Part shown: in pieces, positions 1-64,000 of the stretch
How positions within the stretch are numbered: the stretch's first letter is position 1
Layout of the letters: each line of letters begins with the position of its first letter
DNA from: Oopsacas minuta
Lineage: Eukaryota > Animalia > Porifera
Direction of reading: 5' to 3'
DNA length: 64,000 bases
Assembly: GCA_024704765.1 (NCBI GenBank)
Contig: JAKMXF010000222.1
Location: 124,001 to 188,000 of the forward strand
Made by a program: the position numbers and the translations under genes
The notes under the pieces: model-generated
What the model saw: the letters and a program-made list of their open reading frames with translations, nothing else
Told to the model about the DNA's origin: nothing
Database searches by the model: none

Positions 1-37
1 GTTGGAATTAGAATATTTATATGACATAAATAAAAGA

Positions 38-105
38 AATCCACCATCCATGGTTAAATATCTAATAAGCATTTAGGGGACCATTTGGGTCAAAAACCGC
101 GTTTC
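38..105. mobile_element. Family A non-autonomous element, right end, in a DNAJC13 intron
   Basis: ccaccatccatggttaaatatctaataagcatttaggggaccatttgggtc, shared with copies at about 6.0, 6.6, 12.4 and 15.0 kb. Confidence 0.75.
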
Positions 106-121
106 ATCACAACTATTTTAG

Positions 122-3100
122 GTGGTTTAAAGGTATTACTTGATTTCGTCACTCTTGCCCATCTACACACAAGCAGAGCTCAGACCCCCATGCAATCCAA
201 CTTACTAGAAGCCCCTCAAGGTATAGAATATGATATAGAGAGGGAATGGTATTACGGGAATAAGGATAAGGAAAGACTCGGTCCGTTCTCTTTCAAGGAA
301 ATAAAAGAATTCTGGAATGAACAGGAAATAAACGAAACGACACGTTGTTGGGCTCAAGGGCTAGATGGCTGGAAACCATTGAGAGAAGTAGCACAGCTAA
401 AATGGTGCTTATTTGCGACTGGAAACGCCCTAATGAATGAAACTGAACTAGCAACACTCGTACTAGGTAAGAAATACATGACCATATATGGTAATATCCC
501 TTATATTATACTGATTATCTTCTTATAGGTATTTTTATTAAAATCGTAGAGTATTATCCTAGTAGAGATGTAGATAACGCTATCATACGGCCTCTACCTA
601 AATGCAAGAGAGCCCTCAGTGATCCAAGTTATCTACCTCATATTGTACAGCTACTGGTCACGTTTGATCCTGGATTAGTTGATAAAACAGTCCGTCTACT
701 CAATTTAGTCATGGAAGACAATCCGCAATTGCCTCGTATATTCATGACAGGTGCGTTCTTCTTCATAATGATGTACACAGGCTCTAATATTCTTCCAATT
801 GGAAGGTTCCTAAAGTATACCCACATGAGACAGAGCTTTAGACCAGAAGAAATAACGCAAAATTCTAGTGATATAATGATACAGTCAGTGCTAGGACAAC
901 TTCTCCCTGAAGCAATGGTGTGTTATCTAGAGAACCATGGACCAGAGAAATTCGCAGAAACATTTCTCGGCGATTTTGACACCCCTGAGGCCATATGGAG
1001 TCATGAAATGAGACGTTTGTTGATTGAGAGAATAGCCGCACATATCGGAGACTTCAGTCCCAGGCTCCGATCTAACACACGCTCTCTCTACCAATACTGT
1101 TCTATTCCAGTAATACAGTATCCACAATTAGAGAACGAGTTATTCTGTAACATATACTACCTCAGACATCTGTGTAACACAGATAAGTTCCCTGACTGGC
1201 CAATTAAAGAACCAATTAAATTGTTAAAGAATGTTCTAGAAGAATGGAAACGTGAAGTGGACAAGAAACCTCCAAGTATTACTTGGGAAGAAGCGTACAG
1301 AATATTGAATCTACGAACTGATAAAGGCCAACAAGATCAAGCTACAATCCGTAAGGCATATTTTAGAATGGCTCAGAAATATCATCCAGATAAAAACCCG
1401 AATGGAAGACAAGTATTCGATGAAGTTAACAAATCATATGAATTTCTATGTTCAGTACACGTGAACTCTACAGTCGGCCCTGATCCCATTAGAATAGTAT
1501 TACTACTCCAGACACAGTCTATTCTATTCAAAAGATACTCTGATACTTTACATCCTTATAAATACGCCGGATATCCTATGTTGATTAAAACCATCTCATT
1601 TGAGAACGATGATTCAAGTCTGTTTAAGAAGACTACTCCTTTATTGCCTGCTGCCGCAGAACTATGCTATCACACTATTAATAATTCTGCATTGAATGTT
1701 GAGGAGTTGAGACGTGAAAATGGCTTGGAACATTTACAGAATTCGTTTGACAGATGTCTAGATATTCTCAGTTTTGCTACAGTAGATACTGATACTCCTG
1801 CTATTATTCTAGGACATGTTCTAAAGTGTTATTCTGTAGCTGTTTGTTTTGAAGGGTGTCGTGAGAAAATATACGAAATGCCGGGGGTAATTCGCGGAAT
1901 TTGTCGCACTCTCTACTACAAGAATACTCAACAGCTGTGTATGGTAGCAGCTGATTGTGTGTGTGCATTTGCTCAAGACACAAAACTACAAACTTGCCTT
2001 CTAGAAAATGGTATTCTATGGCATTTGCTATTATACCTATTCCAATACGATTACACCCTGGATGAAAGTGGAGTAGAAGCTAAATCTGAAACAAACGTAC
2101 AAGAAATACACAATGATTTAGCAAGAAGGTGTGTCCATGCGTTACGACGATTGGGGGGTAGACAGCCTGTGGACGAGGCTGCGATTAGGACCCCAGACAA
2201 CCCAAATGTCAACACGTGTCTCACTGGTATGCTGACATACTATCTGTCTAGACAAATGGGTAAATTAAGTATTCGTGAATTCTTAAAACTATTCTCCTGC
2301 AATACAGAAACTCCATATCTAATCTGGGATAACAGAACGAGAGCTGAACTGAATGAATATTTAGAAACACAGCAAGAAACACAAATCAAAACAAGTAGTG
2401 GAGAACCTCACCTAGGTGCTACTTTCCAATTCAGTGTCCTTACTGATGAGTTAGTAGTAGGCAATACATACGTACGTGTGTATAACGAACAACCAATGTT
2501 TGTACTAGAAGACCCCTCAGATTTCGCTTCATGTTTGATAGAGTTCTTAGGACAACAAGCTCAGTATCTTCAATCACGCTTACAAATGACTGAGAACTTA
2601 TTTGACGGTTTAAACGACCAAAATCGTATAAAACATTCTGAAATGAGTTTAGAAGCTTTGAGTAATGTTATAAAGAGTAACGGTGGTACAGAAATCCAAT
2701 GCATTGGACATTTCACGTTACTATTCTCTCTACTATCGATACAGGACGCGAAGAGACTGAAAGAACTCGCTCTTGATGTTATCCTAAACGTGACCGGAAA
2801 TAAGAAATGTGTGAACAACATAGCAGATGCTAACACGCTACATTTCCTACTGATGGCCCTACCATCTCTCCCAAACTCTCATGACGTCATCCTTGAGATA
2901 TTAATGGCATTAGCCTCACATACAGCTATCATTAAAGAAATGCTACAGAAAGGCGGCCTTATATACCTTTTGGATCTATTCTGTAATGCAACTTCAGGAG
3001 ATATACGTGAAGCTACAGCTACGCTATTCTCTAAAATGATAGCAGATAAACTAGCTGGCCCTAAAGTGCGTATTATTATTATTAAATTCCTGCCGTTGAT

Positions 3101-4121
3101 ATTCTTAGACGCGATGCGAGATAATCCAGAAGCAGCTGTTCACATGTTCGAGAATGTACATGAGAACCCTGAGCTTATTTGGAACGATGAAGCTAGGAAC
3201 AAAGTGTCAGCTACAATAGCTCAAATGGTTGTTAAGGTCAATGCAAGACAACAAGAAGATCCGTTAGCTGTGTGGAGACTACCAGAAGATTTCACTGTGG
3301 CTTATTCTGATATAGAGGGTGAGGTAGAAGTAGGAGGAGTATACCTACGTTTATATATAAACCAGCCCTCCTGGGTGTTACGCCGTCCTAAAGAATTTCT
3401 AATCGCGATTTTAGACAAATTTTGTCTTTTATGCGACATGTTAAGTCCAGATGGTCAGGTCTTAGAGATGGTGACATCATCATTAAAATGTTTCTTAATT
3501 CATCATACAGCACTTGCTGATCAGATTCCTCCGTTAGGGCATATTCCGCGGATTTTCACACTTATGACGCCGAAAAATTCCGCGATTAACAAATCATGTG
3601 TAGAGGTAATCCTCCCTATGACAGATTCAGAAGTTTGTGTGCGTACAATCGCGAAATGTAAATGTATAGACCCGTTAATAACCGCAATGAAGACACGAAA
3701 TGACATCATACTCCCTGCCAATGAAGTGCTAGCTCAAATGCTAGATAGAAATATCTCGGAATTAGTATCACAAGCTCTAGACGTAGGCTTAGTGCATTAT
3801 CTCCTCGCTCTGCTAGAGAACTCGTTAGAAAACGTAGATAATGTCGGAGCAGTGAAAGCACAGATGGTCAAGGTGTTAAAGGCAATGGCACAAGATTTAT
3901 CATACGGACAACGTGTTACAGAGATTTTAGACAGCTCACCAATATGGAGCATATATAAAGAACAAAAACATGACCTATTCTTAACAGACACAAGAGTATC
4001 TGGATATTTAACAGGCCCAGGCGTAGCAGGTTATCTTACTGCCCCTACAGTTAGTAATAAAACAATGAGCTCAGCTCCACCCCCACTTGTTCCACCAGAT
4101 GACCAAGACCACCGTGATTAA
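122..4121 (+). CDS. DNAJC13: DnaJ homolog subfamily C member 13 / RME-8, 5'-partial; exons 122-466 and 529-4121
   Basis: GYF-like segment (EWYYGNKDKERLGPF...WAQGLDGWKPL), then after a 62-nt GT-AG intron the frame reads SRDVDNAIIRPLPK...MEDNPQLPRIF. J-domain with HPD (KYHPDKNP) and the RME-8 C-terminus. Upstream exons lie outside the window. Confidence 0.96.
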
Positions 4122-4398
4122 CATTTCACCATCTTTCATTGTGTATATATATATATTGCACTCTAACCCTAGCCCTGTCACGACTATGTATATACTACAC
4201 AAATGTGAGATTGTTATTACGTAGAAAGTTATTGTTAGTTATAATTAGAATAATATATTAGTGATATCTATAAACCGGATAAAATTTTTATGGATTAGAG
4301 AATTCGGTATGCTACTGTATATGTATTCAATTGGAGACCAGCTGATTTGCTTTTATATTATCAATATAGTAATTTGTCAATTCATTAAATATATGGGG

Positions 4399-4472
4399 TA
4401 TACAGCCTACTCTCGTTATATCAAAGCTTGAGGGACTGCGATAATTATTTCGATATGAAGGGAGTTGACGGT
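4399..4472. mobile_element. Family B MITE, internally deleted copy
   Basis: tacagcctactctcgttatatcaaagcttgagggactgcgataattatttcgatatgaagggagttgacggta. Confidence 0.65.
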
Positions 4473-4658
4473 AATATCCATCTCTAGAGTAATAATATTA
4501 GTGATGTCACTAAATATTAAAAAGACCGAATTAAATACAATCCAATAGCAGAATTTTCCTATTTATACCCTTGTGCATTTTGAGACACTGTTAATTTGTA
4601 TTGTATTAACAATATATTTAGTTGGTATAACTGTATTAACAGTTGCCATCTGTATAGA

Positions 4659-7600
4659 ATGGCCCAGTATCAACCTAGTGCTTATAGAATTGGATCACTC
4701 GCCCAATCAGTGTTTACGAATAAAATATCAGACATCGATTCTATAAGAAATCCCTTATCTCTACGATCATATCACATACCAGCCAAGAGTATTAAGACAT
4801 TTGAACCTCAGGATTATGAACACAATCCCCCAAATGTTGAGCTAGTTATCAACAAGTCTAATTCTGAAATATGTTTATCTGAGTTAGATTACCCAAGATT
4901 TTCAGGTTAGAATTCAATTATTTCTATATGTTACTTATAAGTATAATAATCCATTCTTTAGATAATATTCAAGATTCAGATTATCCATCAAGCTGTACAT
5001 GCTGGGATGAAATGACGTCACCACGATTAAACGCATACAGCTGTAACACTATTGGATTAATAGATGATGGAAATGATTCGCTGGAGAGTGGGATAGGAGA
5101 AGTTGACTATGAATCTGATGTATTTGAAGCTGGGATGGATGAAAGAGGAGATTTTGAAGAAATAGTAGAAGTATTGAATGATAAACTTGTAATTTCACCA
5201 ACAAGTTCCACTGAAGTATGTTTTATTAATAACCTAGCATAGCGGTTCCCAGCGCAGATCTAGCTATGAAAATGCTTCCCTGGTGCTGTACTTTTTTAAT
5301 ACTTATTTTACATAGACAAAGTTACTATCACGATCCAGCAGCACACAATCATATAATTCTCTAAAATATACTACATCTATTATACTACCATCTCATAAAC
5401 ATGCTGACGTCACAAGACAAATCCCATTCTTCAAACAATCTATGTTCTATAAGTTCCCACCTACTATTAACTTCCCATTACCTAACGAATGTATAGACCA
5501 TATTCCTGCTAACATAGAAACAGTGTTGAAATGGAGGCCTTCTACTATTACGCCTGTAGTTGTGAAGTCGTGTATAGCGAAAGCTGGCTTTAGGTGAGTT
5601 AATCGCTGTGTTAGAACAATAAGAATTTATTTTACGTAAATATTCCTCTCAGGATGTCAAATAGCAAGGACTGGATAGGATACTTCGGAAAACACATGAA
5701 AGCAGCTACATTCAAGAGTATAAAACCATTTCAGAAGGTTAACCATCTACCTGGTAGCTTCCATATGGGTAGGAAGGATAGCATGTGGAAAAGTATTATC
5801 AGAATGCAGGCTAGATTCTCTAAAAAAGAATTTGACTTCGTACCTCAAACATTTATACTTCCGGCAGAGTATGAAGCTTTCAAGCATGATTATGAGAGTA
5901 AAGGTTCTAAAGCTAGATGGATAATGAAGCCGCCTGCTAGCGCTAGAGGTTAGCTAAACTCTTACCCTTCCTATTTGTTATTAGTATTTAACCATGGATG
6001 GTGAATTTGGTTACTCTGCTTGGGTTGTCGCTTGTTTAGAGGGATATTTGTATATAGCATAAATAACAAATCTAGTATCCATGGTTCAATAACTAATAAC
6101 ATATAGGGGTGACTATTTATGATAATAACAAATCTCTATATTTGACATAAATTATTCTATAGGAATTGGTGTACAAATGGTGAAAAAGTTCAATTTAGTT
6201 CCTCGTAACCGTTCAATACTAGTACAGCAGTATATATCTAATCCAATGCTTATTAACGACAGTAAATGTGACCTCCGTATCTACGTGTATATCACATCTA
6301 TGGACCCCCTGCGTCTGTATATTTATGACGATGGACTTGTACGTTTCGCTACTGTAAAATACTCAACCGCGACTAGACACTTATCAAACCGGTTTGTACA
6401 TCTCACTAACTATTCAGTTAACAAGAAAAATAAAAACTTTCAAGCTAACACAGATGAGACTGTGAGACAAGGACATAAATGGGGATTGAAAGCTCTATGG
6501 CCGTATCTAGCTGAAAGGTAAGTTTCCCCTATATATGCTTATTAGATACTAAACCATGGATGGCGGACTACTCGCTTGGTTGGAGGGGGATATCTATATA
6601 CCTTAAAATAAACCAAATCGACCATTCATGGTTAGATATCTAATAACCATATAGTGAGATCATTTTAACCAAAAACTCAATAACTAATTCATTTCATACT
6701 TAATAGTAGTTTTAGCTGCGTATAGTTCTGCTTCTTTAAGGAAAGTTCCTAGTATAAGTCCTACCTCGCTTTGTGATAAACTTATCTGCTTTTCAATTGC
6801 GTTTCTGAGCTCGTCTTTGATAGATTTCGTTTTCTGCCTCGTACTTTTCGGTAGAATATTTAATTTAACTTTTCCTTCATTAATAATACACATTAGCTCC
6901 TCCAATAAATCTACATTGAAAAGATATTTGATAAGATTTGGGTAATTGAACTGTTCCATACTTCTGACTAGATCAATAACTTTGGTGAATGTTTGTTGCT
7001 GGTTATGCCATGCATACTGAATCAGTACAATCAAGCCTCCTAATATAGTTTGATTGGGTACATTAACCAATTTACTGTCAATAATCGCGATTGTTAAGTG
7101 TACCATATATGGTATCAAATCTTCGCTTCTAGTGCGTAGCAATGAGAATGTAGTTTTCCTATTAGAAGCTTTGTAGACAGCTGGTGGGCAATATTGGTAA
7201 TTACAGTGATTTAGAATATCTTTTAGAACTTTTGTAATACCAAATCCTGCTGCATCAATTCCCCCTCTCTGTAGCAAACAGAGATTTCTTTGTATCTCAA
7301 TACGCCATGCAAGTGCTTTGTTCAAATTATCCTTATTACGAGATTCTTCGTACTGTAGCCGTCCTAGAGCTTCAGTGAAGTTTAAGTGGTATGTATGCAT
7401 ATCCGCGAGGAATAAATTTATCCAATGCCATTCTTCTATACCCCATTGTTGTATTATACGTTGAAATTCACTTTTATATGTTTCGCTTGAATGAAGGAAT
7501 TGCCAGCATTTCGACGCAGCCATCAAACACTCACGAATTCTAGCTTCTTGAACTTCAAAACTCTGATTTAAATCGAACTCCATCGTTTCAGGTTTAAGAT

Positions 7601-9904
7601 TTAACTGATCTGTGTGTGGATGTGCTATTATAACCAGAAATGCTGGATAAGAGTTTGTACTATCTCCTGCGATTCTTAACACGTTCTCATAATACTCCCA
7701 AGCTGTTTGGAAGAACAATAGAACAGCTATGTAGAAAGATCCAATAGCAACTTGTAGTGATTTCTTATTAGATATTTCTTCAAGAGCTTGCCATCTAACC
7801 ATTGGCTGTTGTTTTGTACTCAGATTGATATTACCAACTATTTCAGGCCATTGGCATTTTTTCGCGATAAGGCATAACAATTCGTATAGCTTACTCCATC
7901 CATTTTCCGCGAATATTGCGTCATCAATTTCTTTACGGAATAGAATTTCTGTACCAATCGTGTAGAAATTAGTTGATAGCTCTAACCATTGACAAAAATG
8001 TCCAGTTTTTAAACTAATATTCTGTTGCTGTTCTGCTCGTATAATCGGTTTGTCTACGATAATATCGTTACAAGCAAGAAGTTTAGGAATAATATCACAA
8101 ACTAGGATCTTTTTAAACGGATTTATAAGAACGTCCGTGTTTACAGTGGATGCTCCTTTAGCTAGAATATCCAGAGCTTCTAGTCCATACATAGAAGTAG
8201 TCTCAGGGAATAGCGTCATAAGAGCTAGCAGTATCTGTGACTTACTCATGAGATCTTCAACCTTATTAGCGGCTTCTCTAAGCGCCTGTTTTTGTGTTTC
8301 AACCGGAAGTTGTAGGAATACATCCCTAAAAGTATCCTTTGGTGGATCTTGTGATAGTAGAGTTAGCGCGATACCTTCTAAGAATTCCCATAACTCTGGT
8401 TCTTCAGGAAATTCCCGTATTATATACTCGAGGTATTTTCTAGCACCAATTAAGTCATCACAGGATTTATATAGGAACAGTGTTTTGAGTTGAATTGTGA
8501 AATTACCTGCGAAAAGCGTAGAAGCGGTTAATATCCACGATTTAGCCCCATTTCTATCTCCCTTATACAGACAACGATCGCATTTATCTAATATATTCAT
8601 TATAGTAGGATCCATTATTTATCTTCTCTCTCCGAAATTGCTATAATCTCTGCTCTCCTAGCTCGTATCTTCTCTATTTTTTCTTGTGCTAGACGCTCGT
8701 CAATATTAAATATCCTACTGGTGAATAACGGTGTGAATAAGCCAATAGTCATAAGAGTGAATGCAAGGAATAGTTTCGCTCTCTGCCTAGGGTTTTCAAA
8801 CATTAGCTAAAAGTTGTGCAAAAATTATTAATTCGGTAAAATATGCTAAATACAGACAAATCAAAACAGTCACTCCCTGTTATACCAAACATAGATATAA
8901 TAGAAACACCTGCTAATATCAAAGTCTTAAATTGTACAAATATGGTCCCAAACCGTCAAAGTAACATAATTTACATCGGTTATTTCGAAGTAATTATCGC
9001 TGTCCCTTGGGCTTTGATGTAACAGGAGTTGACTGTATTATTATATAATGCACTATCCCAGAGGTGTAGATTCAGATAAAGTTTGGAGAGATATAAAAGA
9101 GTTAGTATTAAAGACGATAATAGCATCTGAGAATTACATAAACAGTCAAATAAAGGCTAATGTAAGAAACAAAGAGTGTGTATTTGAGCTGTTTGGATTT
9201 GATGTTATGCTAGATGATAAGTATAAACCTTGGCTAATAGAGGTTAACATCTCTCCAAGGTGAGTGTAAATATATATACGTATATATATTTTTTCGCGAG
9301 TGTTAACTCGTATTTAACTTGTATTATATATAGTTTACATTCAACCTCTGGGCTTGATTTGAACATTAAAGGTCCTATGCTCTGTCATGTATTAAACCTA
9401 ACTGGATTTAGAATACCCAATCAGCACTGGGATAGAATTCCCCTCACGAACGATGAAAAATCGAAGCATGCCCATTTCATGAGTGCTTGTCCTCATGAAG
9501 AAACTTCCTATATGAATTCTATACTTGAAACACTTACACCGGATGATATGAGAATGATTATTGAGACAGAAGACGAGTTCACACGAAAGGGGAGTTTTCA
9601 GTTAGTTTTCCCAATCTCTCAGACAATTCCTCACCTAAAATACTTCTCAATACAGAGGTATTACAACTTACTATTACATGCTTGGTTCTCTAATCCTCAT
9701 TACAAGGCTGGAAGAGGTATTTCTATGTTGAGAGAATTTGCTAGACAGGGTATACCTTTTAAAACGCAACCACCTCTCATGCACGTATGGACACACAAGC
9801 AAAGATCTCTCATTAAACCGTTGACTTTATCACCCAAAAAATACAAATTACCAACTTTAACTGGGGCGAAAGCTAAAAAGAAGAAAGTTCCAAAACTCAA
9901 ATAA
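4659..9904 (+). CDS. TTLL4: Tubulin monoglutamylase TTLL4-like, multi-exon; 2.5-kb intron 6518-9061 hosts two antisense genes
   Basis: Exon translations match the TTL domain: [82 protein letters not shown]. Splicing 6517/9062 joins LAER-GVDSD in frame. The start at 4659 is inferred. Confidence 0.9.
5965..6117. mobile_element. Family A element in a TTLL4 intron
   Basis: Inverted repeats tatttaaccatggatgg ... atccatggttcaata, plus core cgcttgtttagaggg and tail taggggtgac. Confidence 0.75.
6526..6675. mobile_element. Family A element directly 3' of the INTS10 stop
   Basis: Same inverted repeats, core ctcgcttggttggagggg and tail. Confidence 0.78.
6684..8615 (-). CDS. INTS10: Integrator complex subunit 10-like, intronless, nested antisense in the TTLL4 intron
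   Basis: 643-aa [22 protein letters not shown] and [16 protein letters not shown] resemble the recalled INTS10 motifs AKAWLITARSLYPADFNIQ and NCFRKLFVCDVLPLII. Confidence 0.8.
   Translation of the reverse strand: MDPTIMNILDKCDRCLYKGDRNGAKSWILTASTLFAGNFTIQLKTLFLYKSCDDLIGARKYLEYIIREFPEEPELWEFLEGIALTLLSQDPPKDTFRDVFLQLPVETQKQALREAANKVEDLMSKSQILLALMTLFPETTSMYGLEALDILAKGASTVNTDVLINPFKKILVCDIIPKLLACNDIIVDKPIIRAEQQQNISLKTGHFCQWLELSTNFYTIGTEILFRKEIDDAIFAENGWSKLYELLCLIAKKCQWPEIVGNINLSTKQQPMVRWQALEEISNKKSLQVAIGSFYIAVLLFFQTAWEYYENVLRIAGDSTNSYPAFLVIIAHPHTDQLNLKPETMEFDLNQSFEVQEARIRECLMAASKCWQFLHSSETYKSEFQRIIQQWGIEEWHWINLFLADMHTYHLNFTEALGRLQYEESRNKDNLNKALAWRIEIQRNLCLLQRGGIDAAGFGITKVLKDILNHCNYQYCPPAVYKASNRKTTFSLLRTRSEDLIPYMVHLTIAIIDSKLVNVPNQTILGGLIVLIQYAWHNQQQTFTKVIDLVRSMEQFNYPNLIKYLFNVDLLEELMCIINEGKVKLNILPKSTRQKTKSIKDELRNAIEKQISLSQSEVGLILGTFLKEAELYAAKTTIKYEMN
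8615..8803 (-). CDS. 62-aa single-pass membrane microprotein, weakly SMIM20/MITRAC7-like
   Basis: One hydrophobic stretch followed by a charged helical tail. Its TAA overlaps the INTS10 ATG (TAATG), and its own ATG is preceded by ttttag-cta. Confidence 0.5.
   Translation of the reverse strand: MFENPRQRAKLFLAFTLMTIGLFTPLFTSRIFNIDERLAQEKIEKIRARRAEIIAISEREDK
8865..9038. mobile_element. Family B MITE in the TTLL4 intron, upstream of the nested gene pair
   Basis: tgtacaaatatggtcccaaaccgtcaaagtaacat...gaagtaattatcgc...ggagttgactgta. Confidence 0.75.
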
Positions 9905-10057
9905 AGTCTAACTTGAATAAATAGCGCGTATTCGCGTTTTCGCGTTTTCACAAAACACTTGAGTTCGTACACTACAATTAGCATATATATAATATCACTT
10001 ATCGATATATTTATACGTGTTAGTTTCTTATAATTCACTTTTATTAATTAATTAGCA

Positions 10058-12179
10058 ATGTCAACTCCTACTGCTAGTAAAAAGATAACGAAATTACATG
10101 AATTCGTAGCGAGCACTTCAGAGGTAAGATGTCTTGCTTTAGGTCCTAAACAGTCCCGTGTTATGGTGACAGGGGGAACAGATAACAAGATATCAGTATG
10201 GATAATTGGCCGCCCGAATTTGTTGATGAGTTTTGGCGGGCATACTGCATCAGTTGAGTGTGTGAGATTTCGCGCGGATGAGCAGGTAGTTGCTTCTGGG
10301 AGTGCAAGTGGTACTTTGAAAGTTTACGATTTAGATCAGGGATCTTGTATTCGGACGCTATCTGGGCACAAAGCAGGTAAATGACGTCATGAAACAGTAC
10401 AGTTTGATTCTAAATTAATTCATACACACAATAGGTATTTCTAGTCTTGATTTCCATACTTCTGAGATGCTCCTGGCCTCTGGATCATTAGACACAAGGG
10501 TTAGGGTCTGGGACGTTAGGAAGAAAGGCTGTATATTCTCATACCAGGGTCATACGGGTAAAGTTAATTCACTGCTTTTCAGTCCTGATGGTAAATGGTT
10601 GTCATCAGCTGGAGATGATGGCTATATCAAAATATGGGAATTGAGTTCTGGGAAATTACTGCAAGATTTCTCATCACACGCAGGGCCTATAACGAGTCTA
10701 GAATATCATCCTAATGAGCTACTGTTAGCTTCTGGGTCTCAGGATAGAACAGCTAAGTTCTGGGATCTTGAGCAGTTCCGTATGGTGGATGAGAGTCAAC
10801 CAGAGGCTACTGGGATTAGGAAACTTACTTTTCATCCAAATGGCGATTGTCTCTTCACAGGTAACCATGGATAAAGTTACCATTACACACCTTAGAATTT
10901 CTGTTAATTATAGCTTACTGGTATAATTTCTATAAAATAGGTTCGCAAGAATGTCTCCGTATACATAGTTGGGAGCCATGGTGTTGCTATGAAACAGTAC
11001 CAGCTGGCTGGGGGAAACTAGCAGACATGAGGATTGTATCTGATCAGCTGATTGCAGCGAGTTACAGCCACTCCAGTGTATCCGTATGGACCAGTGACGT
11101 CACTACAATGCGACCATTTAGGAAAGATGACGAGTCAGTCAATTGTATGGAAGAATGTGATAAACTATCTGCCAGTCATCGTGGAATATTCGAGAAGTAT
11201 GATGTCAACAAGAGTCCTACAGATGACATAGCTAGAGAACATTCTCAATCAGATTCTTCTGACCATGAAGATATCAGTAGCAATAATAATCCACAAGCAA
11301 TGGATTTTGGTAAGTTTTCATAATTATTATAACGTATACAGTTAACTCACGTTAGTTCGAAGTAATTATCACGATCCCTTGAGCTTCGATATAATGGGAG
11401 TTATCAGTATGTGTATTTGCATAGGTCCTACTCCTGACGAGTTCAAAGTTGTCAGAGTACATAATTTGAACAAAAACATTTCTAAAGAAATTTTGAAACA
11501 ACCAAAAATTCAACAACCAACACCACAGGACGATTTCAATAGACCTAGGATCCTCAAGGTAGCAAGCGAAGAAGCATTCCCACAAGCAAGGCGCATACAA
11601 ACAGAAAATGACAGTAACGAACGATTAAGAAAAGTATTAGAAGATGGAAATATAAGTGTATTACGTCATCGTTTACAAACCCATAGAGATATAGCTAGAC
11701 ACTGGGACCCTCAAAATCCTATAATATCACTACGTAGAGCTATAAATACAGGAGAACAGGAAATTCTTATACATTTATTAGCCTTATACAACCAGAGGTT
11801 ATCCCTATGGACTCTGAATACGTGTTTAGTTGTACTTCCTGAATTACGTTATTTAATGCAGAGCCATAAATTATTCTTCGTTCAAACAACTGCCAATACT
11901 TTGAGACTTATCTTGAAAACATTCGGCCCTGTAATCGCGATTAATGTCAATCAGCCCCCTCCCACAGGAGCAGGGGTCGATATTTCGCGTGAGGAGCGAT
12001 ACGAAAAATGCTATGACTCATTCGCGCACTTAAATTCCATACGTGACTCTATATCCAACGCGAAATTCGATATGAATACAGCGGAAATAACACAAATATT
12101 CGATGAAGTGAAACAAGCATTTACAGTACTTGATCAACCCGATCTCTTCTATGGAACTCCTCCCATAAATAAGCTCTAG
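10058..12179 (+). CDS. KATNB1: Katanin p80 WD40 subunit B1, multi-exon
   Basis: N-terminal WD40 repeats (VMVTGGTDNKISVWIIGRPNLLMSFGGHT) and a C-terminal con80-like helical domain (LWTLNTCLVVLP, VDISREERYEKC). GT-AG introns present. Confidence 0.9.
11338..11410. mobile_element. Family B MITE, short copy in a KATNB1 intron
   Basis: tacagttaactc...cgaagtaattatcacgatcccttgagcttcgatataatgggagttatcagta. Confidence 0.65.
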
Positions 12180-12337
12180 ACGTGCTATATACTAACCAAC
12201 AACACAGTGTTGATATGTTATTAACTTTCAATTGTTGTTATTATAATTCATTCGTGGATTCTCTCTGTAAGTTAGGAAGGACTTGTAACCGGTAATTTTC
12301 TGTAAATATCAATAAAGTTCAATTACACGTTTACAAT

Positions 12338-12510
12338 TTTAACCACCATGGATGGTGGATTTCGGTTTTTGTTCAGGTCATTTTGAGGCACTCCTCGCTT
12401 GGTTGGAGGGTGTGAGTTCTATATCACAAAAATTAACGAAATTCGCCATCCACCATCCATGGGTAAATAGCTAATAAGCACATAGGGTGGCCATTTCGTC
12501 AAAACAACGT
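12338..12510. mobile_element. Family A element between the convergent KATNB1 and GRASP genes
   Basis: accatggatggtgg ... ccaccatccatggg, core cctcgcttggttggaggg, tail tagggtggccattt. Confidence 0.8.
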
Positions 12511-12646
12511 ATTATGATTTATATGAGTTAATATCACAACATTGAAGTACAGATCTAATAATAATCAAAAGACTACAAAATACAGCAAAAAGCTCCATCA
12601 ACATATTATACTAATTGACCAGTGTATAATAGAGTATGTAACAATG

Positions 12647-13960
12647 TTAATTAACCTGATGAACATCTTCAATAGTAGGAGGGGATACAGCTGTATAGCT
12701 AGGATGAGAGGGTATATGAGAACTTGTAATCGGTTTGAAGGTGGGGTCTGGTTGGTAAACTGGTTGCTGTGTGTGATGAAATGTTCCTTCTGGAATGTCC
12801 AGGTTGAATTCAGTGGGTGGGGCAGTGGGAAGACCAGAGGAGGGGGACACAATAGTTTGGGGTGAGAACTGAGTTGTGAAGAGATTTTTAGCAGAGGCAG
12901 TAGGTATAGGAGATTTCTTATCTACTTCCTGTCTTCTGTTTAGCTGTGTTGTGTCTTGTACAGGAGGGATATAAGGTTCTTGTATAGTGAAATCTTTGAT
13001 GGGAGCATGGATTAATGATTGATCTTGATCTGCTACTACGTTTTTTTCTGATAAAACTTGCTCTTGATTATGAGTTGTAAATATTTCTTGTATTGTTACA
13101 GGTTTTTTCTCAATATTCGTCTGAACATTTTCCTGTATTGTTACAGGTTTCTTCTCAATATTCGTCTGAACATTTTCCTGTATTGTTACAGGTTTCTTCT
13201 CAATATTCGTCTGAACATTTTCTTGTATTTTTCTCTGTGGTGAAGCAGGTAATAACTGGACATTAGCAAACTCACTGACTAGCTTATCTCTCTTCTCTCC
13301 TACTTCAATATCACTTTTACGCGGTGTACTCCTATCTTGTAAATTATTTTCAGAAATATTTGGTATTCGATGTAGATAACCAGTACCTACTCCACACCCT
13401 AAACTGCCTTCACCGCCCCAATTTTGATCTGGGATTATTACGACATCGCGACATTTATCACTAGCCACATTATAAACGAATAGTTTAACTTCTCTTCTAT
13501 TATTCTGCTCTATAAACGTGTCAAATTCCTCTTCCATCATTTCGTAACCAATGATATAATCAGTGTTAGAACATAGCCCAGCCTTTTGGGCTGGTGAATT
13601 GGGATAAACTTCTAAAATATGCCAAATATTATCCGACACATTTTCAAACGAACAGAACCTTATACTCACTCCTATAACACCCTGTCCTCCCCATTTATTG
13701 TTAGGAACAAGTCCTACTTCCCGCCAGGATCTACCTTTAATATTATACACACCCAATTTTACTTCTCTGTCCAAATGTGCTTTCAAGATCTCGATTAGAG
13801 TATCACTTTCTCTATCCAACCTCAATCCTTGTATTGTTACAATAAAATCGAAGTAAGCTTCAAGTTTTGATAAATCAGCTGGGGATTTGTCCTGTACCTT
13901 GAGTACATGGTACCCGTGTGTACCCCCTCCAGGAATAGGGGTTGATTGGTTACCTCCCAT
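12647..13960 (-). CDS. GORASP2: Golgi reassembly-stacking protein (GRASP55/65 family), intronless
   Basis: Myristoylation-type N-terminus MGGNQS, tandem PDZ-like GRASP domain (GYHVLKVQ, WGGQGVIGVSIRFCSF, WGGEGSLGCGVGTGYLHRIP) and a Pro/Ser/Thr-rich tail. Paralog assignment is uncertain. Confidence 0.92.
   Translation of the reverse strand: MGGNQSTPIPGGGTHGYHVLKVQDKSPADLSKLEAYFDFIVTIQGLRLDRESDTLIEILKAHLDREVKLGVYNIKGRSWREVGLVPNNKWGGQGVIGVSIRFCSFENVSDNIWHILEVYPNSPAQKAGLCSNTDYIIGYEMMEEEFDTFIEQNNRREVKLFVYNVASDKCRDVVIIPDQNWGGEGSLGCGVGTGYLHRIPNISENNLQDRSTPRKSDIEVGEKRDKLVSEFANVQLLPASPQRKIQENVQTNIEKKPVTIQENVQTNIEKKPVTIQENVQTNIEKKPVTIQEIFTTHNQEQVLSEKNVVADQDQSLIHAPIKDFTIQEPYIPPVQDTTQLNRRQEVDKKSPIPTASAKNLFTTQFSPQTIVSPSSGLPTAPPTEFNLDIPEGTFHHTQQPVYQPDPTFKPITSSHIPSHPSYTAVSPPTIEDVHQVN
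13085..13232 (-). repeat. 45-bp coding tandem repeat x3 (IQENVQTNIEKKPVT) in the GRASP tail
   Basis: Three near-identical 15-aa units visible in both DNA and protein. Confidence 0.9.
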
Positions 13961-14009
13961 GGGGTCAGTCTATTAGCTCATAACGAATAAAATACGATAG
14001 TAATAAAAT

Positions 14010-14165
14010 TCAACTCCTGTTATATCGATCATATATGAAGTACCCGCTTATATCAAAGTCTGAAATTATACAAATATGGTCCCAAACCGTCAAAGTAACA
14101 TAAATTCCATCGCCTATATCGAAGCAATTATCGCGGTCCCCTTGAGGTTCGATATAACAATTAAA
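14010..14165. mobile_element. Family B MITE between AP2S1 and GRASP
   Basis: caactcctgttatatcga...tggtcccaaaccgtcaaagtaacat...cgcggtccccttgaggttcgatataac. Confidence 0.75.
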
Positions 14166-14276
14166 ACCGTTCAAAGTTCGTATTTTAACACAATACTCAG
14201 TACATATAATATACAACACTATCAAGCTCTATACTAGCTCTATTGCACACTTATAGTTTTAGAAAATGACTAAAAA

Positions 14277-14883
14277 TCAGTCTAGCTTAGTGAGGGTATC
14301 CAAGCGCTGCAATACTTTAGTCTGTGAAGTTTCGCGTATTTCTCCAGCAAGGAACATCTCATCTACAGCAGCATACACCCTATAGAAGTTGAATACTAAA
14401 TCCAACTCACATACGTTATGGAAATGTTCATTCAAAACTTCCACGAAATTGTGAATAGCCTCGAGATACGCCAAGTTGTTGTCAGATACGTCACAGCATA
14501 GACAGAAGTACAGCCCAGCGTACCTATAAATAGATATAAAATAAAACTATTTCATACTTACTAACTCCCTTTACAAATTTCTTTGGATTTTTCATGAATA
14601 TTTTACCCCGAAAATATTCAGAAATATTGCAATAAAACAAATTTACGAGATTTTCAACAATTTCTCCTCAAAATGAAGTGAATTTCGGAAGGGTTTATTA
14701 CCGTCTGTAAATAACTTTAAAATCTCTAAAAGCAACAAAATTAGTATGCTTTGCATCTCTAACAGTAACTATAGCATGCACATCTTCAATCAGTTTCTGC
14801 TTCTCATCTTCCTCAAATAACATATACCATTTAGCTAGCCGAGTCTTACCAGCTCTGTTTTGTATTAAAATGAATCTAATCAT
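14277..14883 (-). CDS. AP2S1: AP-2 complex subunit sigma, two exons
   Basis: [20 protein letters not shown]...[12 protein letters not shown]...[29 protein letters not shown]. Confidence 0.97.
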
Positions 14884-14919
14884 ACTATATGTATAGTTTA
14901 AACATTGTAATAGACTGAC

Positions 14920-15103
14920 CTTATGCTTAATAGATATTTAACCATGGATGGTAAATTTCGTTTTTAAATACAAATCCCCCTCCAACCAAGCGAGGATTGC
15001 CTCAAAATGACCTAAAACAACATCCAATCAGATTAACGAAACCCACCATCCATGGTTAAATAATAATAATAACCACATAGGGAGCATTTTGCCATACCAA
15101 CGT
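14920..15103. mobile_element. Family A element with inverted core, between SUCLG2 and AP2S1
   Basis: About 30-bp inverted repeats; core ccctccaaccaagcgagg is the reverse complement of the core in the other copies. Confidence 0.8.
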
Positions 15104-15210
15104 AGGCAACGTTGTACGTAAAAACTCATCAACCACACATCGATAACTTATAATATATCACATAATTGGATATCAGTAGCAATAAGTAGTGAATAATATT
15201 ATTCGTATTA

Positions 15211-16637
15211 TTATTTGACAAATGACGTGACCTTCTCTGCGGCCATTGCCATATCATCAGCACTTATTATATTAAGTCCAGAATCTTCTAGAATCTTCTT
15301 CGCTTTGTCTCCGTTATTTCCTTCCAGCCTCGCGACTATTGGCACTTTCAACTCTAACTTTTTACAAGCAGCAACAATACCATTAGCAATTATCCTGCAG
15401 TCAACTATTCCACCGAAAATATTCACAAGGATAGCATTTACCTAAAACAAAGGAATTAAGTACGATTTGATGGATATACTTTCCAACTCAGGGAAATATT
15501 TGCAATTCTATGTGCATTTTTCCCAAATAATAATTACCTGGAAATTAGTATAAGTGGTTTGTAAATATACTAGTGACCCTGAATAATTATGAAATCACAA
15601 ACCTGAGGATCTTGAGTAATAATCTGGAAGGCAGCCTGCACTTGACTTTCCTGTACACCACCTCCACAATCCAGGAAATTAGCAGGCTCTCCATTATACA
15701 GTTTAATAATATCCATGGTTGCCATTGCTAATCCAGCCCCATTAACAAGACATCCTATATTCCCTGACATACCGACATAGCTCAGATTAGATTCTTGTGC
15801 TGCTAGCTCTCTAGGATCTGTCTCTGAATGATCCTGCATTTCAAATATCTTCCCTTGACGAAATTTCGCGTTATCATCAAAATTAATTTTAGCATCAAAA
15901 CACACTACTTCTCCTTCCCTCGTTAACCCTAATGGATTAATCTCTATCTGCGTAGCATCTACTGACGTGAACATTTTATACAGTTGTCTAATCTGTTTCG
16001 CGGTTATGTGAACAGCTTCACCTTTGAACCCTAAAGATTTCGCGATTTCAACTGAAGTATCATCATTTAAACCTTGGTCAATATCAATTGGATATTTGAA
16101 TATTCTCTCAGGGAGATTAGCAGCTACTTCCTCAATATCAACTCCACCATCAGTACTAGCTACTATAACAGGACCTCCAGCTGCCCTATCCAGTAGAATA
16201 GCTAAGTATCTTTCTTCTGTAATGTCCAATGCTCTTGCTATCATTACTTTATTAACCGTTACTCCATCAGGTGGAGTTTGCTTAGTTACCAGTTTAGCTC
16301 CAAGCATTTGACCAGCTAACCTTTCTACGTCATCAAGACTGTTAACTAGCTTCACTCCACCTACTAATCCGTTATCAAACTTACCCTTACCTCTCCCTCC
16401 AGCTAGAATCTGTGATTTTACTACATACTCAGTAACGTTAAGGCTACGCGCGGCTTCTAACGCCTCTTTAGCTGTACTAGCTATACCAAAAGGCTGCGTA
16501 TTAATACCAAATGATTGCATAAGCTCTTTGCTCTGATATTCATGTAAACTGAGACAGCGGGTTTGTGTAAGGAGAGTATTCAGTCTTGATGACTGTATGG
16601 TGCGTTGTGCGGATAATAGGAATTTGAATAAACTCAT
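15211..16637 (-). CDS. SUCLG2: Succinyl-CoA ligase beta subunit, GDP-forming type, mitochondrial; two exons
   Basis: [54 protein letters not shown]. Targeting-like N-terminus; intron about 15442-15602. Confidence 0.9.
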
Positions 16638-16691
16638 ATTTCTAAATATATTTGGGTATAATGTTACGTCATTTTCTAATTGATAATTATT

Positions 16692-16783
16692 TACAGTCAA
16701 CTCTCCTTATAGGGCAATACTCGCTTATATCGAACTAATTATCACGGTCCCTTGAGCTTCGATATTACGGAAGTTGACTGTAT
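16692..16783. mobile_element. Family B MITE, short copy filling most of the TADA1-SUCLG2 gap
   Basis: tacagtcaactc ... atcacggtcccttgagcttcgatattacggaagttgactgta. Confidence 0.78.
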
Positions 16784-16798
16784 CATATAAGCACTATA

Positions 16799-17578
16799 TT
16801 ATGATGGATGCCATAATTGCGACAATAACCGTTCATAATTTCGCGAAAACACAGTATGTGAGCAAATAACACTTTTGTATAGAGGTAGTATGTCTCTAGC
16901 ATCAAACAATGTAATTTTGTTATCAGGATATGGCAATGTAGTGTATTTTCTAAGAGACATCAAAGATATTGGCATTTCATAGTTTGGAGTTCTATCATTG
17001 GGAGTTGAACCAGGGATTGTGTATTTGTATTGTTTGCTAGTGAAGTCAACATTCCTTCTTCTCTTCAATCGACCCTTTTTGAAGGCTAAAAATGAGCATA
17101 TGTTCTTTAGAAATTCCTCCATCGCGAAAAATAACAACTCTTCAACTCTATTCCCAGAATCTTCAAGATTTTGTTCCCATAAGTGCAAAATAATCCGCGA
17201 TTTAATACTCGGAATATCTGGTAAGTATATATCATTCGGACAGAACGAAAGTTCTAGAACATTCTCAGCAGTTAGATTACCAGTTGACTGAGTATCAAAT
17301 ATAGTTGGATTGTAAATATTCGCATAAGTTCCATCAGCAACGAATGGATTAGACTCATCAGGAGTAGAAGGAGTAAATGACTTTAATAAAATAGCCATAA
17401 TAAACTGATTGTGTAAACAGAAGCTTTTTTCTGGCAACAGAGTTCTTGTAAGTTTATCAAACTCATCTTTAGTGATTTTCTGTTTGCACCATCTTTTTAA
17501 GATTTCTAGATATCTTGGTAGATTACCCTCTAGAACTTCTGATAGCTGTTTCTTTGCCTCCCAAAGTTCTACAGCCAT
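16799..17578 (-). CDS. TADA1: SAGA subunit TADA1-like
   Basis: MAVELWEAKKQLSEVL...WCKQKITKDEFD...HNQFIMAIL matches the Tad1 N-terminus. The longer ORF-track start runs into a MITE. Confidence 0.85.
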   Translation of the reverse strand: MAVELWEAKKQLSEVLEGNLPRYLEILKRWCKQKITKDEFDKLTRTLLPEKSFCLHNQFIMAILLKSFTPSTPDESNPFVADGTYANIYNPTIFDTQSTGNLTAENVLELSFCPNDIYLPDIPSIKSRIILHLWEQNLEDSGNRVEELLFFAMEEFLKNICSFLAFKKGRLKRRRNVDFTSKQYKYTIPGSTPNDRTPNYEMPISLMSLRKYTTLPYPDNKITLFDARDILPLYKSVICSHTVFSRNYERLLSQLWHPS

Positions 17579-17890
17579 TTGACTTATAATTATGGATACA
17601 AATTTTATACAGTGAAAATCTCCATAAACGAGTTGTGAAAATAAATAGAGCGAATTCGGAGTCCTATTCAAATGAACCTTAATAAACATGGAATTTCCCT
17701 CACGTTTGTGGAGGTTACACTATACCACAGCATATCAGTAACCCAACAAAATAGTGTAATTATTTCAAATAATTTACAACAAATCTTCTAATATACCCTA
17801 ATTGGTAATGTTTGTAACTATCAAAACTATGATTATAATACTAAACACAACAAAATACAAAGTATAAGATAGTGAGCCCACACTAAATTC

Positions 17891-18787
17891 TTATTTTTTG
17901 TTGAATTTTACGAAGTAATCCTTTACAAGCGCGTAATGGCCTTTGTTAATAAAGGAGAAGGAAATAACATTAAAGTATATTTGTTCACTTGATCCGAAGA
18001 AGGATGGACTTTGAACTTCCTGTAGTTCAGAGGATCTACGCTTTGAAGCTACATCTCTTGAGCGGCACTCCAACCAGACAAGTTTAGGTGATTTCACCTC
18101 TAAATCTCCTAGGGATAGAGTCAGGAGGTAATCATGAAGTCCTAGTATAGTATTGGTGTCCTCTGGAGCTGAGTGATGTATCATAGAATCTTCTCCCCAA
18201 TTCTCAGCCATTTCCAACTCTTTCGGAGCGATTAAAATGACAGAACCTTTCATTTGTCGCAGTTTAGCACCTGAATCTTCTTTCGGTACAAGTTTAGATT
18301 TGAAACCGAGTTCAAACATAGTTTTAACATCAACCCATTTGACTGGGTCAGGTGCTGTCTTAGAATTTCGCAAGACAACAGTAACTTTCTCATTAGGATT
18401 ACTACCAAGAAAAGCCTCAATTTCCATTGTGGCATCCCCTAATAGCATGCAAGCCTCGCCGTAATATAACCATACATCGTTCTTGTGCGAGGCTAACTGA
18501 AAGTCTAACAGTCTAACACCGAATTTCAATTGGTCTCTTATGGATATATCCTGGTATTGATGTTCCCCCTTAAATGCACCAGAATCATGACTTCCCAGCA
18601 TAATGATCTCATTCAGTGTTAGTTCATTCGTAAGTGCACCCATCCAATTGGAAGCTAGCGGACTTCCTTTACCAAACACAGAGCTTAATGCAGGATTCTT
18701 TGTCAATTTAGATGCAATGTAATCTGATTGGATTAATGAATCTTCTTTTTCAAGCTTGGGGGCTTCGCTTTCATTAGCAGTTGCCAT
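17891..18787 (-). CDS. PI-PLC X-domain-like protein, paralog 1, intronless
   Basis: NWMGAL...LNEIIMLGSHDSG...SIRDQLKFGVRLLD is typical of the PI-PLC X-box TIM barrel. Confidence 0.8.
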   Translation of the reverse strand: MATANESEAPKLEKEDSLIQSDYIASKLTKNPALSSVFGKGSPLASNWMGALTNELTLNEIIMLGSHDSGAFKGEHQYQDISIRDQLKFGVRLLDFQLASHKNDVWLYYGEACMLLGDATMEIEAFLGSNPNEKVTVVLRNSKTAPDPVKWVDVKTMFELGFKSKLVPKEDSGAKLRQMKGSVILIAPKELEMAENWGEDSMIHHSAPEDTNTILGLHDYLLTLSLGDLEVKSPKLVWLECRSRDVASKRRSSELQEVQSPSFFGSSEQIYFNVISFSFINKGHYALVKDYFVKFNKK

Positions 18788-19478
18788 CTTACAATAAATT
18801 TGGATTTGATTTCGCTAAGTATATTAATAGGACGGTAAATGCATACGTAACATTATGTACATTATAAAGAGATATTAATATACCTGTAATTGGCAACAGT
18901 TATATATTTAGAATATCACTGTTTACTTATATATTCGTATACAAAACTGATAGGAACAATTATAGCATAGGGTCTCACATTAGCCATTATGATCATGAAA
19001 AACGAAGCATGAACGTATAAACATTGAATAAGTATACATATTTTAAGAAATTACAAAGTCCTATATTTATTATTAAGAAAATTCCCAAAAGAATCAAAAT
19101 CCAGAATAGAAAGGTAATTTGAGCTTTTCAAAAGTTCTCAAATTTCCCACTCTGAACAATTATAATTCATGCCATTTTAATGAACGAGCACGCTTTGCTT
19201 GCTCGCGATCACATGGGCCTCGGCACTACTTGCCTCGAATTAAAACTATAGTACAACAAAATCAAAATTTATGAAATATAAACCACATACATATACTGTC
19301 AAAACAGGTTGAAACATAATGTACAAAACTTCAATATTATTGAGGAAATTCCAATTTAAAATCCTGCAAAGTAATTCGAGCTTTTGAAGGTTATCGTAAG
19401 AATCACGATAATGATCTAATAATAGAACATGATTAATAGCTCCTCCTTATAGTTTTCTCAAATAACATGGCAATCATA

Positions 19479-19624
19479 CTACAGTGAAACCTCCACAAAC
19501 GGGGCATGTGGAAACAGAGTGAAACAATAGAGCGAATTCATAGTCCCATGCGAATGAACATCCACAAACACGGGGTAGCATTTTACGGTGTCCACGGTAC
19601 CCCGTTGGTGGAGGTTACACTGTA
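19479..19624. mobile_element. Family C MITE (TA-CAGTGAAACCTCC termini) between the PI-PLC paralogs
   Basis: tacagtgaaacctccacaaacgggg ... ccccgttggtggaggttacactgta. Related copies at about 17617-17725, 25150-25270 and 51903-51950. Confidence 0.82.
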
Positions 19625-19716
19625 GGTTGAATACTGATAGGATATACACAAGTATAAAATTAATTACAATCTCTCATAGACCAAATAATACAAATATTCT
19701 CAAATATACAATCAAG

Positions 19717-20595
19717 CTACTGATTATTTGCCCAAATCCTGAAATACTCCTTGATCAGTGAAAAATGTGTGTTATCTACAAACGAAAAAGAGACAACATT
19801 AAAATGCAATCTCTCCTTTGCACTGAAAAAACTAGAGTCTTGTACTGTCAATATTTCCTCGCTAACACGTTTACTTATCTCGCTACGAGATCGACATTCA
19901 ACCCAAACAATTTTATCACCTTTTTCTTTCAAAAAATTTCCTTTAGTTAAACCCATAAGAAATTCATTGAGATTATTTTCAGTTGTCGCATGTTTTAAAA
20001 GTAACTCCAAACCAACATTTCGTTCCATGTGCAGCTCACCAGGTCCCATAAGAATTACATTACCATTCATCTCGTTAATATTCACATCAACTTGGTCTTT
20101 ACTCACTAACACAGCTGTAAGGTTATCCTCAAAACACTGTTTAACTGTAGCCCAATCCACGAGGGTATTGCAAGTAAGAGATTGTCTTAAACTTATAATA
20201 ACCCTCTCTGCAGGTTGTGAATTCACGAATTGATCAATTTCGATTAATACCTCTTTCAATAGCACACAAGGCTCTCCATAGAACAGCCATATAGCATTCT
20301 CATACTCACCAACCTGTATATCTAAGAAACGAACTCCCCAGAATAGCTGCTGTAAAATCGAACCAGATTGGTACTTCATTTTCCCACTAATAGCCCCTGA
20401 ATCATGACTACCTAACAGGTATAAATCTCTCAATTTGAATTGTCTGTTAAGTCTTCCCATCCAGTTTTTACCTAGCACCTTAATCCCTCTCTTAAACAGC
20501 ACGGTACTAGAATTATAGCTAGATGCTCTCGTTTTGAAAAGACAATCAGAAGATATTTCTTCCTCAGAATCGTCAATGTTTGAACCAGTAGCCAT
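19717..20595 (-). CDS. PI-PLC X-domain-like protein, paralog 2, intronless tandem duplicate
   Basis: NWMGRL...LLGSHDSG...SILQQLFWGVRFLD. Colinear with paralog 1, including the C-terminal WxECRSR and HFNVVSFSFV segments. Confidence 0.8.
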   Translation of the reverse strand: MATGSNIDDSEEEISSDCLFKTRASSYNSSTVLFKRGIKVLGKNWMGRLNRQFKLRDLYLLGSHDSGAISGKMKYQSGSILQQLFWGVRFLDIQVGEYENAIWLFYGEPCVLLKEVLIEIDQFVNSQPAERVIISLRQSLTCNTLVDWATVKQCFEDNLTAVLVSKDQVDVNINEMNGNVILMGPGELHMERNVGLELLLKHATTENNLNEFLMGLTKGNFLKEKGDKIVWVECRSRSEISKRVSEEILTVQDSSFFSAKERLHFNVVSFSFVDNTHFSLIKEYFRIWANNQ

Positions 20596-20999
20596 TAGGT
20601 TTAGTCTTAGAAACAATAAACTAATATCCTTGGTAAATATAATAAAAGTATTTGCCCAAAATGTATATTTATAAGATTTTGTTACAAAATGCTCAGATCT
20701 CTAATACAGAGGTTCCCAACCCTTCAACCATGGACCCTCTCCCATAGACTGCAATACAAATTCTGAGATCCTGTGGACCCGCTGCTGGCCCATGTAACCC
20801 AAGTTAAGGCCCGCTCCTAAAAAATATCCCTGGTCTAGTTTGCATAAATATTTTTCGTTAAGATTGATAAGAAATCTAATTAATAATTAATAAGCTATGT
20901 ACAAATATACTATTATTAGATTATCAATAAATAAATAATAGATAGAATGGAATGCAGTTTATATATTTCAAAATAATTTGTCAATACAAACAGCTGTTG

Positions 21000-22391
21000 C
21001 TACATATTATTAATATTGTGATGTTTGAGTGTTTTCGCTAATCCATATGCTTCGCGTAGCATTATAAGACGTGGTCCCATAGGTATATTCAATAGTATAA
21101 GATGTTCTTCCGACATGTGAAAAAGCGCAGATAGAGTTATTTCCTCCTTCTCAAAATTTGATAGATAGCGTTCATAACCAAAGCGTCTTAAGAATGAAGA
21201 AAGGTCTTCTGTATGTGGGGGTACTTCACCGAAAAACTTTTCAATCTTTTTCTTATTTCCAGTCCGTAGTTCGTTATCTTTTACAGATGCAGTTTCGTTT
21301 GATTTCGTCTCATCTTCTTGCGCTAAGTTCGTTTGGGAAATTCGCTTGCCTAATCTAGACAGCTTATTTGCACCATACTTTTGTATATTTGAATCGACTG
21401 AAGTAGTCCTGCCAATATTCTTATCCCTGGTGTGTTTAGCAGTAGCTGGAGGAATATTTATCGATTCACAAGATTCTTTCCGCGTTGGTGATAACGACTG
21501 TTCCGCGAATTCACGTCTCTCAAGCGGATCTCTATTGAACCTAGTTTCCGCGAGATCACTTTGTAAACTCTCCATTCTCCGTCGCATATCAGACTGGAAT
21601 TTTTTCTGACTTTCCTTGAGTTGTGTAATCTCATTCGCTACTGTATTGAATTGTCTCATAATCTCTACTACTAAAGAATCATAGCGTTTCAATGTATTAC
21701 TGATTCTCTTCATATATCCTTCCATATCATGCTTAGCTTTCTTACGATCTGTCAACCAGAGACCTTTGACTAGTGACAACTCTTGAAGAATTGAACATCT
21801 CTCTTGATTGAACATTTCCAATAAAATTTCCATTTCTGAGTGTATCTCATAAGCTACGTCATTTGATACTTGAGTAATGTGTAGATTAGAGTTAGATGGA
21901 GAAAGTGAAGGTGAGGGAGGAGTTGAAGATGTTTTGGAGTTAGAATCTGACTTTTTACTCGCTAATAATCGTTCTAAAGCTGGGAAATTCATAACTCCAC
22001 TCAAAGAGCTCCGTTTCGTAGAACTAGATAGCATATTAGGAGGATTTGACACGGGTAAGGGAGGAGGTGATGGGCTACTAGGCTCATGGGTCTGTGAATT
22101 CATGTTTGGAGATGGAGGACGTTTGGGTAGCATCTTAGTTAGATTCGTAAACCGACTCAATGCATTTGATTCTTGTTCTAATTTAGATTTACTATTATTC
22201 TGTGTTTGTAAAGTGATTGGGTTGAAGATAAATTTTTCTTTAGAAGACCGTAGCGGATTGGCAGTTGGTTGTGAAGTACGTTGGTTAGCAACAGCCAAAG
22301 CATCTGAGTTAGACTGCACGCGGGGACGAGATAGCGATGATGTAAGCAAGCCAGGAGAAGACACTGAATTGTTTGTTGTTATAGGCTCCAT
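21000..22391 (-). CDS. Uncharacterised protein: Ser/Pro-rich N-terminus, central coiled coil, C-terminal SAM domain
   Basis: 463-aa ORF. C-terminus EDLSSFLRRFGYERYLSNFEKEEITLSALFHMSEEHLILLNIPMGPRLIML fits the SAM consensus. Confidence 0.75.
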   Translation of the reverse strand: MEPITTNNSVSSPGLLTSSLSRPRVQSNSDALAVANQRTSQPTANPLRSSKEKFIFNPITLQTQNNSKSKLEQESNALSRFTNLTKMLPKRPPSPNMNSQTHEPSSPSPPPLPVSNPPNMLSSSTKRSSLSGVMNFPALERLLASKKSDSNSKTSSTPPSPSLSPSNSNLHITQVSNDVAYEIHSEMEILLEMFNQERCSILQELSLVKGLWLTDRKKAKHDMEGYMKRISNTLKRYDSLVVEIMRQFNTVANEITQLKESQKKFQSDMRRRMESLQSDLAETRFNRDPLERREFAEQSLSPTRKESCESINIPPATAKHTRDKNIGRTTSVDSNIQKYGANKLSRLGKRISQTNLAQEDETKSNETASVKDNELRTGNKKKIEKFFGEVPPHTEDLSSFLRRFGYERYLSNFEKEEITLSALFHMSEEHLILLNIPMGPRLIMLREAYGLAKTLKHHNINNM

Positions 22392-22610
22392 ATATCATGC
22401 TACGTAGGCCTAATCAATAATAGCATGTAATTACTATATAGTTTGTGGAAGAACCTTAAACTTTGATAGAAAATAATCAGAATAATTCATGATAATATTT
22501 TGGGCACGTAAGTATTATCATTACTATGTAATTAAAGCTGGAGATATTATCTGCACTTTGGGAGTCATTATTAACATAATCTAATGTTTCTAGAGAGAAT
22601 GTGCTATAAC

Positions 22611-23706
22611 TTAATTGTCTGTATTGTTTGGTGTCTGGACTGGTTCAGCTGTCCCGTGTACATCTGGGTTAATACAGTCCCAAGCTTGATCAGTACCTTC
22701 ATGCCATAAACTCACCTTATTGTCTCCGCTAGAAACCGCGAGGATATTACCCATAAGCGACCAGCTGACATGCCAAATCATATCAGAAAACGGTGGTAAT
22801 ACAACAGTAGTCCACTCTGTTGTCTCAAAGGGTCGTTTCCAAATTATAACACTTAGATCTTGACCTCCTGAAGCTATTACTTCTTCTACAATGCCTGTAG
22901 CTGGTGCCCAGGCTACTGAACGTACCCAATCAGAGTGTTTACTCAGCACCTGAATATGAACATAAAGTAAATAACAACAAAAATCTCAGAATCGATTCTT
23001 ACTTCAATATTCTTCCATTCACCCATTTCATCTCTCTGCCAGATCTTAACCAAATTATCACAGCCACCAGATACAAATCGTACTGGTGCGGGGTCAGCTA
23101 CCATCCCTGGTGCAAGGAACTGTGGATTATGCGGAGGAGCCCAGCTGATACTATTACAACCAATATCATGTGCATTCACGATTTTCTTTTCCTGCCACTC
23201 TCCAGTCGGTGTGTGTGTCACGACAGATATAGCACCGTCACTAGAGGCACATGCTACTGTGAGATCCCATTCTGGCGGCGAGAAGTCTATACTATTGACA
23301 GATGACGTATGTCCTCTGTATTCGTGCAAGACATCCCAACTACCATCATCTTTTTCTTGCCAGAAAAGTATTCGTCTAAATTTAAAGGAAATAAACATTT
23401 TTTGGATCTTTTATCAATACATACATACCTATCGTATGAACATGTTGCTAGGACAGAGCCGAACTTAGGATGCGCCCATGATACCTGCCAAACGGGCCCC
23501 TCATGCCTGTTAAGTTTCGCGGTTTGTTGATGAGAACCGTCAGATAGAATCCTGAAAATCTTCACTGAGTGATCAGAAGAACAAGTAGCTAACCGTTTAC
23601 CGTAGAAATCTAACTGAGCATCATGTATTATATCTTCATGTCCTGTCTCTATTGTGTTTAGTACACCCACTGGTGTAGCTGGTGGGATTGTACCGGAAGT
23701 AGCCAT
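22611..23706 (-). CDS. SEC13: COPII/nucleoporin SEC13, three exons
   Basis: [66 protein letters not shown]; two short GT-AG introns. Confidence 0.97.
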
Positions 23707-24072
23707 TATCTTTATACGGAAAAAGCTACTATGAATAGTAATATATTTATTGGTATAACTACAAATTGTTACATTCAGTTTTCTTTTTTTCTATATGTAA
23801 ATTTTGGGATGGAATACGGGGAATAATGAGAAATCCTGGGATTTGCAATTGAGTATGCGATTTTATAACTAATAAAATAAATGGATATCTAGCATTTCGT
23901 TCCGCGGATATTTCTCAGATTATTTCTTCGCCTCACCTATTCCTTACAAAAGTTCACCCACATACAAATATAATAAGAAAGCACATTCGTACACATAAAA
24001 TTTCACAAATAAGTAATCATTACAATATACACAAAGAGAATAGATTGACAAAATATTATAAGTGATCCCTTC

Positions 24073-24828
24073 CTATACCTCCACATAAATATCCTGTGTC
24101 TCTCGACTACGTAGACACATAACACAATAACTAAGTACTACTCCAGTAATCTCAAAGAGTGCCAGGAGTATAGCAACCGAAATGAGAATAGCTCCCCACA
24201 TTTCTACTGTGTTGAAGAACAATTCAACACACCCAACTTGATAAATATCAGAATATTGTATGCAGAAGTCATAACTTGATGTCGAATTGTCCCCACAACA
24301 GCTAAGGGGTGTAATCGCGTTATCATATTTGTTGTTAATCCACGATACATCTTTCCAGTCATCTGGTCCGTATGCACCACAACAAAGCAGGCTTTGTTGG
24401 ATATTATCAATCGCCTCGGTTATGGCATCGTCACTTTGGTATTGATATTGATCCATATTAGCTAACATAGCGAATCCCATTTGCTCATAGATATCACTAC
24501 GGAACACTACAGCTAAAATCCCACCGATTATTTGTACAACTAAAACTATTATCAGTAGAATATTGTATGTTAGGAGAATGCTAGAATTAGCGCAGACGGC
24601 CCCTATAATACCCAGAAACCCCAGAACAATAAGCAGAACTCCGCACAGACCGATTACAATAACAGGTACTACAATATACACAGCGCTTGTAGTGTTAAGG
24701 AATATGTCATAAGTACGCGAGGCTATGAAAAAATCAGCTGCTACGTAGAGTAGGATCCCAGCTATCACCCAAAGTAGAACATTGAAGATTACCAGTAAGA
24801 TTGCAAATAGTATTCGCCAGAAACCCAT
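24073..24828 (-). CDS. Tetraspanin, intronless
   Basis: Four hydrophobic segments; large extracellular loop with CCG and PLSCC motifs and a GC before TM4. Confidence 0.92.
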   Translation of the reverse strand: MGFWRILFAILLVIFNVLLWVIAGILLYVAADFFIASRTYDIFLNTTSAVYIVVPVIVIGLCGVLLIVLGFLGIIGAVCANSSILLTYNILLIIVLVVQIIGGILAVVFRSDIYEQMGFAMLANMDQYQYQSDDAITEAIDNIQQSLLCCGAYGPDDWKDVSWINNKYDNAITPLSCCGDNSTSSYDFCIQYSDIYQVGCVELFFNTVEMWGAILISVAILLALFEITGVVLSYCVMCLRSRETQDIYVEV

Positions 24829-25460
24829 TTCTATATGGTATGTAGACTAGAACTAATATTTGTGTATGAATCTATTAATAATAATACTAAGTGGTTATAA
24901 TCAAATATATACCTACGAAATTGCCTAATGCACGAAGGCTTATTACAACAGAAAAGAATCAGATAACTGCTAGAACCCCATACAAATGAGTCATTCCTCA
25001 TCTGTTGGTTTCCATGTTATATATTCAATATGCTACTGATTGTTTGTTTGTTTGTTTGGGACTTTAACATGCACTTGACAGGCTCTTGATAACTTATATG
25101 GTTGTGTTATGCAGCATTTATAAATATTTGTAAATATTAATAATATGCGTATATCGAACCTCCTCTAACGGGCCTGTGGAAACGAGGAACTTATGGAAAC
25201 GGAGTGAAAAAATAAAACAAAAATTCCTGGTCCCATACGAGAGAACCTGCACAAATGGGGAATTTGGCAAAACTGGGAAACGGGGCAGCATTTTTGGCAT
25301 CCCTGAAGGTTACATAGTATAAAACCCCCATGGGTAGTCAAAACGAATGGACAAGTTCTTCCAAATATATTCATATATGATAAAACTGAGCCATGAAATA
25401 TTGTCAAATAAATTAAAAATATAGCAAACTATATGTAAAATCCGAAATACAAAACTATTA

Positions 25461-26866
25461 CTACCTTTTCTTCCGTGGTTTCAATTCTTCATCAGCTTTT
25501 CGTAAGAAAATATAATTCTTTTTGCTTGGATCGAATTTCTCATGCCCTTTTGACCAATCATAACTAACTGCATAGCCGAAAATCTGTCCAGTAAAATTAA
25601 AATCACAAGAAACAATAGGTTGTGTCATTTGTTCAGAAGTTTTAAGCTTAGTACGAGCGTTTTTATCCCAGTAGCTGAACTTATTATCAGAGCCAACAGT
25701 AGCTAATGTTCCATGTACAGGGTGTACTGATATATCATTAACGACATAAATATCCTGTATTTGTGAGGTATTTTGCGGCGGAGCTGACCTATGGCATTTA
25801 AATGTGAAATTATCTACACTAGGATTAGGTGTGTTTATATAATGTATAGCAACACGGCCTTCAATAGAACCTAATGCGAATCCAGAAGGTTTATCTTTAT
25901 CAGAGAATATACTCACACAGCGGTGTTGGTATTTGAGAGGGGAATCAATCTGTTTTAATAAAGCAGGTGTGTTTTCTAGGTTGTAGAGTATTACTCCTCG
26001 ATTAGCTGTCCCAACAACACAAAGTGGGAAAACCTATGGAAAACCGTGATTAGTATTTAATTAGTTGAAATACTAATCAGCCAATAGGAATTTAACCGGA
26101 TTAAAAGTCGTTGAAAAACAGATTTTGTTTTATGAGAGACCGTATATATATGTGGGTACAGTGAAATCTCCACAGACGAGGCCTGTGGAAACGGAGTGAA
26201 AATTAAATAGAGAGAATCAACAGTCCCTTAAAATGAACCTACACAAACGGGGGAATTTGGATTCTCGGCGTCCCTGACACCCCGTTTGTGGAGGGTACAC
26301 TGTATAAGTAAAACTGACCACATCAGTACAATAACATCTCTCCGGTAGCTGAATAGAGAGCTGAGGCGTAGAGCTTCTCGTGTCCCAGAACTTCAAAGTC
26401 TTATCCCATGATCCAGTCATTAGACAGCTATAAGATTTCCCTTCTATCCAATGTACAGACTTGATAGGGCTCTCATGCATTGCTACATTCATTGACTGGT
26501 TAGTAGCGAGATCCCATATTTTAGCATAGTTGTCACATCCAACTGTAAATGCCTTTGTTCCGTCCTAGGAACAGCGTATTAAGTAGTGCATAACTTGCGC
26601 AAATTATATGCAAGATTTCGTCAACATACCGAATGCCAGCAGCATGACAACGCAGGTCCCTCATGTGCTATCTGGGCCTTCAATACAGAACCAGTATCAG
26701 CTATTTCCCAGCATCTAACTGTATTATCCCAAGAGCTACATAGTATATAGTTAGCATTTGGAGAGAATTTGATCATGCTGATAGAGTCATCCGGGCAGTT
26801 AGGTAACTCCACGTCCTTCATAGGGTTGTGATTAGTAAGGAGATTTCCAAAATTCATGCCTGTCAT
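25461..26866 (-). CDS. RAE1: mRNA export factor RAE1/Gle2, multi-exon
   Basis: [56 protein letters not shown]. Confidence 0.95.
26157..26304. mobile_element. Family C MITE in a RAE1 intron
   Basis: tacagtgaaatctccacagacgagg ... ccccgtttgtggagggtacactgta. Confidence 0.82.
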
Positions 26867-26975
26867 CCACCTGCAACTAATGATCAATCAATACAATAAT
26901 ATGTAACACTAATTAGATAAAGGAGAAGTAATTGAATTTTAGAATTGTTTAATAATTAGCCCATAATTTCTACTG

Positions 26976-27632
26976 TCACTCTTCATAATAGAAAGGTTTT
27001 TCTGAGTTGAAATAATTAAGAAATTGCCAACGAGTTGACTTTAGCGGTGAGAGAGGTGGGATGCCTTGGAAAGGTCTTGTGTAAGAGTAGCACTGATCGA
27101 AAACAGAATCTATTATTTCCCTAGCTTGGTCATAACTAACTCCTTCCTTTACTGTAGAAATAGATTGAGCCGCGCGGTGTTTCACACATTCGCGATTATG
27201 AGATTTGAAACCAAAATTGAAACGTATAAAGTTTTCTTTCGAAAAGGAGCATTCACCACTCAAATTCGCTGCCCTTACCTCAGTACAAGCTAAATGTTTC
27301 AAATCATGCCAATCCAAATTTACGGACTTGTCATCAAACGAATGTACCAATTCATGTGTCAGAACTTCATTCATATGTATCTGCGAATAGATATTATTTT
27401 CGCAAAGAACAATTTGTTGTCGACGAGGATCGAATCCACCAGCTACCCTAGGCGAACAAGGTTCACAGGCAAAATCTCTTGAAATTTTGACTGGAAATCC
27501 AGCCTCATGCATTGATATCAACATGTGTATTACAGTGGGATCAGTTTTGATGCTGCGTGCGAACCGTGTGAGACAAGTGCTATGGGAACGTGGGTCAGTA
27601 GAAGTATATTCTGTGGATACATCTTCACCCAT
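26976..27632 (-). CDS. ATP23: Mitochondrial inner membrane protease ATP23
   Basis: Metalloprotease motif HELVH, plus AGGFDP and HLACTEVRAANLSGEC. Start at MGEDV is inferred. Confidence 0.92.
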   Translation of the reverse strand: MGEDVSTEYTSTDPRSHSTCLTRFARSIKTDPTVIHMLISMHEAGFPVKISRDFACEPCSPRVAGGFDPRRQQIVLCENNIYSQIHMNEVLTHELVHSFDDKSVNLDWHDLKHLACTEVRAANLSGECSFSKENFIRFNFGFKSHNRECVKHRAAQSISTVKEGVSYDQAREIIDSVFDQCYSYTRPFQGIPPLSPLKSTRWQFLNYFNSEKPFYYEE

Positions 27633-27805
27633 AATGGCTATACAGTGAAAAATTGAGAATGAAGAAACCAATTGGATAGTATAGAGGTAACGTTCATATT
27701 TTTCAATTTTTGATAAAATTCTAAATCGTGATACGTTGTTCCCCATATGATTGTGAAAGGGTAGATAAATGAACACGAATTAATTAACCGATCGCTACGC
27801 TTCAA

Positions 27806-28065
27806 ATATAATAGCCTCTTGGAAGTATTTACTATTCTCTGGAAATTTTAATAGCCTCTAGAAAAATACAATATTCTCTGGGACATTTTACTATAATCTG
27901 GAACATATAATAGCCTCTGGAAAATAAAATAGCTTCTGGAAAATATAATAGCCTCTGGAACATATAAATAGCCTCTGGAAAATAATATAGCCTCTGGAAT
28001 ATATAAGAGCCTCTGAAAATATAATAGCCTCTAAGACAATATAATCATATCCTGGAAACTATAAT
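27806..28065 (+). repeat. Degenerate tandem array of about 19-20-bp units (atataatagcctctggaa)
   Basis: About a dozen imperfect copies of AATAGCCTCTGGAA, in reverse-complement orientation to the array at 28221-28645. Confidence 0.85.
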
Positions 28066-28220
28066 ATTATCCCAGAGAATAGTATCATGTATGCACACAT
28101 GTCATCGAGGAGAATAATGCTCCAAGAGGGTATTATTTCCGACAAAATAGTATTGTTATTATACCCATAGCTAGTAACTTCTCAGTGTTTTTTTCCAAAG
28201 GCCATTAAATTATTCCAGAT

Positions 28221-28645
28221 GAATTATATTATCATAGAGGCTGATATATTATTCCAGAGCAATTATATTATAATAGAGGCTGATATATTATTCCAGAGTA
28301 ATTATATTATAATAGAGGCTGATATATTATTCCAGAGTAATTATATTATAATAGAGGCTGATATATTATTCCAGAGTAATTATATTATAATAGAGGCTGA
28401 TATATTATTCCAGAGTAATTATATTATAATAGAGGCTGATATATTATTCCAGAGTAATTATATTATAATAGAGGCTGATATATTATTCCAGAGCAATTAT
28501 ATTATAATAGAGGCTGATATATTATTCCAGAGCAATTATATTATAATAGAGGCTGATATATTATTCCAGAGCAATTATATTATAATAGAGGCTGATATAT
28601 TATTCCAGAGCAATTATATTATAATAGAGGCTGATATATTATTAG
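28221..28645 (+). repeat. 39-bp minisatellite, about 11 near-perfect copies
   Basis: Unit aattatattataatagaggctgatatattattccagag(c/t), itself a dimer of diverged 19-20-bp subunits. It produces the spurious ORF (NYIIIEADILFQS)n. Confidence 0.95.
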
Positions 28646-29035
28646 ACATAATTATACTATCTGGGGCTTAACTAGATATATCCATATTGGTAAAATTGTT
28701 CCACTTATGCTTGCAGGTAATTACGTACACAATACATAGTTTTAAGTTCTGCTATTTCAATATACGTATTCTCGTTCTCATAAATTTATGATGGTATGCC
28801 GTATTTGGAAAATATTGGAATCATCAGCCAAGTATACCGCGAGTTTGTATCCCATACGAATCAATCAATGATGAGTACATATTTTCAGAAAAATGAAACA
28901 AGAAATAACACACACACACTCTAACAAAGTAAAGCTTATACCTGACCTATGACTAACAAATATATCTCAACCTATTTTGAGGAGTATATACCTAGTTTAC
29001 TCAATTCGAAACAATAAAAATGTACAAAATACTCT

Positions 29036-32000
29036 TTAATCATCTTTGGACAGCTGGGAGTATTGGTGGGTTGGACTCTCAGTCTCCTTTTCTTTTTCAA
29101 CAATATCATCAGATGCGAGAAGACTTTCGTAGGCCTTTCCATCACCACTCTTCTCTGGAGTCTTAGACACAACTGCGTAGCGTTCCTCAGTTGCTACATC
29201 TTGTTTCGCAGTTTCTTTATCTAAGTCCACTTGCTTTGGTGTTTCATAAGCAGGATTAGTTATAGCTGTGTTTTCCTCTTTTGTTAGATCGCCGCTTTCT
29301 TTGGCTTTTGATGGCATCGTGTATTTTCCGGAAATACCACCTGAAGTCTGAGAAGATGGTGGAAGATCGGCTCTTCTTCTGAATATAACTTCTTGTACCT
29401 GAGCATTCCGCAATACAACCAAAAAGAAGAATACCGCACCTGTAGGTGCTGTCAGAAGAATCGTAACCCATTCGATAATCGTTGTTGCTACTAAAGAGGT
29501 AATAAATACGTTTATAATACCGAGTATCCATGGAATGCTTAGAATGGGCAATAGAACAATAATTGCTAATGCTGTTTTCTTTATTGCATCAAACTCATCA
29601 ACTTTATCTCCCTTCGCTCGAATTGTGAGGAATATTTTGATTATTGAAATAATTGCTGCAACAGTTGTTACTACCAGTAAGAGAATGAAAGGCACAAAGA
29701 AACCCCACAATAAACCATTATTATACGATAAGAAGCAATGGTCACCAATAACGACATAATCATTTCGAGATAGACCTACAGCAGCGGTAATAATCACAAT
29801 TGGTAATGGTAGACCCCAGCCTATGATCATCATAGCCCACCAAATTCGTCGTCTCTTGAACACACCAATGTAAAGGATGTATATCATAAATATAGAGATA
29901 GCAAAACTCCATGAAAATACACTCAGCCAGAAATAATGCAATAGGAATGCAACAATGCTACAACCAGCTATCGAGTCTCTCGCTGTTTGGATACCAAAGA
30001 TGAACACACTTGTGGCCAATGCCATCGAGAAAGCATAGTTAAAATAGAGAATGTTGATTTCAACTTTGAAGAACTTTTTCGCAGCTATTAAAAAGAATAT
30101 GATGGAAACAACTAAGAATATGAGTGAGATAGACAGCAATATATAAGATATGATAGAGAGAGCCAGAGTTTCCGCAGGAGTAATAAAGAATTCTTGGGCA
30201 CGAATTAACACACCGAAACTAGTCGTGTGTTCAGGCATGCAAGATGTCAAACCGTTGTCAATTATCTCCGTCCTAATATCAGCAACAAAAGCGTTTGTTA
30301 TTGGATCGATGAACGAACATTCCTGAATGGCTGTATTTATATCTGGTGATTCAAAAATGATATTTGGTGGATTATCCGAAAAGTCTCGCCTCTGGTTTCC
30401 ATTAACAAAGACACTCAGGGCAACGAGGACAGTGTTCAATTCTGGGGTTGTGGTGAGCTCATCTTCTTGGTCTCTTGTAAGAGGACTTGATATTCTAGCA
30501 GTTGCGACACCAACTACGTCTACAAATAGAGGAAATAGCATAATATTCACTATTCTGTGAATATCATATCGTAACAAATGAAGTACTGGGAATAATATTT
30601 CATACTTACCAGTTGATTCAAAGTCGTTCCCAATAGTTACAGACTCTCCTGAGGCGACATCTAAAGAGATATCTTCATTTGGTTGTGGTTCAACCAGCAT
30701 AGCTCTAATTATGATATTCGGGGAATTTATTACTCTGGTCTCTCCAGGGTCTAACTGGTTGACTATATTGTTAGATATGTCCTCCGCGCCTCTTGCTTGT
30801 AATCCTACGGCAGCAGGTACTGAGAGCGGCATCATCACATCAGGATTTACAGGTACATCAGCTGGAAAAATTTATATAATAATATTCAATGTCTATTATA
30901 AATGAAGAAGGCATTGGAAAAGTACAAAATATATTTTATGGATATTAACTCACGTTCTACTACTAATCCTCCAATATCTCCAAGCAAAAGCAGCAAGCTT
31001 TCTGCTTCTCCATCTGTTATATTTCTATTAGGATTAGCAACACTATCAACTATTAAAGCTGCTACATTCAATAATTGACTTGCTTGTTCGGTGCTATTCT
31101 GTACTGAATCAATCCCAATTAGAGACTCTGCTACCTGTAGAAAGAGCAAAATAACAAAACATTCTGTATTTGAGTATTAATGCTAAAGCACACTACTTAC
31201 AGATATTAATCCCAGAGCAACCTCAGGAGTCAATGGTTCATCCAGAGGTATATTATTGATAACGTCTAAAGTTGCTTCCACAGATTGGACTGTTACTATT
31301 ACTGTTGCAGACACGACTCCAGCTGGATTAGTTGCAATACATTGAAATTCGAATATGCCAATGTTCGTAGCATTGAATATAAGATTATATACATCACCAA
31401 AATCAGAATTTTCGAAGAATTGTGTTTGTAGCCCATTATTGTTAACGATATTTACTTCTACATCAGTACCGGTTGCGGTGCAAGGATATTCCAAAAGTGT
31501 TCCCTGTGTCCAAGTAAGGGTTTGCTGTGGAAATGAAACTATAGGGGCTAAATGAAACAGACAAATTTATAGATTTTGAAGTTCACGTAAGACGTATCAG
31601 TCAAGATGGTTTTTTCATACTCGGGTTTTCTTACTATATTTTCATGCTAAGATTGTAAGAATGTGGAAATAACAGATTTCAACTATTTCTATGCAGGAAA
31701 TATATGAAATCCTACATTTTTTCGATCTGAGCAAGAAAATTATTAAGAATAAACAGGAGTCAAACGTATTCAAAAGGAACATACGGTCTATAGGTGTGAC
31801 AGTGACCAACGTAGATGTTGGAGTAGAAATTGAGGGAGTAGGAGTTCCAGTAGTGTTAACTGGGATCACAAAGTCTCTACAATACGGTAGTCTGTTATTG
31901 TAAACCACAGCTGTGTTTAAAATGTAGAAGGATTCAGGGTAAAGGTTGAGAAATATAGTACATAGGTTAGTGTCAGTTTCAATCCTTGCAGCCTAATAGT

Positions 32001-35000
32001 AGGGAAAAAAAGATTTCAAGAAGAACTTACTAAAAAGTTTTCAATTAGTTTGGTTCATAAATAATACACTTACAATGACGTTTGATGTTGAGAAGCTACA
32101 AGTTCTTTGTGCTGCAATGTTATTGTACAAACTATATATAGAGAAACTGCATTGACTCCCAGGGTATGCACCACAGCCATAATAATAGTCATAATTGTAT
32201 GAAGGGGAATTTCCATTATTACTTTCACCATCAAAACAGTCATAATTGTATCCGTAATATGTTACAAATGACAATGGTGCTGGTGGACCGTATGAATCCC
32301 CACAACCTTGAGGGGGATCGAATAGCAATGTATAGTAGACACCTATTGGATAACACAAATTTAAGAATTATTCAATATTAATTCATTTCTAAATTATCTT
32401 AATTTTGAATACTGAACTCACTCAGAGATAGAATTCCATCCAATAAGTAACCATTTGGTAAGTAGATATTTTGTGTGACATTCCGTATAGCATCTATTGA
32501 TAGACTTTGTTCGATTTGATCAATTACATAAGGTGGTATATCGATGGTGACATTCGATGCCAGTGATGGCAGAATAGAATCTATGAGTTGTCTGATGGAA
32601 TCTTCATTCAATGCTTCTCCGTGGTAAAATGTTAAAGAGTGTGAATATGTCAACGAGGAGTGGTATAACGTCACAATTATCAATTGTCTAGAAAGGAAAT
32701 ATACAGACAAAGAGTTATATGTAAATACTAATATTGATACTATTGCAATGCATACCTCGTTAACAAATGTTATAACATCGAAGCTAGAGATTGAATCGAG
32801 TGTACCTTCAATTACAAAGAGAAGATCGTCTCTTAAACTGTTAAACTCATATTCAAATTGTTCAGAGTTAATGTATCCAACAGTCAGAATCACAACACTG
32901 TCCAGAACATCACTGAAATCTTGTAATGATTGAGCTAGAATCGCAGTACAATACACCAGAGTATCAGCACAGAGGGCTAGAAGGGAATACAATACGTGAA
33001 TAATTACACTATATTTCCTGTTAAAGAATACAAATAACTTTCTACTTACATTGACAATATCGTCGTTCAGATTGATTTTGACCTATCAAAGGACAGACCA
33101 GATTGGCAAGGATTGCGTCTACACATAAAGTGGCACCTTCACTCGATGGAATTGCATAACGTAGCTCGTTGAATTTGTTTTCGAATAGGTAAGACTGACT
33201 GAATACTTGAAGAATGGGGCGAATAATGCTCATCCTTTGAGGCTATATTTGGAAAGTGAAATAGTAAGTATACCATCATGTCAAAAGAAATTATATTCTA
33301 AGAATATTTGTACTCTAAAATTACTTACCAAATCTTGTAAAACTTCCAAGTAGCCTATAATATCCTGAATATTGTCATTAAGCAACAGTTCAGTCAGTAC
33401 ACAAGTGATATTTTCTTCTAACCCAGGAATATTCAATACCTCAGAGATTGTGTAAAGTATTTGTTCTACCCCAGTGTCATTTCCAACGATTTCCCCAACG
33501 ATTTCTAGTCCTAGATCTGTTCCATCCCAGTAATATCCTTACTAGATTTCTAGCTCTTACTTCAGGGTACATACTACAAATAACATGGATATATAATAAA
33601 ATAGTTGCGACCGGTCAAAGTGGATCTTTCAATCCTAAACTAATACACACCTGAAGTTCTGGTGTAGCTCATAGAATAAGTCATCAATGAGGTTAAATAT
33701 CTCTGGATAGTATGGCTGTAGGACTTCATCATTAACTCCACCCAAATATGTCAAAGCAGGAGATAGAGTTGCATTCAGTAATTGTCTCAATGCAGCTGGA
33801 TCACCTTCAGCTATGTCATCTGAATATTAGATTTGTAAATGGTGATGTTTTTTGATTGTATACAACATTTCAATATTTATGACACTTACCTACAAAGTCT
33901 GAAACGCTCGTGCCAATAGTAGCTACAGTCTCTGTTGTATCTAGAATGTACTCAGTACCTTCTATTACATCATATGTGACAACAGTACGAATAGCTTGAT
34001 CCTCTGTGCATTCATTTGTAACGCATGTTATTGGTTGAATTAAGAAGTCTCGAACAATATGGAAGTCTATTATTGTAATCGATCCCATTTCTCAAGATTT
34101 CAATCGATTCAGGATAAAGTGATAGGAATACTGAACAAAGATTCGTGGGTGTATATATTGTTGCATTCTAAAATGTACAATAAGTTAGTGTACTCTGATG
34201 TAATTATGAAAGAAAAATTGCAGTCGACATCTGCTATCTCGAGCATTTCATATTCTTCCCGAAAAATTCCAGCCTTTACGTGACTATTTTGAAATTCTCA
34301 TATTCACAAATTGTAACCATACCACTGTCCTCAAACCGTACCCCGCAGCTATGAACATATGTCCTACCACCTGGAACTATGGGCTACAGGGCCATAGCAC
34401 GCTCGTGAAAACCTGTCAGGCTGTGGCAGGACGGCCGGACAAAAGGCTACGACCATGTATTGCAAATAGTTACAGTATTGACACATAACTTAGTTTTTGT
34501 TCAGCTTCCACGAATCGAGTAAAATACAATTTGTTTGCATTAATTGGAGGCCATAAATTAACACGAACATTGGCTATCTGGAATATATTTTGATTTCCCT
34601 TGAAGTTTCGGGTTCCCTGATGTTGACTATAGTTGTTTCATAAATAATATACTTACAATGACGTTTGATGTTGAGAAGCTACAAGTTCTTTGTGCTGCAA
34701 TGTTATCGTACAAACTGTATATAGAGAAACTGCATTGACTCCCAGGGTATGCACCACAGCCATAATAATAGTCATAATTGTATGAAGGGGAATTTCCATT
34801 ATTACTTTCACCATCAAAACAGTCATAATTGTATCCGTAATATGTTACAAATGATAATGGTGCTGGTGGACCGTATGAATCTCCACAACCTTGAGGGGGA
34901 TCGAATAGCAATGTATAGTAGACACCTATTGGATAACACAAATTTAAGAATTATTTATTGATTTTATTCCAATATTTTATTCGTAATATTTTTTAAATAT

Positions 35001-38000
35001 ACTGAACTCACTCAGAGATAGAATTCCATCCAATAAGTAACCATTTGGTAAGTAGATGATGTTTTGTGTGACATTCCGTATAGCATCTATTGACAGACTT
35101 TGTTCGATTTGATCAATCACATAAGGTGGTATATCAATGGTGACATTCGATGCCAGTGATGGCAGAATAGAATCTATGTGTTGTCTGATGGAATCTTCAT
35201 TCAATGCTTCTCGTGGTAAAATGTTAAAGAGTGTGAATATGTCAACGAGGAGTGGTATAACGTCACAATTATCAATTGTCTAGAAAGGGAATATACAGAC
35301 AAAGAGTTATATGTAAATACTAATATTGATACTATTGCAATGCATACCTCGTTAACAAATGTTATAACATCGAAGCTAGAGATTGAATCGAGTGTACCTT
35401 CAATTACAAAGAGAAGATCGTCTCTTAAACTGTTAAACTCATATTCAAATTGTTCAGAGTTAATGTATCCACCAGTCAGAATCACAACACTGTCCAGAAC
35501 ATCACTGAAATCTTGTAATGATTGAGCTAGAATCGCAGTACAATACACCAGAGTATCAGCACAGAGGGCTAGAAGGGAATACAATACGTGAATAACTACA
35601 CTATATTTCCTGTTATAAATTGCAAATAACTTTCTACCTACATTGACAATATCGTCGTTCATATGGAGGTTGATCTATCAAAGGACAGACCAGATTGGCA
35701 AGGATTGCGTCTACACATAAAGTAGCACCTTCACTCGATGGAATTGCATAACGTAGCTCGTTGAATTTGTTTTCGAATAGGTAAGATTGACTGAATACTT
35801 GAAGAATGGGGCGAATAATGCTCATCCTTTGAGGCTATATTTGGAAAGTGAAATAGTAAGTATACCATCATGTCAAAAGAAATTATATTCTAAGAATATT
35901 TGTACTCTAAAATTACTCACCAAATCTTGTAAAACTTCCAAGTAGCCTATAATATCCTGAATATTGTCATTAAGCAACAGTTCAGTCAGTATACAAGTGA
36001 TATTTTCTTCTAACCCAGGAATATTCAATACGTCAGAGATTGTGTAAAGTATTTGTTCTACCCCAGTGTCATTTCCAACGATTTCCCCAACGATTTCTAG
36101 TCCTAGATCTGCTCCATCCAGTAATACCCTTACTAGATTTCTAGCTCTTTCTTCAGGGTATATACTACAAATAATATGGATAAATGATAAATTTGTTTGG
36201 TAACCGGTCAAAGTGAATATTTCAATCCTAAACTAATACACACCTGAAGTTCTGGTGTAGCTCATAGAATAAGTCATCAATGAGGTTAAATATCTCTGGA
36301 TAGTATGGCTGTAGGACTTCATCATTAACTCCACCCAAATATGTCAAAGCAGGAGATAGAGTTGCATTCAGTAATTGTCTCAATGCAGCTGGATCACCTT
36401 CAGCTATGTCATCTGAATATTAGATTTGTAAATGGTGATGTTTTTTGATTGTATACAACATTTCAATATTTATGACACTTACCTACAAAGTCTGAAACGC
36501 TTGTACCAATAGTAGCTACAGTCTCTGTTGTATCTAGAATGTACTCAGTACCTTCTATTACATCATATGTAACAACAGTACGAATAGCTTGATCCTCTGT
36601 GCATTCATTTGTAACGCATGTTATTGGTTGAATTAAGAAGTCTCGACAATATGGAAGTCTATTATTGTAATCGATCCCATTTCTCAAGATTTCAATCGAT
36701 TCAGGATAAAGTGATAGGAATACTGAACAAAGATTCGTGCGTGTATATATTGTTGCATTCTGAAAAGTACAATAAATTCGAGTAGTTAGATGTATAACGT
36801 ATCAGATATTTAAAGACAATATACTTACAATGACGTTTGATGTTGAGAAACTACAAGTTCTTTGTGCTGCAATGTTATCGTACAAACTGTATATGGAGAA
36901 ACTGCATTGAGCCCCAGGGTATGCACCACAGCCATAATAATAGTCATAATTGTATGAAGGGGAATTTCCATTATTACTTTCACCATCAAAACAGTCATAA
37001 TTGTATCCGTAATATGTTACAAATGACAGTGGTGCTGGTGGACCGTATGAATCCCCACAACCTTGAGGGGGATCGAATAGCAATGTATAGTAGACACCTA
37101 TTGGATAACACAAATTTAAGAATTATTTATTGATTTTATTCCAATATTTTATTCGTAATATTTTTTAAATATACTGAACTCACTCAGAGATAGAATTCCA
37201 TCCAATAAGTAACCATTTGGTAAGTAGATGATGTTTTGTGTGACATTCCGTATAGCATCTATTGACAGACTTTGTTCGATTTGATCAATCACATAAGGTG
37301 GTATATCAATGGTGACATTCGATGCCAGTGATGGCAGAATAGAATCTATGAGTTGTCTGATGGAATCTTCATTCAATGCTTCTGGTGGTAAAATGTTAAA
37401 GAGTGTGAATATGTCAACGAGGAGTGGTATAACGTCACAATTATCAATTGTCTAGAAAGGGAATATACAGACAAAGAGTTATATGTAAATACTAATATTG
37501 ATACTATTGCAATGCATACCTCGTTAACAAATGTTATAACATCGAAGCTAGAGATTGAATCGAGTGTACCTTCAATTACAAAGAGAAGATCGTCTCTTAA
37601 ACTGTTAAACTCATATTCAAATTGTTCAGAGTTAATGTATCCACCAGTCAGAATCACAACACTGTCCAGAACATCACTGAAATCTTGTAATGATTGAGCT
37701 AGAATCGCAGTACAATACACCAGAGTATCAGCACAGAGGGCTAGAAGGGAATACAATACGTGAATAACTACACTATATTTCCTGTTATAAATTACAAATA
37801 ACTTTCTACCTACATTGACAATATCGTCGTTCATATGGAGGTTGATCTATCAAAGGACAGACCAGATTGGCAAGGATTGCGTCTACACATAAAGTAGCAC
37901 CTTCACTCGATGGAATTGCATAACGTAGCTCGTTGAATTTGTTTTCGAATAGGTAAGACTGACTGAATACTTGAAGAATGGGGCGAATAATGCTCATCCT

Positions 38001-41000
38001 TTGAGGCTATATTTGGAAAGTGAAATAGTAAGTATACCATCATGTCAAAAGAAATTATATTCTAAGAATATTCGTACTCTAAAATTACTCACCAAATCTT
38101 GTAAAACTTCCAAGTAGCCTATAATATCCTGAATATTGTCATTAAGCAACAGTTCAGTCAGTATACAAGTGATATTTTCTTCTAACCCAGGAATATTCAA
38201 TACGTCAGAGATTGTGTAAAGTATTTGTTCTACCCCAGTGTCATTTCCAAGGAATTCCCCAACGATTTCTAGTCCTAGATCTGCTCCATCCAGTAATATC
38301 CTTACTAGATTTCTAGCTCTTTCTTCAGGGTATATACTACAAATAATATGGATAAATGATAAATTTGTTTGGTAACCGGTCAAAGTGAATATTTCAATCC
38401 TAAACTAATACACACCTGAAGTTCTGGTGTAGCTCATAGAATAAGTCATCAATGAGGTTAAATATCTCTGGATAGTATGGCTGTAGGACTTCATCATTAA
38501 CTCCACCCAAATATGTCAAAGCAGGAGATAGAGTTGCATTCAGTAATTGTCTCAATGCAGCTGGATCACCTTCAGCTATGTCATCTGAATATTAGATTTG
38601 TAAATGGTGATGTTTTTTGATTGTATACAACATTTCAATATTTATGACACTTACCTACAAAGTCTGAAACGCTTGTACCAATAGTAGCTACAGTCTCTGT
38701 TGTATCTAGAATGTACTCAGTACCTTCTATTACATCATATGTGACAACAGTACGAATAGCTTGATCCTCTGTGCATTCATTTGTAACGCATGTTATTGGT
38801 TGAATTAAGAAGTCTCGACAATATGGAAGTCTATTATTGTAATCAATCCCATTTCTCAAGATTTCAATCGATTCAGGATAAAGTGATAGGAATACTGAAC
38901 AAAGATTCGTGGGTGTATATATTGTTGCATCCTAAAATGTACAATAAATTCGAGTAGTTAGATGTATAACGTATCAGATATTTAAAGACAATATACTTAC
39001 AATGACGTTTGATGTTGAGAAACTACAAGTTCTTTGTGCTGCAATGTTATCGTACAAACTGTATATGGAGAAACTGCATTGAGCCCCAGGGTATGCACCA
39101 CAGCCATAATTGTATGAAGGGGAACTTCCATTATTACTTTCACCATCAAAACAGTCATAATTGTATCCGTAATATGTTACAAATGATAATGGTGCTGGTG
39201 GACCGTATGAATCTCCACAACCTTGAGGGGGATCGAATAGCAATGTATAGTAGACACCTATTGGATAACACAAATTTAAGAATTATTTATTGATTTTATT
39301 CCAATATTTTATTCGTAATATTTTTTAAATATACTGAACTCACTCAGAGATAGAATTCCATCCAATAAGTACCATTTGGTAAGTAGATGATGTTTTGTGT
39401 GACATTCCGTATAGCATCTATTGACAGACTTTGTTCGATTTGATCAATCACATAAGGTGGTATATCAATGGTGACATTCGATGCCAGTGATGGCAGAATA
39501 GAATCTATGAGTTGTCTGATGGAATCTTCATTCAATGCTTCTGGTGGTAAAATGTTAAAGAGTGTGAATATGTCAACGAGGAGTGGTATAACGTCACAAT
39601 TATCAATTGTCTAGAAAGGGAATATACAGACAAAGAGTTATATGTAAATACTAATATTGATACTATTGCAATGCATACCTCGTTAACAAATGTTATAACA
39701 TCGAAGCTAGAGATTGAATCGAGTGTACCTTCAATTACAAAGAGAAGATCGTCTCTTAAACTGTTAAACTCATATTCAAATTTTTCAGAGTTAATGTATC
39801 CAACAGTCAGAATCACAACACTGTCCAGAACATCACTGAAATCTTGTAATGATTGAGCTAGAATCGCAGTACAATACACCAGAGTATCAGCACAGAGGGC
39901 TAGAAGGGGATACAATACGTGAATAACTACACTATATTTCCTGTTATAGAATACAAATAGCTTTCTACTTACATTGACAATATCGTCGTTCAGATTGATT
40001 TTGACCTATCAAAGGACAGACCAGATTGGCAAGGACTGCGTCTACACATAAAGTAGCACCTTCACTCGATGGAATTGCATAACGTAGCTCGTTGAATTTG
40101 TTTTCGAATAGGTAAGATTGACTGAATACTTGAAGAATGGGGCGAATAATGCTCATCCTTTGAGGCTATATTTGGAAAGTGAAATAGTAAGTATACCATC
40201 ATGTCAAAAGAAATTATATTCTAAGAATATTTGTACTCTAAAATTACTCACCAAATCTTGTAAAACTTCCAAGTAGCCTATAATATCCTGAATATTGTCA
40301 TTAAGCAACAGTTCAGTCAGTATACAAGTGATATTTTCTTCTAACCCAGGAATATTCAATACGTCAGAGATTGTGTAAAGTATTTGTTCTACCCCAGTGT
40401 CATTTCCAAGGATTTCCCCAACGATTTCTAGTCCTAGATCTGCTCCATCCAGTAATATCCTTACTAGATTTCTAGCTCTTTCTTCAGGGTACATACTACA
40501 AATAATATGGATAAATGATAAATTTGTTTGGTGACCGGTCAAAGTGAATATTTCAATCCTAAACTAGTACACACCTGAAGTTCTGGTGTAGCTCATAGAA
40601 TAGGTCATCAATGAGGTTAAATATCTCTGGATAGTATGGCTGTAGGACTTCATCATTAACTCCACCCAAATATGTCAAAGCAGGAGATAGAGTTGCATTC
40701 AGCAGCTCTGTGAATGCACCTGATTCACCTTCAGCTATGTCATCTGGATATTTAATTTGTAAATAATCATATATTTTGTTTGCAAGCAACAATTCCATAT
40801 TTATGACACTTACCTATAAATTCCCTAACGTTTACACCAATGTTGGCTACAGTCTCTATGGTATCCTTAACGTTCTGTGCTCTATCTATTGCGGCATTAC
40901 GGATGGGAACGCGATCTGCATATTCTGTACATTCGTTTGAGAAACAAAATTCTACTTCTAAAAAAGCGAAATTATAATTATACTAACATATGGTAATTTT

Positions 41001-41183
41001 GTCTACTATTTTTTCTGGAATTTTCAAGCAATTTTGAATTTATTCACCAACAACAAACATTATCAGATTATTTTAAAGTAAGCAACATATGAAAAATATA
41101 ATTATTTAATATAACTCACGTCCAGAACAAATGAATGGCGCTAGGCCAATAAACAATAGTAACAAGTGTTTAAAAACCTGCAT
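29036..41183 (-). CDS. Adhesion GPCR: signal peptide, 4 glypican-like repeats, Thr/Pro stalk, Ig domain, GAIN/GPS, 7TM; repeat 4 carries frameshifts as assembled
   Basis: Manual exon chaining with GT-AG sites. Exon 41183-41120 gives signal peptide MQVFKHLLLLFIGLAPFICSG; four multi-exon modules follow; exon 31992-31785; Ig exon 31547-31201 (YPCTATG...FQCIATNPAG); GPS-like CSF...CMPEHTTSFGVL; then seven hydrophobic helices. The traced junctions join in frame except for 1-nt indels noted under findings. Confidence 0.8.
32074..40957 (-). repeat. Four tandem copies of a roughly 2.17-kb multi-exon module (approx. M1 40957-39001, M2 38931-36829, M3 36759-34657, M4 34167-32074)
   Basis: Homologous ORF fragments recur with a 2172-bp offset between M2 and M3, and both exons and introns are near-identical. 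Confidence 0.95.
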
Positions 41184-43016
41184 TTTCTGTAAATGTATAA
41201 TATTTACAATATTTCTCAAATATTACTTTTGAGTTTGAGAGTAGTTTCCCAAAGAAATTTCCCTATTATATACTAGCTGGAGCAATGACTATATGCGTAC
41301 ATTGAAAACGAAATGTAATGGTGTCATATATATCACATAAGTAAATCCTTAACTTGATACTCTGGTTATAGCCTGTTACATTTGTACCATGTTACTTTAA
41401 TATTTAATTCATTCACAAACTTCTCTTTTACCAGAGGCAAGATCTGTTTTTGGGGTGTAGAAAGATTCTCATATTTCTACTCAATCATTCGATGCTTGAA
41501 TTCCATCAGCATAACATGTCTCCGCAAGCACACGTGTATGTAATTTAATTTTGTATAGTCAACAATCTTAGCATACGTACTTTTTTGAAGGAATTAAATA
41601 CCTATTACCTTTGTACTGGTAATTCTTTTTCTCAGAATTTACTAATTGGAGACTAGCACAAAGAGATTGTTCCACAAAAGTCTATGTAGATGTGAAAATA
41701 ATTTTGTATAATCAAGACTGAATTGTTGCTCTGTAGCCAATATTTAAATTGAAGCAATCCATTATCTTCACTAGATCAGGGGTCCTCACCTGTGATCCAA
41801 ACTTGGTCAATCGAACAGATCGACTTGGGTGGGGTCATGATATAAAATTGTATAAAAAGTGTGCCTTTGATTAGAGAGATAGTTGTCCTCCACACGAAAT
41901 TCTTTTGTCTTTTTTAAAGCTGATTACAAAGAAAACTATTATATAATTCATTTCTATTGTAAATAGCTTTTTAATAGTAAATTTGCTATTATTACGCGTA
42001 TTATATTAATTATTTATTAATCAAATAAACTACGTAATTAACTAGTCAGTTACTATATTAAGTTACTATCATTCCTAGCATATTAACTAATCTGCTATTA
42101 CCTAAAGGAACCTTTGATGAATGATTACAACATAATATCGAATTAATATATTAGCTGAAACTTATTGTATAAACATACCAACTTTACAAACTAAAGTTTC
42201 CCAACCTGACCATCACTATGACATTAAATTTGCATTTCGCTACCAGATCCGGTGTTTGTATTAAATCCTCATCAGTCATTGAATAACATCGAATGATAAT
42301 TCACTGCAATGTAATCTTGATTTCAACCATTTATCTTTATCCGTAGTACTGACGAGATTGGATAGAAGTCAAATGTTCATCGATTTTCTAGGAGCAACCG
42401 CGAGCTACACTACCGGTCTGTCGACGGACATTTTATAGTCCAATAGATGCATGTGCGGATTTTTTGTAGATCCCATTACATTGGAACTTGTTATTTAATT
42501 AAAGACAGTTACTAGGGATTGCACAAACGATAGAATTGTCATGTATGTAGGTCCAAATGGTGTGGTGAGTTACGCGTTTCATTTAGAACTTTGGAACAAA
42601 GCAAATTACTAGTTTTAATGCTCAATTTAGTTGAATGTGATTATTTGGGGTTGTAAGTTTGGCTGGGTTAGAGTTTCCTATTTACAAACTTTCATTGAGA
42701 TTTTGCATTTATGCATCGATCATTCATTTTGAAACATGCAACCAAACAGATGTTTACTGCTAATGTAGCCATTTTTGGGAATCAATAACAAATCACGAAG
42801 ATGATTGCAAACATCATTTGCAAAAAATCGAAAACCACTAGCTAGTATTTCGGCTACAAATAATCGATGAAAGTACAGTAATGGCATTTTGTTATCCTAT
42901 TTGTTTACTGTGGTTTTGTCAGTTAATATCTTATTAGATTAAATAAAAGTTTAATTTGGAAAATATAAAAATTACTCTCAAATTAAACCAGCTCAAAATC
43001 TAAATAATAAATGCAA

Positions 43017-44261
43017 CTACCAATATCTTAAACTGACAATGAGGAGAAGCATTTTCCTATATTGTTTATCTTGTATGTTCTCAGAGAGTATATTCTTGAG
43101 AGTACTCCCATGTTTCTCTTCAACTTCAATGCTTATCTTTGACATATGATGTGTTTCCAGCACAAACATACGATTGATCAGTTGCATACTACGGATTATG
43201 TTCAGACCGGGGTTAGGATTCGGTATGTAACCCTTCAGGACCGTGAGAGCTCTGATTAACCTGTCGGATTTCTCCTTAACCCTGTTTTCAACAAGCGAGA
43301 ACATTAGTGTTAGAGCTGTCGTGAACGAATCGGAAAACCGATCTTCTTTTGGAATTTCCTTCGATATGAAAGTACGCAGATTCGTGAGCTCGTTAACTTG
43401 ATTGAATTCATTGATAAAACAGTTTATTTGAGCAAAACTGTTTGTAGTGAGGATTTTAATCATTTTTTCCGCGCGATCATTTGTATTAGCCTGGATGACT
43501 TCTTTCGCATCAGCCTTTGCCTTGGTTGTATCCTCATACGTATCTTCGGATTTATCAGCGTCTAAGATAGCCATACATAATTTTTGAAAGTTAGGTCGTT
43601 TTACGTTTTGTTTGATATCATCTCGTAGAGAAGATCCAGTCGTAGAAGTTGTACGATATTCTTCAAGGATTTCTTGGAGTTGCTGGCTCGTGCTTAGAAA
43701 GGTAATTTCTATTAGAGAAAGGTCAATTGTTCCAATCCCATTTTCAACAGCTTTTTGCAAGGAACTGGTTAGGATGGCAGTTGATGTGCTAATGAGAGAG
43801 TGCATGAGAAAGCCAGCTCCATTCAATGGTAATTCAGATATGATCTGTTCAAGCTGTGGAGAAAATTCTGCGTCATATCTCTTTACAAAATCTACCCTTT
43901 CCGATTCATTTTTACAGCTTTGAATTTTCGCAAGGGCCATGCCGAATATGTTGCAAGTATCCACTTCTCTATGTAAAGTTGCTGTATCACTCAAAACTGT
44001 ATGTAACAAGCTGTTTGAGCTGGCTCTATTACGATTTGACGACTTTCGGACGAATTCGTTTGATAATTTAGACGTTATAGATTCTTTCTTTGTTATTGAA
44101 GGGGCTGGAGTTTGTTTTATGACCTCAATGTTGTAGAAAGGGTTACCCCACATGGTTGGAGGCTCACGTCCGTATTTAGGTACTCCGAATCGATGTGGCA
44201 TAATATGATTTTGCAAAACTGGAGTGCACCCAGGATTATAATTCATTACAAGTGAAGACAT
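43017..44261 (-). CDS. Divergent annexin-like protein, intronless
   Basis: Annexin-repeat-like segments: NGIGTIDLSLIEI, SLRDDIK..FQKLCMAIL, AKADAKEV..IKILTTNSFAQI, HGSTLKNILSENIQDKQYRKMLLLI. Confidence 0.72.
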   Translation of the reverse strand: MSSLVMNYNPGCTPVLQNHIMPHRFGVPKYGREPPTMWGNPFYNIEVIKQTPAPSITKKESITSKLSNEFVRKSSNRNRASSNSLLHTVLSDTATLHREVDTCNIFGMALAKIQSCKNESERVDFVKRYDAEFSPQLEQIISELPLNGAGFLMHSLISTSTAILTSSLQKAVENGIGTIDLSLIEITFLSTSQQLQEILEEYRTTSTTGSSLRDDIKQNVKRPNFQKLCMAILDADKSEDTYEDTTKAKADAKEVIQANTNDRAEKMIKILTTNSFAQINCFINEFNQVNELTNLRTFISKEIPKEDRFSDSFTTALTLMFSLVENRVKEKSDRLIRALTVLKGYIPNPNPGLNIIRSMQLINRMFVLETHHMSKISIEVEEKHGSTLKNILSENIQDKQYRKMLLLIVSLRYW

Positions 44262-45623
44262 TTGGAATAAAGTATTATCAATTCGCGTTTTTGAAATATT
44301 ATATCGCAAATAATTTTGTAATTATTCGTTAATTAATCCAATATTAAGATGTAGGAATTATTTTCCTTAAATACTAATGTGCAAGCATAGAGCCTATACA
44401 ACCACCAGACGGCCCATTAGCTGTTTAATGTAATTATATAGAAATATCCACCAGTAAACATTAGTTACACCATTTAAATTCCTGTATTCAATAAACCTCC
44501 TAAAGGAAATTACTATAGACATGAAGTTGAAACCACTATACACCACATGGAGTAGAGTATTATTTCTAAAATTAGTAGCAGGTTCAGAAACATTGTATTA
44601 ATTATCGCTAATGTATGTTCTCGAATTGGTCTATTGTTTTGGTTATCACAAGCTTGTATTGAAAACAAATCAGTCTGCACGTGTCATGCAAACTATGCAT
44701 TATTAAAAATTTGATTATACAAGTCTCACTAATCACTCGTACGTGAATAACGTGAGAGATATATACAAGTTAATTACATTAATACAAGCATAAACAATGT
44801 AAATTTGTAAACAAAACAATACCTAATGTAATCACGCAATTATAGAACTGTTGTAGCAAAATTAATTGAAATATTTCCACGTACTCTTAGCTTGTAATTA
44901 GCAACTTGTTATCGCTGAAACAATTAATACACGTTGTATATTGCACTTTACATTTGCAGACAATGTATCTGAAAGGGTGGCTAGTTAAACAAGATAAAAA
45001 CTCCTAGAATTGCAACTGGAGTTGACCGTATATCATTGCTCTCACATCCACTAAAATGATTATAGAATATTTCCGAATTAGTAATTCTAAGTTTTTTCAT
45101 TTCCAAGAAGGAGAATTTCAAAGAATATAATTACAGAAATAAATAGTAAATTACTGTTAATGAAAGTAGAAAGACGGAAATATCCCCTGCGTATAAATCA
45201 TTATCTATTATATTAATTACCAGTGATGTAAGATAGGGTTAATAACTATGAAATATTATGTAATATTAGTTAGCGAGATGCTATGATTATTGCTAATGTT
45301 CAGGGACAATATTATAGTCTCTAGGTGAGGTATTTTATCCCAGAGAATAAGACTCCATACCAACATTTGAAATTTTAGAATATCGTATTCATAAAATAAG
45401 ATACTTAAGTTACTGGACTAGACTATTATCTAATTACTAACCAAAACATTATTGTATTTCATTATGTGTGCTTTAGAGACGCCCCCTAATTATGTAAAGA
45501 GCAGTTGGCTACATCAAAATTCTCTATAATCATCGTGTCATTACAATAGCATATTAATTACCTTCTAAGAGTATTTACTTGGATAACTCACATGACATAT
45601 GTTGCAGATCTCCAAGATTCGAA

Positions 45624-45765
45624 TACAGTGGAACCTGCATAAACCAACACTCGTTGGGACATGAAAATTGTCGTATTAAGCATGTGAATTTGTATTTTCG
45701 GAAGCTATGTCATATGACTCATATCAGACACGTGTCACCTGTCGGTTTTCGCAGGTTCCACTGTA
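45624..45765. mobile_element. MITE with TA-CAGTGGAACCTGC termini
   Basis: tacagtggaacctgc ... gcaggttccactgta terminal inverted repeats flanked by TA. Confidence 0.75.
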
Positions 45766-46810
45766 TTTTAATTGTTTCCTATATCACTTCTGATAATTAA
45801 TTCTAGATTAATTAAATACTGCTATTAAATATAATTTTGTTTGGGTCTGTTTAATGAACCATTAACAGGGTTTAATTGTCTGCCTACAATAATATAATTA
45901 TTCATTTCAAAGTCTAGACAGATACCTTGTTAGTATACGTACAAGCACTGTGTATGTATATTGAATTAATTAGAAAACGATAGCTTTCTCAATCATTGTC
46001 GTCCAAATTTGTGAGAAATATTGCTGTTACCAATCTTAAATTTATTCAAGTAAAATGGAGAATAACCTCCAGCTTAGCAATTCACCTCAATTAAACAATG
46101 GAAGAACTCAATTCTACATCTGGTTGTGGAGTTATATTATCTTCCCTTATAAATTAAACTTAATTAGCAATTTGATTAGAATACACATACACACACACAC
46201 GTGTAACATACTTAAGCATACCATAAGGCGATTCTACCTGTGCAATATATTAATTGCATAACTTTGAATCATGACTAGGTCAGTGTCCGTCATAATAATC
46301 TACAAATATGGCGAATCTGGGAGAAGCATTTAGCTGACTATACAAAACTTATCTGTCTTATATCAAAGTTGTAGTATTTCTCATCTGTTCACCATTACTT
46401 ATCGCTCATAAAATTCCACATATTTGGAAATCCTTGCATAGAAATCATAGCACAAAAAAATAAAATGTCCATGTAATATATATCACATTGAGTTCAAAAG
46501 GATTATTTTTGGTTTGTTATTGCCATATATATTACGTTAGTAGTTTTGAATAATAATAATAATAATAAACTTCGATGTATAAAGAAACAACTTTGTATAT
46601 ATTACGGAATGTTGATTATCGTAAATTTGAGGGATTGAGCATATAAAGTTGTAGAAAAGAAGGAAAACTAAGAAGAACAAGGTCTACAGATTACAGAATT
46701 TCTTCACTGCCAATCTCAACCAGCTTACAATGACTGCGGCTAAATGCCTCTGCCAGGCAGCATCCCAATCCTACATAATAGTTGCTAACCAAAGTGATAT
46801 TACACAATTA

Positions 46811-47395
46811 ACAGCTATTCATACTATTACGTCATCGCTGATACGTGCTCGTACAGCACAACCAAACTGTTGATTGAGTGTGATATTAAAGGAGAGATAA
46901 GATAGTGATTGTCTCTGTACTCTCATTAGCTAATCAGCTGATATTCTTGCTATAATGAGGCATGTCAGTCTGCTTAGTGAATTAGATAGCAGGTGCAAAT
47001 TATACTATATTGATAGGAGTGATTTATTTATATTGGGTGTATAAGATCAGATACCATTAGTGCTGTTTTCTCTCTGTGAATTTTGTTCTGAATAACATTT
47101 ACATAAAAATGTAATTCAGAACAGAGAGCACTGAGAGAGAACAGCACTAATGGATCTGATCTTATACACCCAATATAAATAAATCACTCCTATCAATATA
47201 GTATAATTTGCACCTGCTATCTAATTCACTAAGCAGACTGACATGCCTCATTATAGCAAGAATATCAGCTGATTAGCTAATGAGAGTACAGAGACAATCA
47301 CTATCTTATCTCTCCTTTAATATCACACTCAATCAACAGTTTGGTTGTGCTGTACGAGCACGTATCAGCGATGACGTAATAGTATGAATAGCTGT
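46811..47395. repeat. Near-perfect inverted repeat (about 250-bp arms, imperfect centre); foldback/MITE-like, TA-flanked
   Basis: 46811-47060 is the reverse complement of about 47145-47395, with one 1-nt indel noticed by eye. Confidence 0.95.
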
Positions 47396-47879
47396 TAGTT
47401 GTGCAAACAAGACAAAGTTCTATTCATAAAGATAGACAAATCTATAGAGAGGAAAGATAGGAAGGATAGGAAAAATCGTGAAAGAAGAGAGATTCGTATG
47501 TGGATTCTTTCGATTTGAGTATAACATATTTCCATGTGTATTTTAGATAATCAGTTACTTTTGCAAAGTTTTAAAAGTATTCCTCTATCTCTTTTGTACA
47601 TGGGTAAATATTATGCCATATATTTTATATTATTTATTTGATCTTATTATCAACCATACAAATCGCCCATGGATAAATTGGACATTTGTTATATACGTAC
47701 TATTAACAAACAGCAAGAAATTGAGCTCTCCAGGAGTAGCTTCATGTGACCTTGAAATCTGGGGAACTGGGTTCCTCCATGCCCCATGGTCTTCCTTTCC
47801 AGAGTTATAACCCCTGTTAAAATAAAGGAATCTATATGAATTTAATAGTTTACACAAATATCAGAGAAATACACAAATA

Positions 47880-48521
47880 CTAAGTAACTACATTCTCATA
47901 CAAAAAATTGAATAGCATCTCAGCACTGACTTTCCCTATTAAACGATTTATATCGTTTCCCGAGGCTTTGAGTAGCTTGTCCAATGTTTGATAATTCTCC
48001 ATTAATAGTCTGGCTTTTACAGGTCCAAGTTTTGGAATATTTTGCAATGCATTTATTATACAAATTTCATTTGAAACTTGTTTATGTTTGAGAAGAAAAG
48101 GATTATTTCTTGGATTTAATTCTTCCTTTATAATCTTCCCCAATAAATCTGCAGCTTCACTTTTAGATCCAACCATCATTAAACTTAACTTCAACTCAAT
48201 CACAACAAAATCCTGAAATTCCATGAATTTATCATAAAAATTTACAGATTCTAGCATAACGATTCCTTGATTTACATTTTTAAATGTTAAAACACGTTTT
48301 TTAGATTCTTCCAATTTGTCTAGAGCATTCTCTTCCAAATACAAAACTCCTTTCCCATCCAAATACATAATATCGATTGGACCTAAAGTGCCATCTATAT
48401 TTACATGGAATTTATCTTTCAAAGCATCGTGTAATTCTCTACCAGCTAGTCTGTTTAAGAACAAATACCCTTCTGGTACCTTGTAAGAGCTATGCGGATT
48501 GCATTTTGATTGTGTAGCCAT
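47880..48521 (-). CDS. FAAP24: Fanconi anemia core complex-associated protein 24
   Basis: KVPEGY N-terminus, degenerate ERCC4-like domain, NNPFL motif and C-terminal HhH2 (IPKLGPVKARLL). Confidence 0.85.
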   Translation of the reverse strand: MATQSKCNPHSSYKVPEGYLFLNRLAGRELHDALKDKFHVNIDGTLGPIDIMYLDGKGVLYLEENALDKLEESKKRVLTFKNVNQGIVMLESVNFYDKFMEFQDFVVIELKLSLMMVGSKSEAADLLGKIIKEELNPRNNPFLLKHKQVSNEICIINALQNIPKLGPVKARLLMENYQTLDKLLKASGNDINRLIGKVSAEMLFNFLYENVVT

Positions 48522-48865
48522 AGACTCTCTATAATACTACCAAGAATATATGAAATATTCTTCTTTATATAAATTCAGTGGTAACTGACTTTATTACGAA
48601 TAATTGATACATATGTATTAAGCCCGTCATATATGCTGAATTTTCATGCAAAAAATTGTATGAAAATGTTGAATGTTATTTTGAAAGTTGAACAAGTTGT
48701 ACTGTGACAATTTGTTTTGAATCTTTCCCGAATATAATGTACTATCTCCCATGGAATAAATAACTTTCAATGTTTAATATCCATTGCCTAAACAGTAAAC
48801 ACAACATTACATATAACTCTAATAACCAAAACGATTCCTACTGTTACTTTAGCTAACTACAATCC

Positions 48866-49843
48866 TTAACGAATCCCCAGTACTCCAGACTCCATCAATT
48901 TTGAGATCTTCCCAGCTATTTCCGGATTTTGGAGATGATCTCTCAATGATTCAGGATTAGTTTGCATTTGCTGTAAGATCATCTGCATAGCTGGATCAGA
49001 TAATATCTTCTGAACTTCTGGGTCTTTCATTGCGTTTTTTCGCCTTTCCTCTGGAGTCTCTTGTGTTAAGATATTATTCAGGCCAGTGTTCGCGTCTTTC
49101 GAATTAGGATCAATTTCTAATGCACGTTCATATGCCTCTCTTGCATTGCCATATTGCTTCATAGCCAAATGACAACCTCCTTTTCGTATATAACCTTTGA
49201 CAAATGTCGGATCTAGCTTTATACAGGTATTACAATCCGTCAGAGCTAAGCCGAATTCAGCTAATTTCGTGTAACACGCTGCCCTATTGGAGTAAATCTT
49301 TGCATCTTCTGGATTACGTTTAATCGCTTCGGAATACTTTTTTAAAGCTTCAGGGTATTTGCCTTCCATGAAGAGTTTATTTCCCGAAGCCTTCTCCTCC
49401 GCTGCTATCTCCGGGTTGATATAAGCAACCCGTTCCAGCTCTTTGGCCTTTGTTTGTACCATCTGCTTCCTTTTTATTACGTCTGGGTTTCGAAATTCCG
49501 TTATTGATTTATCCAAGAATTTTAACGCGTTTTCGAAATCTTCCTTCTTCTCGTAAGCATTTCCTAATCTTTGATAAGCTCTTGCAATGACTTTAAAATC
49601 AACCCTGACGTCACGACCCTTCTCAATAGCTTCATTACACAATGCAATGCATTCATCAATTTTTTCCTGTTCTAGAAATACAGCAGCCTTATTACATAAT
49701 ACAGTTATATTAGTTCTATCCAATTCGTAAGCCTGGTCGTAATGAGCAATTGCTACGTCAAAATCTCTCTTAGTGTATGCTTTATTTCCCTTTTCTTTCT
49801 CAATATCTGATGCTTTTCTATTACCTGGATTCGCTTCTGCCAT
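48866..49843 (-). CDS. STIP1: Hsp70/Hsp90-organizing protein HOP/STI1, short form (TPR2A-TPR2B-DP2 only)
   Basis: EKEKGNKAY, AYINPEIAAEEKASGN, YSNRAACYTKL, DPEVQKILSDPAMQMILQQMQ. Confidence 0.93.
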   Translation of the reverse strand: MAEANPGNRKASDIEKEKGNKAYTKRDFDVAIAHYDQAYELDRTNITVLCNKAAVFLEQEKIDECIALCNEAIEKGRDVRVDFKVIARAYQRLGNAYEKKEDFENALKFLDKSITEFRNPDVIKRKQMVQTKAKELERVAYINPEIAAEEKASGNKLFMEGKYPEALKKYSEAIKRNPEDAKIYSNRAACYTKLAEFGLALTDCNTCIKLDPTFVKGYIRKGGCHLAMKQYGNAREAYERALEIDPNSKDANTGLNNILTQETPEERRKNAMKDPEVQKILSDPAMQMILQQMQTNPESLRDHLQNPEIAGKISKLMESGVLGIR

Positions 49844-50102
49844 TTGTGAATTTCAATCGATACGTTTTGTAAATAAATAAGCCCTAATCCTATCTAGCTG
49901 TTTTAAATACTATTACTATAATAGAGTGATAGAATATTCTAGAATTTTCGTTGGCCACATTTATCCACTGTACTAATTTAGAATATTCTAGAACACCATT
50001 TGATAATTAATTCATTGCAGTCAAATTCATTACAAAATAAATGAAGTCTAAATAATACAATTTGACTATTAAAATTGTTCTAAAAGAGAAATTTTCTAAA
50101 TT

Positions 50103-51832
50103 TCAAACACTGATAGTTTTGAAAATATTGAATCCGCTTTCAGCAGTGCTAATCATAATTCCTGGTAACTGTGAATGCCAATGTATTTCTTTAATTTGTT
50201 TCTGACCTTTGTGCACGAATAATAGCTGAGGTGGTATACTGGTATCCTCGTCCATAGTACTATCAGTGACGTCACGTTCTGCAGATAAATCCCATTGTGT
50301 TATCTGGTTGTCTTCACCACTACCAGCAAACACAGGTGAATCCGATGGATGCCATTCGACCGACGTGATAGGACCGGAATGTTGCTTAAATAGTGCAGCA
50401 CAAGTTCCGTCACTAATTTTTCTCAAATCCCATACCTTTAACATTCCATCATCTCCACCACTCACTATAAACGGTTGTATTCTATTCCAAGTAATAACAT
50501 TAACATCTACGTCATGTGCTTGTGTAGTCAGCATACAAGCTTTATGCGGAGCAGCTCTAATATCCCACACACGAATAGTACCATCACAACTGCAAGAAGC
50601 GAATACAGTATCTTCATTCGGGCTCCATTGTAAATCCTCTACACTTTTAATATGCGCTGTGTATGGACGTTGATCTACATGCCAACCGCCCTCAATCGGT
50701 TGCCATAGATGTATATTTTTATTACAGTCACCTGTTAATAATCTACCTGGTACATTTCGCGACCAATCCATTGCGAAACCTTCACATTGATGGCCTGCGA
50801 AACTAAAAATCGGCTCGCATTTAATTCGTTCATCTGTCGGACCGGAAACGGAGGCTTGAATTGCCGCGAAATGTTTATCAAACTCATATATACTAACAAC
50901 ACCTAAATCCGACCATGTACTGACAATACATTTACTAGGGATATGTGAGTAACGTAGTCGATTAACACCACCATTATGAGCAATATTAATATTATCTAAT
51001 TCTGGCTTATCATCATAGTACTCGGATTCTTGTGAGGAATCACTGTCATTTTCATTTTCTTGGGTTCTCACTAGATTGTGTAGTTTCATTATTATAATAC
51101 TGTTTAGTGTGGGTAGAGTGGAGCTTGTGGTACCTACAATGATATGACATTAACATTCATGCAATCATTCAATATAGCATCTTTATATGGAGTTTATTAA
51201 CTTCCTTAAAAGGAATTTATTTCTATGTTTACTTGAAATATAATAGAATAAATGCACACTCAAATAAATACTTCCAGTAATTGAGCTCTAACAAGTATTT
51301 TGAATGAAATTTGGCTATGTTTTCACCATAATTTTATCTCTTCAACACATAAGTTTATATGAAAATTATATAGCTAACTAGTAGCTACAAATTTTGTGTA
51401 AAAATAGCCTTATGGACCATGAATATTCATTATCCATTATAACTACAGTCAAGTCCCGTTTTATTGAACACAGTTATATCGAATACCCGCTTATGTGGAA
51501 GTCCGAAATTGTACAAATATAGTCCCAAACATAATTTATACCGGTTATATCGAAGTAATTATCACGGTCCCTTGAACTACGATATAACAGGAGTTGAGTG
51601 TGCTATATTAACATAAACCTGCGGCTAAATACACTGTAAGTGGGTATTCTATTCCAGCGGGGATAGATGGGTTAGGAATGACGTCAAATGTCAGACATGG
51701 TATTCCTGTCTGCATAGCATGGTACAGTTCATAAGCTGAACTGTCATATGCCAACTCTTCATCTGATGAGTTTTCAGGTTTGCTTTGTTCCATAGCAACA
51801 GGAGGTGTTTGTGGAATGTTAGCTTCTGCCAT
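50103..51832 (-). CDS. GRWD1: Glutamate-rich WD repeat protein 1; two exons, MITE in the intron
   Basis: YDSSAYELYHAMQTGIPCLTFD, HNGGVNRLR, EGFAMDWS, SVEDLQWSPNE, PPQLLFVH. Confidence 0.93.
51443..51602. mobile_element. Family B MITE in the GRWD1 intron
   Basis: tacagtcaagtcccg...cgaagtaattatcacggtcccttgaactacgatataacaggagttgagtgt. Confidence 0.78.
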
Positions 51833-52144
51833 TTTAGAGTTTCTCTCTGTGAATTTGCTCTAAAAATGATTTAATATTGCGAGCATAAAGCTATCTCCAG
51901 TAATAGTGAAACTTCCACAAACGGGCCTGTGGAAACGGAGTGAAAAATAAAGATTCACATAGTATAAAGCCGAGCAAAAATAGTATTCAAGCACTACCAA
52001 CCTCATACGTACACAACTATTAATAACATGTTAATATTAATTATAATATAATAATAATACTGACTTTTACATTCTTGTAAAATCATTACAATATCACATG
52101 ATAAAATGAAAACGGCTAAGCTAATCAACCACAAGCACAGTTCT

Positions 52145-52822
52145 TCAATTTTTATCAGTGACGTCATCTTCATTATTATTTTCCTGTTTGATAATTGAGC
52201 TAATTTCAACTGGGATCGTTAAACTGTCCATTGTCAATAAATCATACTTCAGGGCAAATTTTGTGAAACGTAAACACATTTTAGTTTGGGATTCGTATTT
52301 ATCAAAAACTTCGCGATGTCTATAATAAGCATGCCCGAATATTCTATAAAGTCTCCGAGCGGTTGACTCAAGTCGTTGCATTGAACCGGATTTAACTGTG
52401 ACACGACTTGGAAATAGTTTAGTGTTATTTAGTATACTACATGAACCGTCTAGTGTGTGTAGTATGTAGTCAATAGCTGAACATTCTTTCGGTTTTTTAT
52501 GCACTGCACATAGATATACCTCATCACCATCTGCTTGCATATTTACACATTGTGTGGGTATACAACATGACTGTAAATGAACTGATAATGCATTTAGCTG
52601 TAGACAAATTTGTCTCATGTGTTCATATACCCAAAGGTTCTCTTCTACACCATTCGGACATTCAATCATTTTGTCAATATCATTCGGTTGTTCTCGAATC
52701 ATTTCTTGAAGGTATAATTGAGCTGTAAGAACAGTGTCAAGTTCTAAAGCATTGTATTGCCTCCAAAGGTAAAGATCTTCCTTCTTAGAACCTCTTCTAT
52801 TTCGGAGAAATGATTCAGCCAT
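52145..52822 (-). CDS. MOB4: MOB family member 4 (phocein)
   Basis: WVYEHMRQICLQLN, YLCAVHKKPKECSAIDYILHTLDG, RRLYRIFGHAY. Confidence 0.93.
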   Translation of the reverse strand: MAESFLRNRRGSKKEDLYLWRQYNALELDTVLTAQLYLQEMIREQPNDIDKMIECPNGVEENLWVYEHMRQICLQLNALSVHLQSCCIPTQCVNMQADGDEVYLCAVHKKPKECSAIDYILHTLDGSCSILNNTKLFPSRVTVKSGSMQRLESTARRLYRIFGHAYYRHREVFDKYESQTKMCLRFTKFALKYDLLTMDSLTIPVEISSIIKQENNNEDDVTDKN

Positions 52823-53127
52823 GAAAAGTGATATTAAAACTCCCCCTAAGTCGTTTCTAATTATATATAATGAACAAAATTAATCCAACTCAACAAACTA
52901 TCAATTGTACAAATATATCTGTAGAGATCTGAAACTAGATCTTTATAATCAATTTTCTTAATAGAATAGGAAGTCTTTATACCACTGTTATACTATAGGT
53001 ATAGGAATATGCCTTATACGTAACCGTATTGGTAAAGTGAGAATACTAGAACTCGGCTTAAGACGTACGTATTTTTCTTCAAAACGGATTTTCTATTCAT
53101 GTACTAATTATATAGGAGGAGGAATAA

Positions 53128-53245
53128 TACAGTCAAATCCAGTTATATCGAAGCTCAAGGGACCGCGATAATTACTTCGATATAACAGATTAAAGATATG
53201 TTACTTTTACGGTTTTGGATCATAATCGTACAATCTAAGACTTCT
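53128..53245. mobile_element. Family B MITE, partial, between TilS and MOB4
   Basis: tacagtcaaatccagttatatcgaagctcaagggaccgcgataattacttcgatataac. Confidence 0.75.
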
Positions 53246-53326
53246 ACATAAGTTTGATAAAATAATCATAATTAAGTGATATTTTGCAAATTACCTAAAG
53301 TAAAGATTTCTAATAGAAATTTTGAG

Positions 53327-54730
53327 CTAAAAATCCATATGAAATTCATCATCAGCCACGTACTTTCTTCGTCTTTCAAATTTCTTACTTTTACGTAGAG
53401 TATGCATTGAACGAGGATGCGGCACAAACTTGCATTCACATACAGCATTCACGTTGTAATCTCTATAGAAGAAATGCGGCATATAAACGATCGTATCAGC
53501 TTTGTCCACGATTATAGGTAGGGAAAATCTATAGTGTATAACTGGTAGTTTCGTAGCTTTAATTCTCCGAACAGCCCTGAATACGAATTTCTGTTCTCTG
53601 GGAGATAATGAACGTATAATATAAGTCTCGTCACTGTCTGGTGTATCCATGTCTTGTTTCTTTAAAGATATTTCAAAGCGATTGTCCCAAAGCTTAGTCT
53701 CACCTATTTTAATGTTGGTTTTTTCAAGGCAACGTGTTTTGCCAATACTGATTACACCAGAGCTGCGATCTATTGTAGCGATCACATCGGATGTAATAGT
53801 CGTTTTCTGAATAGGTTTCTCAATATTTGGATGGAACAGATTTCTATAAACACGCGCCGCACCAATTTTTAGAAAATGTTTAGATCCGTGAATCAAACAG
53901 CTGGAAAGATGTGTAAATATTCGAAGAATAATTGGGTGAGGTAATTTCGAAATAGTAGAAACTGGACAGTAGTAATAACCATATTCAGGTTCCAATACCA
54001 AATGTGTTCTGAGAAATTCATTTACTTGGTTCTGTGTTTCGTGTGTAAAATTTTTTAGAAAAAATATCCCATTACTGATATCAGTAGCTAACACTGGATT
54101 ATGTGCAAGGATATGTCTTAAACAATTGCGAGTAAAAAGTGGAGAAAAGTTGGAATAATCTGTCACCCAATTGACTTTCTTTTCCTTACAAATTTCTTGG
54201 AGACTTTTCTTGGTTTCATTCAAGAATGGTCGGAGGATATAGATATTAGGATGCGTTTTAAAAGTTGTTTTAGGCTCCATCCCTTTCATACCATTCAAAC
54301 TACTTCCCATTTGGAAACGATGTAAAACTGTCTCCATTTGATCGAATAAATGATGAGCTGTGAGTAGGATTTTAACATTATTGTCATTACAATAATCGAG
54401 CAAAAGTTTATATCTTTCTTCCCTACATCTATGCTCAATTTTGTTAGTTGTAGGTTGCTCGTTGTGCCAGTCAATCTTCAAACAACGATGCAAATTAAAA
54501 TTATTGTTTTCAAGTATTTTTGTAACCAGGACAGCTTCTTCACTGCAGTGAGGTCGAATTTGATGATCAATCGTCAGCGCATGGATACAATTCGGTTTGA
54601 AATATGATTGACTTACAAATGCTAATGCTAAGCTATCACAACCGCCAGATACAGATACTGCTACGTGATCCACTGGTCGTACAGCTTGTCTTGTCATGAA
54701 GCTTGTAAATGCTTGTAGCAGTCGCTGCAT
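53327..54730 (-). CDS. tilS: tRNA(Ile)-lysidine synthetase TilS-like, probably mitochondrial
   Basis: PP-loop VSVSGGCDS, CREERY, LTAHHLFDQMET, LRPFL, WVTDYSN and RNCLRH motifs; basic targeting-like N-terminus. Confidence 0.88.
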   Translation of the reverse strand: MQRLLQAFTSFMTRQAVRPVDHVAVSVSGGCDSLALAFVSQSYFKPNCIHALTIDHQIRPHCSEEAVLVTKILENNNFNLHRCLKIDWHNEQPTTNKIEHRCREERYKLLLDYCNDNNVKILLTAHHLFDQMETVLHRFQMGSSLNGMKGMEPKTTFKTHPNIYILRPFLNETKKSLQEICKEKKVNWVTDYSNFSPLFTRNCLRHILAHNPVLATDISNGIFFLKNFTHETQNQVNEFLRTHLVLEPEYGYYYCPVSTISKLPHPIILRIFTHLSSCLIHGSKHFLKIGAARVYRNLFHPNIEKPIQKTTITSDVIATIDRSSGVISIGKTRCLEKTNIKIGETKLWDNRFEISLKKQDMDTPDSDETYIIRSLSPREQKFVFRAVRRIKATKLPVIHYRFSLPIIVDKADTIVYMPHFFYRDYNVNAVCECKFVPHPRSMHTLRKSKKFERRRKYVADDEFHMDF

Positions 54731-55004
54731 TTTGCTACAAAACAATTATAATTAATATCGTAAATAATTCATTTTCATATTTTTGAGAGTTCTCTCGTAT
54801 GTACTTTTACACAGTAAAGCAGATTTTAGTGCTAACATACGAAGTTAATTGGTAAATAAAGTTCCATAACTTTGTAATACATAATTACAATAGAAAAGAG
54901 CGAATTAATCTTTAAACACAAATGTAAAACTCTTCAAGCATAAAATCCAAATAATTTTTAATAAGGACAAAATAGCAAATAAATAAGACACAATCAGTAA
55001 TTAT

Positions 55005-55400
55005 TCATTTCTTCTTCGTTTCATCAATTTCAATCTTCTTAACATAATTTCCTGGGAAAACTCCACTCAACTTAGTCTCCATATTTTTCCCACGGTACCA
55101 CCCATCTATCATTATCTCTGTTACCGACACAATCTGCCCTGTTTTCAATGCAATTTCATCTTCACTTGAAGGTGCGAAATCAAAAACAACTTCATATAAT
55201 TCACGTATTTTATCAGGCGCGCCTAAAAAACTTATTTGTTTCCCTTTAGTTTTTCCTGAATCCTGATGTACACAAACCAATACACTTCCATCTGAATGCT
55301 TCACGAATTGTGTATTAGTTACTTTTTCTAACAAAGTCTTTGGGGCTTTCGGATCTCCCTCAGCGCTTGCCTGACCTACTGAGTCTTTTTCCGCACTCAT
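55005..55400 (-). CDS. Small SH3-domain protein
   Basis: YEVVFDFAPSSEDEIALKTGQIVSV...DGWYRG...GVFPGNYV is a canonical SH3 domain. Confidence 0.85.
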   Translation of the reverse strand: MSAEKDSVGQASAEGDPKAPKTLLEKVTNTQFVKHSDGSVLVCVHQDSGKTKGKQISFLGAPDKIRELYEVVFDFAPSSEDEIALKTGQIVSVTEIMIDGWYRGKNMETKLSGVFPGNYVKKIEIDETKKK

Positions 55401-55857
55401 TGTAATAACAATCTTATTTTTACACAAAAACAAATGAGTCAATTTATGTCTATTTTGTACATTAGCCTATGGAATTTTTTCAAGGATTCGAACATGTAAT
55501 AAGGAATTGTATGAAGACTTACATTGTAATACACACACACAGTAAATAAGCCATATACATTATGTGCAATTCATTGATAAAATGAATTATCATGGCGAAC
55601 CAATTGACCCATAAAACGGACATAAAATAGTGTTAATTATTGGTTGAATTCATCCGCTCTAGTCAAGAGTAATCCGTCAATAGCGGAAAATAACTCGCTG
55701 AGTACCTGTATATAACCTAATGATTCACACTGTAATCAATTGCCGTTAATGTAGAAATTCTATATAATAAATATTAAAATATTTAGATTAATATAAAAAG
55801 GAAAATAAGAGTAAATACAAATAGAATAACAATTAATTATGCCTAGAAGTGAGCAGG

Positions 55858-58800
55858 TTACAGTAGTATAGAGCTGTCAGTGCTTTCATGTGTTGATTTA
55901 GCTCTCCTTGGTGTAACCTCATATACCCAGCATTTATCAGGTAGATACCCATTCCAAGCTAACCAATCTATGAACTCATTCAGCTTCAAATAACCCGTAG
56001 CTTTGTATTGGAAAATTTTCTCTAATTCCTCCAATAAATCAGTAAACACTTCTTTCATACGAAGTAAGCTAATTGTTTCGGTTAAAAGGTCTTTGAGTTG
56101 ATTTGAGTCAACTTTTCCTGGTGAACTCTGAAACTTTACAAATAAACTTGATATTTTCTGTCTATGTCTAAGAGCCTGATCATCTAAAAGAAATAACCAA
56201 CTTCTCTTACAATTACTCCACCAAGAAATAAAATGCTTAAAAGTGAATGCTTGATCTGCACCGATCATTGCTTTCGCAGATATAATCTCTTCCGTTACAA
56301 TCTCACAGCCTAATTTGTAGCATAATTCGTGTATATCAATATTCTGGCTAGTGCCATGTTCTTCAATATGTGCGAAAAACACAGCCTGAGCTAAGAATAT
56401 CTTCTTATCTGCGAAATTTGACACATTACCCTCGGTGAAATCCTTTCGTCTCGCTACTTCCTCATTAAAACGTATTTGCCAATTTTTCACATCCTTTTGG
56501 TCTACTGGCTTATATCGCCCCCAAATCCTCGAATCCTGCGTACTAGCCTGGAGAATATCTTTCTGTGAAGTAAGCACATGATCAACAAACTCTGTAGCTA
56601 ACTTGTCAATAATACTAGCCTGTTTGGTGCGTATAACTAACGAAGCATCTGGTCGTACAAGGATTAGCTCAGATTTTTCCTGTGAGCTATCCCAATCAAC
56701 TTCTGAATATGACAATGTTTGTACTCCTTTTACAGAATCGTCACGTATTAAATGGAAACCCAACTCGTTCAAACCTAAGATAATAGGAACATTGCTAGTA
56801 GGTTTACGAATTGAACCGTGAAAAAACGATGCACCGTAATATGACCATTGCCAGCATACTTGTAAATAACCGCGAATTATCTCAGATCGTGTACAATCAA
56901 TAAATTCGTTCGACAACTTTTCATACATTTTGAACAGTTCACTCTCAAGTTTATCACTTGGAAATGCCTTAATAAATCGACTAGGAAGTATCCTATTCAT
57001 TTCCTTCTTCAAAGAGCCAGTGTAGTGCTCGTCAGCTTTATAAACCCCTAAACTAATTAACAAACGAAAAGAAGCAAGCCTTATGGCCTCAGAAATACTA
57101 CATATATAACGGCCACTAATCACATGCTTGAATGCATCCCAATATAGGAATTCTAGTACAATTGAGTTATCACAAGCTTTCTCGTTATCAACAGGGAGGA
57201 ATAGATTACGGCGAAAGAATATACCGGGATGTTCGGTATCTGGATTCTCAGAAAATACACGCGAAATTCCTTTGAATTTTGACAGCACTTGTAATGGCTT
57301 ATCAGATGGTAACAGTTGGATATGTATAGAGGAAGATTCTAACCAAATTGCGAAAAAATCGATTGCTTCATCTTTCGGTAAATCAAGTTTCTCATATAAA
57401 TCATATAGGATATCATCTACAATCGTTTGCTTACCGAAAGGTAACACTAACATCTGGCTATTCCCATCCATAAAGTTAACTTGAACCTGTGAAGAAGCGC
57501 GATTTGTCATTGTCATATATCGTTGGTTTTTCTTCCTCTGTCTAGCAACTTCGACTCTATTCTTCCCTTGTATATACGATACATAAGCTTCGTTAGCAGC
57601 CAGTCTGTATGCTTCAATCAAATTTCGTGCATTCGCTTCTAACAACTTCACTACAACCTCCCAGTCATTCTCTCTAACCTCTTTACAACATTCCAACGCG
57701 GTCTTACCATCGCTATTCACAGCGCTACGGTTTAGGTCACGATACTGCAGTAGGAAAGCCACGATAGCAGCGTGTCCATTCATAGCTGCAAAATGTAACA
57801 CTGTAGAACCGTTATTAGTCGCGATATCCACACCAGCATAACCTACTTGCACTAATAACTTTACAGTAGAAGTATGGCCATGCCAGCATGCATAATGCAA
57901 AGCTGTCCATGATTCAGAATCTAACTCATTGACCTTATAACCGTGATGTAATAGATTCCTTACACTATCTTCATTACCTTGACAAGCAGATCTATGCAGA
58001 GGGAATTTCTCTAGCCAAGATCCTTTAGCTGATTCCAGCAATTGACTTGTACTCTCTACTGATAGTACAACATTCTCTCCTACATTTTCGTAGTCAGGCA
58101 TGATCTTATTAAAGCCTGGATTTATAACACAATGAGCTACATTACGTCCGAATAACAGGCCGGATTTGAAGAGAGGGTTCAGTAGAGTCCAATTAGCTGG
58201 TATATAGTCCTGTAGATTCTGTTCAAATAAGCGATCTTCGTCTGTTGGAGTTTGTGAAACTCGTGAAATTTCACCAGTAGCAGATCGACTCATCCGCGAG
58301 AGCAAATCCGCATCAAACTGTGGGTTACGAATTGACATTTTGACACGTGACAATGCAGGCTTCGCGAAAATAATCGGTAAAGCTTGTGCGACTGCATGCT
58401 GCTGGCGTAACCACCTATCTAAACTACTAATCATTTCTCTGACACGGCCTAGAATCGGTATTTCTTCAGAATACATACCTCTAAGAATTTCATGGAAATT
58501 CTTGAAACAAGGATAATGATGTGTATTAGGGAAATTATCAATTGCATTAGAGTCAGTGTGAGAAACTGGGATTATGTAAAATGGAATTATCATTGATTCT
58601 GGGGAGACTGGCTTTGGATTCGAGGTGACGTCATCGTCGTAAGCATGTGGCATCTTATCACCTCCATGGATTGAAATGAAAATAGCACGACTCCCTTTTA
58701 TACCCTCCAAATTCGGTTGGCGAGCTCCTTCTAAAGTTGTCAATAATTTTCGTGTGTATTGCTCAAATTCTTCTAGTAATGAATTGTTTGGAGTCAAGTT

Positions 58801-59049
58801 TGGTTTAAGGGTGCAAGCAAACACACCGAAAAAATTCCGCATTGATTCACTAAGGTTTTTAGTGAGTAGAACCTCATAGTCTCTAGGATTATACTCGTTA
58901 GGGCTATCTAAATGTATAGGAAATCTTCTACGTAATAATGTACAGGCTAGCGATACTGATACATTAGATTCCGTAGGTTGTGTTTCAGGGTCTGATTCAG
59001 GATTAGCTTGGGGAGATTCTTGTGGTTCTGCTTGAAACAAAACAGGCAT
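55858..59049 (-). CDS. KRIT1: KRIT1/CCM1 ortholog with C-terminal extension, intronless
   Basis: N-terminal YEVLL and SLDRWLRQQH segments, three NPxF motifs (NPQF, NPLF, NPGF), ankyrin repeats starting FPLHRSACQG, and a FERM domain (WSYYGASFF). Confidence 0.92.
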   Translation of the reverse strand: MPVLFQAEPQESPQANPESDPETQPTESNVSVSLACTLLRRRFPIHLDSPNEYNPRDYEVLLTKNLSESMRNFFGVFACTLKPNLTPNNSLLEEFEQYTRKLLTTLEGARQPNLEGIKGSRAIFISIHGGDKMPHAYDDDVTSNPKPVSPESMIIPFYIIPVSHTDSNAIDNFPNTHHYPCFKNFHEILRGMYSEEIPILGRVREMISSLDRWLRQQHAVAQALPIIFAKPALSRVKMSIRNPQFDADLLSRMSRSATGEISRVSQTPTDEDRLFEQNLQDYIPANWTLLNPLFKSGLLFGRNVAHCVINPGFNKIMPDYENVGENVVLSVESTSQLLESAKGSWLEKFPLHRSACQGNEDSVRNLLHHGYKVNELDSESWTALHYACWHGHTSTVKLLVQVGYAGVDIATNNGSTVLHFAAMNGHAAIVAFLLQYRDLNRSAVNSDGKTALECCKEVRENDWEVVVKLLEANARNLIEAYRLAANEAYVSYIQGKNRVEVARQRKKNQRYMTMTNRASSQVQVNFMDGNSQMLVLPFGKQTIVDDILYDLYEKLDLPKDEAIDFFAIWLESSSIHIQLLPSDKPLQVLSKFKGISRVFSENPDTEHPGIFFRRNLFLPVDNEKACDNSIVLEFLYWDAFKHVISGRYICSISEAIRLASFRLLISLGVYKADEHYTGSLKKEMNRILPSRFIKAFPSDKLESELFKMYEKLSNEFIDCTRSEIIRGYLQVCWQWSYYGASFFHGSIRKPTSNVPIILGLNELGFHLIRDDSVKGVQTLSYSEVDWDSSQEKSELILVRPDASLVIRTKQASIIDKLATEFVDHVLTSQKDILQASTQDSRIWGRYKPVDQKDVKNWQIRFNEEVARRKDFTEGNVSNFADKKIFLAQAVFFAHIEEHGTSQNIDIHELCYKLGCEIVTEEIISAKAMIGADQAFTFKHFISWWSNCKRSWLFLLDDQALRHRQKISSLFVKFQSSPGKVDSNQLKDLLTETISLLRMKEVFTDLLEELEKIFQYKATGYLKLNEFIDWLAWNGYLPDKCWVYEVTPRRAKSTHESTDSSILL

Positions 59050-59076
59050 TCTCTAGCTCTGTTTGGAAGGAAATCT

Positions 59077-59178
59077 ACAGTCAACTCTTTTTGTGTTAAT
59101 TTGACAGTTGGGACCATATTTGTTTAATATTAGGCTTCGATATAAGCGGGTGTTTCGATATGACAGGAGTTTACTGTA
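59077..59178. mobile_element. Family B MITE, deleted copy just upstream of KRIT1
   Basis: tacagtcaactc...gggaccatatttgt...cgatataagcgggt...ggagtttactgta. Confidence 0.72.
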
Positions 59179-59419
59179 ATACACAACGTATACGTATATC
59201 GGTGATTTACATATTTTACCACAAGAAAATGCGAATTTTTAGTGCCTAGAGAATATATCATAAACTGAACAACAAATAACAAAATCATTTGTTTACCTAA
59301 AAAGAAATACATGTCAATTCAGGAGTACAGTTTCAAACAATCCTGTCTCATAATACTAAAACTGAGCAATAATTGAGCCTAATTGAATTGAATTGATAAT
59401 ATTTACAAATATATTGTAT

Positions 59420-60475
59420 CTACTGCTGTTGAGTAGAGTTTCCATTGTAAGTATTGCTCTCATCGTCTTTATCTCTAAGATCTGATAATCGAAACATATT
59501 TCCTCGCCGGCCTATTACACGTGTTGAGCTGTTAGATTTCGCGTTTTGTGCAATTGAACTGGTATGTGTTGTGTCTATCTGGGGTTGTGTATTGTTTTGG
59601 TTTGTACGTGCTGGGAAGAAGTACGCGAAAATTGCCGCGAAAAATGCGAATATAGCAGTGAAAATTGGCCGTATGCTAAATTTCGCGATTTCAGTAACTG
59701 CAATATGTACAATCAAGCCAGAACCAGTTCGTATATCAAGATCCTGTAAGGTCATTACATCTTGATCTGGTTGGAATTCCTCTCTGGGGTGAGGACGAAT
59801 TATAGTAATATCTTTCAGTCCTGGGATTCTATCTCGAAGGAAATGTTTCAATTCTGCTAACGTATTCGTAGGTTGGAAAGAGTTGGAAATATGTGAACCA
59901 TCAGGAAGTGTAAATTTGATTCGACAATTATTGCTTATAATTTGCCGTTTTGTGACTATATTATCAGTAACCTTTGGCTCAGATTTCTTTACTGTAATCA
60001 TTGGCATAGGTTTGTCTTCTTGAACGATCTGTTTTTCAGTTTTCACCGTTTCTAAAATAGGTATTGGTTCGGGTTCGGGTAAGTTCACTAGTTCATTGAG
60101 TGGGTAGTAAACTTGATTGCTGTCATTTCCTCTCCCAATGTTCTCGAGGGAATATTTTAAAATTTTGATTAAATATTCCTGCGAAATTTCTCCCCTTATT
60201 GCTTCAACCACAACACCGTTTGAGGCTATAAAACATATGAAAGGGGGTGTACCCAACTTGTAAAAAGCCGCGAAATCATTGTAATTCTGAGAAGGAAATT
60301 TTATATCAAGCGTAATGGCATTGTTGTTACATAAAACTGTTTTCACCTGATTGGATTCAAAAATATTTTCATAGAATTTTCCATCTGAAATAATTGCGAT
60401 AAGTAAAGAACCTGTTGATTTCACCTTTTCTATAAAAGATGGAATGTTTGTATTTTCACTCTTTCCACTCGACAT
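59420..60475 (-). CDS. UBXN4: UBX domain protein 4 (erasin)
   Basis: Thioredoxin-like N-terminus (PFICFIASNG), UBX domain (CRIKFTLPDGS...FQP), hydrophobic hairpin and C-terminal NTYNGNSTQQQ. Confidence 0.9.
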   Translation of the reverse strand: MSSGKSENTNIPSFIEKVKSTGSLLIAIISDGKFYENIFESNQVKTVLCNNNAITLDIKFPSQNYNDFAAFYKLGTPPFICFIASNGVVVEAIRGEISQEYLIKILKYSLENIGRGNDSNQVYYPLNELVNLPEPEPIPILETVKTEKQIVQEDKPMPMITVKKSEPKVTDNIVTKRQIISNNCRIKFTLPDGSHISNSFQPTNTLAELKHFLRDRIPGLKDITIIRPHPREEFQPDQDVMTLQDLDIRTGSGLIVHIAVTEIAKFSIRPIFTAIFAFFAAIFAYFFPARTNQNNTQPQIDTTHTSSIAQNAKSNSSTRVIGRRGNMFRLSDLRDKDDESNTYNGNSTQQQ

Positions 60476-61148
60476 CTAAATCGTATTTATCGAGTAATAA
60501 TATATTTTTGGATGTATCTTGTGTATATTACTTTCAATAGGCTTTTTGGCTAGCTTAGAGAAACCAGTTTGATGCACTAATGAAAATCTTTTCAAATAAC
60601 TAATTTTTACAAAGTGCTGAGAGATGAGAATTATCTCATCTCCAGGGGCAATAACTATAGCTGATTTTATCTGAGAATATATTCGTATTTTATTTTAGAG
60701 TTTCATCTAAATTTTCATCAGATGATTTGTTTACGAGTTATTTATGTATTTATTCGATTATATTGTTTTCGCACATATATCTGACATTTTCCAACAAAAG
60801 CAGTTAGCCATGAAAGAAACTATAAATGACAATCTTTATTCCACAAAACAAGATTGAAATACTAAAGATAATAGATTTATAATTGAGTTTTTGAAACTCT
60901 CACTCACTTCTCAGGAAAACGAAGCAAGTTTATTTATGCTATTTGTATTTATTCGACAGATTTCCAATATAAATTCTCATTTAGCTACTCAATGACAGAA
61001 ATATATATATTTTCTAACAAATTTCTTACAGCAATCTCTTAGGAAAACATCTCAAAAGTTCAATATTTGTATGTTCTATAATTCTGTATATATTCACATT
61101 TTCACACCATTTATTTTGTACACATGACTCTGCATTTACCACCTAGAA

Positions 61149-62444
61149 ATGTCTTATCGTAATGATGGAAAGAGTTATTACAAAAAAGAATACTATTCTA
61201 AAAACCCGAATAATTGGAGTAATAACAAATCACAAACGGACAGGTATCATTATTCCAAGTATGAACAGAATCAAAGGAAAAGTTACCAAACGAAAGATTC
61301 TTATTCAAATCACACAAAGAGCCATCACTCGGATTATAAAGAATATAAACAAAGTTTCGAGAACTCAAAATACACAACAAACTCGCGAAAATCCGCAAAA
61401 GAACCTTCAAATTCATCTCGTAAGAAGCAATCATGGAGTATTGAGAAAGATGGCGAAAAGCGCACTGAGAGAAGTTTCCTAGACTATATCGGGGTTGAGA
61501 CAGACGACAAAGTTATCGCGAAAAGACAACATCAAATAGACGCGGCCAAAGCTAGCCTCGCTTATGCTCGTTACTCGATGCTAGTAGCCAAAAACCAGAG
61601 AATAACTGATATGCCTCAAACTCCGAATAAGTTTATGAAAACAGACACAGATAGTTGGATGGAAACTATTAAAAAGTGGGTCAAGCAATTACGAGGCTGG
61701 CAATTCCCTGGAGCTATGTCCTTACCAAGTCCAGTTTGGGTCCCTGATGAGAAGAGAGAGCAAGTGAGCTCTCCTACACCTCCGTTACTTGATTATGAGA
61801 GCGAATCCTCCGTGGAGTCACGTAAAAAATATCGGCCAAAACGAGATATTTACTACGAGAAGAAAATTGAGCGAAAACGTAGACGTTCATTCACTCCTTC
61901 TCCCACAAGAGATCGTTCATACGCAGATAACTCGCATTATAAATACCCACGAACTTCTTCTGACAATTCTAAATACGGTCCTAGAGGTTATACCAAGAAA
62001 ATACACTATGAGGCTTTCTCAAACAGTGAAGATTTTATAACCAACTCGCCTAAAGTAGAAAGGAAGGTTTCGTACGTGAAAGATTATGGACCACGTTTTA
62101 CTCACTCAACACGAGAGGATAATTACAATTCGAAAGAAGATCTACGTTACAAAATGAAGTATAACAATTCAAGTCAGAATTACAGGAGTTATAGAAATGA
62201 TCATGAGCGTAGATCTTATACAAATATTTCCTGGAGTCCTGATAACTCACCAGTGAGGCAAGGGCACTCAAACACACACTATTCGCCTTTCGGAAGGCCG
62301 AGGAGTACGGATGGAATTCCTCGAGACCGCATGACCAGCCCGATTACTCCCCCTTCACTACGGAAAGAAATGACTCCAGAATTTGACATACCCGGGCAAC
62401 AATGGGAGATGGAAAACGAACTGGTGCTATTAGACGATGTTTGA
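61149..62444 (+). CDS. Histone stem-loop binding protein-like with divergent RNA-binding domain and Arg/Ser-rich tail
   Basis: ETDDKVIAKRQHQI...AYARY...PQTPNKF...SW...IKKW..QL..W aligns by eye with the SLBP RNA-binding domain. Confidence 0.75.
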   Translation: MSYRNDGKSYYKKEYYSKNPNNWSNNKSQTDRYHYSKYEQNQRKSYQTKDSYSNHTKSHHSDYKEYKQSFENSKYTTNSRKSAKEPSNSSRKKQSWSIEKDGEKRTERSFLDYIGVETDDKVIAKRQHQIDAAKASLAYARYSMLVAKNQRITDMPQTPNKFMKTDTDSWMETIKKWVKQLRGWQFPGAMSLPSPVWVPDEKREQVSSPTPPLLDYESESSVESRKKYRPKRDIYYEKKIERKRRRSFTPSPTRDRSYADNSHYKYPRTSSDNSKYGPRGYTKKIHYEAFSNSEDFITNSPKVERKVSYVKDYGPRFTHSTREDNYNSKEDLRYKMKYNNSSQNYRSYRNDHERRSYTNISWSPDNSPVRQGHSNTHYSPFGRPRSTDGIPRDRMTSPITPPSLRKEMTPEFDIPGQQWEMENELVLLDDV

Positions 62445-62753
62445 CATGAAATTACAAAGCAGAAATACAAATGAATTGCTATGAATTTACTGATAGAATC
62501 GAATGCTAGTGCTTTATAGTTCGTAGATTAGTCTCTAATTACTCCTGATTATTAACTTGTTTGTTTCACAATGAAGCAAGTCAAATAAAGAATTATCTTT
62601 ATCTTTGGTACATATTGAAGACAAACCTAAGCACTTAATAGTTTGTTAAAAAGTGTGTTTATATTTATTTGAAACGGCTTATTTGGCTGATTTACTATCA
62701 GATATTTATTTGATCGTTTACAAAATCACTTTTTATAGTACCGGAATTTGTGT

Positions 62754-62938
62754 ACAGTCAACTCCCGTTATATCGAAGGGACCGCGATAATTACTTCGAT
62801 ATAACCGTAGTTCAATATAACCAATAAAATGTATATATGTTACTTTGACTGTTTGGGACCATATTTGTACATTTTCACTTCAATATAAGTGGGTATTTCC
62901 ATATATTCGTGTCTGATATAACTGGAGTTGACTGTATT
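62754..62938. mobile_element. Family B MITE (Tc1/mariner-pogo-like, TA-CAGTCAACTCC termini), most complete copy
   Basis: tacagtcaactcccgttatatcgaag ... gatataactggagttgactgta: terminal inverted repeats flanked by TA. Confidence 0.85.
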
Positions 62939-62998
62939 TAATAATCTTATTTGTTCAATGTTAGTATACACTTTTTCAAAGTTTTTATCCAAATTGCC

Positions 62999-64000
62999 AT
63001 GGAGAAAGATGCAGTACTATGTCATCCTCAACGAACAGACTTACGTGAACATTTCTATAAGTTCATCATGGATATATCACCTCATTTGCATGTAAGTCTC
63101 CTCGCGAAATACATGCAAGATTCTTTGAATGGTCATAATAGTACGAAGTTAATGGAAAAAATGACGAATATCGATTATATGAAACATTTATACAAACTTG
63201 GACTAATCCATCCTCGAAATATCGACTATATTTTAAACTTTGCCAACTACACGCGAAATGAAAACCTGCAGCATCATATAGTTTTGTATTATAGCGTAGT
63301 AGACGTTAGAGATGATTTGCTAATAGATGTTAATACGAAGTTCATGCTAACTAATGATAATCCCGGTTCCAGACAAAGTTATTCACTTCCCCCAAGAGAT
63401 GAAACCCGCGGTTATTCTAGCCAAACACAACCCTCCCATCTCCCTAACACTCAACTAATCTATGGGAATGAACCTCAACCTACTATCGCTACTAGAAGTG
63501 TTTACAATGACAACCAAAGGCCACAAATTGAGCAAGTTCATGAAGTTTTTCACTCACAAGAAGAAACCACTCAACCGTTCATATACCCTGTTGTGTTTAA
63601 TCGTCCGCACGGATTTTGTGTAGTGATAAACAATGAAGTATTCACTTCAACTTCCGGTTATGTACTCAATTCAAGGATTGGTACTTCAAAGGACGGGGAA
63701 CAGCTTGTGGATGCATTCAAATTCTTGAATTATAACACTGACTTATTCGAGAATTTATCATCACGGGAAATAATGGATTGCTTAAATTCTTATGCAAAAG
63801 CAGATCATACAACTTTCGATTCTTTCGTTTGTTGTATTTTGACTCATGGCAATGCAGGCAGTATATTTGGTTCTGATTCTGTTGAGATAAAATTGAATCA
63901 AATTTTCGATTTATTCCAAGTTAATTCAGCTCATACATTATCCGGCAAGCCTAAAATTTTCGTTATACAAGCTTGTAGGGGTACATATATTGATCAAGGC
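62999..64000 (+). CDS. Caspase with long prodomain containing one DED-like domain; 3'-partial
   Basis: Open frame from ATG 62999 to the window end (absent from the ORF track). Contains LYKLGLIHPRNIDY (DED-like), GFCVVINNE, RIGTSKD, CCILTHG, GKPKIFVIQACRG. Confidence 0.92.
   Translation, partial: MEKDAVLCHPQRTDLREHFYKFIMDISPHLHVSLLAKYMQDSLNGHNSTKLMEKMTNIDYMKHLYKLGLIHPRNIDYILNFANYTRNENLQHHIVLYYSVVDVRDDLLIDVNTKFMLTNDNPGSRQSYSLPPRDETRGYSSQTQPSHLPNTQLIYGNEPQPTIATRSVYNDNQRPQIEQVHEVFHSQEETTQPFIYPVVFNRPHGFCVVINNEVFTSTSGYVLNSRIGTSKDGEQLVDAFKFLNYNTDLFENLSSREIMDCLNSYAKADHTTFDSFVCCILTHGNAGSIFGSDSVEIKLNQIFDLFQVNSAHTLSGKPKIFVIQACRGTYIDQG

Follow-up and report, generated by a model that had tools for sequence, protein, structure and literature searches.

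Oopsacas minuta, a glass sponge, has 22 consecutive genes on one strand, in an order and orientation that other glass sponges share. This run forms a head-to-tail array of ancient origin, and on balance we think that it consists of several transcription units, short operon-like units among them, within a compact genome in which spliced-leader trans-splicing operates. New in this study are the conservation of the run in three glass sponges, the leader on internal genes, the leader-bearing RNA contig L013, RNA in the spacers and the promoter motifs of STIP1.

Gene content, orientation and conservation

The analysed DNA (the window, 64,000 nt) covers record positions 124001-188000 of Oopsacas minuta JAKMXF010000222.1, and positions are given within it (Table 1). 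From tail to head the run consists of GRASP, AP-sigma, SUCLG2, TADA1, two copies of PI-PLC-X (PLCX), a SAM-domain gene, SEC13, tetraspanin (TSPAN), RAE1, ATP23, an adhesion GPCR, a glypican-like gene (1613 aa), an annexin, a FAAP24-like gene, a STIP1-like gene (STIP1), GRWD1, MOB, a PP-loop ATPase, an SH3 gene, KRIT1 and UBX. The initial annotation had counted 21 consecutive minus-strand genes. The single strand from GRASP to UBX holds, with the strand of each gene backed by Pfam domains on long ORFs, but the count is 22 in the public annotation, or 21 when the adhesion GPCR and the glypican-like gene are taken as a single gene. The plus-strand flanks had been described correctly, with DNAJC13, TTLL4 and KATNB1 on one side and SLBP and a caspase on the other, where PUS1 follows on the same strand in the public calls. 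INTS10 is nested antisense within an intron of TTLL4. A hidden plus-strand gene inside the run was looked for and none was found; the sole free-standing plus ORF (28219-28671) was rejected as a gene, being a 39-nt minisatellite. Searches for tRNA and Rfam families gave zero matches.

With 16,413 genes in Oopsacas (PMC10280926) and random orientation, about 0.004 runs of at least 22 genes would be expected genome-wide, which bears out the earlier view of the run as non-random. Among neighbouring genes in 76 kb of annotation around the run, 26 of 29 pairs are co-oriented, and co-orientation is probably a genome-wide property. The stop-to-ATG spacers within the run measure 109-929 nt, most of them 200-900 nt, with three exceptions at 1.4, 2 and 3.7 kb, and the 1.4- and 3.7-kb gaps contain minisatellites and a MITE. 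The short gaps quoted previously were exact (ATP23-RAE1 109, TADA1-SUCLG2 161, SEC13-SAM 219 and GRWD1-STIP1 259 nt). Spacers of 200-900 nt could all house promoters, which is a point against operon-like units.

The gene order and orientation of the whole run are the same in three other glass-sponge assemblies (species C, D and E), of which species D is the most distant (ATP23 65% identical). Species D and E retain the strand-switch boundaries, and a block of 180 nt at 60913-61091, in the head spacer, is conserved between Oopsacas and species E (z=26). In species D, the convergent GRASP/KATNB1 junction and its neighbours are the same as in Oopsacas; the strand also switches at UBX, but the neighbours differ there (TANGO2 twice), so that the sole synteny break seen in this species sits exactly at the head of the run. 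Because synteny also persists in the tail flank, where the orientation differs from that of the run, the conservation is not specific to the run.

Table 1. Features of the gene run and its boundaries (positions in the window; a dot marks no strand).
Feature	Positions	Strand	Remarks
Run of 22 annotated genes	12647..60475	-	Public gene calls and Pfam on long ORFs; tail GRASP, head UBX
Tail convergent spacer, GRASP (-) / KATNB1 (+)	12180..12646	.	Public gene calls
Head strand-switch spacer, UBX (-) / SLBP-like (+)	60476..61148	.	Contains block conserved with species E
TADA1-to-SUCLG2 spacer	16638..16798	-	91 nt of spacer is MITE
PLCX-to-TADA1 spacer	17579..17890	-	Species D counterpart (253 nt) crossed unspliced by leader-bearing L013
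RNA contig, entire tetraspanin-to-SEC13 spacer	23703..24097	-	Depth 111 (RNA run X4)
RNA contig, entire RAE1-to-tetraspanin spacer	24859..25498	-	Depth 65 (RNA run X4)
Tetraspanin leader acceptor	24871..24875	-	TAATAG then exon, about 43 nt before ATG
Conserved block upstream of tetraspanin, 220 nt	24934..25152	-	Oopsacas vs species C, z=29
ATP23-to-RAE1 spacer	26867..26975	-	ATTAAA 22 nt after stop; acceptor TTGCAG 4 nt before RAE1 ATG
TATA-like box (TATTTAAAA)	49901..49909	-	58 nt before STIP1 ATG, downstream of heat-shock elements
Two heat-shock-element arrays, STIP1 upstream	49932..49993	-	4 units 49932-49949, 3 units 49981-49993
MOB 3'UTR element	51994..52143	-	About 93% identical in species E and D

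Promoter motifs within the run

The region upstream of STIP1 was compared among the three species with sequence there (Oopsacas, E and D). Heat-shock elements and a TATA-like box span 58-150 nt before the ATG; in species E and D the paired arrays of elements lie as far from the ATG as in Oopsacas, and the box is identical in species E and similar but looser in species D. No acceptor was found within 40 nt of the STIP1 ATG. Judging from these motifs, STIP1 appears to keep a heat-shock promoter of its own in the middle of the run, which would mean that more than one transcription unit makes up the run. A palindromic motif (TAGAATATTCTA), considered as a general spacer signal, was rejected because it is the STIP1 heat-shock element. 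The conserved block upstream of tetraspanin has TGACTCA at 24987-24993 and is a candidate gene-specific promoter or enhancer. In six other spacers no conserved block was found. The tight neighbours ATP23-RAE1, PLCX-TADA1-SUCLG2 and, beyond the MOB 3'UTR element, MOB-GRWD1 lack a detectable one upstream; this absence says little, because nearly all spacers are unalignable with species D.

Spliced leader and RNA across the spacers

The original paper on hexactinellid leaders is reportedly that of Douris et al. from 2010. In species D we observed RNA contigs with a leader for two internal genes of the run, MOB (L009) and PLCX (L013), the acceptors lying 40 and 5 nt before the ATG, respectively. 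The two contigs carry leader variants one base apart and are the only sequences in which the leader was seen; it is absent from all genomic loci compared, and a gene for the leader RNA is absent from the window and from every locus compared. Compared against L012, contig L013 runs from the leader through PLCX, the spacer in unspliced form and TADA1 into 61 nt of 3' end. When further RNA contigs were sought with the species D TADA1, the genome contig alone matched. In Oopsacas, a contig of RNA run X4 has 10 foreign letters (AAAAACTTAC) joined at the tetraspanin acceptor; they look like the 3'-terminal part of the leader found in species D, which hints that tetraspanin takes a spliced leader in Oopsacas as well. 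A loose end at SEC13 (RNA run X5) was rejected as a leader, as it is diverged homologous sequence. The enrichment of acceptors near start codons is weak in the window (11 of 21 against 27-32% in controls, p=0.01-0.04), which counts against operon-like units. Poly(A) sites are not predictable from sequence, as just 6 of 21 genes have AATAAA or ATTAAA in the 260 nt past the stop.

Every spacer examined in Oopsacas shows RNA. Whole spacers are covered at a depth of 65-207 in RNA run X4, where an intron has 8.75 and exons 2,000-20,000, and spacer RNA amounts to about 0.5-5% of exon depth. Assembled contigs may merge overlapping RNAs, and both L013 and the spacer coverage are compatible with separate molecules. 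RNA across the intergenic gaps had been proposed as a check of polycistronic transcription, and contigs do cover the spacers, but they do not establish single molecules.

Tight gene pairs

In the ATP23-RAE1 spacer, the RNA contig of a close relative (run X5) ends at 26918, leaving some 47 nt before the acceptor; contig breaks, however, do not mark 3' ends exactly. The spacing of this pair is not conserved, being 360-500 nt in species C and D. The MITE suspected in the TADA1-SUCLG2 spacer is real (16692-16782, 91 nt with 20-nt inverted ends), and its end motif has 14 occurrences against 1.06 expected. The spacer measured about 70 nt prior to the insertion, and its length in species D is 134 nt. 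The conserved MOB 3'UTR element, which is also found in the MOB mRNA contig L009, leaves just 78-230 nt up to the GRWD1 ATG. At PLCX-TADA1-SUCLG2 and MOB-GRWD1, RNA contigs of species D end approximately 70-110 nt before the next acceptor. It is plausible that some of the tight pairs are spliced-leader operons.

Discussion

The initial annotation had read the run as operon-like or as one long polycistronic cluster. The operon-like side of that reading gains from the leader on MOB and PLCX in species D, and its polycistronic side from the contigs over whole spacers and from L013, which spans two complete genes; together these hint that some neighbours are co-transcribed and then split by the spliced leader. 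Initiation at the head alone, as in a kinetoplastid-like cluster, is not supported, given the conserved STIP1 motifs and the tetraspanin block. In the arrangement that we propose, the run would be headed by the UBX/SLBP divergent region, and some genes would retain promoters of their own, STIP1 with its heat-shock/TATA motifs and probably tetraspanin. ATP23-RAE1, PLCX-TADA1-SUCLG2 and MOB-GRWD1 are probably transcribed through, and the downstream message may be freed when the upstream one is cleaved at its 3' end and the leader is added at the acceptor just before the ATG. A plausible reason for the persistence of co-orientation in such a mosaic is that transcription continuing into a trans-spliceable neighbour of the same sense would be harmless or useful, whereas an inversion would bring antisense collisions. 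Both co-transcription as the source of functional downstream mRNAs and this reason for the co-orientation are inferred. Glass sponges may even have true spliced-leader operons within conserved co-oriented arrays, with PLCX-TADA1-SUCLG2, ATP23-RAE1 and MOB-GRWD1 as examples, and these may predate the split of the sampled lineages; this is a tentative suggestion to which we give a little less than even weight.

The same observations could arise if all genes of the run were monocistronic with their own promoters, the co-orientation being inherited synteny, neutral or merely avoiding convergent collisions, and the spacer RNA being read-through noise, overlapping UTRs or unspliced 5' ends. The promoter motifs at STIP1 and the conserved block at tetraspanin are what such an arrangement predicts, the usual spacer length and the low depth of the spacer RNA agree with it, and the tail flank is equally conserved. 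It accounts less readily for a leader-bearing contig passing through two whole genes, for the 47-110 nt that separate the RNA contig ends from the next acceptor in the tight pairs, for the length of the TADA1-SUCLG2 spacer before the MITE and for the proportion of co-oriented neighbour pairs in the region. We regard it as a possible explanation, but a distinctly less probable one than an array of several units.

At the other extreme, the entire 48-kb run could be one polycistron of the kinetoplastid type, started at the UBX/SLBP strand switch and resolved by leader addition and polyadenylation. In its favour are the 22 one-strand genes bounded by strand switches on either side, a layout that other glass sponges have kept, the RNA in all spacers examined and the species D synteny break located at the head. 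However, the heat-shock elements and TATA-like box of STIP1, which has no close acceptor, the block upstream of tetraspanin and the internal gaps of 1.4 and 3.7 kb with their minisatellites and MITE speak against it, as does INTS10, a complete gene nested antisense in an adjacent intron, whose layout implies its own promoter, and we consider a single polycistron highly improbable. An annotation or assembly artefact can practically be dismissed: DNA runs X2 and X3 are collinear over 6 kb, the order recurs in independent assemblies of three other species, the strand of every gene is borne out by its Pfam domains, and no support for an artefact was found.

Operons have not been reported in sponges (PMC7986045). 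Should the tight pairs prove to be true operons, they would be the first examples of operon-type expression in a sponge, and the run would provide a conserved test bed in several species, with own-promoter genes beside candidate co-transcribed pairs. The mixed architecture would then help to address why leaders and operons arise together, and the putative heat-shock promoter of STIP1 offers a simple experimental handle on its neighbours.

As in nematode operons of the C. elegans type, the run has at least two close same-strand genes, unrelated to each other, with leader addition to downstream genes at acceptors close to their ATG; in the tight pairs no more than about 50-110 nt separate a poly(A) signal from the acceptor that immediately precedes the next ATG, and internal promoters occur at some genes of such arrays. 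In contrast to these operons, the spacers are mostly of 200-900 nt, the host is a sponge, the glass-sponge run is without a known SL2 equivalent for downstream genes, and any control of downstream genes by a promoter further upstream is putative. With the operons of tunicates (Ciona, Oikopleura) the run shares a compact genome, leader trans-splicing and co-oriented housekeeping runs. Intercistronic spacers of tunicate operons are near zero, whereas the shortest spacer in the run is 109 nt. Animal microsynteny blocks resemble the run in that order and orientation survive deep divergence, including here a neighbouring nested gene pair, but the classical blocks are usually ascribed to shared enhancers near developmental genes, while the run consists of tightly packed housekeeping genes. 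Kinetoplastid units also contain tens of unrelated one-strand genes between strand-switch regions, and their mRNAs receive a leader. The run is likewise a long one-strand cluster bounded by strand switches, but it differs from these units in its apparent gene-specific heat-shock/TATA promoter, at odds with initiation at the head only, in its cis-introns and in having 22 genes and not hundreds.

Organisation and conservation of the gene run

Exact protein matching placed the window at record positions 124001-188000 of Oopsacas minuta (Hexactinellida) JAKMXF010000222.1, in a genome of 16,413 genes, which have 1.59 introns on average and lie a mean of 2 kb apart (PMC10280926). The initial annotation had described 21 consecutive genes on one strand, and public gene calls together with Pfam searches of long ORFs confirm the run, giving 22 minus-strand genes in succession from GRASP to UBX; should the adhesion GPCR be a single gene with the glypican-like one upstream of it, the count falls to 21. 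The plus-strand flanks are also as it described, DNAJC13, TTLL4 and KATNB1 on one side and SLBP-like and caspase on the other, where PUS1 (plus) and then RIC1 and INTS1 (minus) follow. Its stop-to-ATG gaps were exact on remeasuring, and the MITE inside the TADA1-SUCLG2 spacer is real. An ORF check revealed no hidden plus-strand gene within the run; the single free-standing plus ORF, of 150 aa, is spurious and created by the 39-nt minisatellite. Small ORFs of the 3.7-kb gap matched no family, and tRNA and Rfam searches gave no matches.

For 16,413 genes in random orientation, our own arithmetic predicts about 0.004 runs of at least 22. Co-orientation is probably a property of the genome rather than of the locus, since 26 of 29 local neighbour pairs are co-oriented and, once the run and both its borders are set aside, still 5 of 6.

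A search with ATP23 found five ENA assemblies with orthologues 65-82% identical on long contigs (demosponges about 50%), which are taken to be other glass sponges. In the most distant of them, species D (ERZ20067936), a single contig carries on one strand, over about 53 kb, UBX, KRIT1, SH3, PP-loop, MOB, GRWD1, STIP1, FAAP24, glypican-like repeats, GPCR, ATP23, RAE1, tetraspanin, SEC13, SAM, PLCX, TADA1, SUCLG2, AP-sigma and GRASP. Annexin was not seen in the parts compared, which comprise all but about 11 kb mid-run. Two differences were found, namely one PLCX only and an added saccharopine-dehydrogenase-like gene between GRWD1 and STIP1. The latter is missing from Oopsacas and species E, where this spacer is only 259-357 nt, and marks a clean gene loss or gain within the run. 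The tail junction of species D is identical: GRASP converges on KATNB1, and TTLL4, with INTS10 nested in it, comes next. At the head, UBX once more opens the run at a strand switch, but its divergent neighbours are two TANGO2 genes, not SLBP. In species C (ERZ25071281) collinearity extends from the glypican-like repeats through PLCX. In species E (metagenome scaffolds), whose MOB is 85% identical, SLBP on the minus strand is followed by UBX to annexin exactly as in Oopsacas. Because order and orientation are shared with species C, D and E, the run is old. Conservation alone, however, does not mark it as a functional unit, as the tail flank is conserved though not co-oriented with it. In that flank INTS10 and an abutting short upstream ORF lie antisense inside a TTLL4 intron, a nesting that species D shares. 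Possibly the short ORF is the INTS10 first exon, split off by a tiny intron.

Several spacers and introns carry members of a MITE family whose inverted ends read TACAGTCAACTC (14 matches of the end motif vs 1 expected), and a further repeat lies in a RAE1 intron. Downstream of FAAP24 there is a nearly perfect, long MITE-like palindrome, the core of which was found again at the matching place in species D. The 1.4-kb GPCR-ATP23 gap holds two minisatellites, the 19-nt one being length-polymorphic in the DNA run X3.

Coordinates of the features in the Oopsacas window and at loci of relatives
Feature	Window position	Strand	Relatives	Remark
GRASP	12647-13960	-		tail gene; public gene calls
UBX	59420-60475	-		head gene; public gene calls
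INTS10 and short ORF	6684-8806		L007 19234-20876	
MITE family sites	16692-16782, 59077-59177, 62754-62935, 51445-51601			
RAE1 intron repeat	26178-26304			
Minisatellite	27804-28045			19 nt x 12.5
Minisatellite	28209-28643			39 nt x 11
FAAP24-downstream palindrome	~46985-47215		L008 16806-17042 (core)	arms ~115 nt
Saccharopine-dehydrogenase-like gene	49844-50102 (without gene)		L008 12528-13733	
Heat-shock-element array	49932-49949			4 units, alternating GAA/TTC; upstream of STIP1
Heat-shock-element array	49981-49993			3 units, alternating GAA/TTC; upstream of STIP1
TTCnnGAAnnTTC-type trimers	1229, 11184, 15281-15298, 17247-17264, 30315, 41013			
MOB 3'UTR element	51994-52143	-	L014 10679-10830; L008 10692-10811	
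KRIT1-SH3 spacer block	55473-55524			

Conserved spacer blocks

Comparison of the Oopsacas and species E spacers revealed a 130-nt conserved block directly upstream of STIP1, with two heat-shock-element arrays followed by TATTTAAAA 58 nt before the ATG. Both arrays stand at equal distance from the ATG in species E and species D, the proximal element being invariant, and in species D they are kept despite a different upstream neighbour. No YAG lies within 40 nt of the STIP1 ATG. STIP1/HOP is a classical heat-shock-factor target, and the block is a putative gene-specific promoter mid-run. Heat-shock-element-like trimers (TTCnnGAAnnTTC) number 11 in the window, where 0.77 are expected. Several fall within coding exons (TADA1, SUCLG2, GPCR, DNAJC13) and these, unlike the STIP1 pair, lack conservation in species D.

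Tetraspanin may have an internal promoter too: 62-280 nt upstream of its leader acceptor stands a block of 220 nt that is shared with species C and contains TGACTCA. A 180-nt conserved block occupies the UBX/SLBP head spacer, and lesser ones precede SH3 and MOB. The KRIT1-SH3 block lies 72 nt from the SH3 ATG in both Oopsacas and species E; within it GTTCGAATCC resembles a tRNA B box, and ARAGORN predicted no tRNA at the site. No conserved block was found in the UBX-KRIT1, SH3-PP-loop, STIP1-FAAP24, ATP23-RAE1, tetraspanin-SEC13 and SEC13-SAM spacers, which is weak evidence because nearly all spacers are unalignable between species D and Oopsacas.

Over the opening 120-150 nt of its 3'UTR, MOB shows about 93% identity to species E and to the distant species D. 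The MOB protein, by contrast, is only 85% and 71% identical, respectively, and the adjoining spacers are unalignable. Included in a mature mRNA contig (L009), this stretch is an ultraconserved 3'UTR element or an embedded small RNA.

Spacer RNA and leader addition

Four sequencing runs (X2-X5) were compared with positions 22300-28299 of the window. Depth is flat in X2 and X3, which are both DNA. X5 comes from a relative 95-99% alike and contains exons only, and X4 is RNA, with exon depth 800-20,000 and two minus-strand GT..AG joints, in SEC13 and RAE1. Single X4 contigs cover the whole tetraspanin-SEC13 (depth 111) and RAE1-tetraspanin (65) spacers, and another most of the SEC13-SAM spacer (207), which amounts to about 0.5-5% of exon depth. 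As a RAE1 intron reaches only 8.75, DNA carry-over is ruled out as the source of this spacer RNA.

In one X4 contig ten foreign letters (AAAAACTTAC) are joined to the exon that follows TAATAG, an acceptor 43 nt ahead of the tetraspanin ATG and an example that the acceptor in use is not necessarily the nearest. In 11 of 21 genes a YAG ends at most 12 nt from the ATG, vs 27-32% of control ATGs (p=0.01-0.04), a modest signal. An ATP23 contig of X5 stops at 26918, past ATTAAA, with the RAE1 acceptor only about 47 nt on.

Two short Logan contigs of species D are transcripts. L009 (MOB) begins with 27-29 letters missing from the genome, the junction being an acceptor 40 nt upstream of the ATG, and stops 242 nt past the MOB stop codon, about 107 nt short of the GRWD1 acceptor. 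L013 carries the same leader minus one base, attached 5 nt upstream of the PLCX ATG, and is collinear with the genome across PLCX, the full 253-nt spacer, whose acceptor is left unused, and the whole of TADA1. It ends after AATAAA, 61 nt past the TADA1 stop, with the SUCLG2 ATG 73 nt further on. The last 15 leader letters occur only in these two among all 23 loci. Of all the data, L013 points most strongly to a two-gene RNA, yet an assembler may have fused a PLCX message and a TADA1 precursor that overlaps it.

Transcription units

The initial annotation had suggested operon-like or long polycistronic transcription. Taken in its strongest sense, as one long polycistronic cluster initiated solely at the head, this is contradicted by the conserved putative STIP1 promoter mid-run, and we regard a single polycistron as very improbable. 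In a weaker sense, that some closely spaced genes are co-transcribed in operon-like fashion and their messages resolved by leader addition, it fits all data, the RNA support from the X4 spacers and L013 being suggestive but not proof. That all genes are purely independent is a possible but less likely reading. We favour over both the single polycistron and purely independent genes a mosaic, somewhat probable, in which genes with promoters of their own alternate with short groups that are co-transcribed.

The Oopsacas genome paper (PMC10280926) makes no mention of operons, polycistronic RNA or trans-splicing. A 2021 review stated that operons and polycistronic mRNAs were unreported in glass sponges (PMC7986045), and our literature search found no later report of them. 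Leader trans-splicing itself is already known from glass sponges (PMC10282587).

Follow-up and report, generated by a model that had tools for sequence, protein, structure and literature searches.

Organization of the locus

The window, a 64,000-nt stretch of Oopsacas minuta DNA, carries on its minus strand a chain of 34 GT-AG exons that runs from an ATG at 41183 to a stop codon at 29036. When three extra bases in unit 4 are omitted, the chain measures 8,922 nt, contains a single, terminal stop and encodes a signal peptide and four cysteine-rich units of about 547 residues that are predicted to be helical, followed in turn by a T/P-rich stalk, one Ig domain, the GPS with its presumed GAIN region and a seven-transmembrane (7TM) domain. 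The four units lie in genomic tandem, each of seven exons and 2.16 to 2.59 kb, and are 96 to 100% identical. The features are as follows.

41120..41183, minus strand: exon 1, start codon and signal peptide (MQVFKHLLLLFIGLAPFICSG) (direct reading and exon chain; N-terminus identical to that of GenBank protein P0010)
40814..40957, minus strand: exon 2, truncated A-type, opening domain 1 at C-x3-C (EFCFSNEC) without the NLC..PYC half (exon chain, family alignment)
39001..40743, minus strand: unit 1, exons B to G (exon chain, unit comparison)
36829..38931, minus strand: unit 2, exons A to G, intact, 547 codons (equals residues 511-1057 of P0010)
34657..36759, minus strand: unit 3, exons A to G, intact, 547 codons (exon chain, unit comparison)
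32074..34167, minus strand: unit 4, exons A to G, a 546-codon open reading frame if three extra bases are dropped (exon chain, RNA joints)
31785..31992, minus strand: stalk exon, the closing NLC...RLPYCRDF of domain 4 followed by a T/P-rich, mucin-like linker (exon chain)
31201..31547, minus strand: exon for the predicted Ig (I-set-like) domain (AF2 and Foldseek)
30954..31134, minus strand: exon for the start of a helical part, presumed GAIN (exon chain; helices predicted with moderate confidence)
30610..30861, minus strand: exon T1, within the presumed GAIN region; next comes the 90-nt GT-AG intron at 30609-30520 (spliced out in GenBank model P0001)
29036..30519, minus strand: exon T2, remainder of the presumed GAIN, GPS, 7TM, cytoplasmic tail and stop (sequence and profile searches)
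30194..30244, minus strand: GPS motif and tethered agonist (Stachel), SCMPEHTTSFGVLIRAQ (alignment to ADGRD1)
29453..30163, minus strand: seven-transmembrane domain, Pfam 7tm_2 (E=1e-27, covering 3-242 of the 250 profile positions)

Because the stalk exon opens with a fifth, partial copy of the module (NLC...RLPYCRDF), the structural domain is C-x3-C ... RTCSF ... NLC ... PYC. The preliminary description had chained exons from the signal peptide to the 7TM domain, and this chain was confirmed; it had missed the loss of frame in the assembled unit 4, a one-base deletion in unit 1 and a 90-nt intron that interrupts the presumed GAIN region. A relative, independent contig (L004) has no insertion where that intron sits. 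The motifs quoted for every module are all present in the chain, except that unit 1 is without the NLC...RLPYC part. The F/G donor had been placed at a GGT; RNA joints put it 30 nt further, at a GTGAGT site (32422 in unit 4).

The receptor portion

The 7TM region has seven hydrophobic segments, and its best PDB matches were ADGRD1, E1, L3, L4, E5 and F1 (E=6e-28 to 1e-15), with CRF1R at 6e-13. These alignments place this class-B domain nearer the adhesion receptors than the secretin receptors, the nearest solved structure being ADGRD1. The ADGRD1 alignment begins at the GPS/Stachel, where C..C..HTTSFGVLI in the sponge protein is set against C.C.HLTNFAILM(QV). The Pfam GPS and GAIN models gave no match on the O. 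minuta protein; the GPS of the L004 orthologue is canonical, SCETMHLTSFGVLVRAQ (HLTSFGVL). AF2 predicted helices at pLDDT 50 to 65 in the first part of the GAIN region and fell below 30 in the beta part, and the nearest language-model clusters carry GPS, GAIN and Ig at scores of 0.72 to 0.77, which is a lead only. The Ig exon is confidently predicted to adopt an I-set Ig fold: pLDDT was about 80 over residues 1 to 90, Foldseek returned Ig domains of titin, perlecan, LAR and NCAM (TM by target, 0.6 to 0.77), and the Pfam I-set match was weak (E=0.22).

We found the module family only in a few glass-sponge-type contigs, and 14 cysteines are invariant across the seven aligned sequences. L004 shows the same order as O. 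minuta, from modules through an NLC..C and T/P linker to Ig, GAIN and 7tm_2, and repeats the NLC..C and T/P arrangement after each module. The module-stalk-Ig-GAIN-7TM order is conserved in L004, and with the ADGRD1 match and the Ig prediction this supports the receptor architecture proposed in the preliminary description. A four-module, glypican-like array on an adhesion GPCR is an arrangement not known to have been reported earlier.

Comparison of the repeats with the glypican core

As a reference we used GPC1, a real mammalian protein rebuilt from its genomic locus. In the modules and in rebuilt GPC1 alike, cysteines are spaced C-x9-C and C-x3-C-x6-C, and an ...LDSxVxxT block lies 16 residues past the last of these cysteines, as the preliminary description had claimed. 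These same elements made up the top hhalign alignment to GPC1 (score 28.4, P 0.008-0.0095), a score that none of 100 shuffles exceeded (mean 14.9, sd 2.7, maximum 24.9). Smith-Waterman comparison with GPC1 gave z = 3.7, with equally high scores in 2 of 300 shuffles. Extending the alignment paired 8 to 9 cysteines colinearly.

The published glypican family pattern is CC...CC...C-x8/9-C-x2,3-C...C-x3-C-x6-C...C...C plus a C191-C343 pair. Twelve of its 14 cysteines have colinear counterparts in the module, with identical local spacing; 8 or more pairs were reached in 8 of 120 shuffles (about 7%). The two glypican cysteines missing from the modules are C4 and C7, which are partners in the published disulfide map, as the preliminary description had stated. 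Two of the six introns of the sponge module also coincide with GPC1 introns: the A/B intron (phase 1, at an aligned Asp codon) with the exon 2/3 boundary and the E/F intron (phase 0, four codons upstream of an aligned Cys) with the exon 5/6 boundary. Shuffled controls never gave two exact matches of position and phase (0/300) and gave one in 3/300; the other four module introns have no GPC1 counterpart.

Profile searches, which the preliminary description had proposed as a check, went the other way. Pfam Glypican gave no match at E<=10 on exons, on single modules, intact ones included, or on the three-module protein, and PDB chains searched with phmmer and a D/E-exon profile yielded no glypican match. 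The probability that hhalign itself assigned to the GPC1 alignment was 4 to 5%, and the more divergent L004 modules gave no pairwise signal against GPC1 (z 0.3 to 1.2). The AF2 model of the module, helical over residues 29 to 400, was unusable (pLDDT 34), and its Foldseek matches were generic long-helix proteins. Taken together, the tests of glypican kinship point both ways.

These negative searches favour a rival reading in which the receptor is as described but its module is a cysteine-rich helical domain peculiar to the lineage and not specifically akin to glypicans. The shared Cys spacing and LDS block would then be due to chance, to convergence or, at most, to a generic signature of the FZ-CRD superfamily. 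The C-x8/9-C..C-x3-C-x6-C signature is common to the whole FZ-CRD superfamily (an ECOD H-group) and is not glypican-specific; Pfam Fz also matched the same stretch of the module weakly (E=4.8), the colinear cysteine count was not rare among shuffles, and the glypican family had been picked after the sequence was seen. We nevertheless regard a lineage-specific domain as unlikely, though a serious contender. Against it stand the local score above all shuffles, the paired intron coincidences and the loss of exactly one disulfide partnership. Within the FZ-CRD superfamily, moreover, long helical insertions and a C191-C343-type pair occur only in glypicans, and the module matches these in size and cysteine order. 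We conclude that the repeats are probably homologous to the glypican core, distantly and in rearranged form, though this falls short of proof.

Like the glypican core (Pfam PF01153; human GPC1, Drosophila Dally-like), the sponge modules are predicted to be extracellular and mostly helical, are about 450 to 550 residues long and have 14 conserved cysteines, and they share with it an apparent colinear order of 12 cysteines and the two intron positions and phases. They differ in giving no Pfam match, in carrying the two-Cys N-terminal segment at the C-terminal end, in lacking the C4-C7 pair, in having a putative new pair and in occurring as four tandem copies, not one. Unlike glypicans, the array would be anchored by a 7TM domain; no GPI signal was found, and the ectodomain has neither a heparan-sulfate attachment SG cluster nor an RxxR furin site. 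With the wider FZ-CRD superfamily (Frizzled/Smoothened CRD, NPC1 N-terminal domain, folate/riboflavin binding proteins and glypicans) the module shares C-x8/9-C ... C-x3-C-x6-C on predicted helices. It gives no significant profile match to that superfamily and is four times larger than the compact CRD, the excess being long helical insertions of a kind characteristic of glypicans alone.

Probable continuity of the gene through unit 4

In the assembly, which is PacBio based and Pilon polished, the frame of unit 4 is lost in mid exon A and regained early in exon F, with 32 stops in between, owing to three additional single bases at 34053, 33526 and 32619. These insertions are all single bases in 1- to 3-nt homopolymers within 99%-identical repeats. 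Unit 1 has a 1-nt deletion near 39373 that disrupts the exon-F tail ...GYLLDGILSLS, which only splicing at a weak GGT donor would avoid; relatives keep the tail GYLLDGILSL.

RNA contigs showed joints for all six internal introns of the units. Unit-4-specific alleles made up 18 to 36% of RNA depth at ten sites, as would be expected if all four units were on the same transcript. The RNA also contained a G-to-A joint spanning the 489-nt intron, which is not unit-specific for G3-to-A4. These observations, the exon phases, the matching order in L004 and the BRAKER model P0001, which connects unit 4 with the stalk, Ig, GAIN and 7TM exons, favour a probable single transcript from unit 4 through to the 7TM exons.

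If the unit-4 insertions were real, the unit would be a decaying pseudo-module, and the full-length message would either contain premature stops or skip the unit. The assembly sequence does show all three insertions, and contig-level read data are compatible with them; skipping would also keep the frame, since the G3 end and the start of the stalk exon are both phase 0. We consider decay improbable. Mature RNA contains unit-4 alleles in the proportion that would be predicted without skipping, and a DNA contig with unit-4 SNPs is without the extra base at 34053. The 546 codons have no other stops, and among the differences from unit 3 (11 synonymous, 14 non-synonymous) synonymous changes are in excess. 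The kind of indel, in near-identical repeats of a long-read assembly with short-read polish, likewise argues against it.

We attribute the GenBank annotation of the locus as two genes, with proteins P0010 and P0001, to the frame breaks in units 1 and 4. Slightly less probable again is that the annotation is right and that a secreted three-module protein (LOD99_678, units 1 to 3) precedes a GPCR starting within unit 4, where the assembled frame does stop. Several points tell against it. P0010 terminates only through nine codons read into the intron after G3, and P0001 begins at an internal ATG just past frameshift one and bridges the remaining two with junk. Unit 4 is intact but for three homopolymer bases, and its alleles, like those of the other units, account for roughly one quarter of the RNA depth. 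The G-to-A joint exists, and the first product would finish in an incomplete domain without its closing NLC..PYC.

Proposed origin and function

Taken as a whole, we read the locus with moderate confidence as a single O. minuta gene that encodes an adhesion-class GPCR about 2,970 residues long, whose ectodomain repeats are remote relatives of the glypican core, a member of the FZ-CRD superfamily. The N-terminal glypican segment (C1, C2) would have shifted to the C-terminal end through tandem duplication and end-trimming, with loss of the ancestral C4-C7 disulfide and gain of one new pair. The array may bind an extracellular partner, such as matrix, a cell-surface protein or a lipid-modified ligand. 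Binding or pulling could then be transmitted through the stalk to the GAIN domain, exposing the tethered agonist TSFGVLI, which would activate the 7TM domain and G proteins.

More tentatively, and at somewhat below even chances, the glypican core may have begun as, or been re-used as, a mobile ectodomain module, its circularly permuted array being wired directly to G-protein signalling in glass sponges. To our knowledge, glass sponges are without Wnt, Wntless and Dishevelled. If the proposal is true, a morphogen co-receptor fold would have gained a signalling output of its own through an adhesion GPCR.

Adhesion GPCR expansions in the sponge Amphimedon queenslandica are similar in consisting of sponge-specific receptors with varied N-termini and a GPS that is often degenerate or undetected; the survey describing them, with hexactinellids outside its scope, names known domains such as HRM, laminin, EGF and cadherin-type ones and no glypican-like module (PMC4302439). 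The O. minuta receptor resembles adhesion GPCRs that carry Ig and GAIN (ADGRF, ADGRA) in its 7tm_2 domain, its GPS Stachel T-x-F-x-V-L, its Ig beside the presumed GAIN and its predicted long modular N-terminus. It departs from described adhesion GPCRs in its distal ectodomain module, which is without known counterpart among them, and in its GPS, which reads HT/T in place of HL/T.

Structure of the receptor gene

The receptor gene of the glass sponge Oopsacas minuta contains four genomic units of 2.16 to 2.59 kb each, 96 to 100% identical, which run head to tail on the minus strand between window positions 32074 and 40957. Chaining ORF pieces through GT-AG sites on that strand gave the following order.

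Exons of the O. minuta receptor gene in the GT-AG chain (window coordinates)
41183-41120, minus strand, signal-peptide exon
40957-40814, minus strand, truncated A-type exon
After the truncated A-type exon, minus strand, unit 1, exons B to G
After unit 1, minus strand, units 2, 3, and 4, exons A to G each
31992-31785, minus strand, stalk exon
31547-31201, minus strand, Ig exon
31134-30954, minus strand, helical exon
30861-30610 and 30519-29036, minus strand, two terminal exons

The preliminary description, made from the sequence alone, had the same order of domains but overlooked the intron at 30609-30520. This intron is spliced out in P0001, one of two GenBank protein models at the locus, and L004, a relative's contig that carries module exons, has no insertion at that place. 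The F/G donor also had to be moved, since RNA joints use a strong GTGAGT donor that lies 30 nt past the one first proposed.

Just 3′ of the receptor stop codon lies a 39-nt tandem repeat (28209-28643; 11.2 copies, 98% matches) that in one frame forms an ORF of repeated NYIIIEADILFQS. A looser 19/39/58-nt array, at 27804-28066, is likewise found just 3′ of the stop.

RNA evidence on a probable single gene

Of the four sequencing runs on the sample used for the assembly, one (run X4) has the character of RNA-seq. Depth of exon words in this run was 10^4 to 10^5 times private intron depth, and CT..AC joints (GT..AG on the gene strand) were present at every intra-unit intron, together with a G-to-A junction. 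At ten sites with an allele specific to unit 4, that allele accounted for 18 to 36% of the RNA depth. A single transcript with all four units should give such a share, which therefore argues against a skipped unit 4 as well as against two genes expressed independently. The probable linkage of the repeats to the 7TM exons rests on the frame-compatible chain, on P0001 (a BRAKER/Augustus model made with RNA-seq hints), and on comparative evidence.

The receptor has a 7TM of the adhesion class

The new ectodomain module most likely belongs to a receptor of the adhesion GPCR class. The 7TM region of this receptor matched Pfam 7tm_2 (E = 1e-27), and its best solved relatives were adhesion GPCRs, with ADGRD1 (6e-28) followed by E1, L3, L4, E5, and F1, and with secretin-class receptors behind at 6e-13. 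The ADGRD1 alignment starts at the GPS cleavage motif (tsCmpeHTTSFGVLIRA in O. minuta versus svCrctHLTNFAILMQV), which indicates that the tethered agonist is conserved. Cleavage-site position −1 is T in O. minuta and L in ADGRD1. The Ig exon gave a predicted structure with a pLDDT of about 80 and I-set Ig matches (TM by target, 0.6 to 0.77). The putative GAIN domain was modeled with a pLDDT of 50 to 65 over its helical start and below 30 over the remainder, and the Pfam GPS/GAIN models found no match over this candidate region. The language-model neighbors of the region without the 7TM were GPS/GAIN/Ig clusters of adhesion GPCRs. Across the ectodomain there are 37 N-glycosylation sequons.

Relatives of the module and the register of the domain

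The module family is undescribed and narrowly distributed. Among 1.84 billion representative proteins, exon A matched only its own gene model, seven short exon-like fragments, and one bacterial repeat protein, the last judged to be spurious. The contigs of the seven short relatives carry the same exons. One of them, L003, has two module variants that are approximately 50% identical to those of O. minuta. Besides tandem copies, L003 carries module exons as long, near-identical inverted copies (L003:5381-7402, plus strand, and L003:12122-14143, minus strand), which may form a genuine palindromic array or may be an artifact of long-read assembly.

L004, a 541-kb contig from another assembly, contains three module variants, 30 to 42% identical. 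After them, on the same strand, come an Ig exon, a GAIN region that has the canonical SCETMHLTSFGVL, and an ORF matching Pfam 7tm_2; this ORF shares 54% identity with the O. minuta receptor. The receptor architecture is thus conserved in an independent genome. Ahead of the receptor part of L004, two module types (x and y) alternate as a repeated super-unit.

L004 also gives the register of the domain. Each of its modules is followed by an NLC...C segment, then by a T/P-rich linker, and then by the next C-x3-C; the NLC..C exons with T/P-rich linker at L004:4445-4561 and L004:6801-6980 each close their own module. The mature O. minuta protein begins with the C-x3-C, and the NLC...PYC that heads the stalk exon completes the last module. 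Together, the L004 linkers and the O. minuta protein ends define the structural domain as C-x3-C ... RTCSF ... NLC ... PYC, of which the receptor has four complete copies. An alignment of seven family sequences contains 14 invariant cysteines, and one extra pair is limited to O. minuta and L003.

Is the module related to glypicans?

The preliminary description had read the module as a glypican-fold domain. The Pfam Glypican family, however, gave no match with an E value of 10 or less, whether the query was an exon, an intact module, or the three-module protein. No glypican was found among PDB chains by phmmer or with the D/E-exon family profile; the sole PDB sequence match was the esterase 3d7r (E = 1.4), in the B-C exon region that DUF1400 also matches. 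The domain falls outside the glypican family in its defined sense: it does not match the family profile, and the protein carries neither a GPI anchor nor heparan-sulfate sites nor a furin site. The hhalign homology probability of the sponge family against GPC1 was only 4 to 5%.

Other leads were set aside. The matches to Pfam PIP49_N (the FAM69 Cys-rich N terminus) and DUF1400, together PF07176 and PF14875, at residues 219-284 and 653-743 of P0010, the second GenBank protein (window units 1 and 2), were treated as spurious, because the gathering cutoff was reached on the three-module protein only by summing three per-module matches of 12 to 14 bits. ESM Atlas look-alikes of one exon and one module were uninformative, and semi-global pairwise alignment gave nothing meaningful. 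AlphaFold2 gave one domain a pLDDT of 34 from the best alignment, 13 rows of relatives that are unannotated genomic exon fragments stacked by MAFFT; this model was unusable, and its Foldseek matches (F-BAR and ABC-transporter helices) were disregarded.

For a direct comparison, 63 residues of human GPC1 served as a bait that retrieved twenty database fragments with Pfam Glypican, 82 to 100% identical to it. Through one of these we reached a 19-kb mammalian locus, whose unique GT-AG model of exons 2 to 9 agrees with GenBank proteins named glypican-1 and was used as the GPC1 reference. The block singled out in the preliminary description (C-x9-C, C-x3-C-x6-C, and LDSxVxxT sixteen residues on) proved to be exactly the top hhalign alignment to real GPC1 (score, 28.4; P = 0.008 to 0.0095). 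One hundred composition-preserving shuffles scored a mean of 14.9 (standard deviation, 2.7; maximum, 24.9), and a Gumbel fit places 28.4 near P = 1e-3. Smith-Waterman alignment to GPC1 gave a z of 3.7 for O. minuta and L003 and of 0.3 to 1.2 for the L004 variants. The cysteine correspondence proposed earlier held in order, with 8 to 9 cysteines paired colinearly in the extended alignment (ITC-YTC, NITC-LDC, the five-Cys cluster, TIDNC-VIQGC, and QGC-TLC), but it adds little, as 7% of shuffles reached eight pairs.

Intron positions provide an independent test. The sponge A/B intron (phase 1) lies in an Asp codon whose aligned GPC1 counterpart, also Asp, is interrupted by intron 2/3 (phase 1), and the sponge E/F intron (phase 0) lies four codons before an aligned Cys, with GPC1 intron 5/6 identically placed. 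Of the remaining introns, four in the sponge and three in GPC1 are unmatched. In shuffled-GPC1 alignments with intron indices kept, one exact coincidence occurred in 3 of 300 and two in none of 300. Proto-splice-site bias could raise chance coincidence a few-fold but not a hundred-fold.

The disulfide map of the glypican CRD is C1-C3, C4-C7, C5-C10, C8-C12, and C9-C11 (ECOD paper). Two glypican cysteines have no counterpart in the sponge module: C4, which is the second C of TCC, and C7, which is the second C of CxxC. They are partners in this map, as the preliminary description had stated. The other 12 map one to one onto the sponge module. Its two sponge-only invariant cysteines, NEC and RTCSF, could form a pair, and all 14 are then accounted for. 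The predicted disulfides of the module are NLC-ITC, PYC-LVC, LC(VDA)-VYC, RYC-DCFDG, SLC-QGCG, NITC-DNC, and NEC-RTCSF.

The signature C-x8/9-C ... C-x3-C-x6-C is common to the whole FZ-CRD superfamily (ECOD paper), and the signature stretch gave a weak Pfam Fz match (E = 4.8). The module might be a relative at the superfamily level only, or an unrelated lineage-specific Cys-rich domain. Within that superfamily, only glypicans have the size and the long helical insertions seen in the sponge module. We regard this pair of alternatives as the less probable, though still a serious one, and homology of the glypican type as probable; no name stronger than "glypican-like" is justified for the module. 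The L004 linkers and the protein ends also support a circular permutation of the domain relative to glypican, of the kind that a tandem duplication would produce once both ends were trimmed.

Possible working and significance

By analogy with other adhesion GPCRs, the four-domain array on its mucin-like stalk would bind an extracellular partner; binding or pulling would then affect the GAIN domain in such a way that the Stachel TSFGVLI is exposed and activates the 7TM. All known glypicans are GPI-anchored heparan-sulfate proteoglycans with a single domain, and none is known to have a signaling part. They assist morphogens (Wnt, Hedgehog, BMP, and FGF) or guidance receptors. The suggestion that the architecture is undescribed agrees with two surveys: neither a sponge GPCR survey (PMC4302439) nor a recent catalogue of GPCR architectures, in which glypican is not mentioned, contains a glypican-type module on a GPCR.

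If the relationship is real, this would be the first sign of the glypican fold as a mobile module, the first direct coupling of that fold to a 7TM, and a clean natural case of circular permutation via tandem duplication. O. minuta is reported to be without Wnt, Wntless, and Dishevelled (PMC10280926), so a Wnt-type partner is unlikely, and the animal poses the testable question of what glypican-type domains bind without Wnt. If the glypican link fails, what the sponge adhesion GPCR carries is still a new ectodomain family restricted to its lineage.

Probable assembly indels split the annotated gene

In the assembly sequence, the frame of unit 4 is lost between the middle of exon A and the early part of exon F, giving 32 stops, because of extra single bases at 34053, 33526, and 32619, each within a homopolymer of 1 to 3 nt. 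Unit 1 has a one-base deletion, near 39373, that disrupts the exon F tail, GYLLDGILSL, which is kept in relatives. Without its three extra bases, unit 4 is an intact ORF of 546 codons with all cysteines present. Compared with unit 3, it has 11 synonymous and 14 nonsynonymous changes, which counts as a synonymous excess. PacBio assembly with short-read Pilon polishing leaves homopolymer errors in near-identical repeats, and the O. minuta genome is a PacBio assembly polished by Pilon with Illumina reads. The intact ORF, the synonymous excess, and this procedure make assembly error a likelier cause of the unit-4 indels than real insertions; contig-level reads did not decide the matter, as bubble-popping retains the majority repeat copy.

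These indels explain why GenBank splits the locus. P0010 ("hypothetical protein LOD99_678"; 1,613 aa) spans units 1 to 3 and ends with nine codons read from the intron that follows unit 3. P0001 ("G-protein coupled receptor"; 1,343 aa) starts at an ATG just past the first unit-4 frameshift and bridges the other two with intron read-through junk. The public annotation thus splits and truncates this gene through probable assembly indels.

The intron that separates exon G of unit 3 from exon A of unit 4 carries a private 420-bp insertion (34220-34640). This insertion contains no tRNA and is single copy within the window, and it would be useful as a unique anchor for unit 4.

Follow-up and report, generated by a model that had tools for sequence, protein, structure and literature searches.

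A glass-sponge adhesion-type receptor whose ectodomain may be a tandem array of rotated glypican-like units

In a 64,000-nucleotide window of the Oopsacas minuta genome (the whole stretch of DNA that was analysed, to which all positions refer), we identified a single minus-strand gene, 41183-29039. Its product begins with a signal peptide and four modules; after these come a terminal NLC...LPYC piece that carries a T/P stalk, a part encoded by an Ig-like exon, and a 7tm_2 receptor. The reading we favour, with a probability of roughly 0.55, is that the receptor ectodomain consists of four rotated glypican-like units, in each of which a core is completed by the two-cysteine segment that follows it. 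The broader form of this reading, namely a conserved glass-sponge receptor in which circularly permuted glypican folds are strung together, every core being completed and disulfide-stapled by the following segment, seems to us an even bet.

Results

Gene organization and expression

The four modules are mutually 98-99% identical, and each unit comprises a core of about 490 residues followed by a 42-residue segment with two cysteines, C1 and C2 (Table 1). The terminal segment 4 shares 66% identity with the internal segments and 56% with the terminal segment of species A, one of six related sponge assemblies (A-F) described below. A 64-nt phase-1 signal-peptide exon is present in species F too.

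Table 1. Features of the receptor gene, with positions in the window
Feature	Positions	Strand	Remarks
Signal-peptide exon	41120..41183	-	MQVFKHLLLLFIGLAPFICSG + 1 nt; 64 nt, ends in phase 1; start as in NCBI model P0010
Intron, 162 nt	40958..41119	-	stops in all three frames; no coding potential for NLC...LPYC piece
Unit 1 core, 7 exons	39001..40957	-	begins QVEFC.SNEC, equivalents of C3 and C4'
Segment 1 (C1, C2)	38806..38931	-	DATIYTPTNLC...LPYCRDFL; exon shared with start of core 2
Unit 2 core	36829..38805	-	intact; RNA joints at all introns
Segment 2	36634..36759	-	
Unit 3 core	34657..36633	-	intact
Segment 3	34041..34167	-	extra T at 34053-34055 in assembly
Unit 4 core	32074..34040	-	as assembled: +1 at 33526-33528, +1 at 32619-32620, -3 near 32469
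Terminal segment 4	31864..31992	-	AARIETDTNLC...LPYCRDFVI
T/P/S-rich stalk	31785..31863	-	same exon as terminal segment 4; exon ends in phase 1
Ig-like exon	31198..31547	-	end coordinate approximate
GPS-like motif (CMPEHTTSFGVL) and seven-helix domain exons	29039..30871	-	Pfam 7tm_2, E 1.8e-27

As assembled, the gene is not one intact reading frame, since modules 1 and 4 contain frameshifts; in module 1, a 1-nt deletion near 39371 leads to a TGA at the end of exon f. The extra T in segment 3, which counts among the frameshifts of module 4, is absent from contigs of three Illumina DNA runs (X1-X3), so that this one indel is contradicted. Because of the assembly indels, the NCBI annotation cuts the gene in two, naming one part 'hypothetical protein' and the other 'G-protein coupled receptor', and RNA joints link the two annotated halves. 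The gene is expressed with the predicted splicing: in an RNA-like run (X4), all introns predicted within 33460-39459 were represented by GT..AG joints, and the joint 34167/34657 connects module 3 with module 4. No tRNA was found in the intron insert with ARAGORN.

The gene product is an adhesion-type (secretin-family 7TM) receptor. Its seven-helix domain matched PF00002 with 96.6 bits against a cut-off of 20.6, and just before TM1 a GPS-like motif, C..C.PEHTT/SFGVL, could be recognized by eye. It shares with adhesion GPCRs the 7tm_2 domain and the presence of Ig and mucin-like stalk elements, and the candidate GPS-like sequence ahead of TM1 reads CMPEHTT/SFGVL. It differs from them in its glypican-like ectodomain repeats, and the Pfam GPS and GAIN models gave no match (for GPS, none at E 0.01). 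In the literature, we found no description of an adhesion GPCR with glypican-like ectodomain repeats.

The array ends in Oopsacas

The initial annotation proposed that the mature N-terminus lacks the NLC...LPYC piece and that an additional exon after module 4 supplies it. Both observations were borne out. The exon at 40957 reads Q VEFCFSNECTE, starting three residues ahead of the FC..NEC cysteines, and exon 31992-31785 reads AARIETDTNLCTIFLNLYPES...RLPYCRDFVI followed by PVNTTGTPTPSISTPTSTLVTVTPID; NCBI models P0010 and P0001 have the same junctions for these two exons. An unrecognised NLC...LPYC exon for module 1 was rejected, as all three frames are stopped between 41120 and 40957, and no segment-like sequence was detected either in the 6 kb upstream, where the best tblastn match had E 0.59, or elsewhere in the 61.5 Mb genome.

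The count of 16 cysteines from FC to LPYC was also correct (in unit 1 of P0010, residues 26, 31, 183, 247, 257, 270, 274, 281, 350, 438, 460, 477, 485, 502, 521 and 548). However, the argument built on this even number, that it speaks for a permuted unit, had to be abandoned: the canonical parse gives 14 cysteines in module 1 plus 2 in the terminal piece, which is even as well, so that cysteine parity does not discriminate between the parses.

Unit boundaries in related sponges

Six related sponge assemblies carry syntenic orthologous loci with the same layout, and their joined (spliced) modules were used for local alignment, cysteine counting and hhalign. With Oopsacas included, the seven assemblies provide about 30 units, at 35-65% identity. 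C3 comes 2-4 residues past the signal peptide in Oopsacas, A, B, D and F, the array starting at the C-x4-C motif, and in Oopsacas, A, C, D, E and F one further segment follows the last core and precedes the Ig domain. In species C, D and F, an intron interrupts every transition from a segment to the next core, and a T/P/A-rich stalk of 8-40 residues is inserted there as well (for example GNATPPIG, GNFSFTTTPFVTSTPPSG and about 40 residues of TTATTATTT...); from its own core, the segment is reached through about 18 ordinary residues, a conserved, non-linker stretch without indels. Because intron and stalk part the segment from the next core in three species, the repeating unit is the core plus the following segment, and across the seven assemblies this unit is bounded by signal peptide, introns and stalks.

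An arrangement in canonical order, with the segment packing on the following core, the first core devoid of a segment and the last segment an orphan of array trimming, would agree with the finding that segment and next C3 lie in one exon in Oopsacas, A, B and E. In these four, the C2-C3 stretch is proline-rich and 9 to 11 residues long, and C2-x9-11-C3 resembles the glypican C2-x5-6-C3. Yet the near-glypican spacing of Oopsacas is not kept in species C, D and F, where the next core is preceded by an intron and by a mucin-like stalk that can reach about 40 residues. What would be mere fraying, an orphan terminal segment and first cores whose C3 and C6 lack partners, is conserved across all species examined. 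We therefore rejected the canonical order with frayed ends on the intron/stalk borders in the orthologues, and consider it highly improbable.

The conserved ends and the intron/stalk borders thus bear out the earlier proposal as far as the unit boundaries are concerned; that core and following segment also make up the folding unit, in an order rotated relative to glypican, is most likely. The initially proposed origin by duplication and trimming is a hypothetical route to this order. From C3 through C12 to C1-C2, the elements follow one another in rotated order with new termini, and, as judged from the sequence, a natural circular permutation is a likely but unproven description of this layout. 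Single-module relatives, which the initial annotation had suggested looking for, did not emerge from a word-based protein search at 325-1032 aa, and the same type of search at 739-2350 aa returned only the two Oopsacas models.

The number of units ranges from 2 to 6 or more between species. The two borders of the cassette in species F have phase 1, as do the signal-peptide and Ig exons. Flanked by the signal-peptide exon on one side and the Ig exon on the other, whole units form phase 1-1 cassettes, which accounts for the difference in copy number.

Cysteine spacing and the relationship to glypican

The module's cysteines are collinear with those of glypican from C3 ('TCC') to C12 ('CWNG'). 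The reference was the sponge's ordinary glypican gene, which lies at another locus and has SGxG sites and a hydrophobic tail. The intervals in the Oopsacas module and the Oopsacas glypican, respectively, are 27/31, 10/7, 5/1, 153/144, 64/57, 10/10, 13/12, 4/4, 7/7, 69/68, 98/64 and 22/12. None of 200,000 random placements or shuffled intervals matched as well over the twelve intervals, with the skipping of C7 and the stop at C12 being choices made post hoc; for the core alone, 0 random and 4 shuffled trials out of 200,000 were as good. Of the 14-cysteine glypican skeleton, 13 positions are present and C7 is absent, the order being rotated at the array ends. Across units of all species, 14 cysteines are universal, and some lineages have an additional Ca/Cb pair.

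The term 'glypican-like' used initially holds for this spacing but not at the level of similarity searches. Pfam returned nothing related for single exons or whole modules, with no match to PF01153 at E up to 10, and in a genome-wide six-frame scan the Pfam glypican model matched two other loci and not this one. A phmmer search against PDB returned only a chance peptide, and a feature search of the ESM Atlas gave no usable match. With shallow profiles, hhalign was not significant (P 0.017-0.067, probability <3%); its sole match fell on the cysteine-rich region and placed C8-C9-C10, 'QFE.EF/QFANDF' and Cy in register. A search started from the sponge glypican exon to collect diverse glypicans found only three close fragments, so that a broad glypican profile could not be built.

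These failed searches would be expected if the module were unrelated to glypican and either belonged elsewhere in the Frizzled-CRD/NPC1/folate-receptor superfamily or had a fold of its own, specific to sponges, in which the CX3CX6C motif is convergent. This motif is common to the whole superfamily (PMC4256011). In either case, the 'permutation' would lose its reference point. We regard this as unlikely, given that 9-12 consecutive cysteine intervals over about 480 residues match the glypican of the same genome, that the long matched intervals (153/144, 64/57, 69/68) are absent from other CRD families, that C12 lies in C[FW][DN]G, with CWNG itself in species D, and that the core is predicted to be helical throughout, albeit by a weak model. 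The collinear spacing points instead to homology with glypicans, which we infer from the sequence.

Within this relationship, the units resemble glypican cores (PF01153; glypican-1, Dally-like) in their 14 conserved cysteines, a spacing that is collinear from C3 to C12, and a long core predicted to be all-helical. They also have C[FW][DN]G at C12 in common, and a two-cysteine piece of about 30 residues in which a motif like [LI]PY.C occurs. Unlike glypicans, they give no HMM match, have lost C7, gained a cysteine near the end and shifted C4', carry the two-cysteine piece after rather than before the core, and occur as 2-6 or more tandem copies in a 7TM receptor ectodomain. Ser-Gly sites for glycosaminoglycan (heparan sulfate) and a GPI-anchor signal are likewise lacking, and the units lead into the T/P stalk, Ig and 7TM regions.

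Cysteine pairing and packing of the segment

According to the connectivity published in the ECOD paper (PMC4256011), one and the same lobe of glypicans holds the pairs C1-C3, C8-C12 and C9-C11. With C7 absent and C4' displaced by four residues relative to glypican, the disulfide map of the sponge units cannot equal that of glypican. In the rotated arrangement, the segment would fold back on the cysteine-rich lobe of its own core and be stapled to it as in glypicans, through C1-C3 and C2-C6. A new cysteine near the core end, Cc (RTCSF), probably replaces the lost C7 as the partner of C4', a pairing that would place the chain end beside C3. We infer this pairing, and with it the packing of the segment on the preceding core; C1, C2, C3 and C6 are kept in practically all units in all species, among them the first cores and the terminal segments.

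The same segment might alternatively be an autonomous connector closed by C1-C2, with C3 pairing with C6, which would make the module a truncated glypican-like core with a new C-terminal knob outside the site of the glypican N-terminal piece, and no permutation. Cysteine parity fits this equally well, linker-like sequence lies C-terminal of the segment in species C, D and F, and the C2-C3 spacing is unconserved. With that spacing not conserved in C, D and F, what connects the segment to the glypican N-terminus is the similar length of the two-cysteine piece and the [LI]PY.C motif. However, an autonomous connector would require two glypican disulfides to be rewired while all four cysteines are kept, it leaves aside the conserved, indel-free stretch of about 18 non-linker residues joining core to segment, and the segment is like the N-terminal piece of the sponge glypican in its [LI]PY.C motif and in the 26-27 residues between its cysteines. 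We therefore view the connector as a possible but clearly less probable solution.

Structure prediction bore mainly on secondary structure. MAFFT alignment of orthologue exon fragments onto the module stacked unrelated exons, and exon rows carry no cross-exon covariation; as this alignment was unusable, AlphaFold2 was run on four near-identical rows. For residues 511-1100 of P0010, which include both flanking segments, the mean pLDDT was 34.9 and the pTM 0.24. In this low-confidence model, the two segment copies scored alike (pLDDT 31-47 vs 33-42), and helical secondary structure throughout the core was the one readable feature.

Discussion

The arrangement described here invites comparison with swaposin and saposin/prosaposin, the textbook example of how tandem repeats give rise to a circular permutation. 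In both systems, disulfide-rich helical domains occur in tandem and a shifted register gives the permuted unit. The folds are unrelated, and whereas swaposin is a single excised unit, in the sponges the array itself stands in a conserved shifted register. A natural, conserved array of this kind is a prerequisite in the duplication model of circular permutation, and here the unit borders are marked by gene structure. If the rotated reading is true, the receptor would be a living example of the route to circular permutation by tandem duplication and subsequent shift of register.

With the Frizzled-CRD/NPC1/folate-receptor/glypican group, the module shares the CX3CX6C core and probably the attachment of both chain ends to the cysteine-rich lobe (ECOD, PMC4256011). 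The Frizzled, NPC1 and folate-receptor CRDs differ from it in comprising 120-250 residues, whereas the sponge module has a long helical extension and the additional Cx-Cy pair typical of glypicans.

The known glypicans have a single domain, are GPI-anchored and act as co-receptors for morphogens such as Wnt and Hedgehog; sponges are among the earliest-branching animal groups. If correct, our interpretation would make this the first glypican-type domain known outside GPI-anchored proteoglycans. With the glypican cysteine skeleton present in repeated and rotated form on a 7TM receptor, the fold would have more uses than so far known, and a domain of a morphogen-binding type would be coupled directly to signalling through G proteins.

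One receptor gene split by assembly errors

The cysteine-rich modules belong to a single minus-strand gene of the glass sponge Oopsacas minuta, extending from 41183 to 29039. The modules are 98-99% identical to one another, introns included, divergence being confined to the opening 47 codons of module 1 and to the terminal exon (42% and 66% amino acid identity to the internal copies, respectively). A 461-nt insertion (34190-34650) is unique to the intron that separates module 3 from module 4. Because at least six other contigs contain pieces of about 50-90 nt of this insertion at 76-92% identity, it represents a dispersed repeat; a search for a tRNA within it found none.

Organization of the receptor gene in the window
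Feature	Position	Strand	Description
Signal-peptide exon	41183-41120	minus	64 nt, phase 1
Four tandem modules	after signal-peptide exon	minus	seven exons each, ~2.2 kb per module
Terminal exon	31992-31785	minus	after fourth module
Ig-like exon	downstream of terminal exon	minus	
Exons with GPS-like motif and secretin-family seven-helix domain	3' of Ig-like exon	minus	Pfam 7tm_2, E 1.8e-27

As assembled, the gene is not an open frame. Module 1 has a 1-nt deletion near 39371, creating a TGA that ends exon f, and module 4 carries +1 insertions at 34053-55, 33526-28 and 32619-20 as well as one 3-nt deletion. Four sequencing runs from one sample contain the locus and were placed on 33460-39459. Three of them consist of Illumina DNA contigs (with Nextera adaptor tails), all lacking the extra T at 34053, and this frameshift is therefore an assembly error; the check bears on this insertion, as contig placement is ambiguous for the other indels owing to the identical modules. 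The fourth run, X4, behaves as RNA and is the only one with joints, all of them GT..AG on the minus strand and located at every predicted intron of the interval. Since the joint 34167/34657 splices module 3 to module 4, two NCBI models are one gene: P0010 (LOD99_678, 'hypothetical protein', 1613 aa), spanning the signal peptide and modules 1-3, and P0001 ('G-protein coupled receptor', 1343 aa), spanning module 4 to the C-terminus. The public annotation is cut in two by assembly indels in near-identical repeats, the first model ending in the intron read-through VSILFMKQL and the second beginning with the artefactual MGSITIIDFHIV. Run X4 places 4417 contigs on these 6 kb, one third of them only 95-99% alike, which suggests either that the gene is very highly expressed and some contigs stem from errors, or that there are more module variants than are present in the assembly.

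The repeating unit is a core followed by its segment

The initial annotation described a glypican-like unit lacking the two-Cys segment (C1 and C2, NLC...LPYC) at its start and regaining it at its end. This observation is confirmed, and it extends to seven assemblies. The mature protein begins Q-VEFCFSNECTE, read from 40957, the terminal exon encodes AARIETDTNLCTIFLNLYPES...RLPYCRDFVI followed by a T/P/S stalk, and each unit contains 16 cysteines from FC through LPYC. No NLC...LPYC exon for module 1 is hidden in the 162-nt intron, which has stops in all frames, and segment-like sequence was found neither within 6 kb upstream nor elsewhere in the 61.5 Mb genome. The even cysteine count once put forward for this unit is non-discriminating, because the other parse yields even numbers as well, 14 and 2.

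With the junction exon as query, an all-against-all HMMER search matched only P0001 and short exon-sized fragments, whose contigs derive from six sponge-derived ENA assemblies (A, L014/L015; B, L011; C, L016; D, L017; E, L018; F, L019). Mapping the Oopsacas exons onto these contigs revealed the same gene in 6/6 assemblies. A Peptidase_M76 gene (ATP23-like), a WD40 gene (RAE1-like) and a tetraspanin gene lie downstream of the receptor both in Oopsacas (window 24076-27779) and in five of the other assemblies, A, C, D, E and F (L015 to L019), and an annexin-like gene lies upstream of the receptor in A and F. Unit copies number two in F, four in Oopsacas, six in A and at least 4-5 in C, D and E.

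Throughout, the exon for the signal peptide closes in phase 1, with the next one beginning 2-4 residues ahead of C3, giving the mature starts QVEFC (Oopsacas), QNNC (A), QTDC (B), ETQC (D) and QEC (F). Six assemblies (Oopsacas, A, C, D, E and F) have one further two-Cys segment between the last core and the Ig exon. Species C, D and F place an intron and a stalk rich in T, P and A (for example GNATPPIG, GNFSFTTTPFVTSTPPSG or ~40 residues of threonine/alanine repeats) between every segment and the next core, and a core is joined to its own segment by about 18 ordinary residues without indels. Both cassette borders in species F are phase 1, like the signal-peptide and Ig exons. The conserved ends and the separation by intron and stalk are the strongest evidence of this analysis: they delimit an evolutionary unit composed of a core and the segment after it, a well-supported boundary to which we assign a probability of roughly 0.85, and this is very probably the folding unit as well. 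If each segment instead packed on the next core, it would have to span a mucin-like stalk, and the ends would be left with an orphan segment and with cysteines lacking partners, both conserved.

Several loci have features of their own. In species D, two diverged unit types, X and Y, alternate (L017:1438-4650 and 7182-9610), type X having C3-x6-C4', a C12 within CWNG and a segment, AIDLC...LLTC, that has diverged strongly, and the X-Y pair itself appears duplicated. In species E, the intron separating the last core from the terminal segment harbors a 715-aa open frame (L018:12640-14787) with a RAG1 RNase-H-like domain (PF26100), probably a Transib-type transposon. In species B, modules occur as inverted mirror-image copies scoring equally on both strands (L011:8100-16000), most likely a long-read assembly artefact; C1 is lost (NLH) from exon 7758-8030, which adjoins this inversion.

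Relationship of the core to glypicans

By sequence statistics, the modules are not glypican-like. Pfam gave no match with single exons or whole modules, phmmer against the PDB gave none, and the ESM Atlas yielded no lead; across the whole genome, the Pfam glypican model matches two other loci and not the receptor locus. One of the two is a normal glypican gene (L009, G000:C297:16846-20760, about 1290-3690), with a signal peptide, the full C1-C12 including CWNG, SGxG glycosaminoglycan sites and a hydrophobic GPI-type tail; the other, weaker match lies at G000:C33:470639-470830. The former served as reference for the cysteine intervals.

Cysteine intervals of the module and of the glypican from the same genome (C7 skipped in the glypican column)
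Interval	Module	Glypican
C1-C2	27	31
C2-C3	10	7
C3-C4	5	1
C4-Cx	153	144
Cx-C5	64	57
C5-C6	10	10
C6-C8	13	12
C8-C9	4	4
C9-C10	7	7
C10-Cy	69	68
Cy-C11	98	64
C11-C12	22	12

The long intervals match too well for chance. The spacing was equalled in 0/200,000 trials by random placement or interval shuffle, and that of the core alone in 0 and 4 of 200,000, respectively; these counts are generous, as the C7 skip was chosen after the data were seen. The sole hhalign match, obtained with a four-row or ten-row module profile, had a P of only 0.017-0.067 and puts C8-x3-C9-x6-C10, 'QFE.EF' / 'QFANDF' and Cy in register. The C12 context is C[FY][DN]G, with CWNG itself in species D. As in glypicans, 14 cysteines are constant, here across all units of all species; unlike in glypicans, a new cysteine close to the core's end (RTCSF) stands in for C7. 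The additional two of Oopsacas form a lineage-specific pair, gained or lost together. Taken together, the core is probably homologous to glypicans, as a divergent glypican-type domain.

A possible circular permutation and its origin

Given these unit boundaries, the proposed permutation stands in one part: the order of elements is rotated relative to glypicans, in which the C1/C2 piece comes first. That the segment also sits at the site of the glypican N-terminal piece is what we infer, and for a true structural permutation the odds are about even. The glypican-1 structure contains a C2-C6 pair. C1, C2, C3 and C6 are retained in every unit, first cores and terminal segments included, and within-unit pairing of C1 with C3, C2 with C6 and C4' with the new cysteine would be parsimonious, leaving none free. 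In glypicans, one Cys-rich lobe brings together the pairs C1-C3, C9-C11 and C8-C12 (ECOD, PMC4256011; the latter prints the C2-C6 pair ambiguously), so a chain ending in this lobe can place the segment at its customary position. As a counterpoint, C, D and F do not keep the near-glypican C2-C3 spacing seen in Oopsacas, and the segment could be a self-closed connector with a C1-C2 pair, alongside a C3-C6 pair in the core. A low-confidence AlphaFold2 model of module 2 with both flanking segments (pLDDT 34.9), built on near-identical Oopsacas modules, does not distinguish between the two segment copies. Orthologue exon fragments misalign in MAFFT and would in any case carry no cross-exon covariation; spliced orthologue units entered local computations only.

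A literature search returned no paper on glypican-like repeats in an adhesion GPCR, nor on a permuted glypican. The array might have arisen from a canonical tandem array trimmed at both ends, or a single unit, permuted beforehand, might have been duplicated as a phase 1-1 cassette; both routes yield the same array. The junction between segment and next core is split by intron and stalk in C, D and F and fused in Oopsacas, A, B and E. Which state is ancestral depends on the species tree, and duplication and trimming, the origin initially proposed, is thus a reasonable hypothesis for how this receptor acquired its rotated units.
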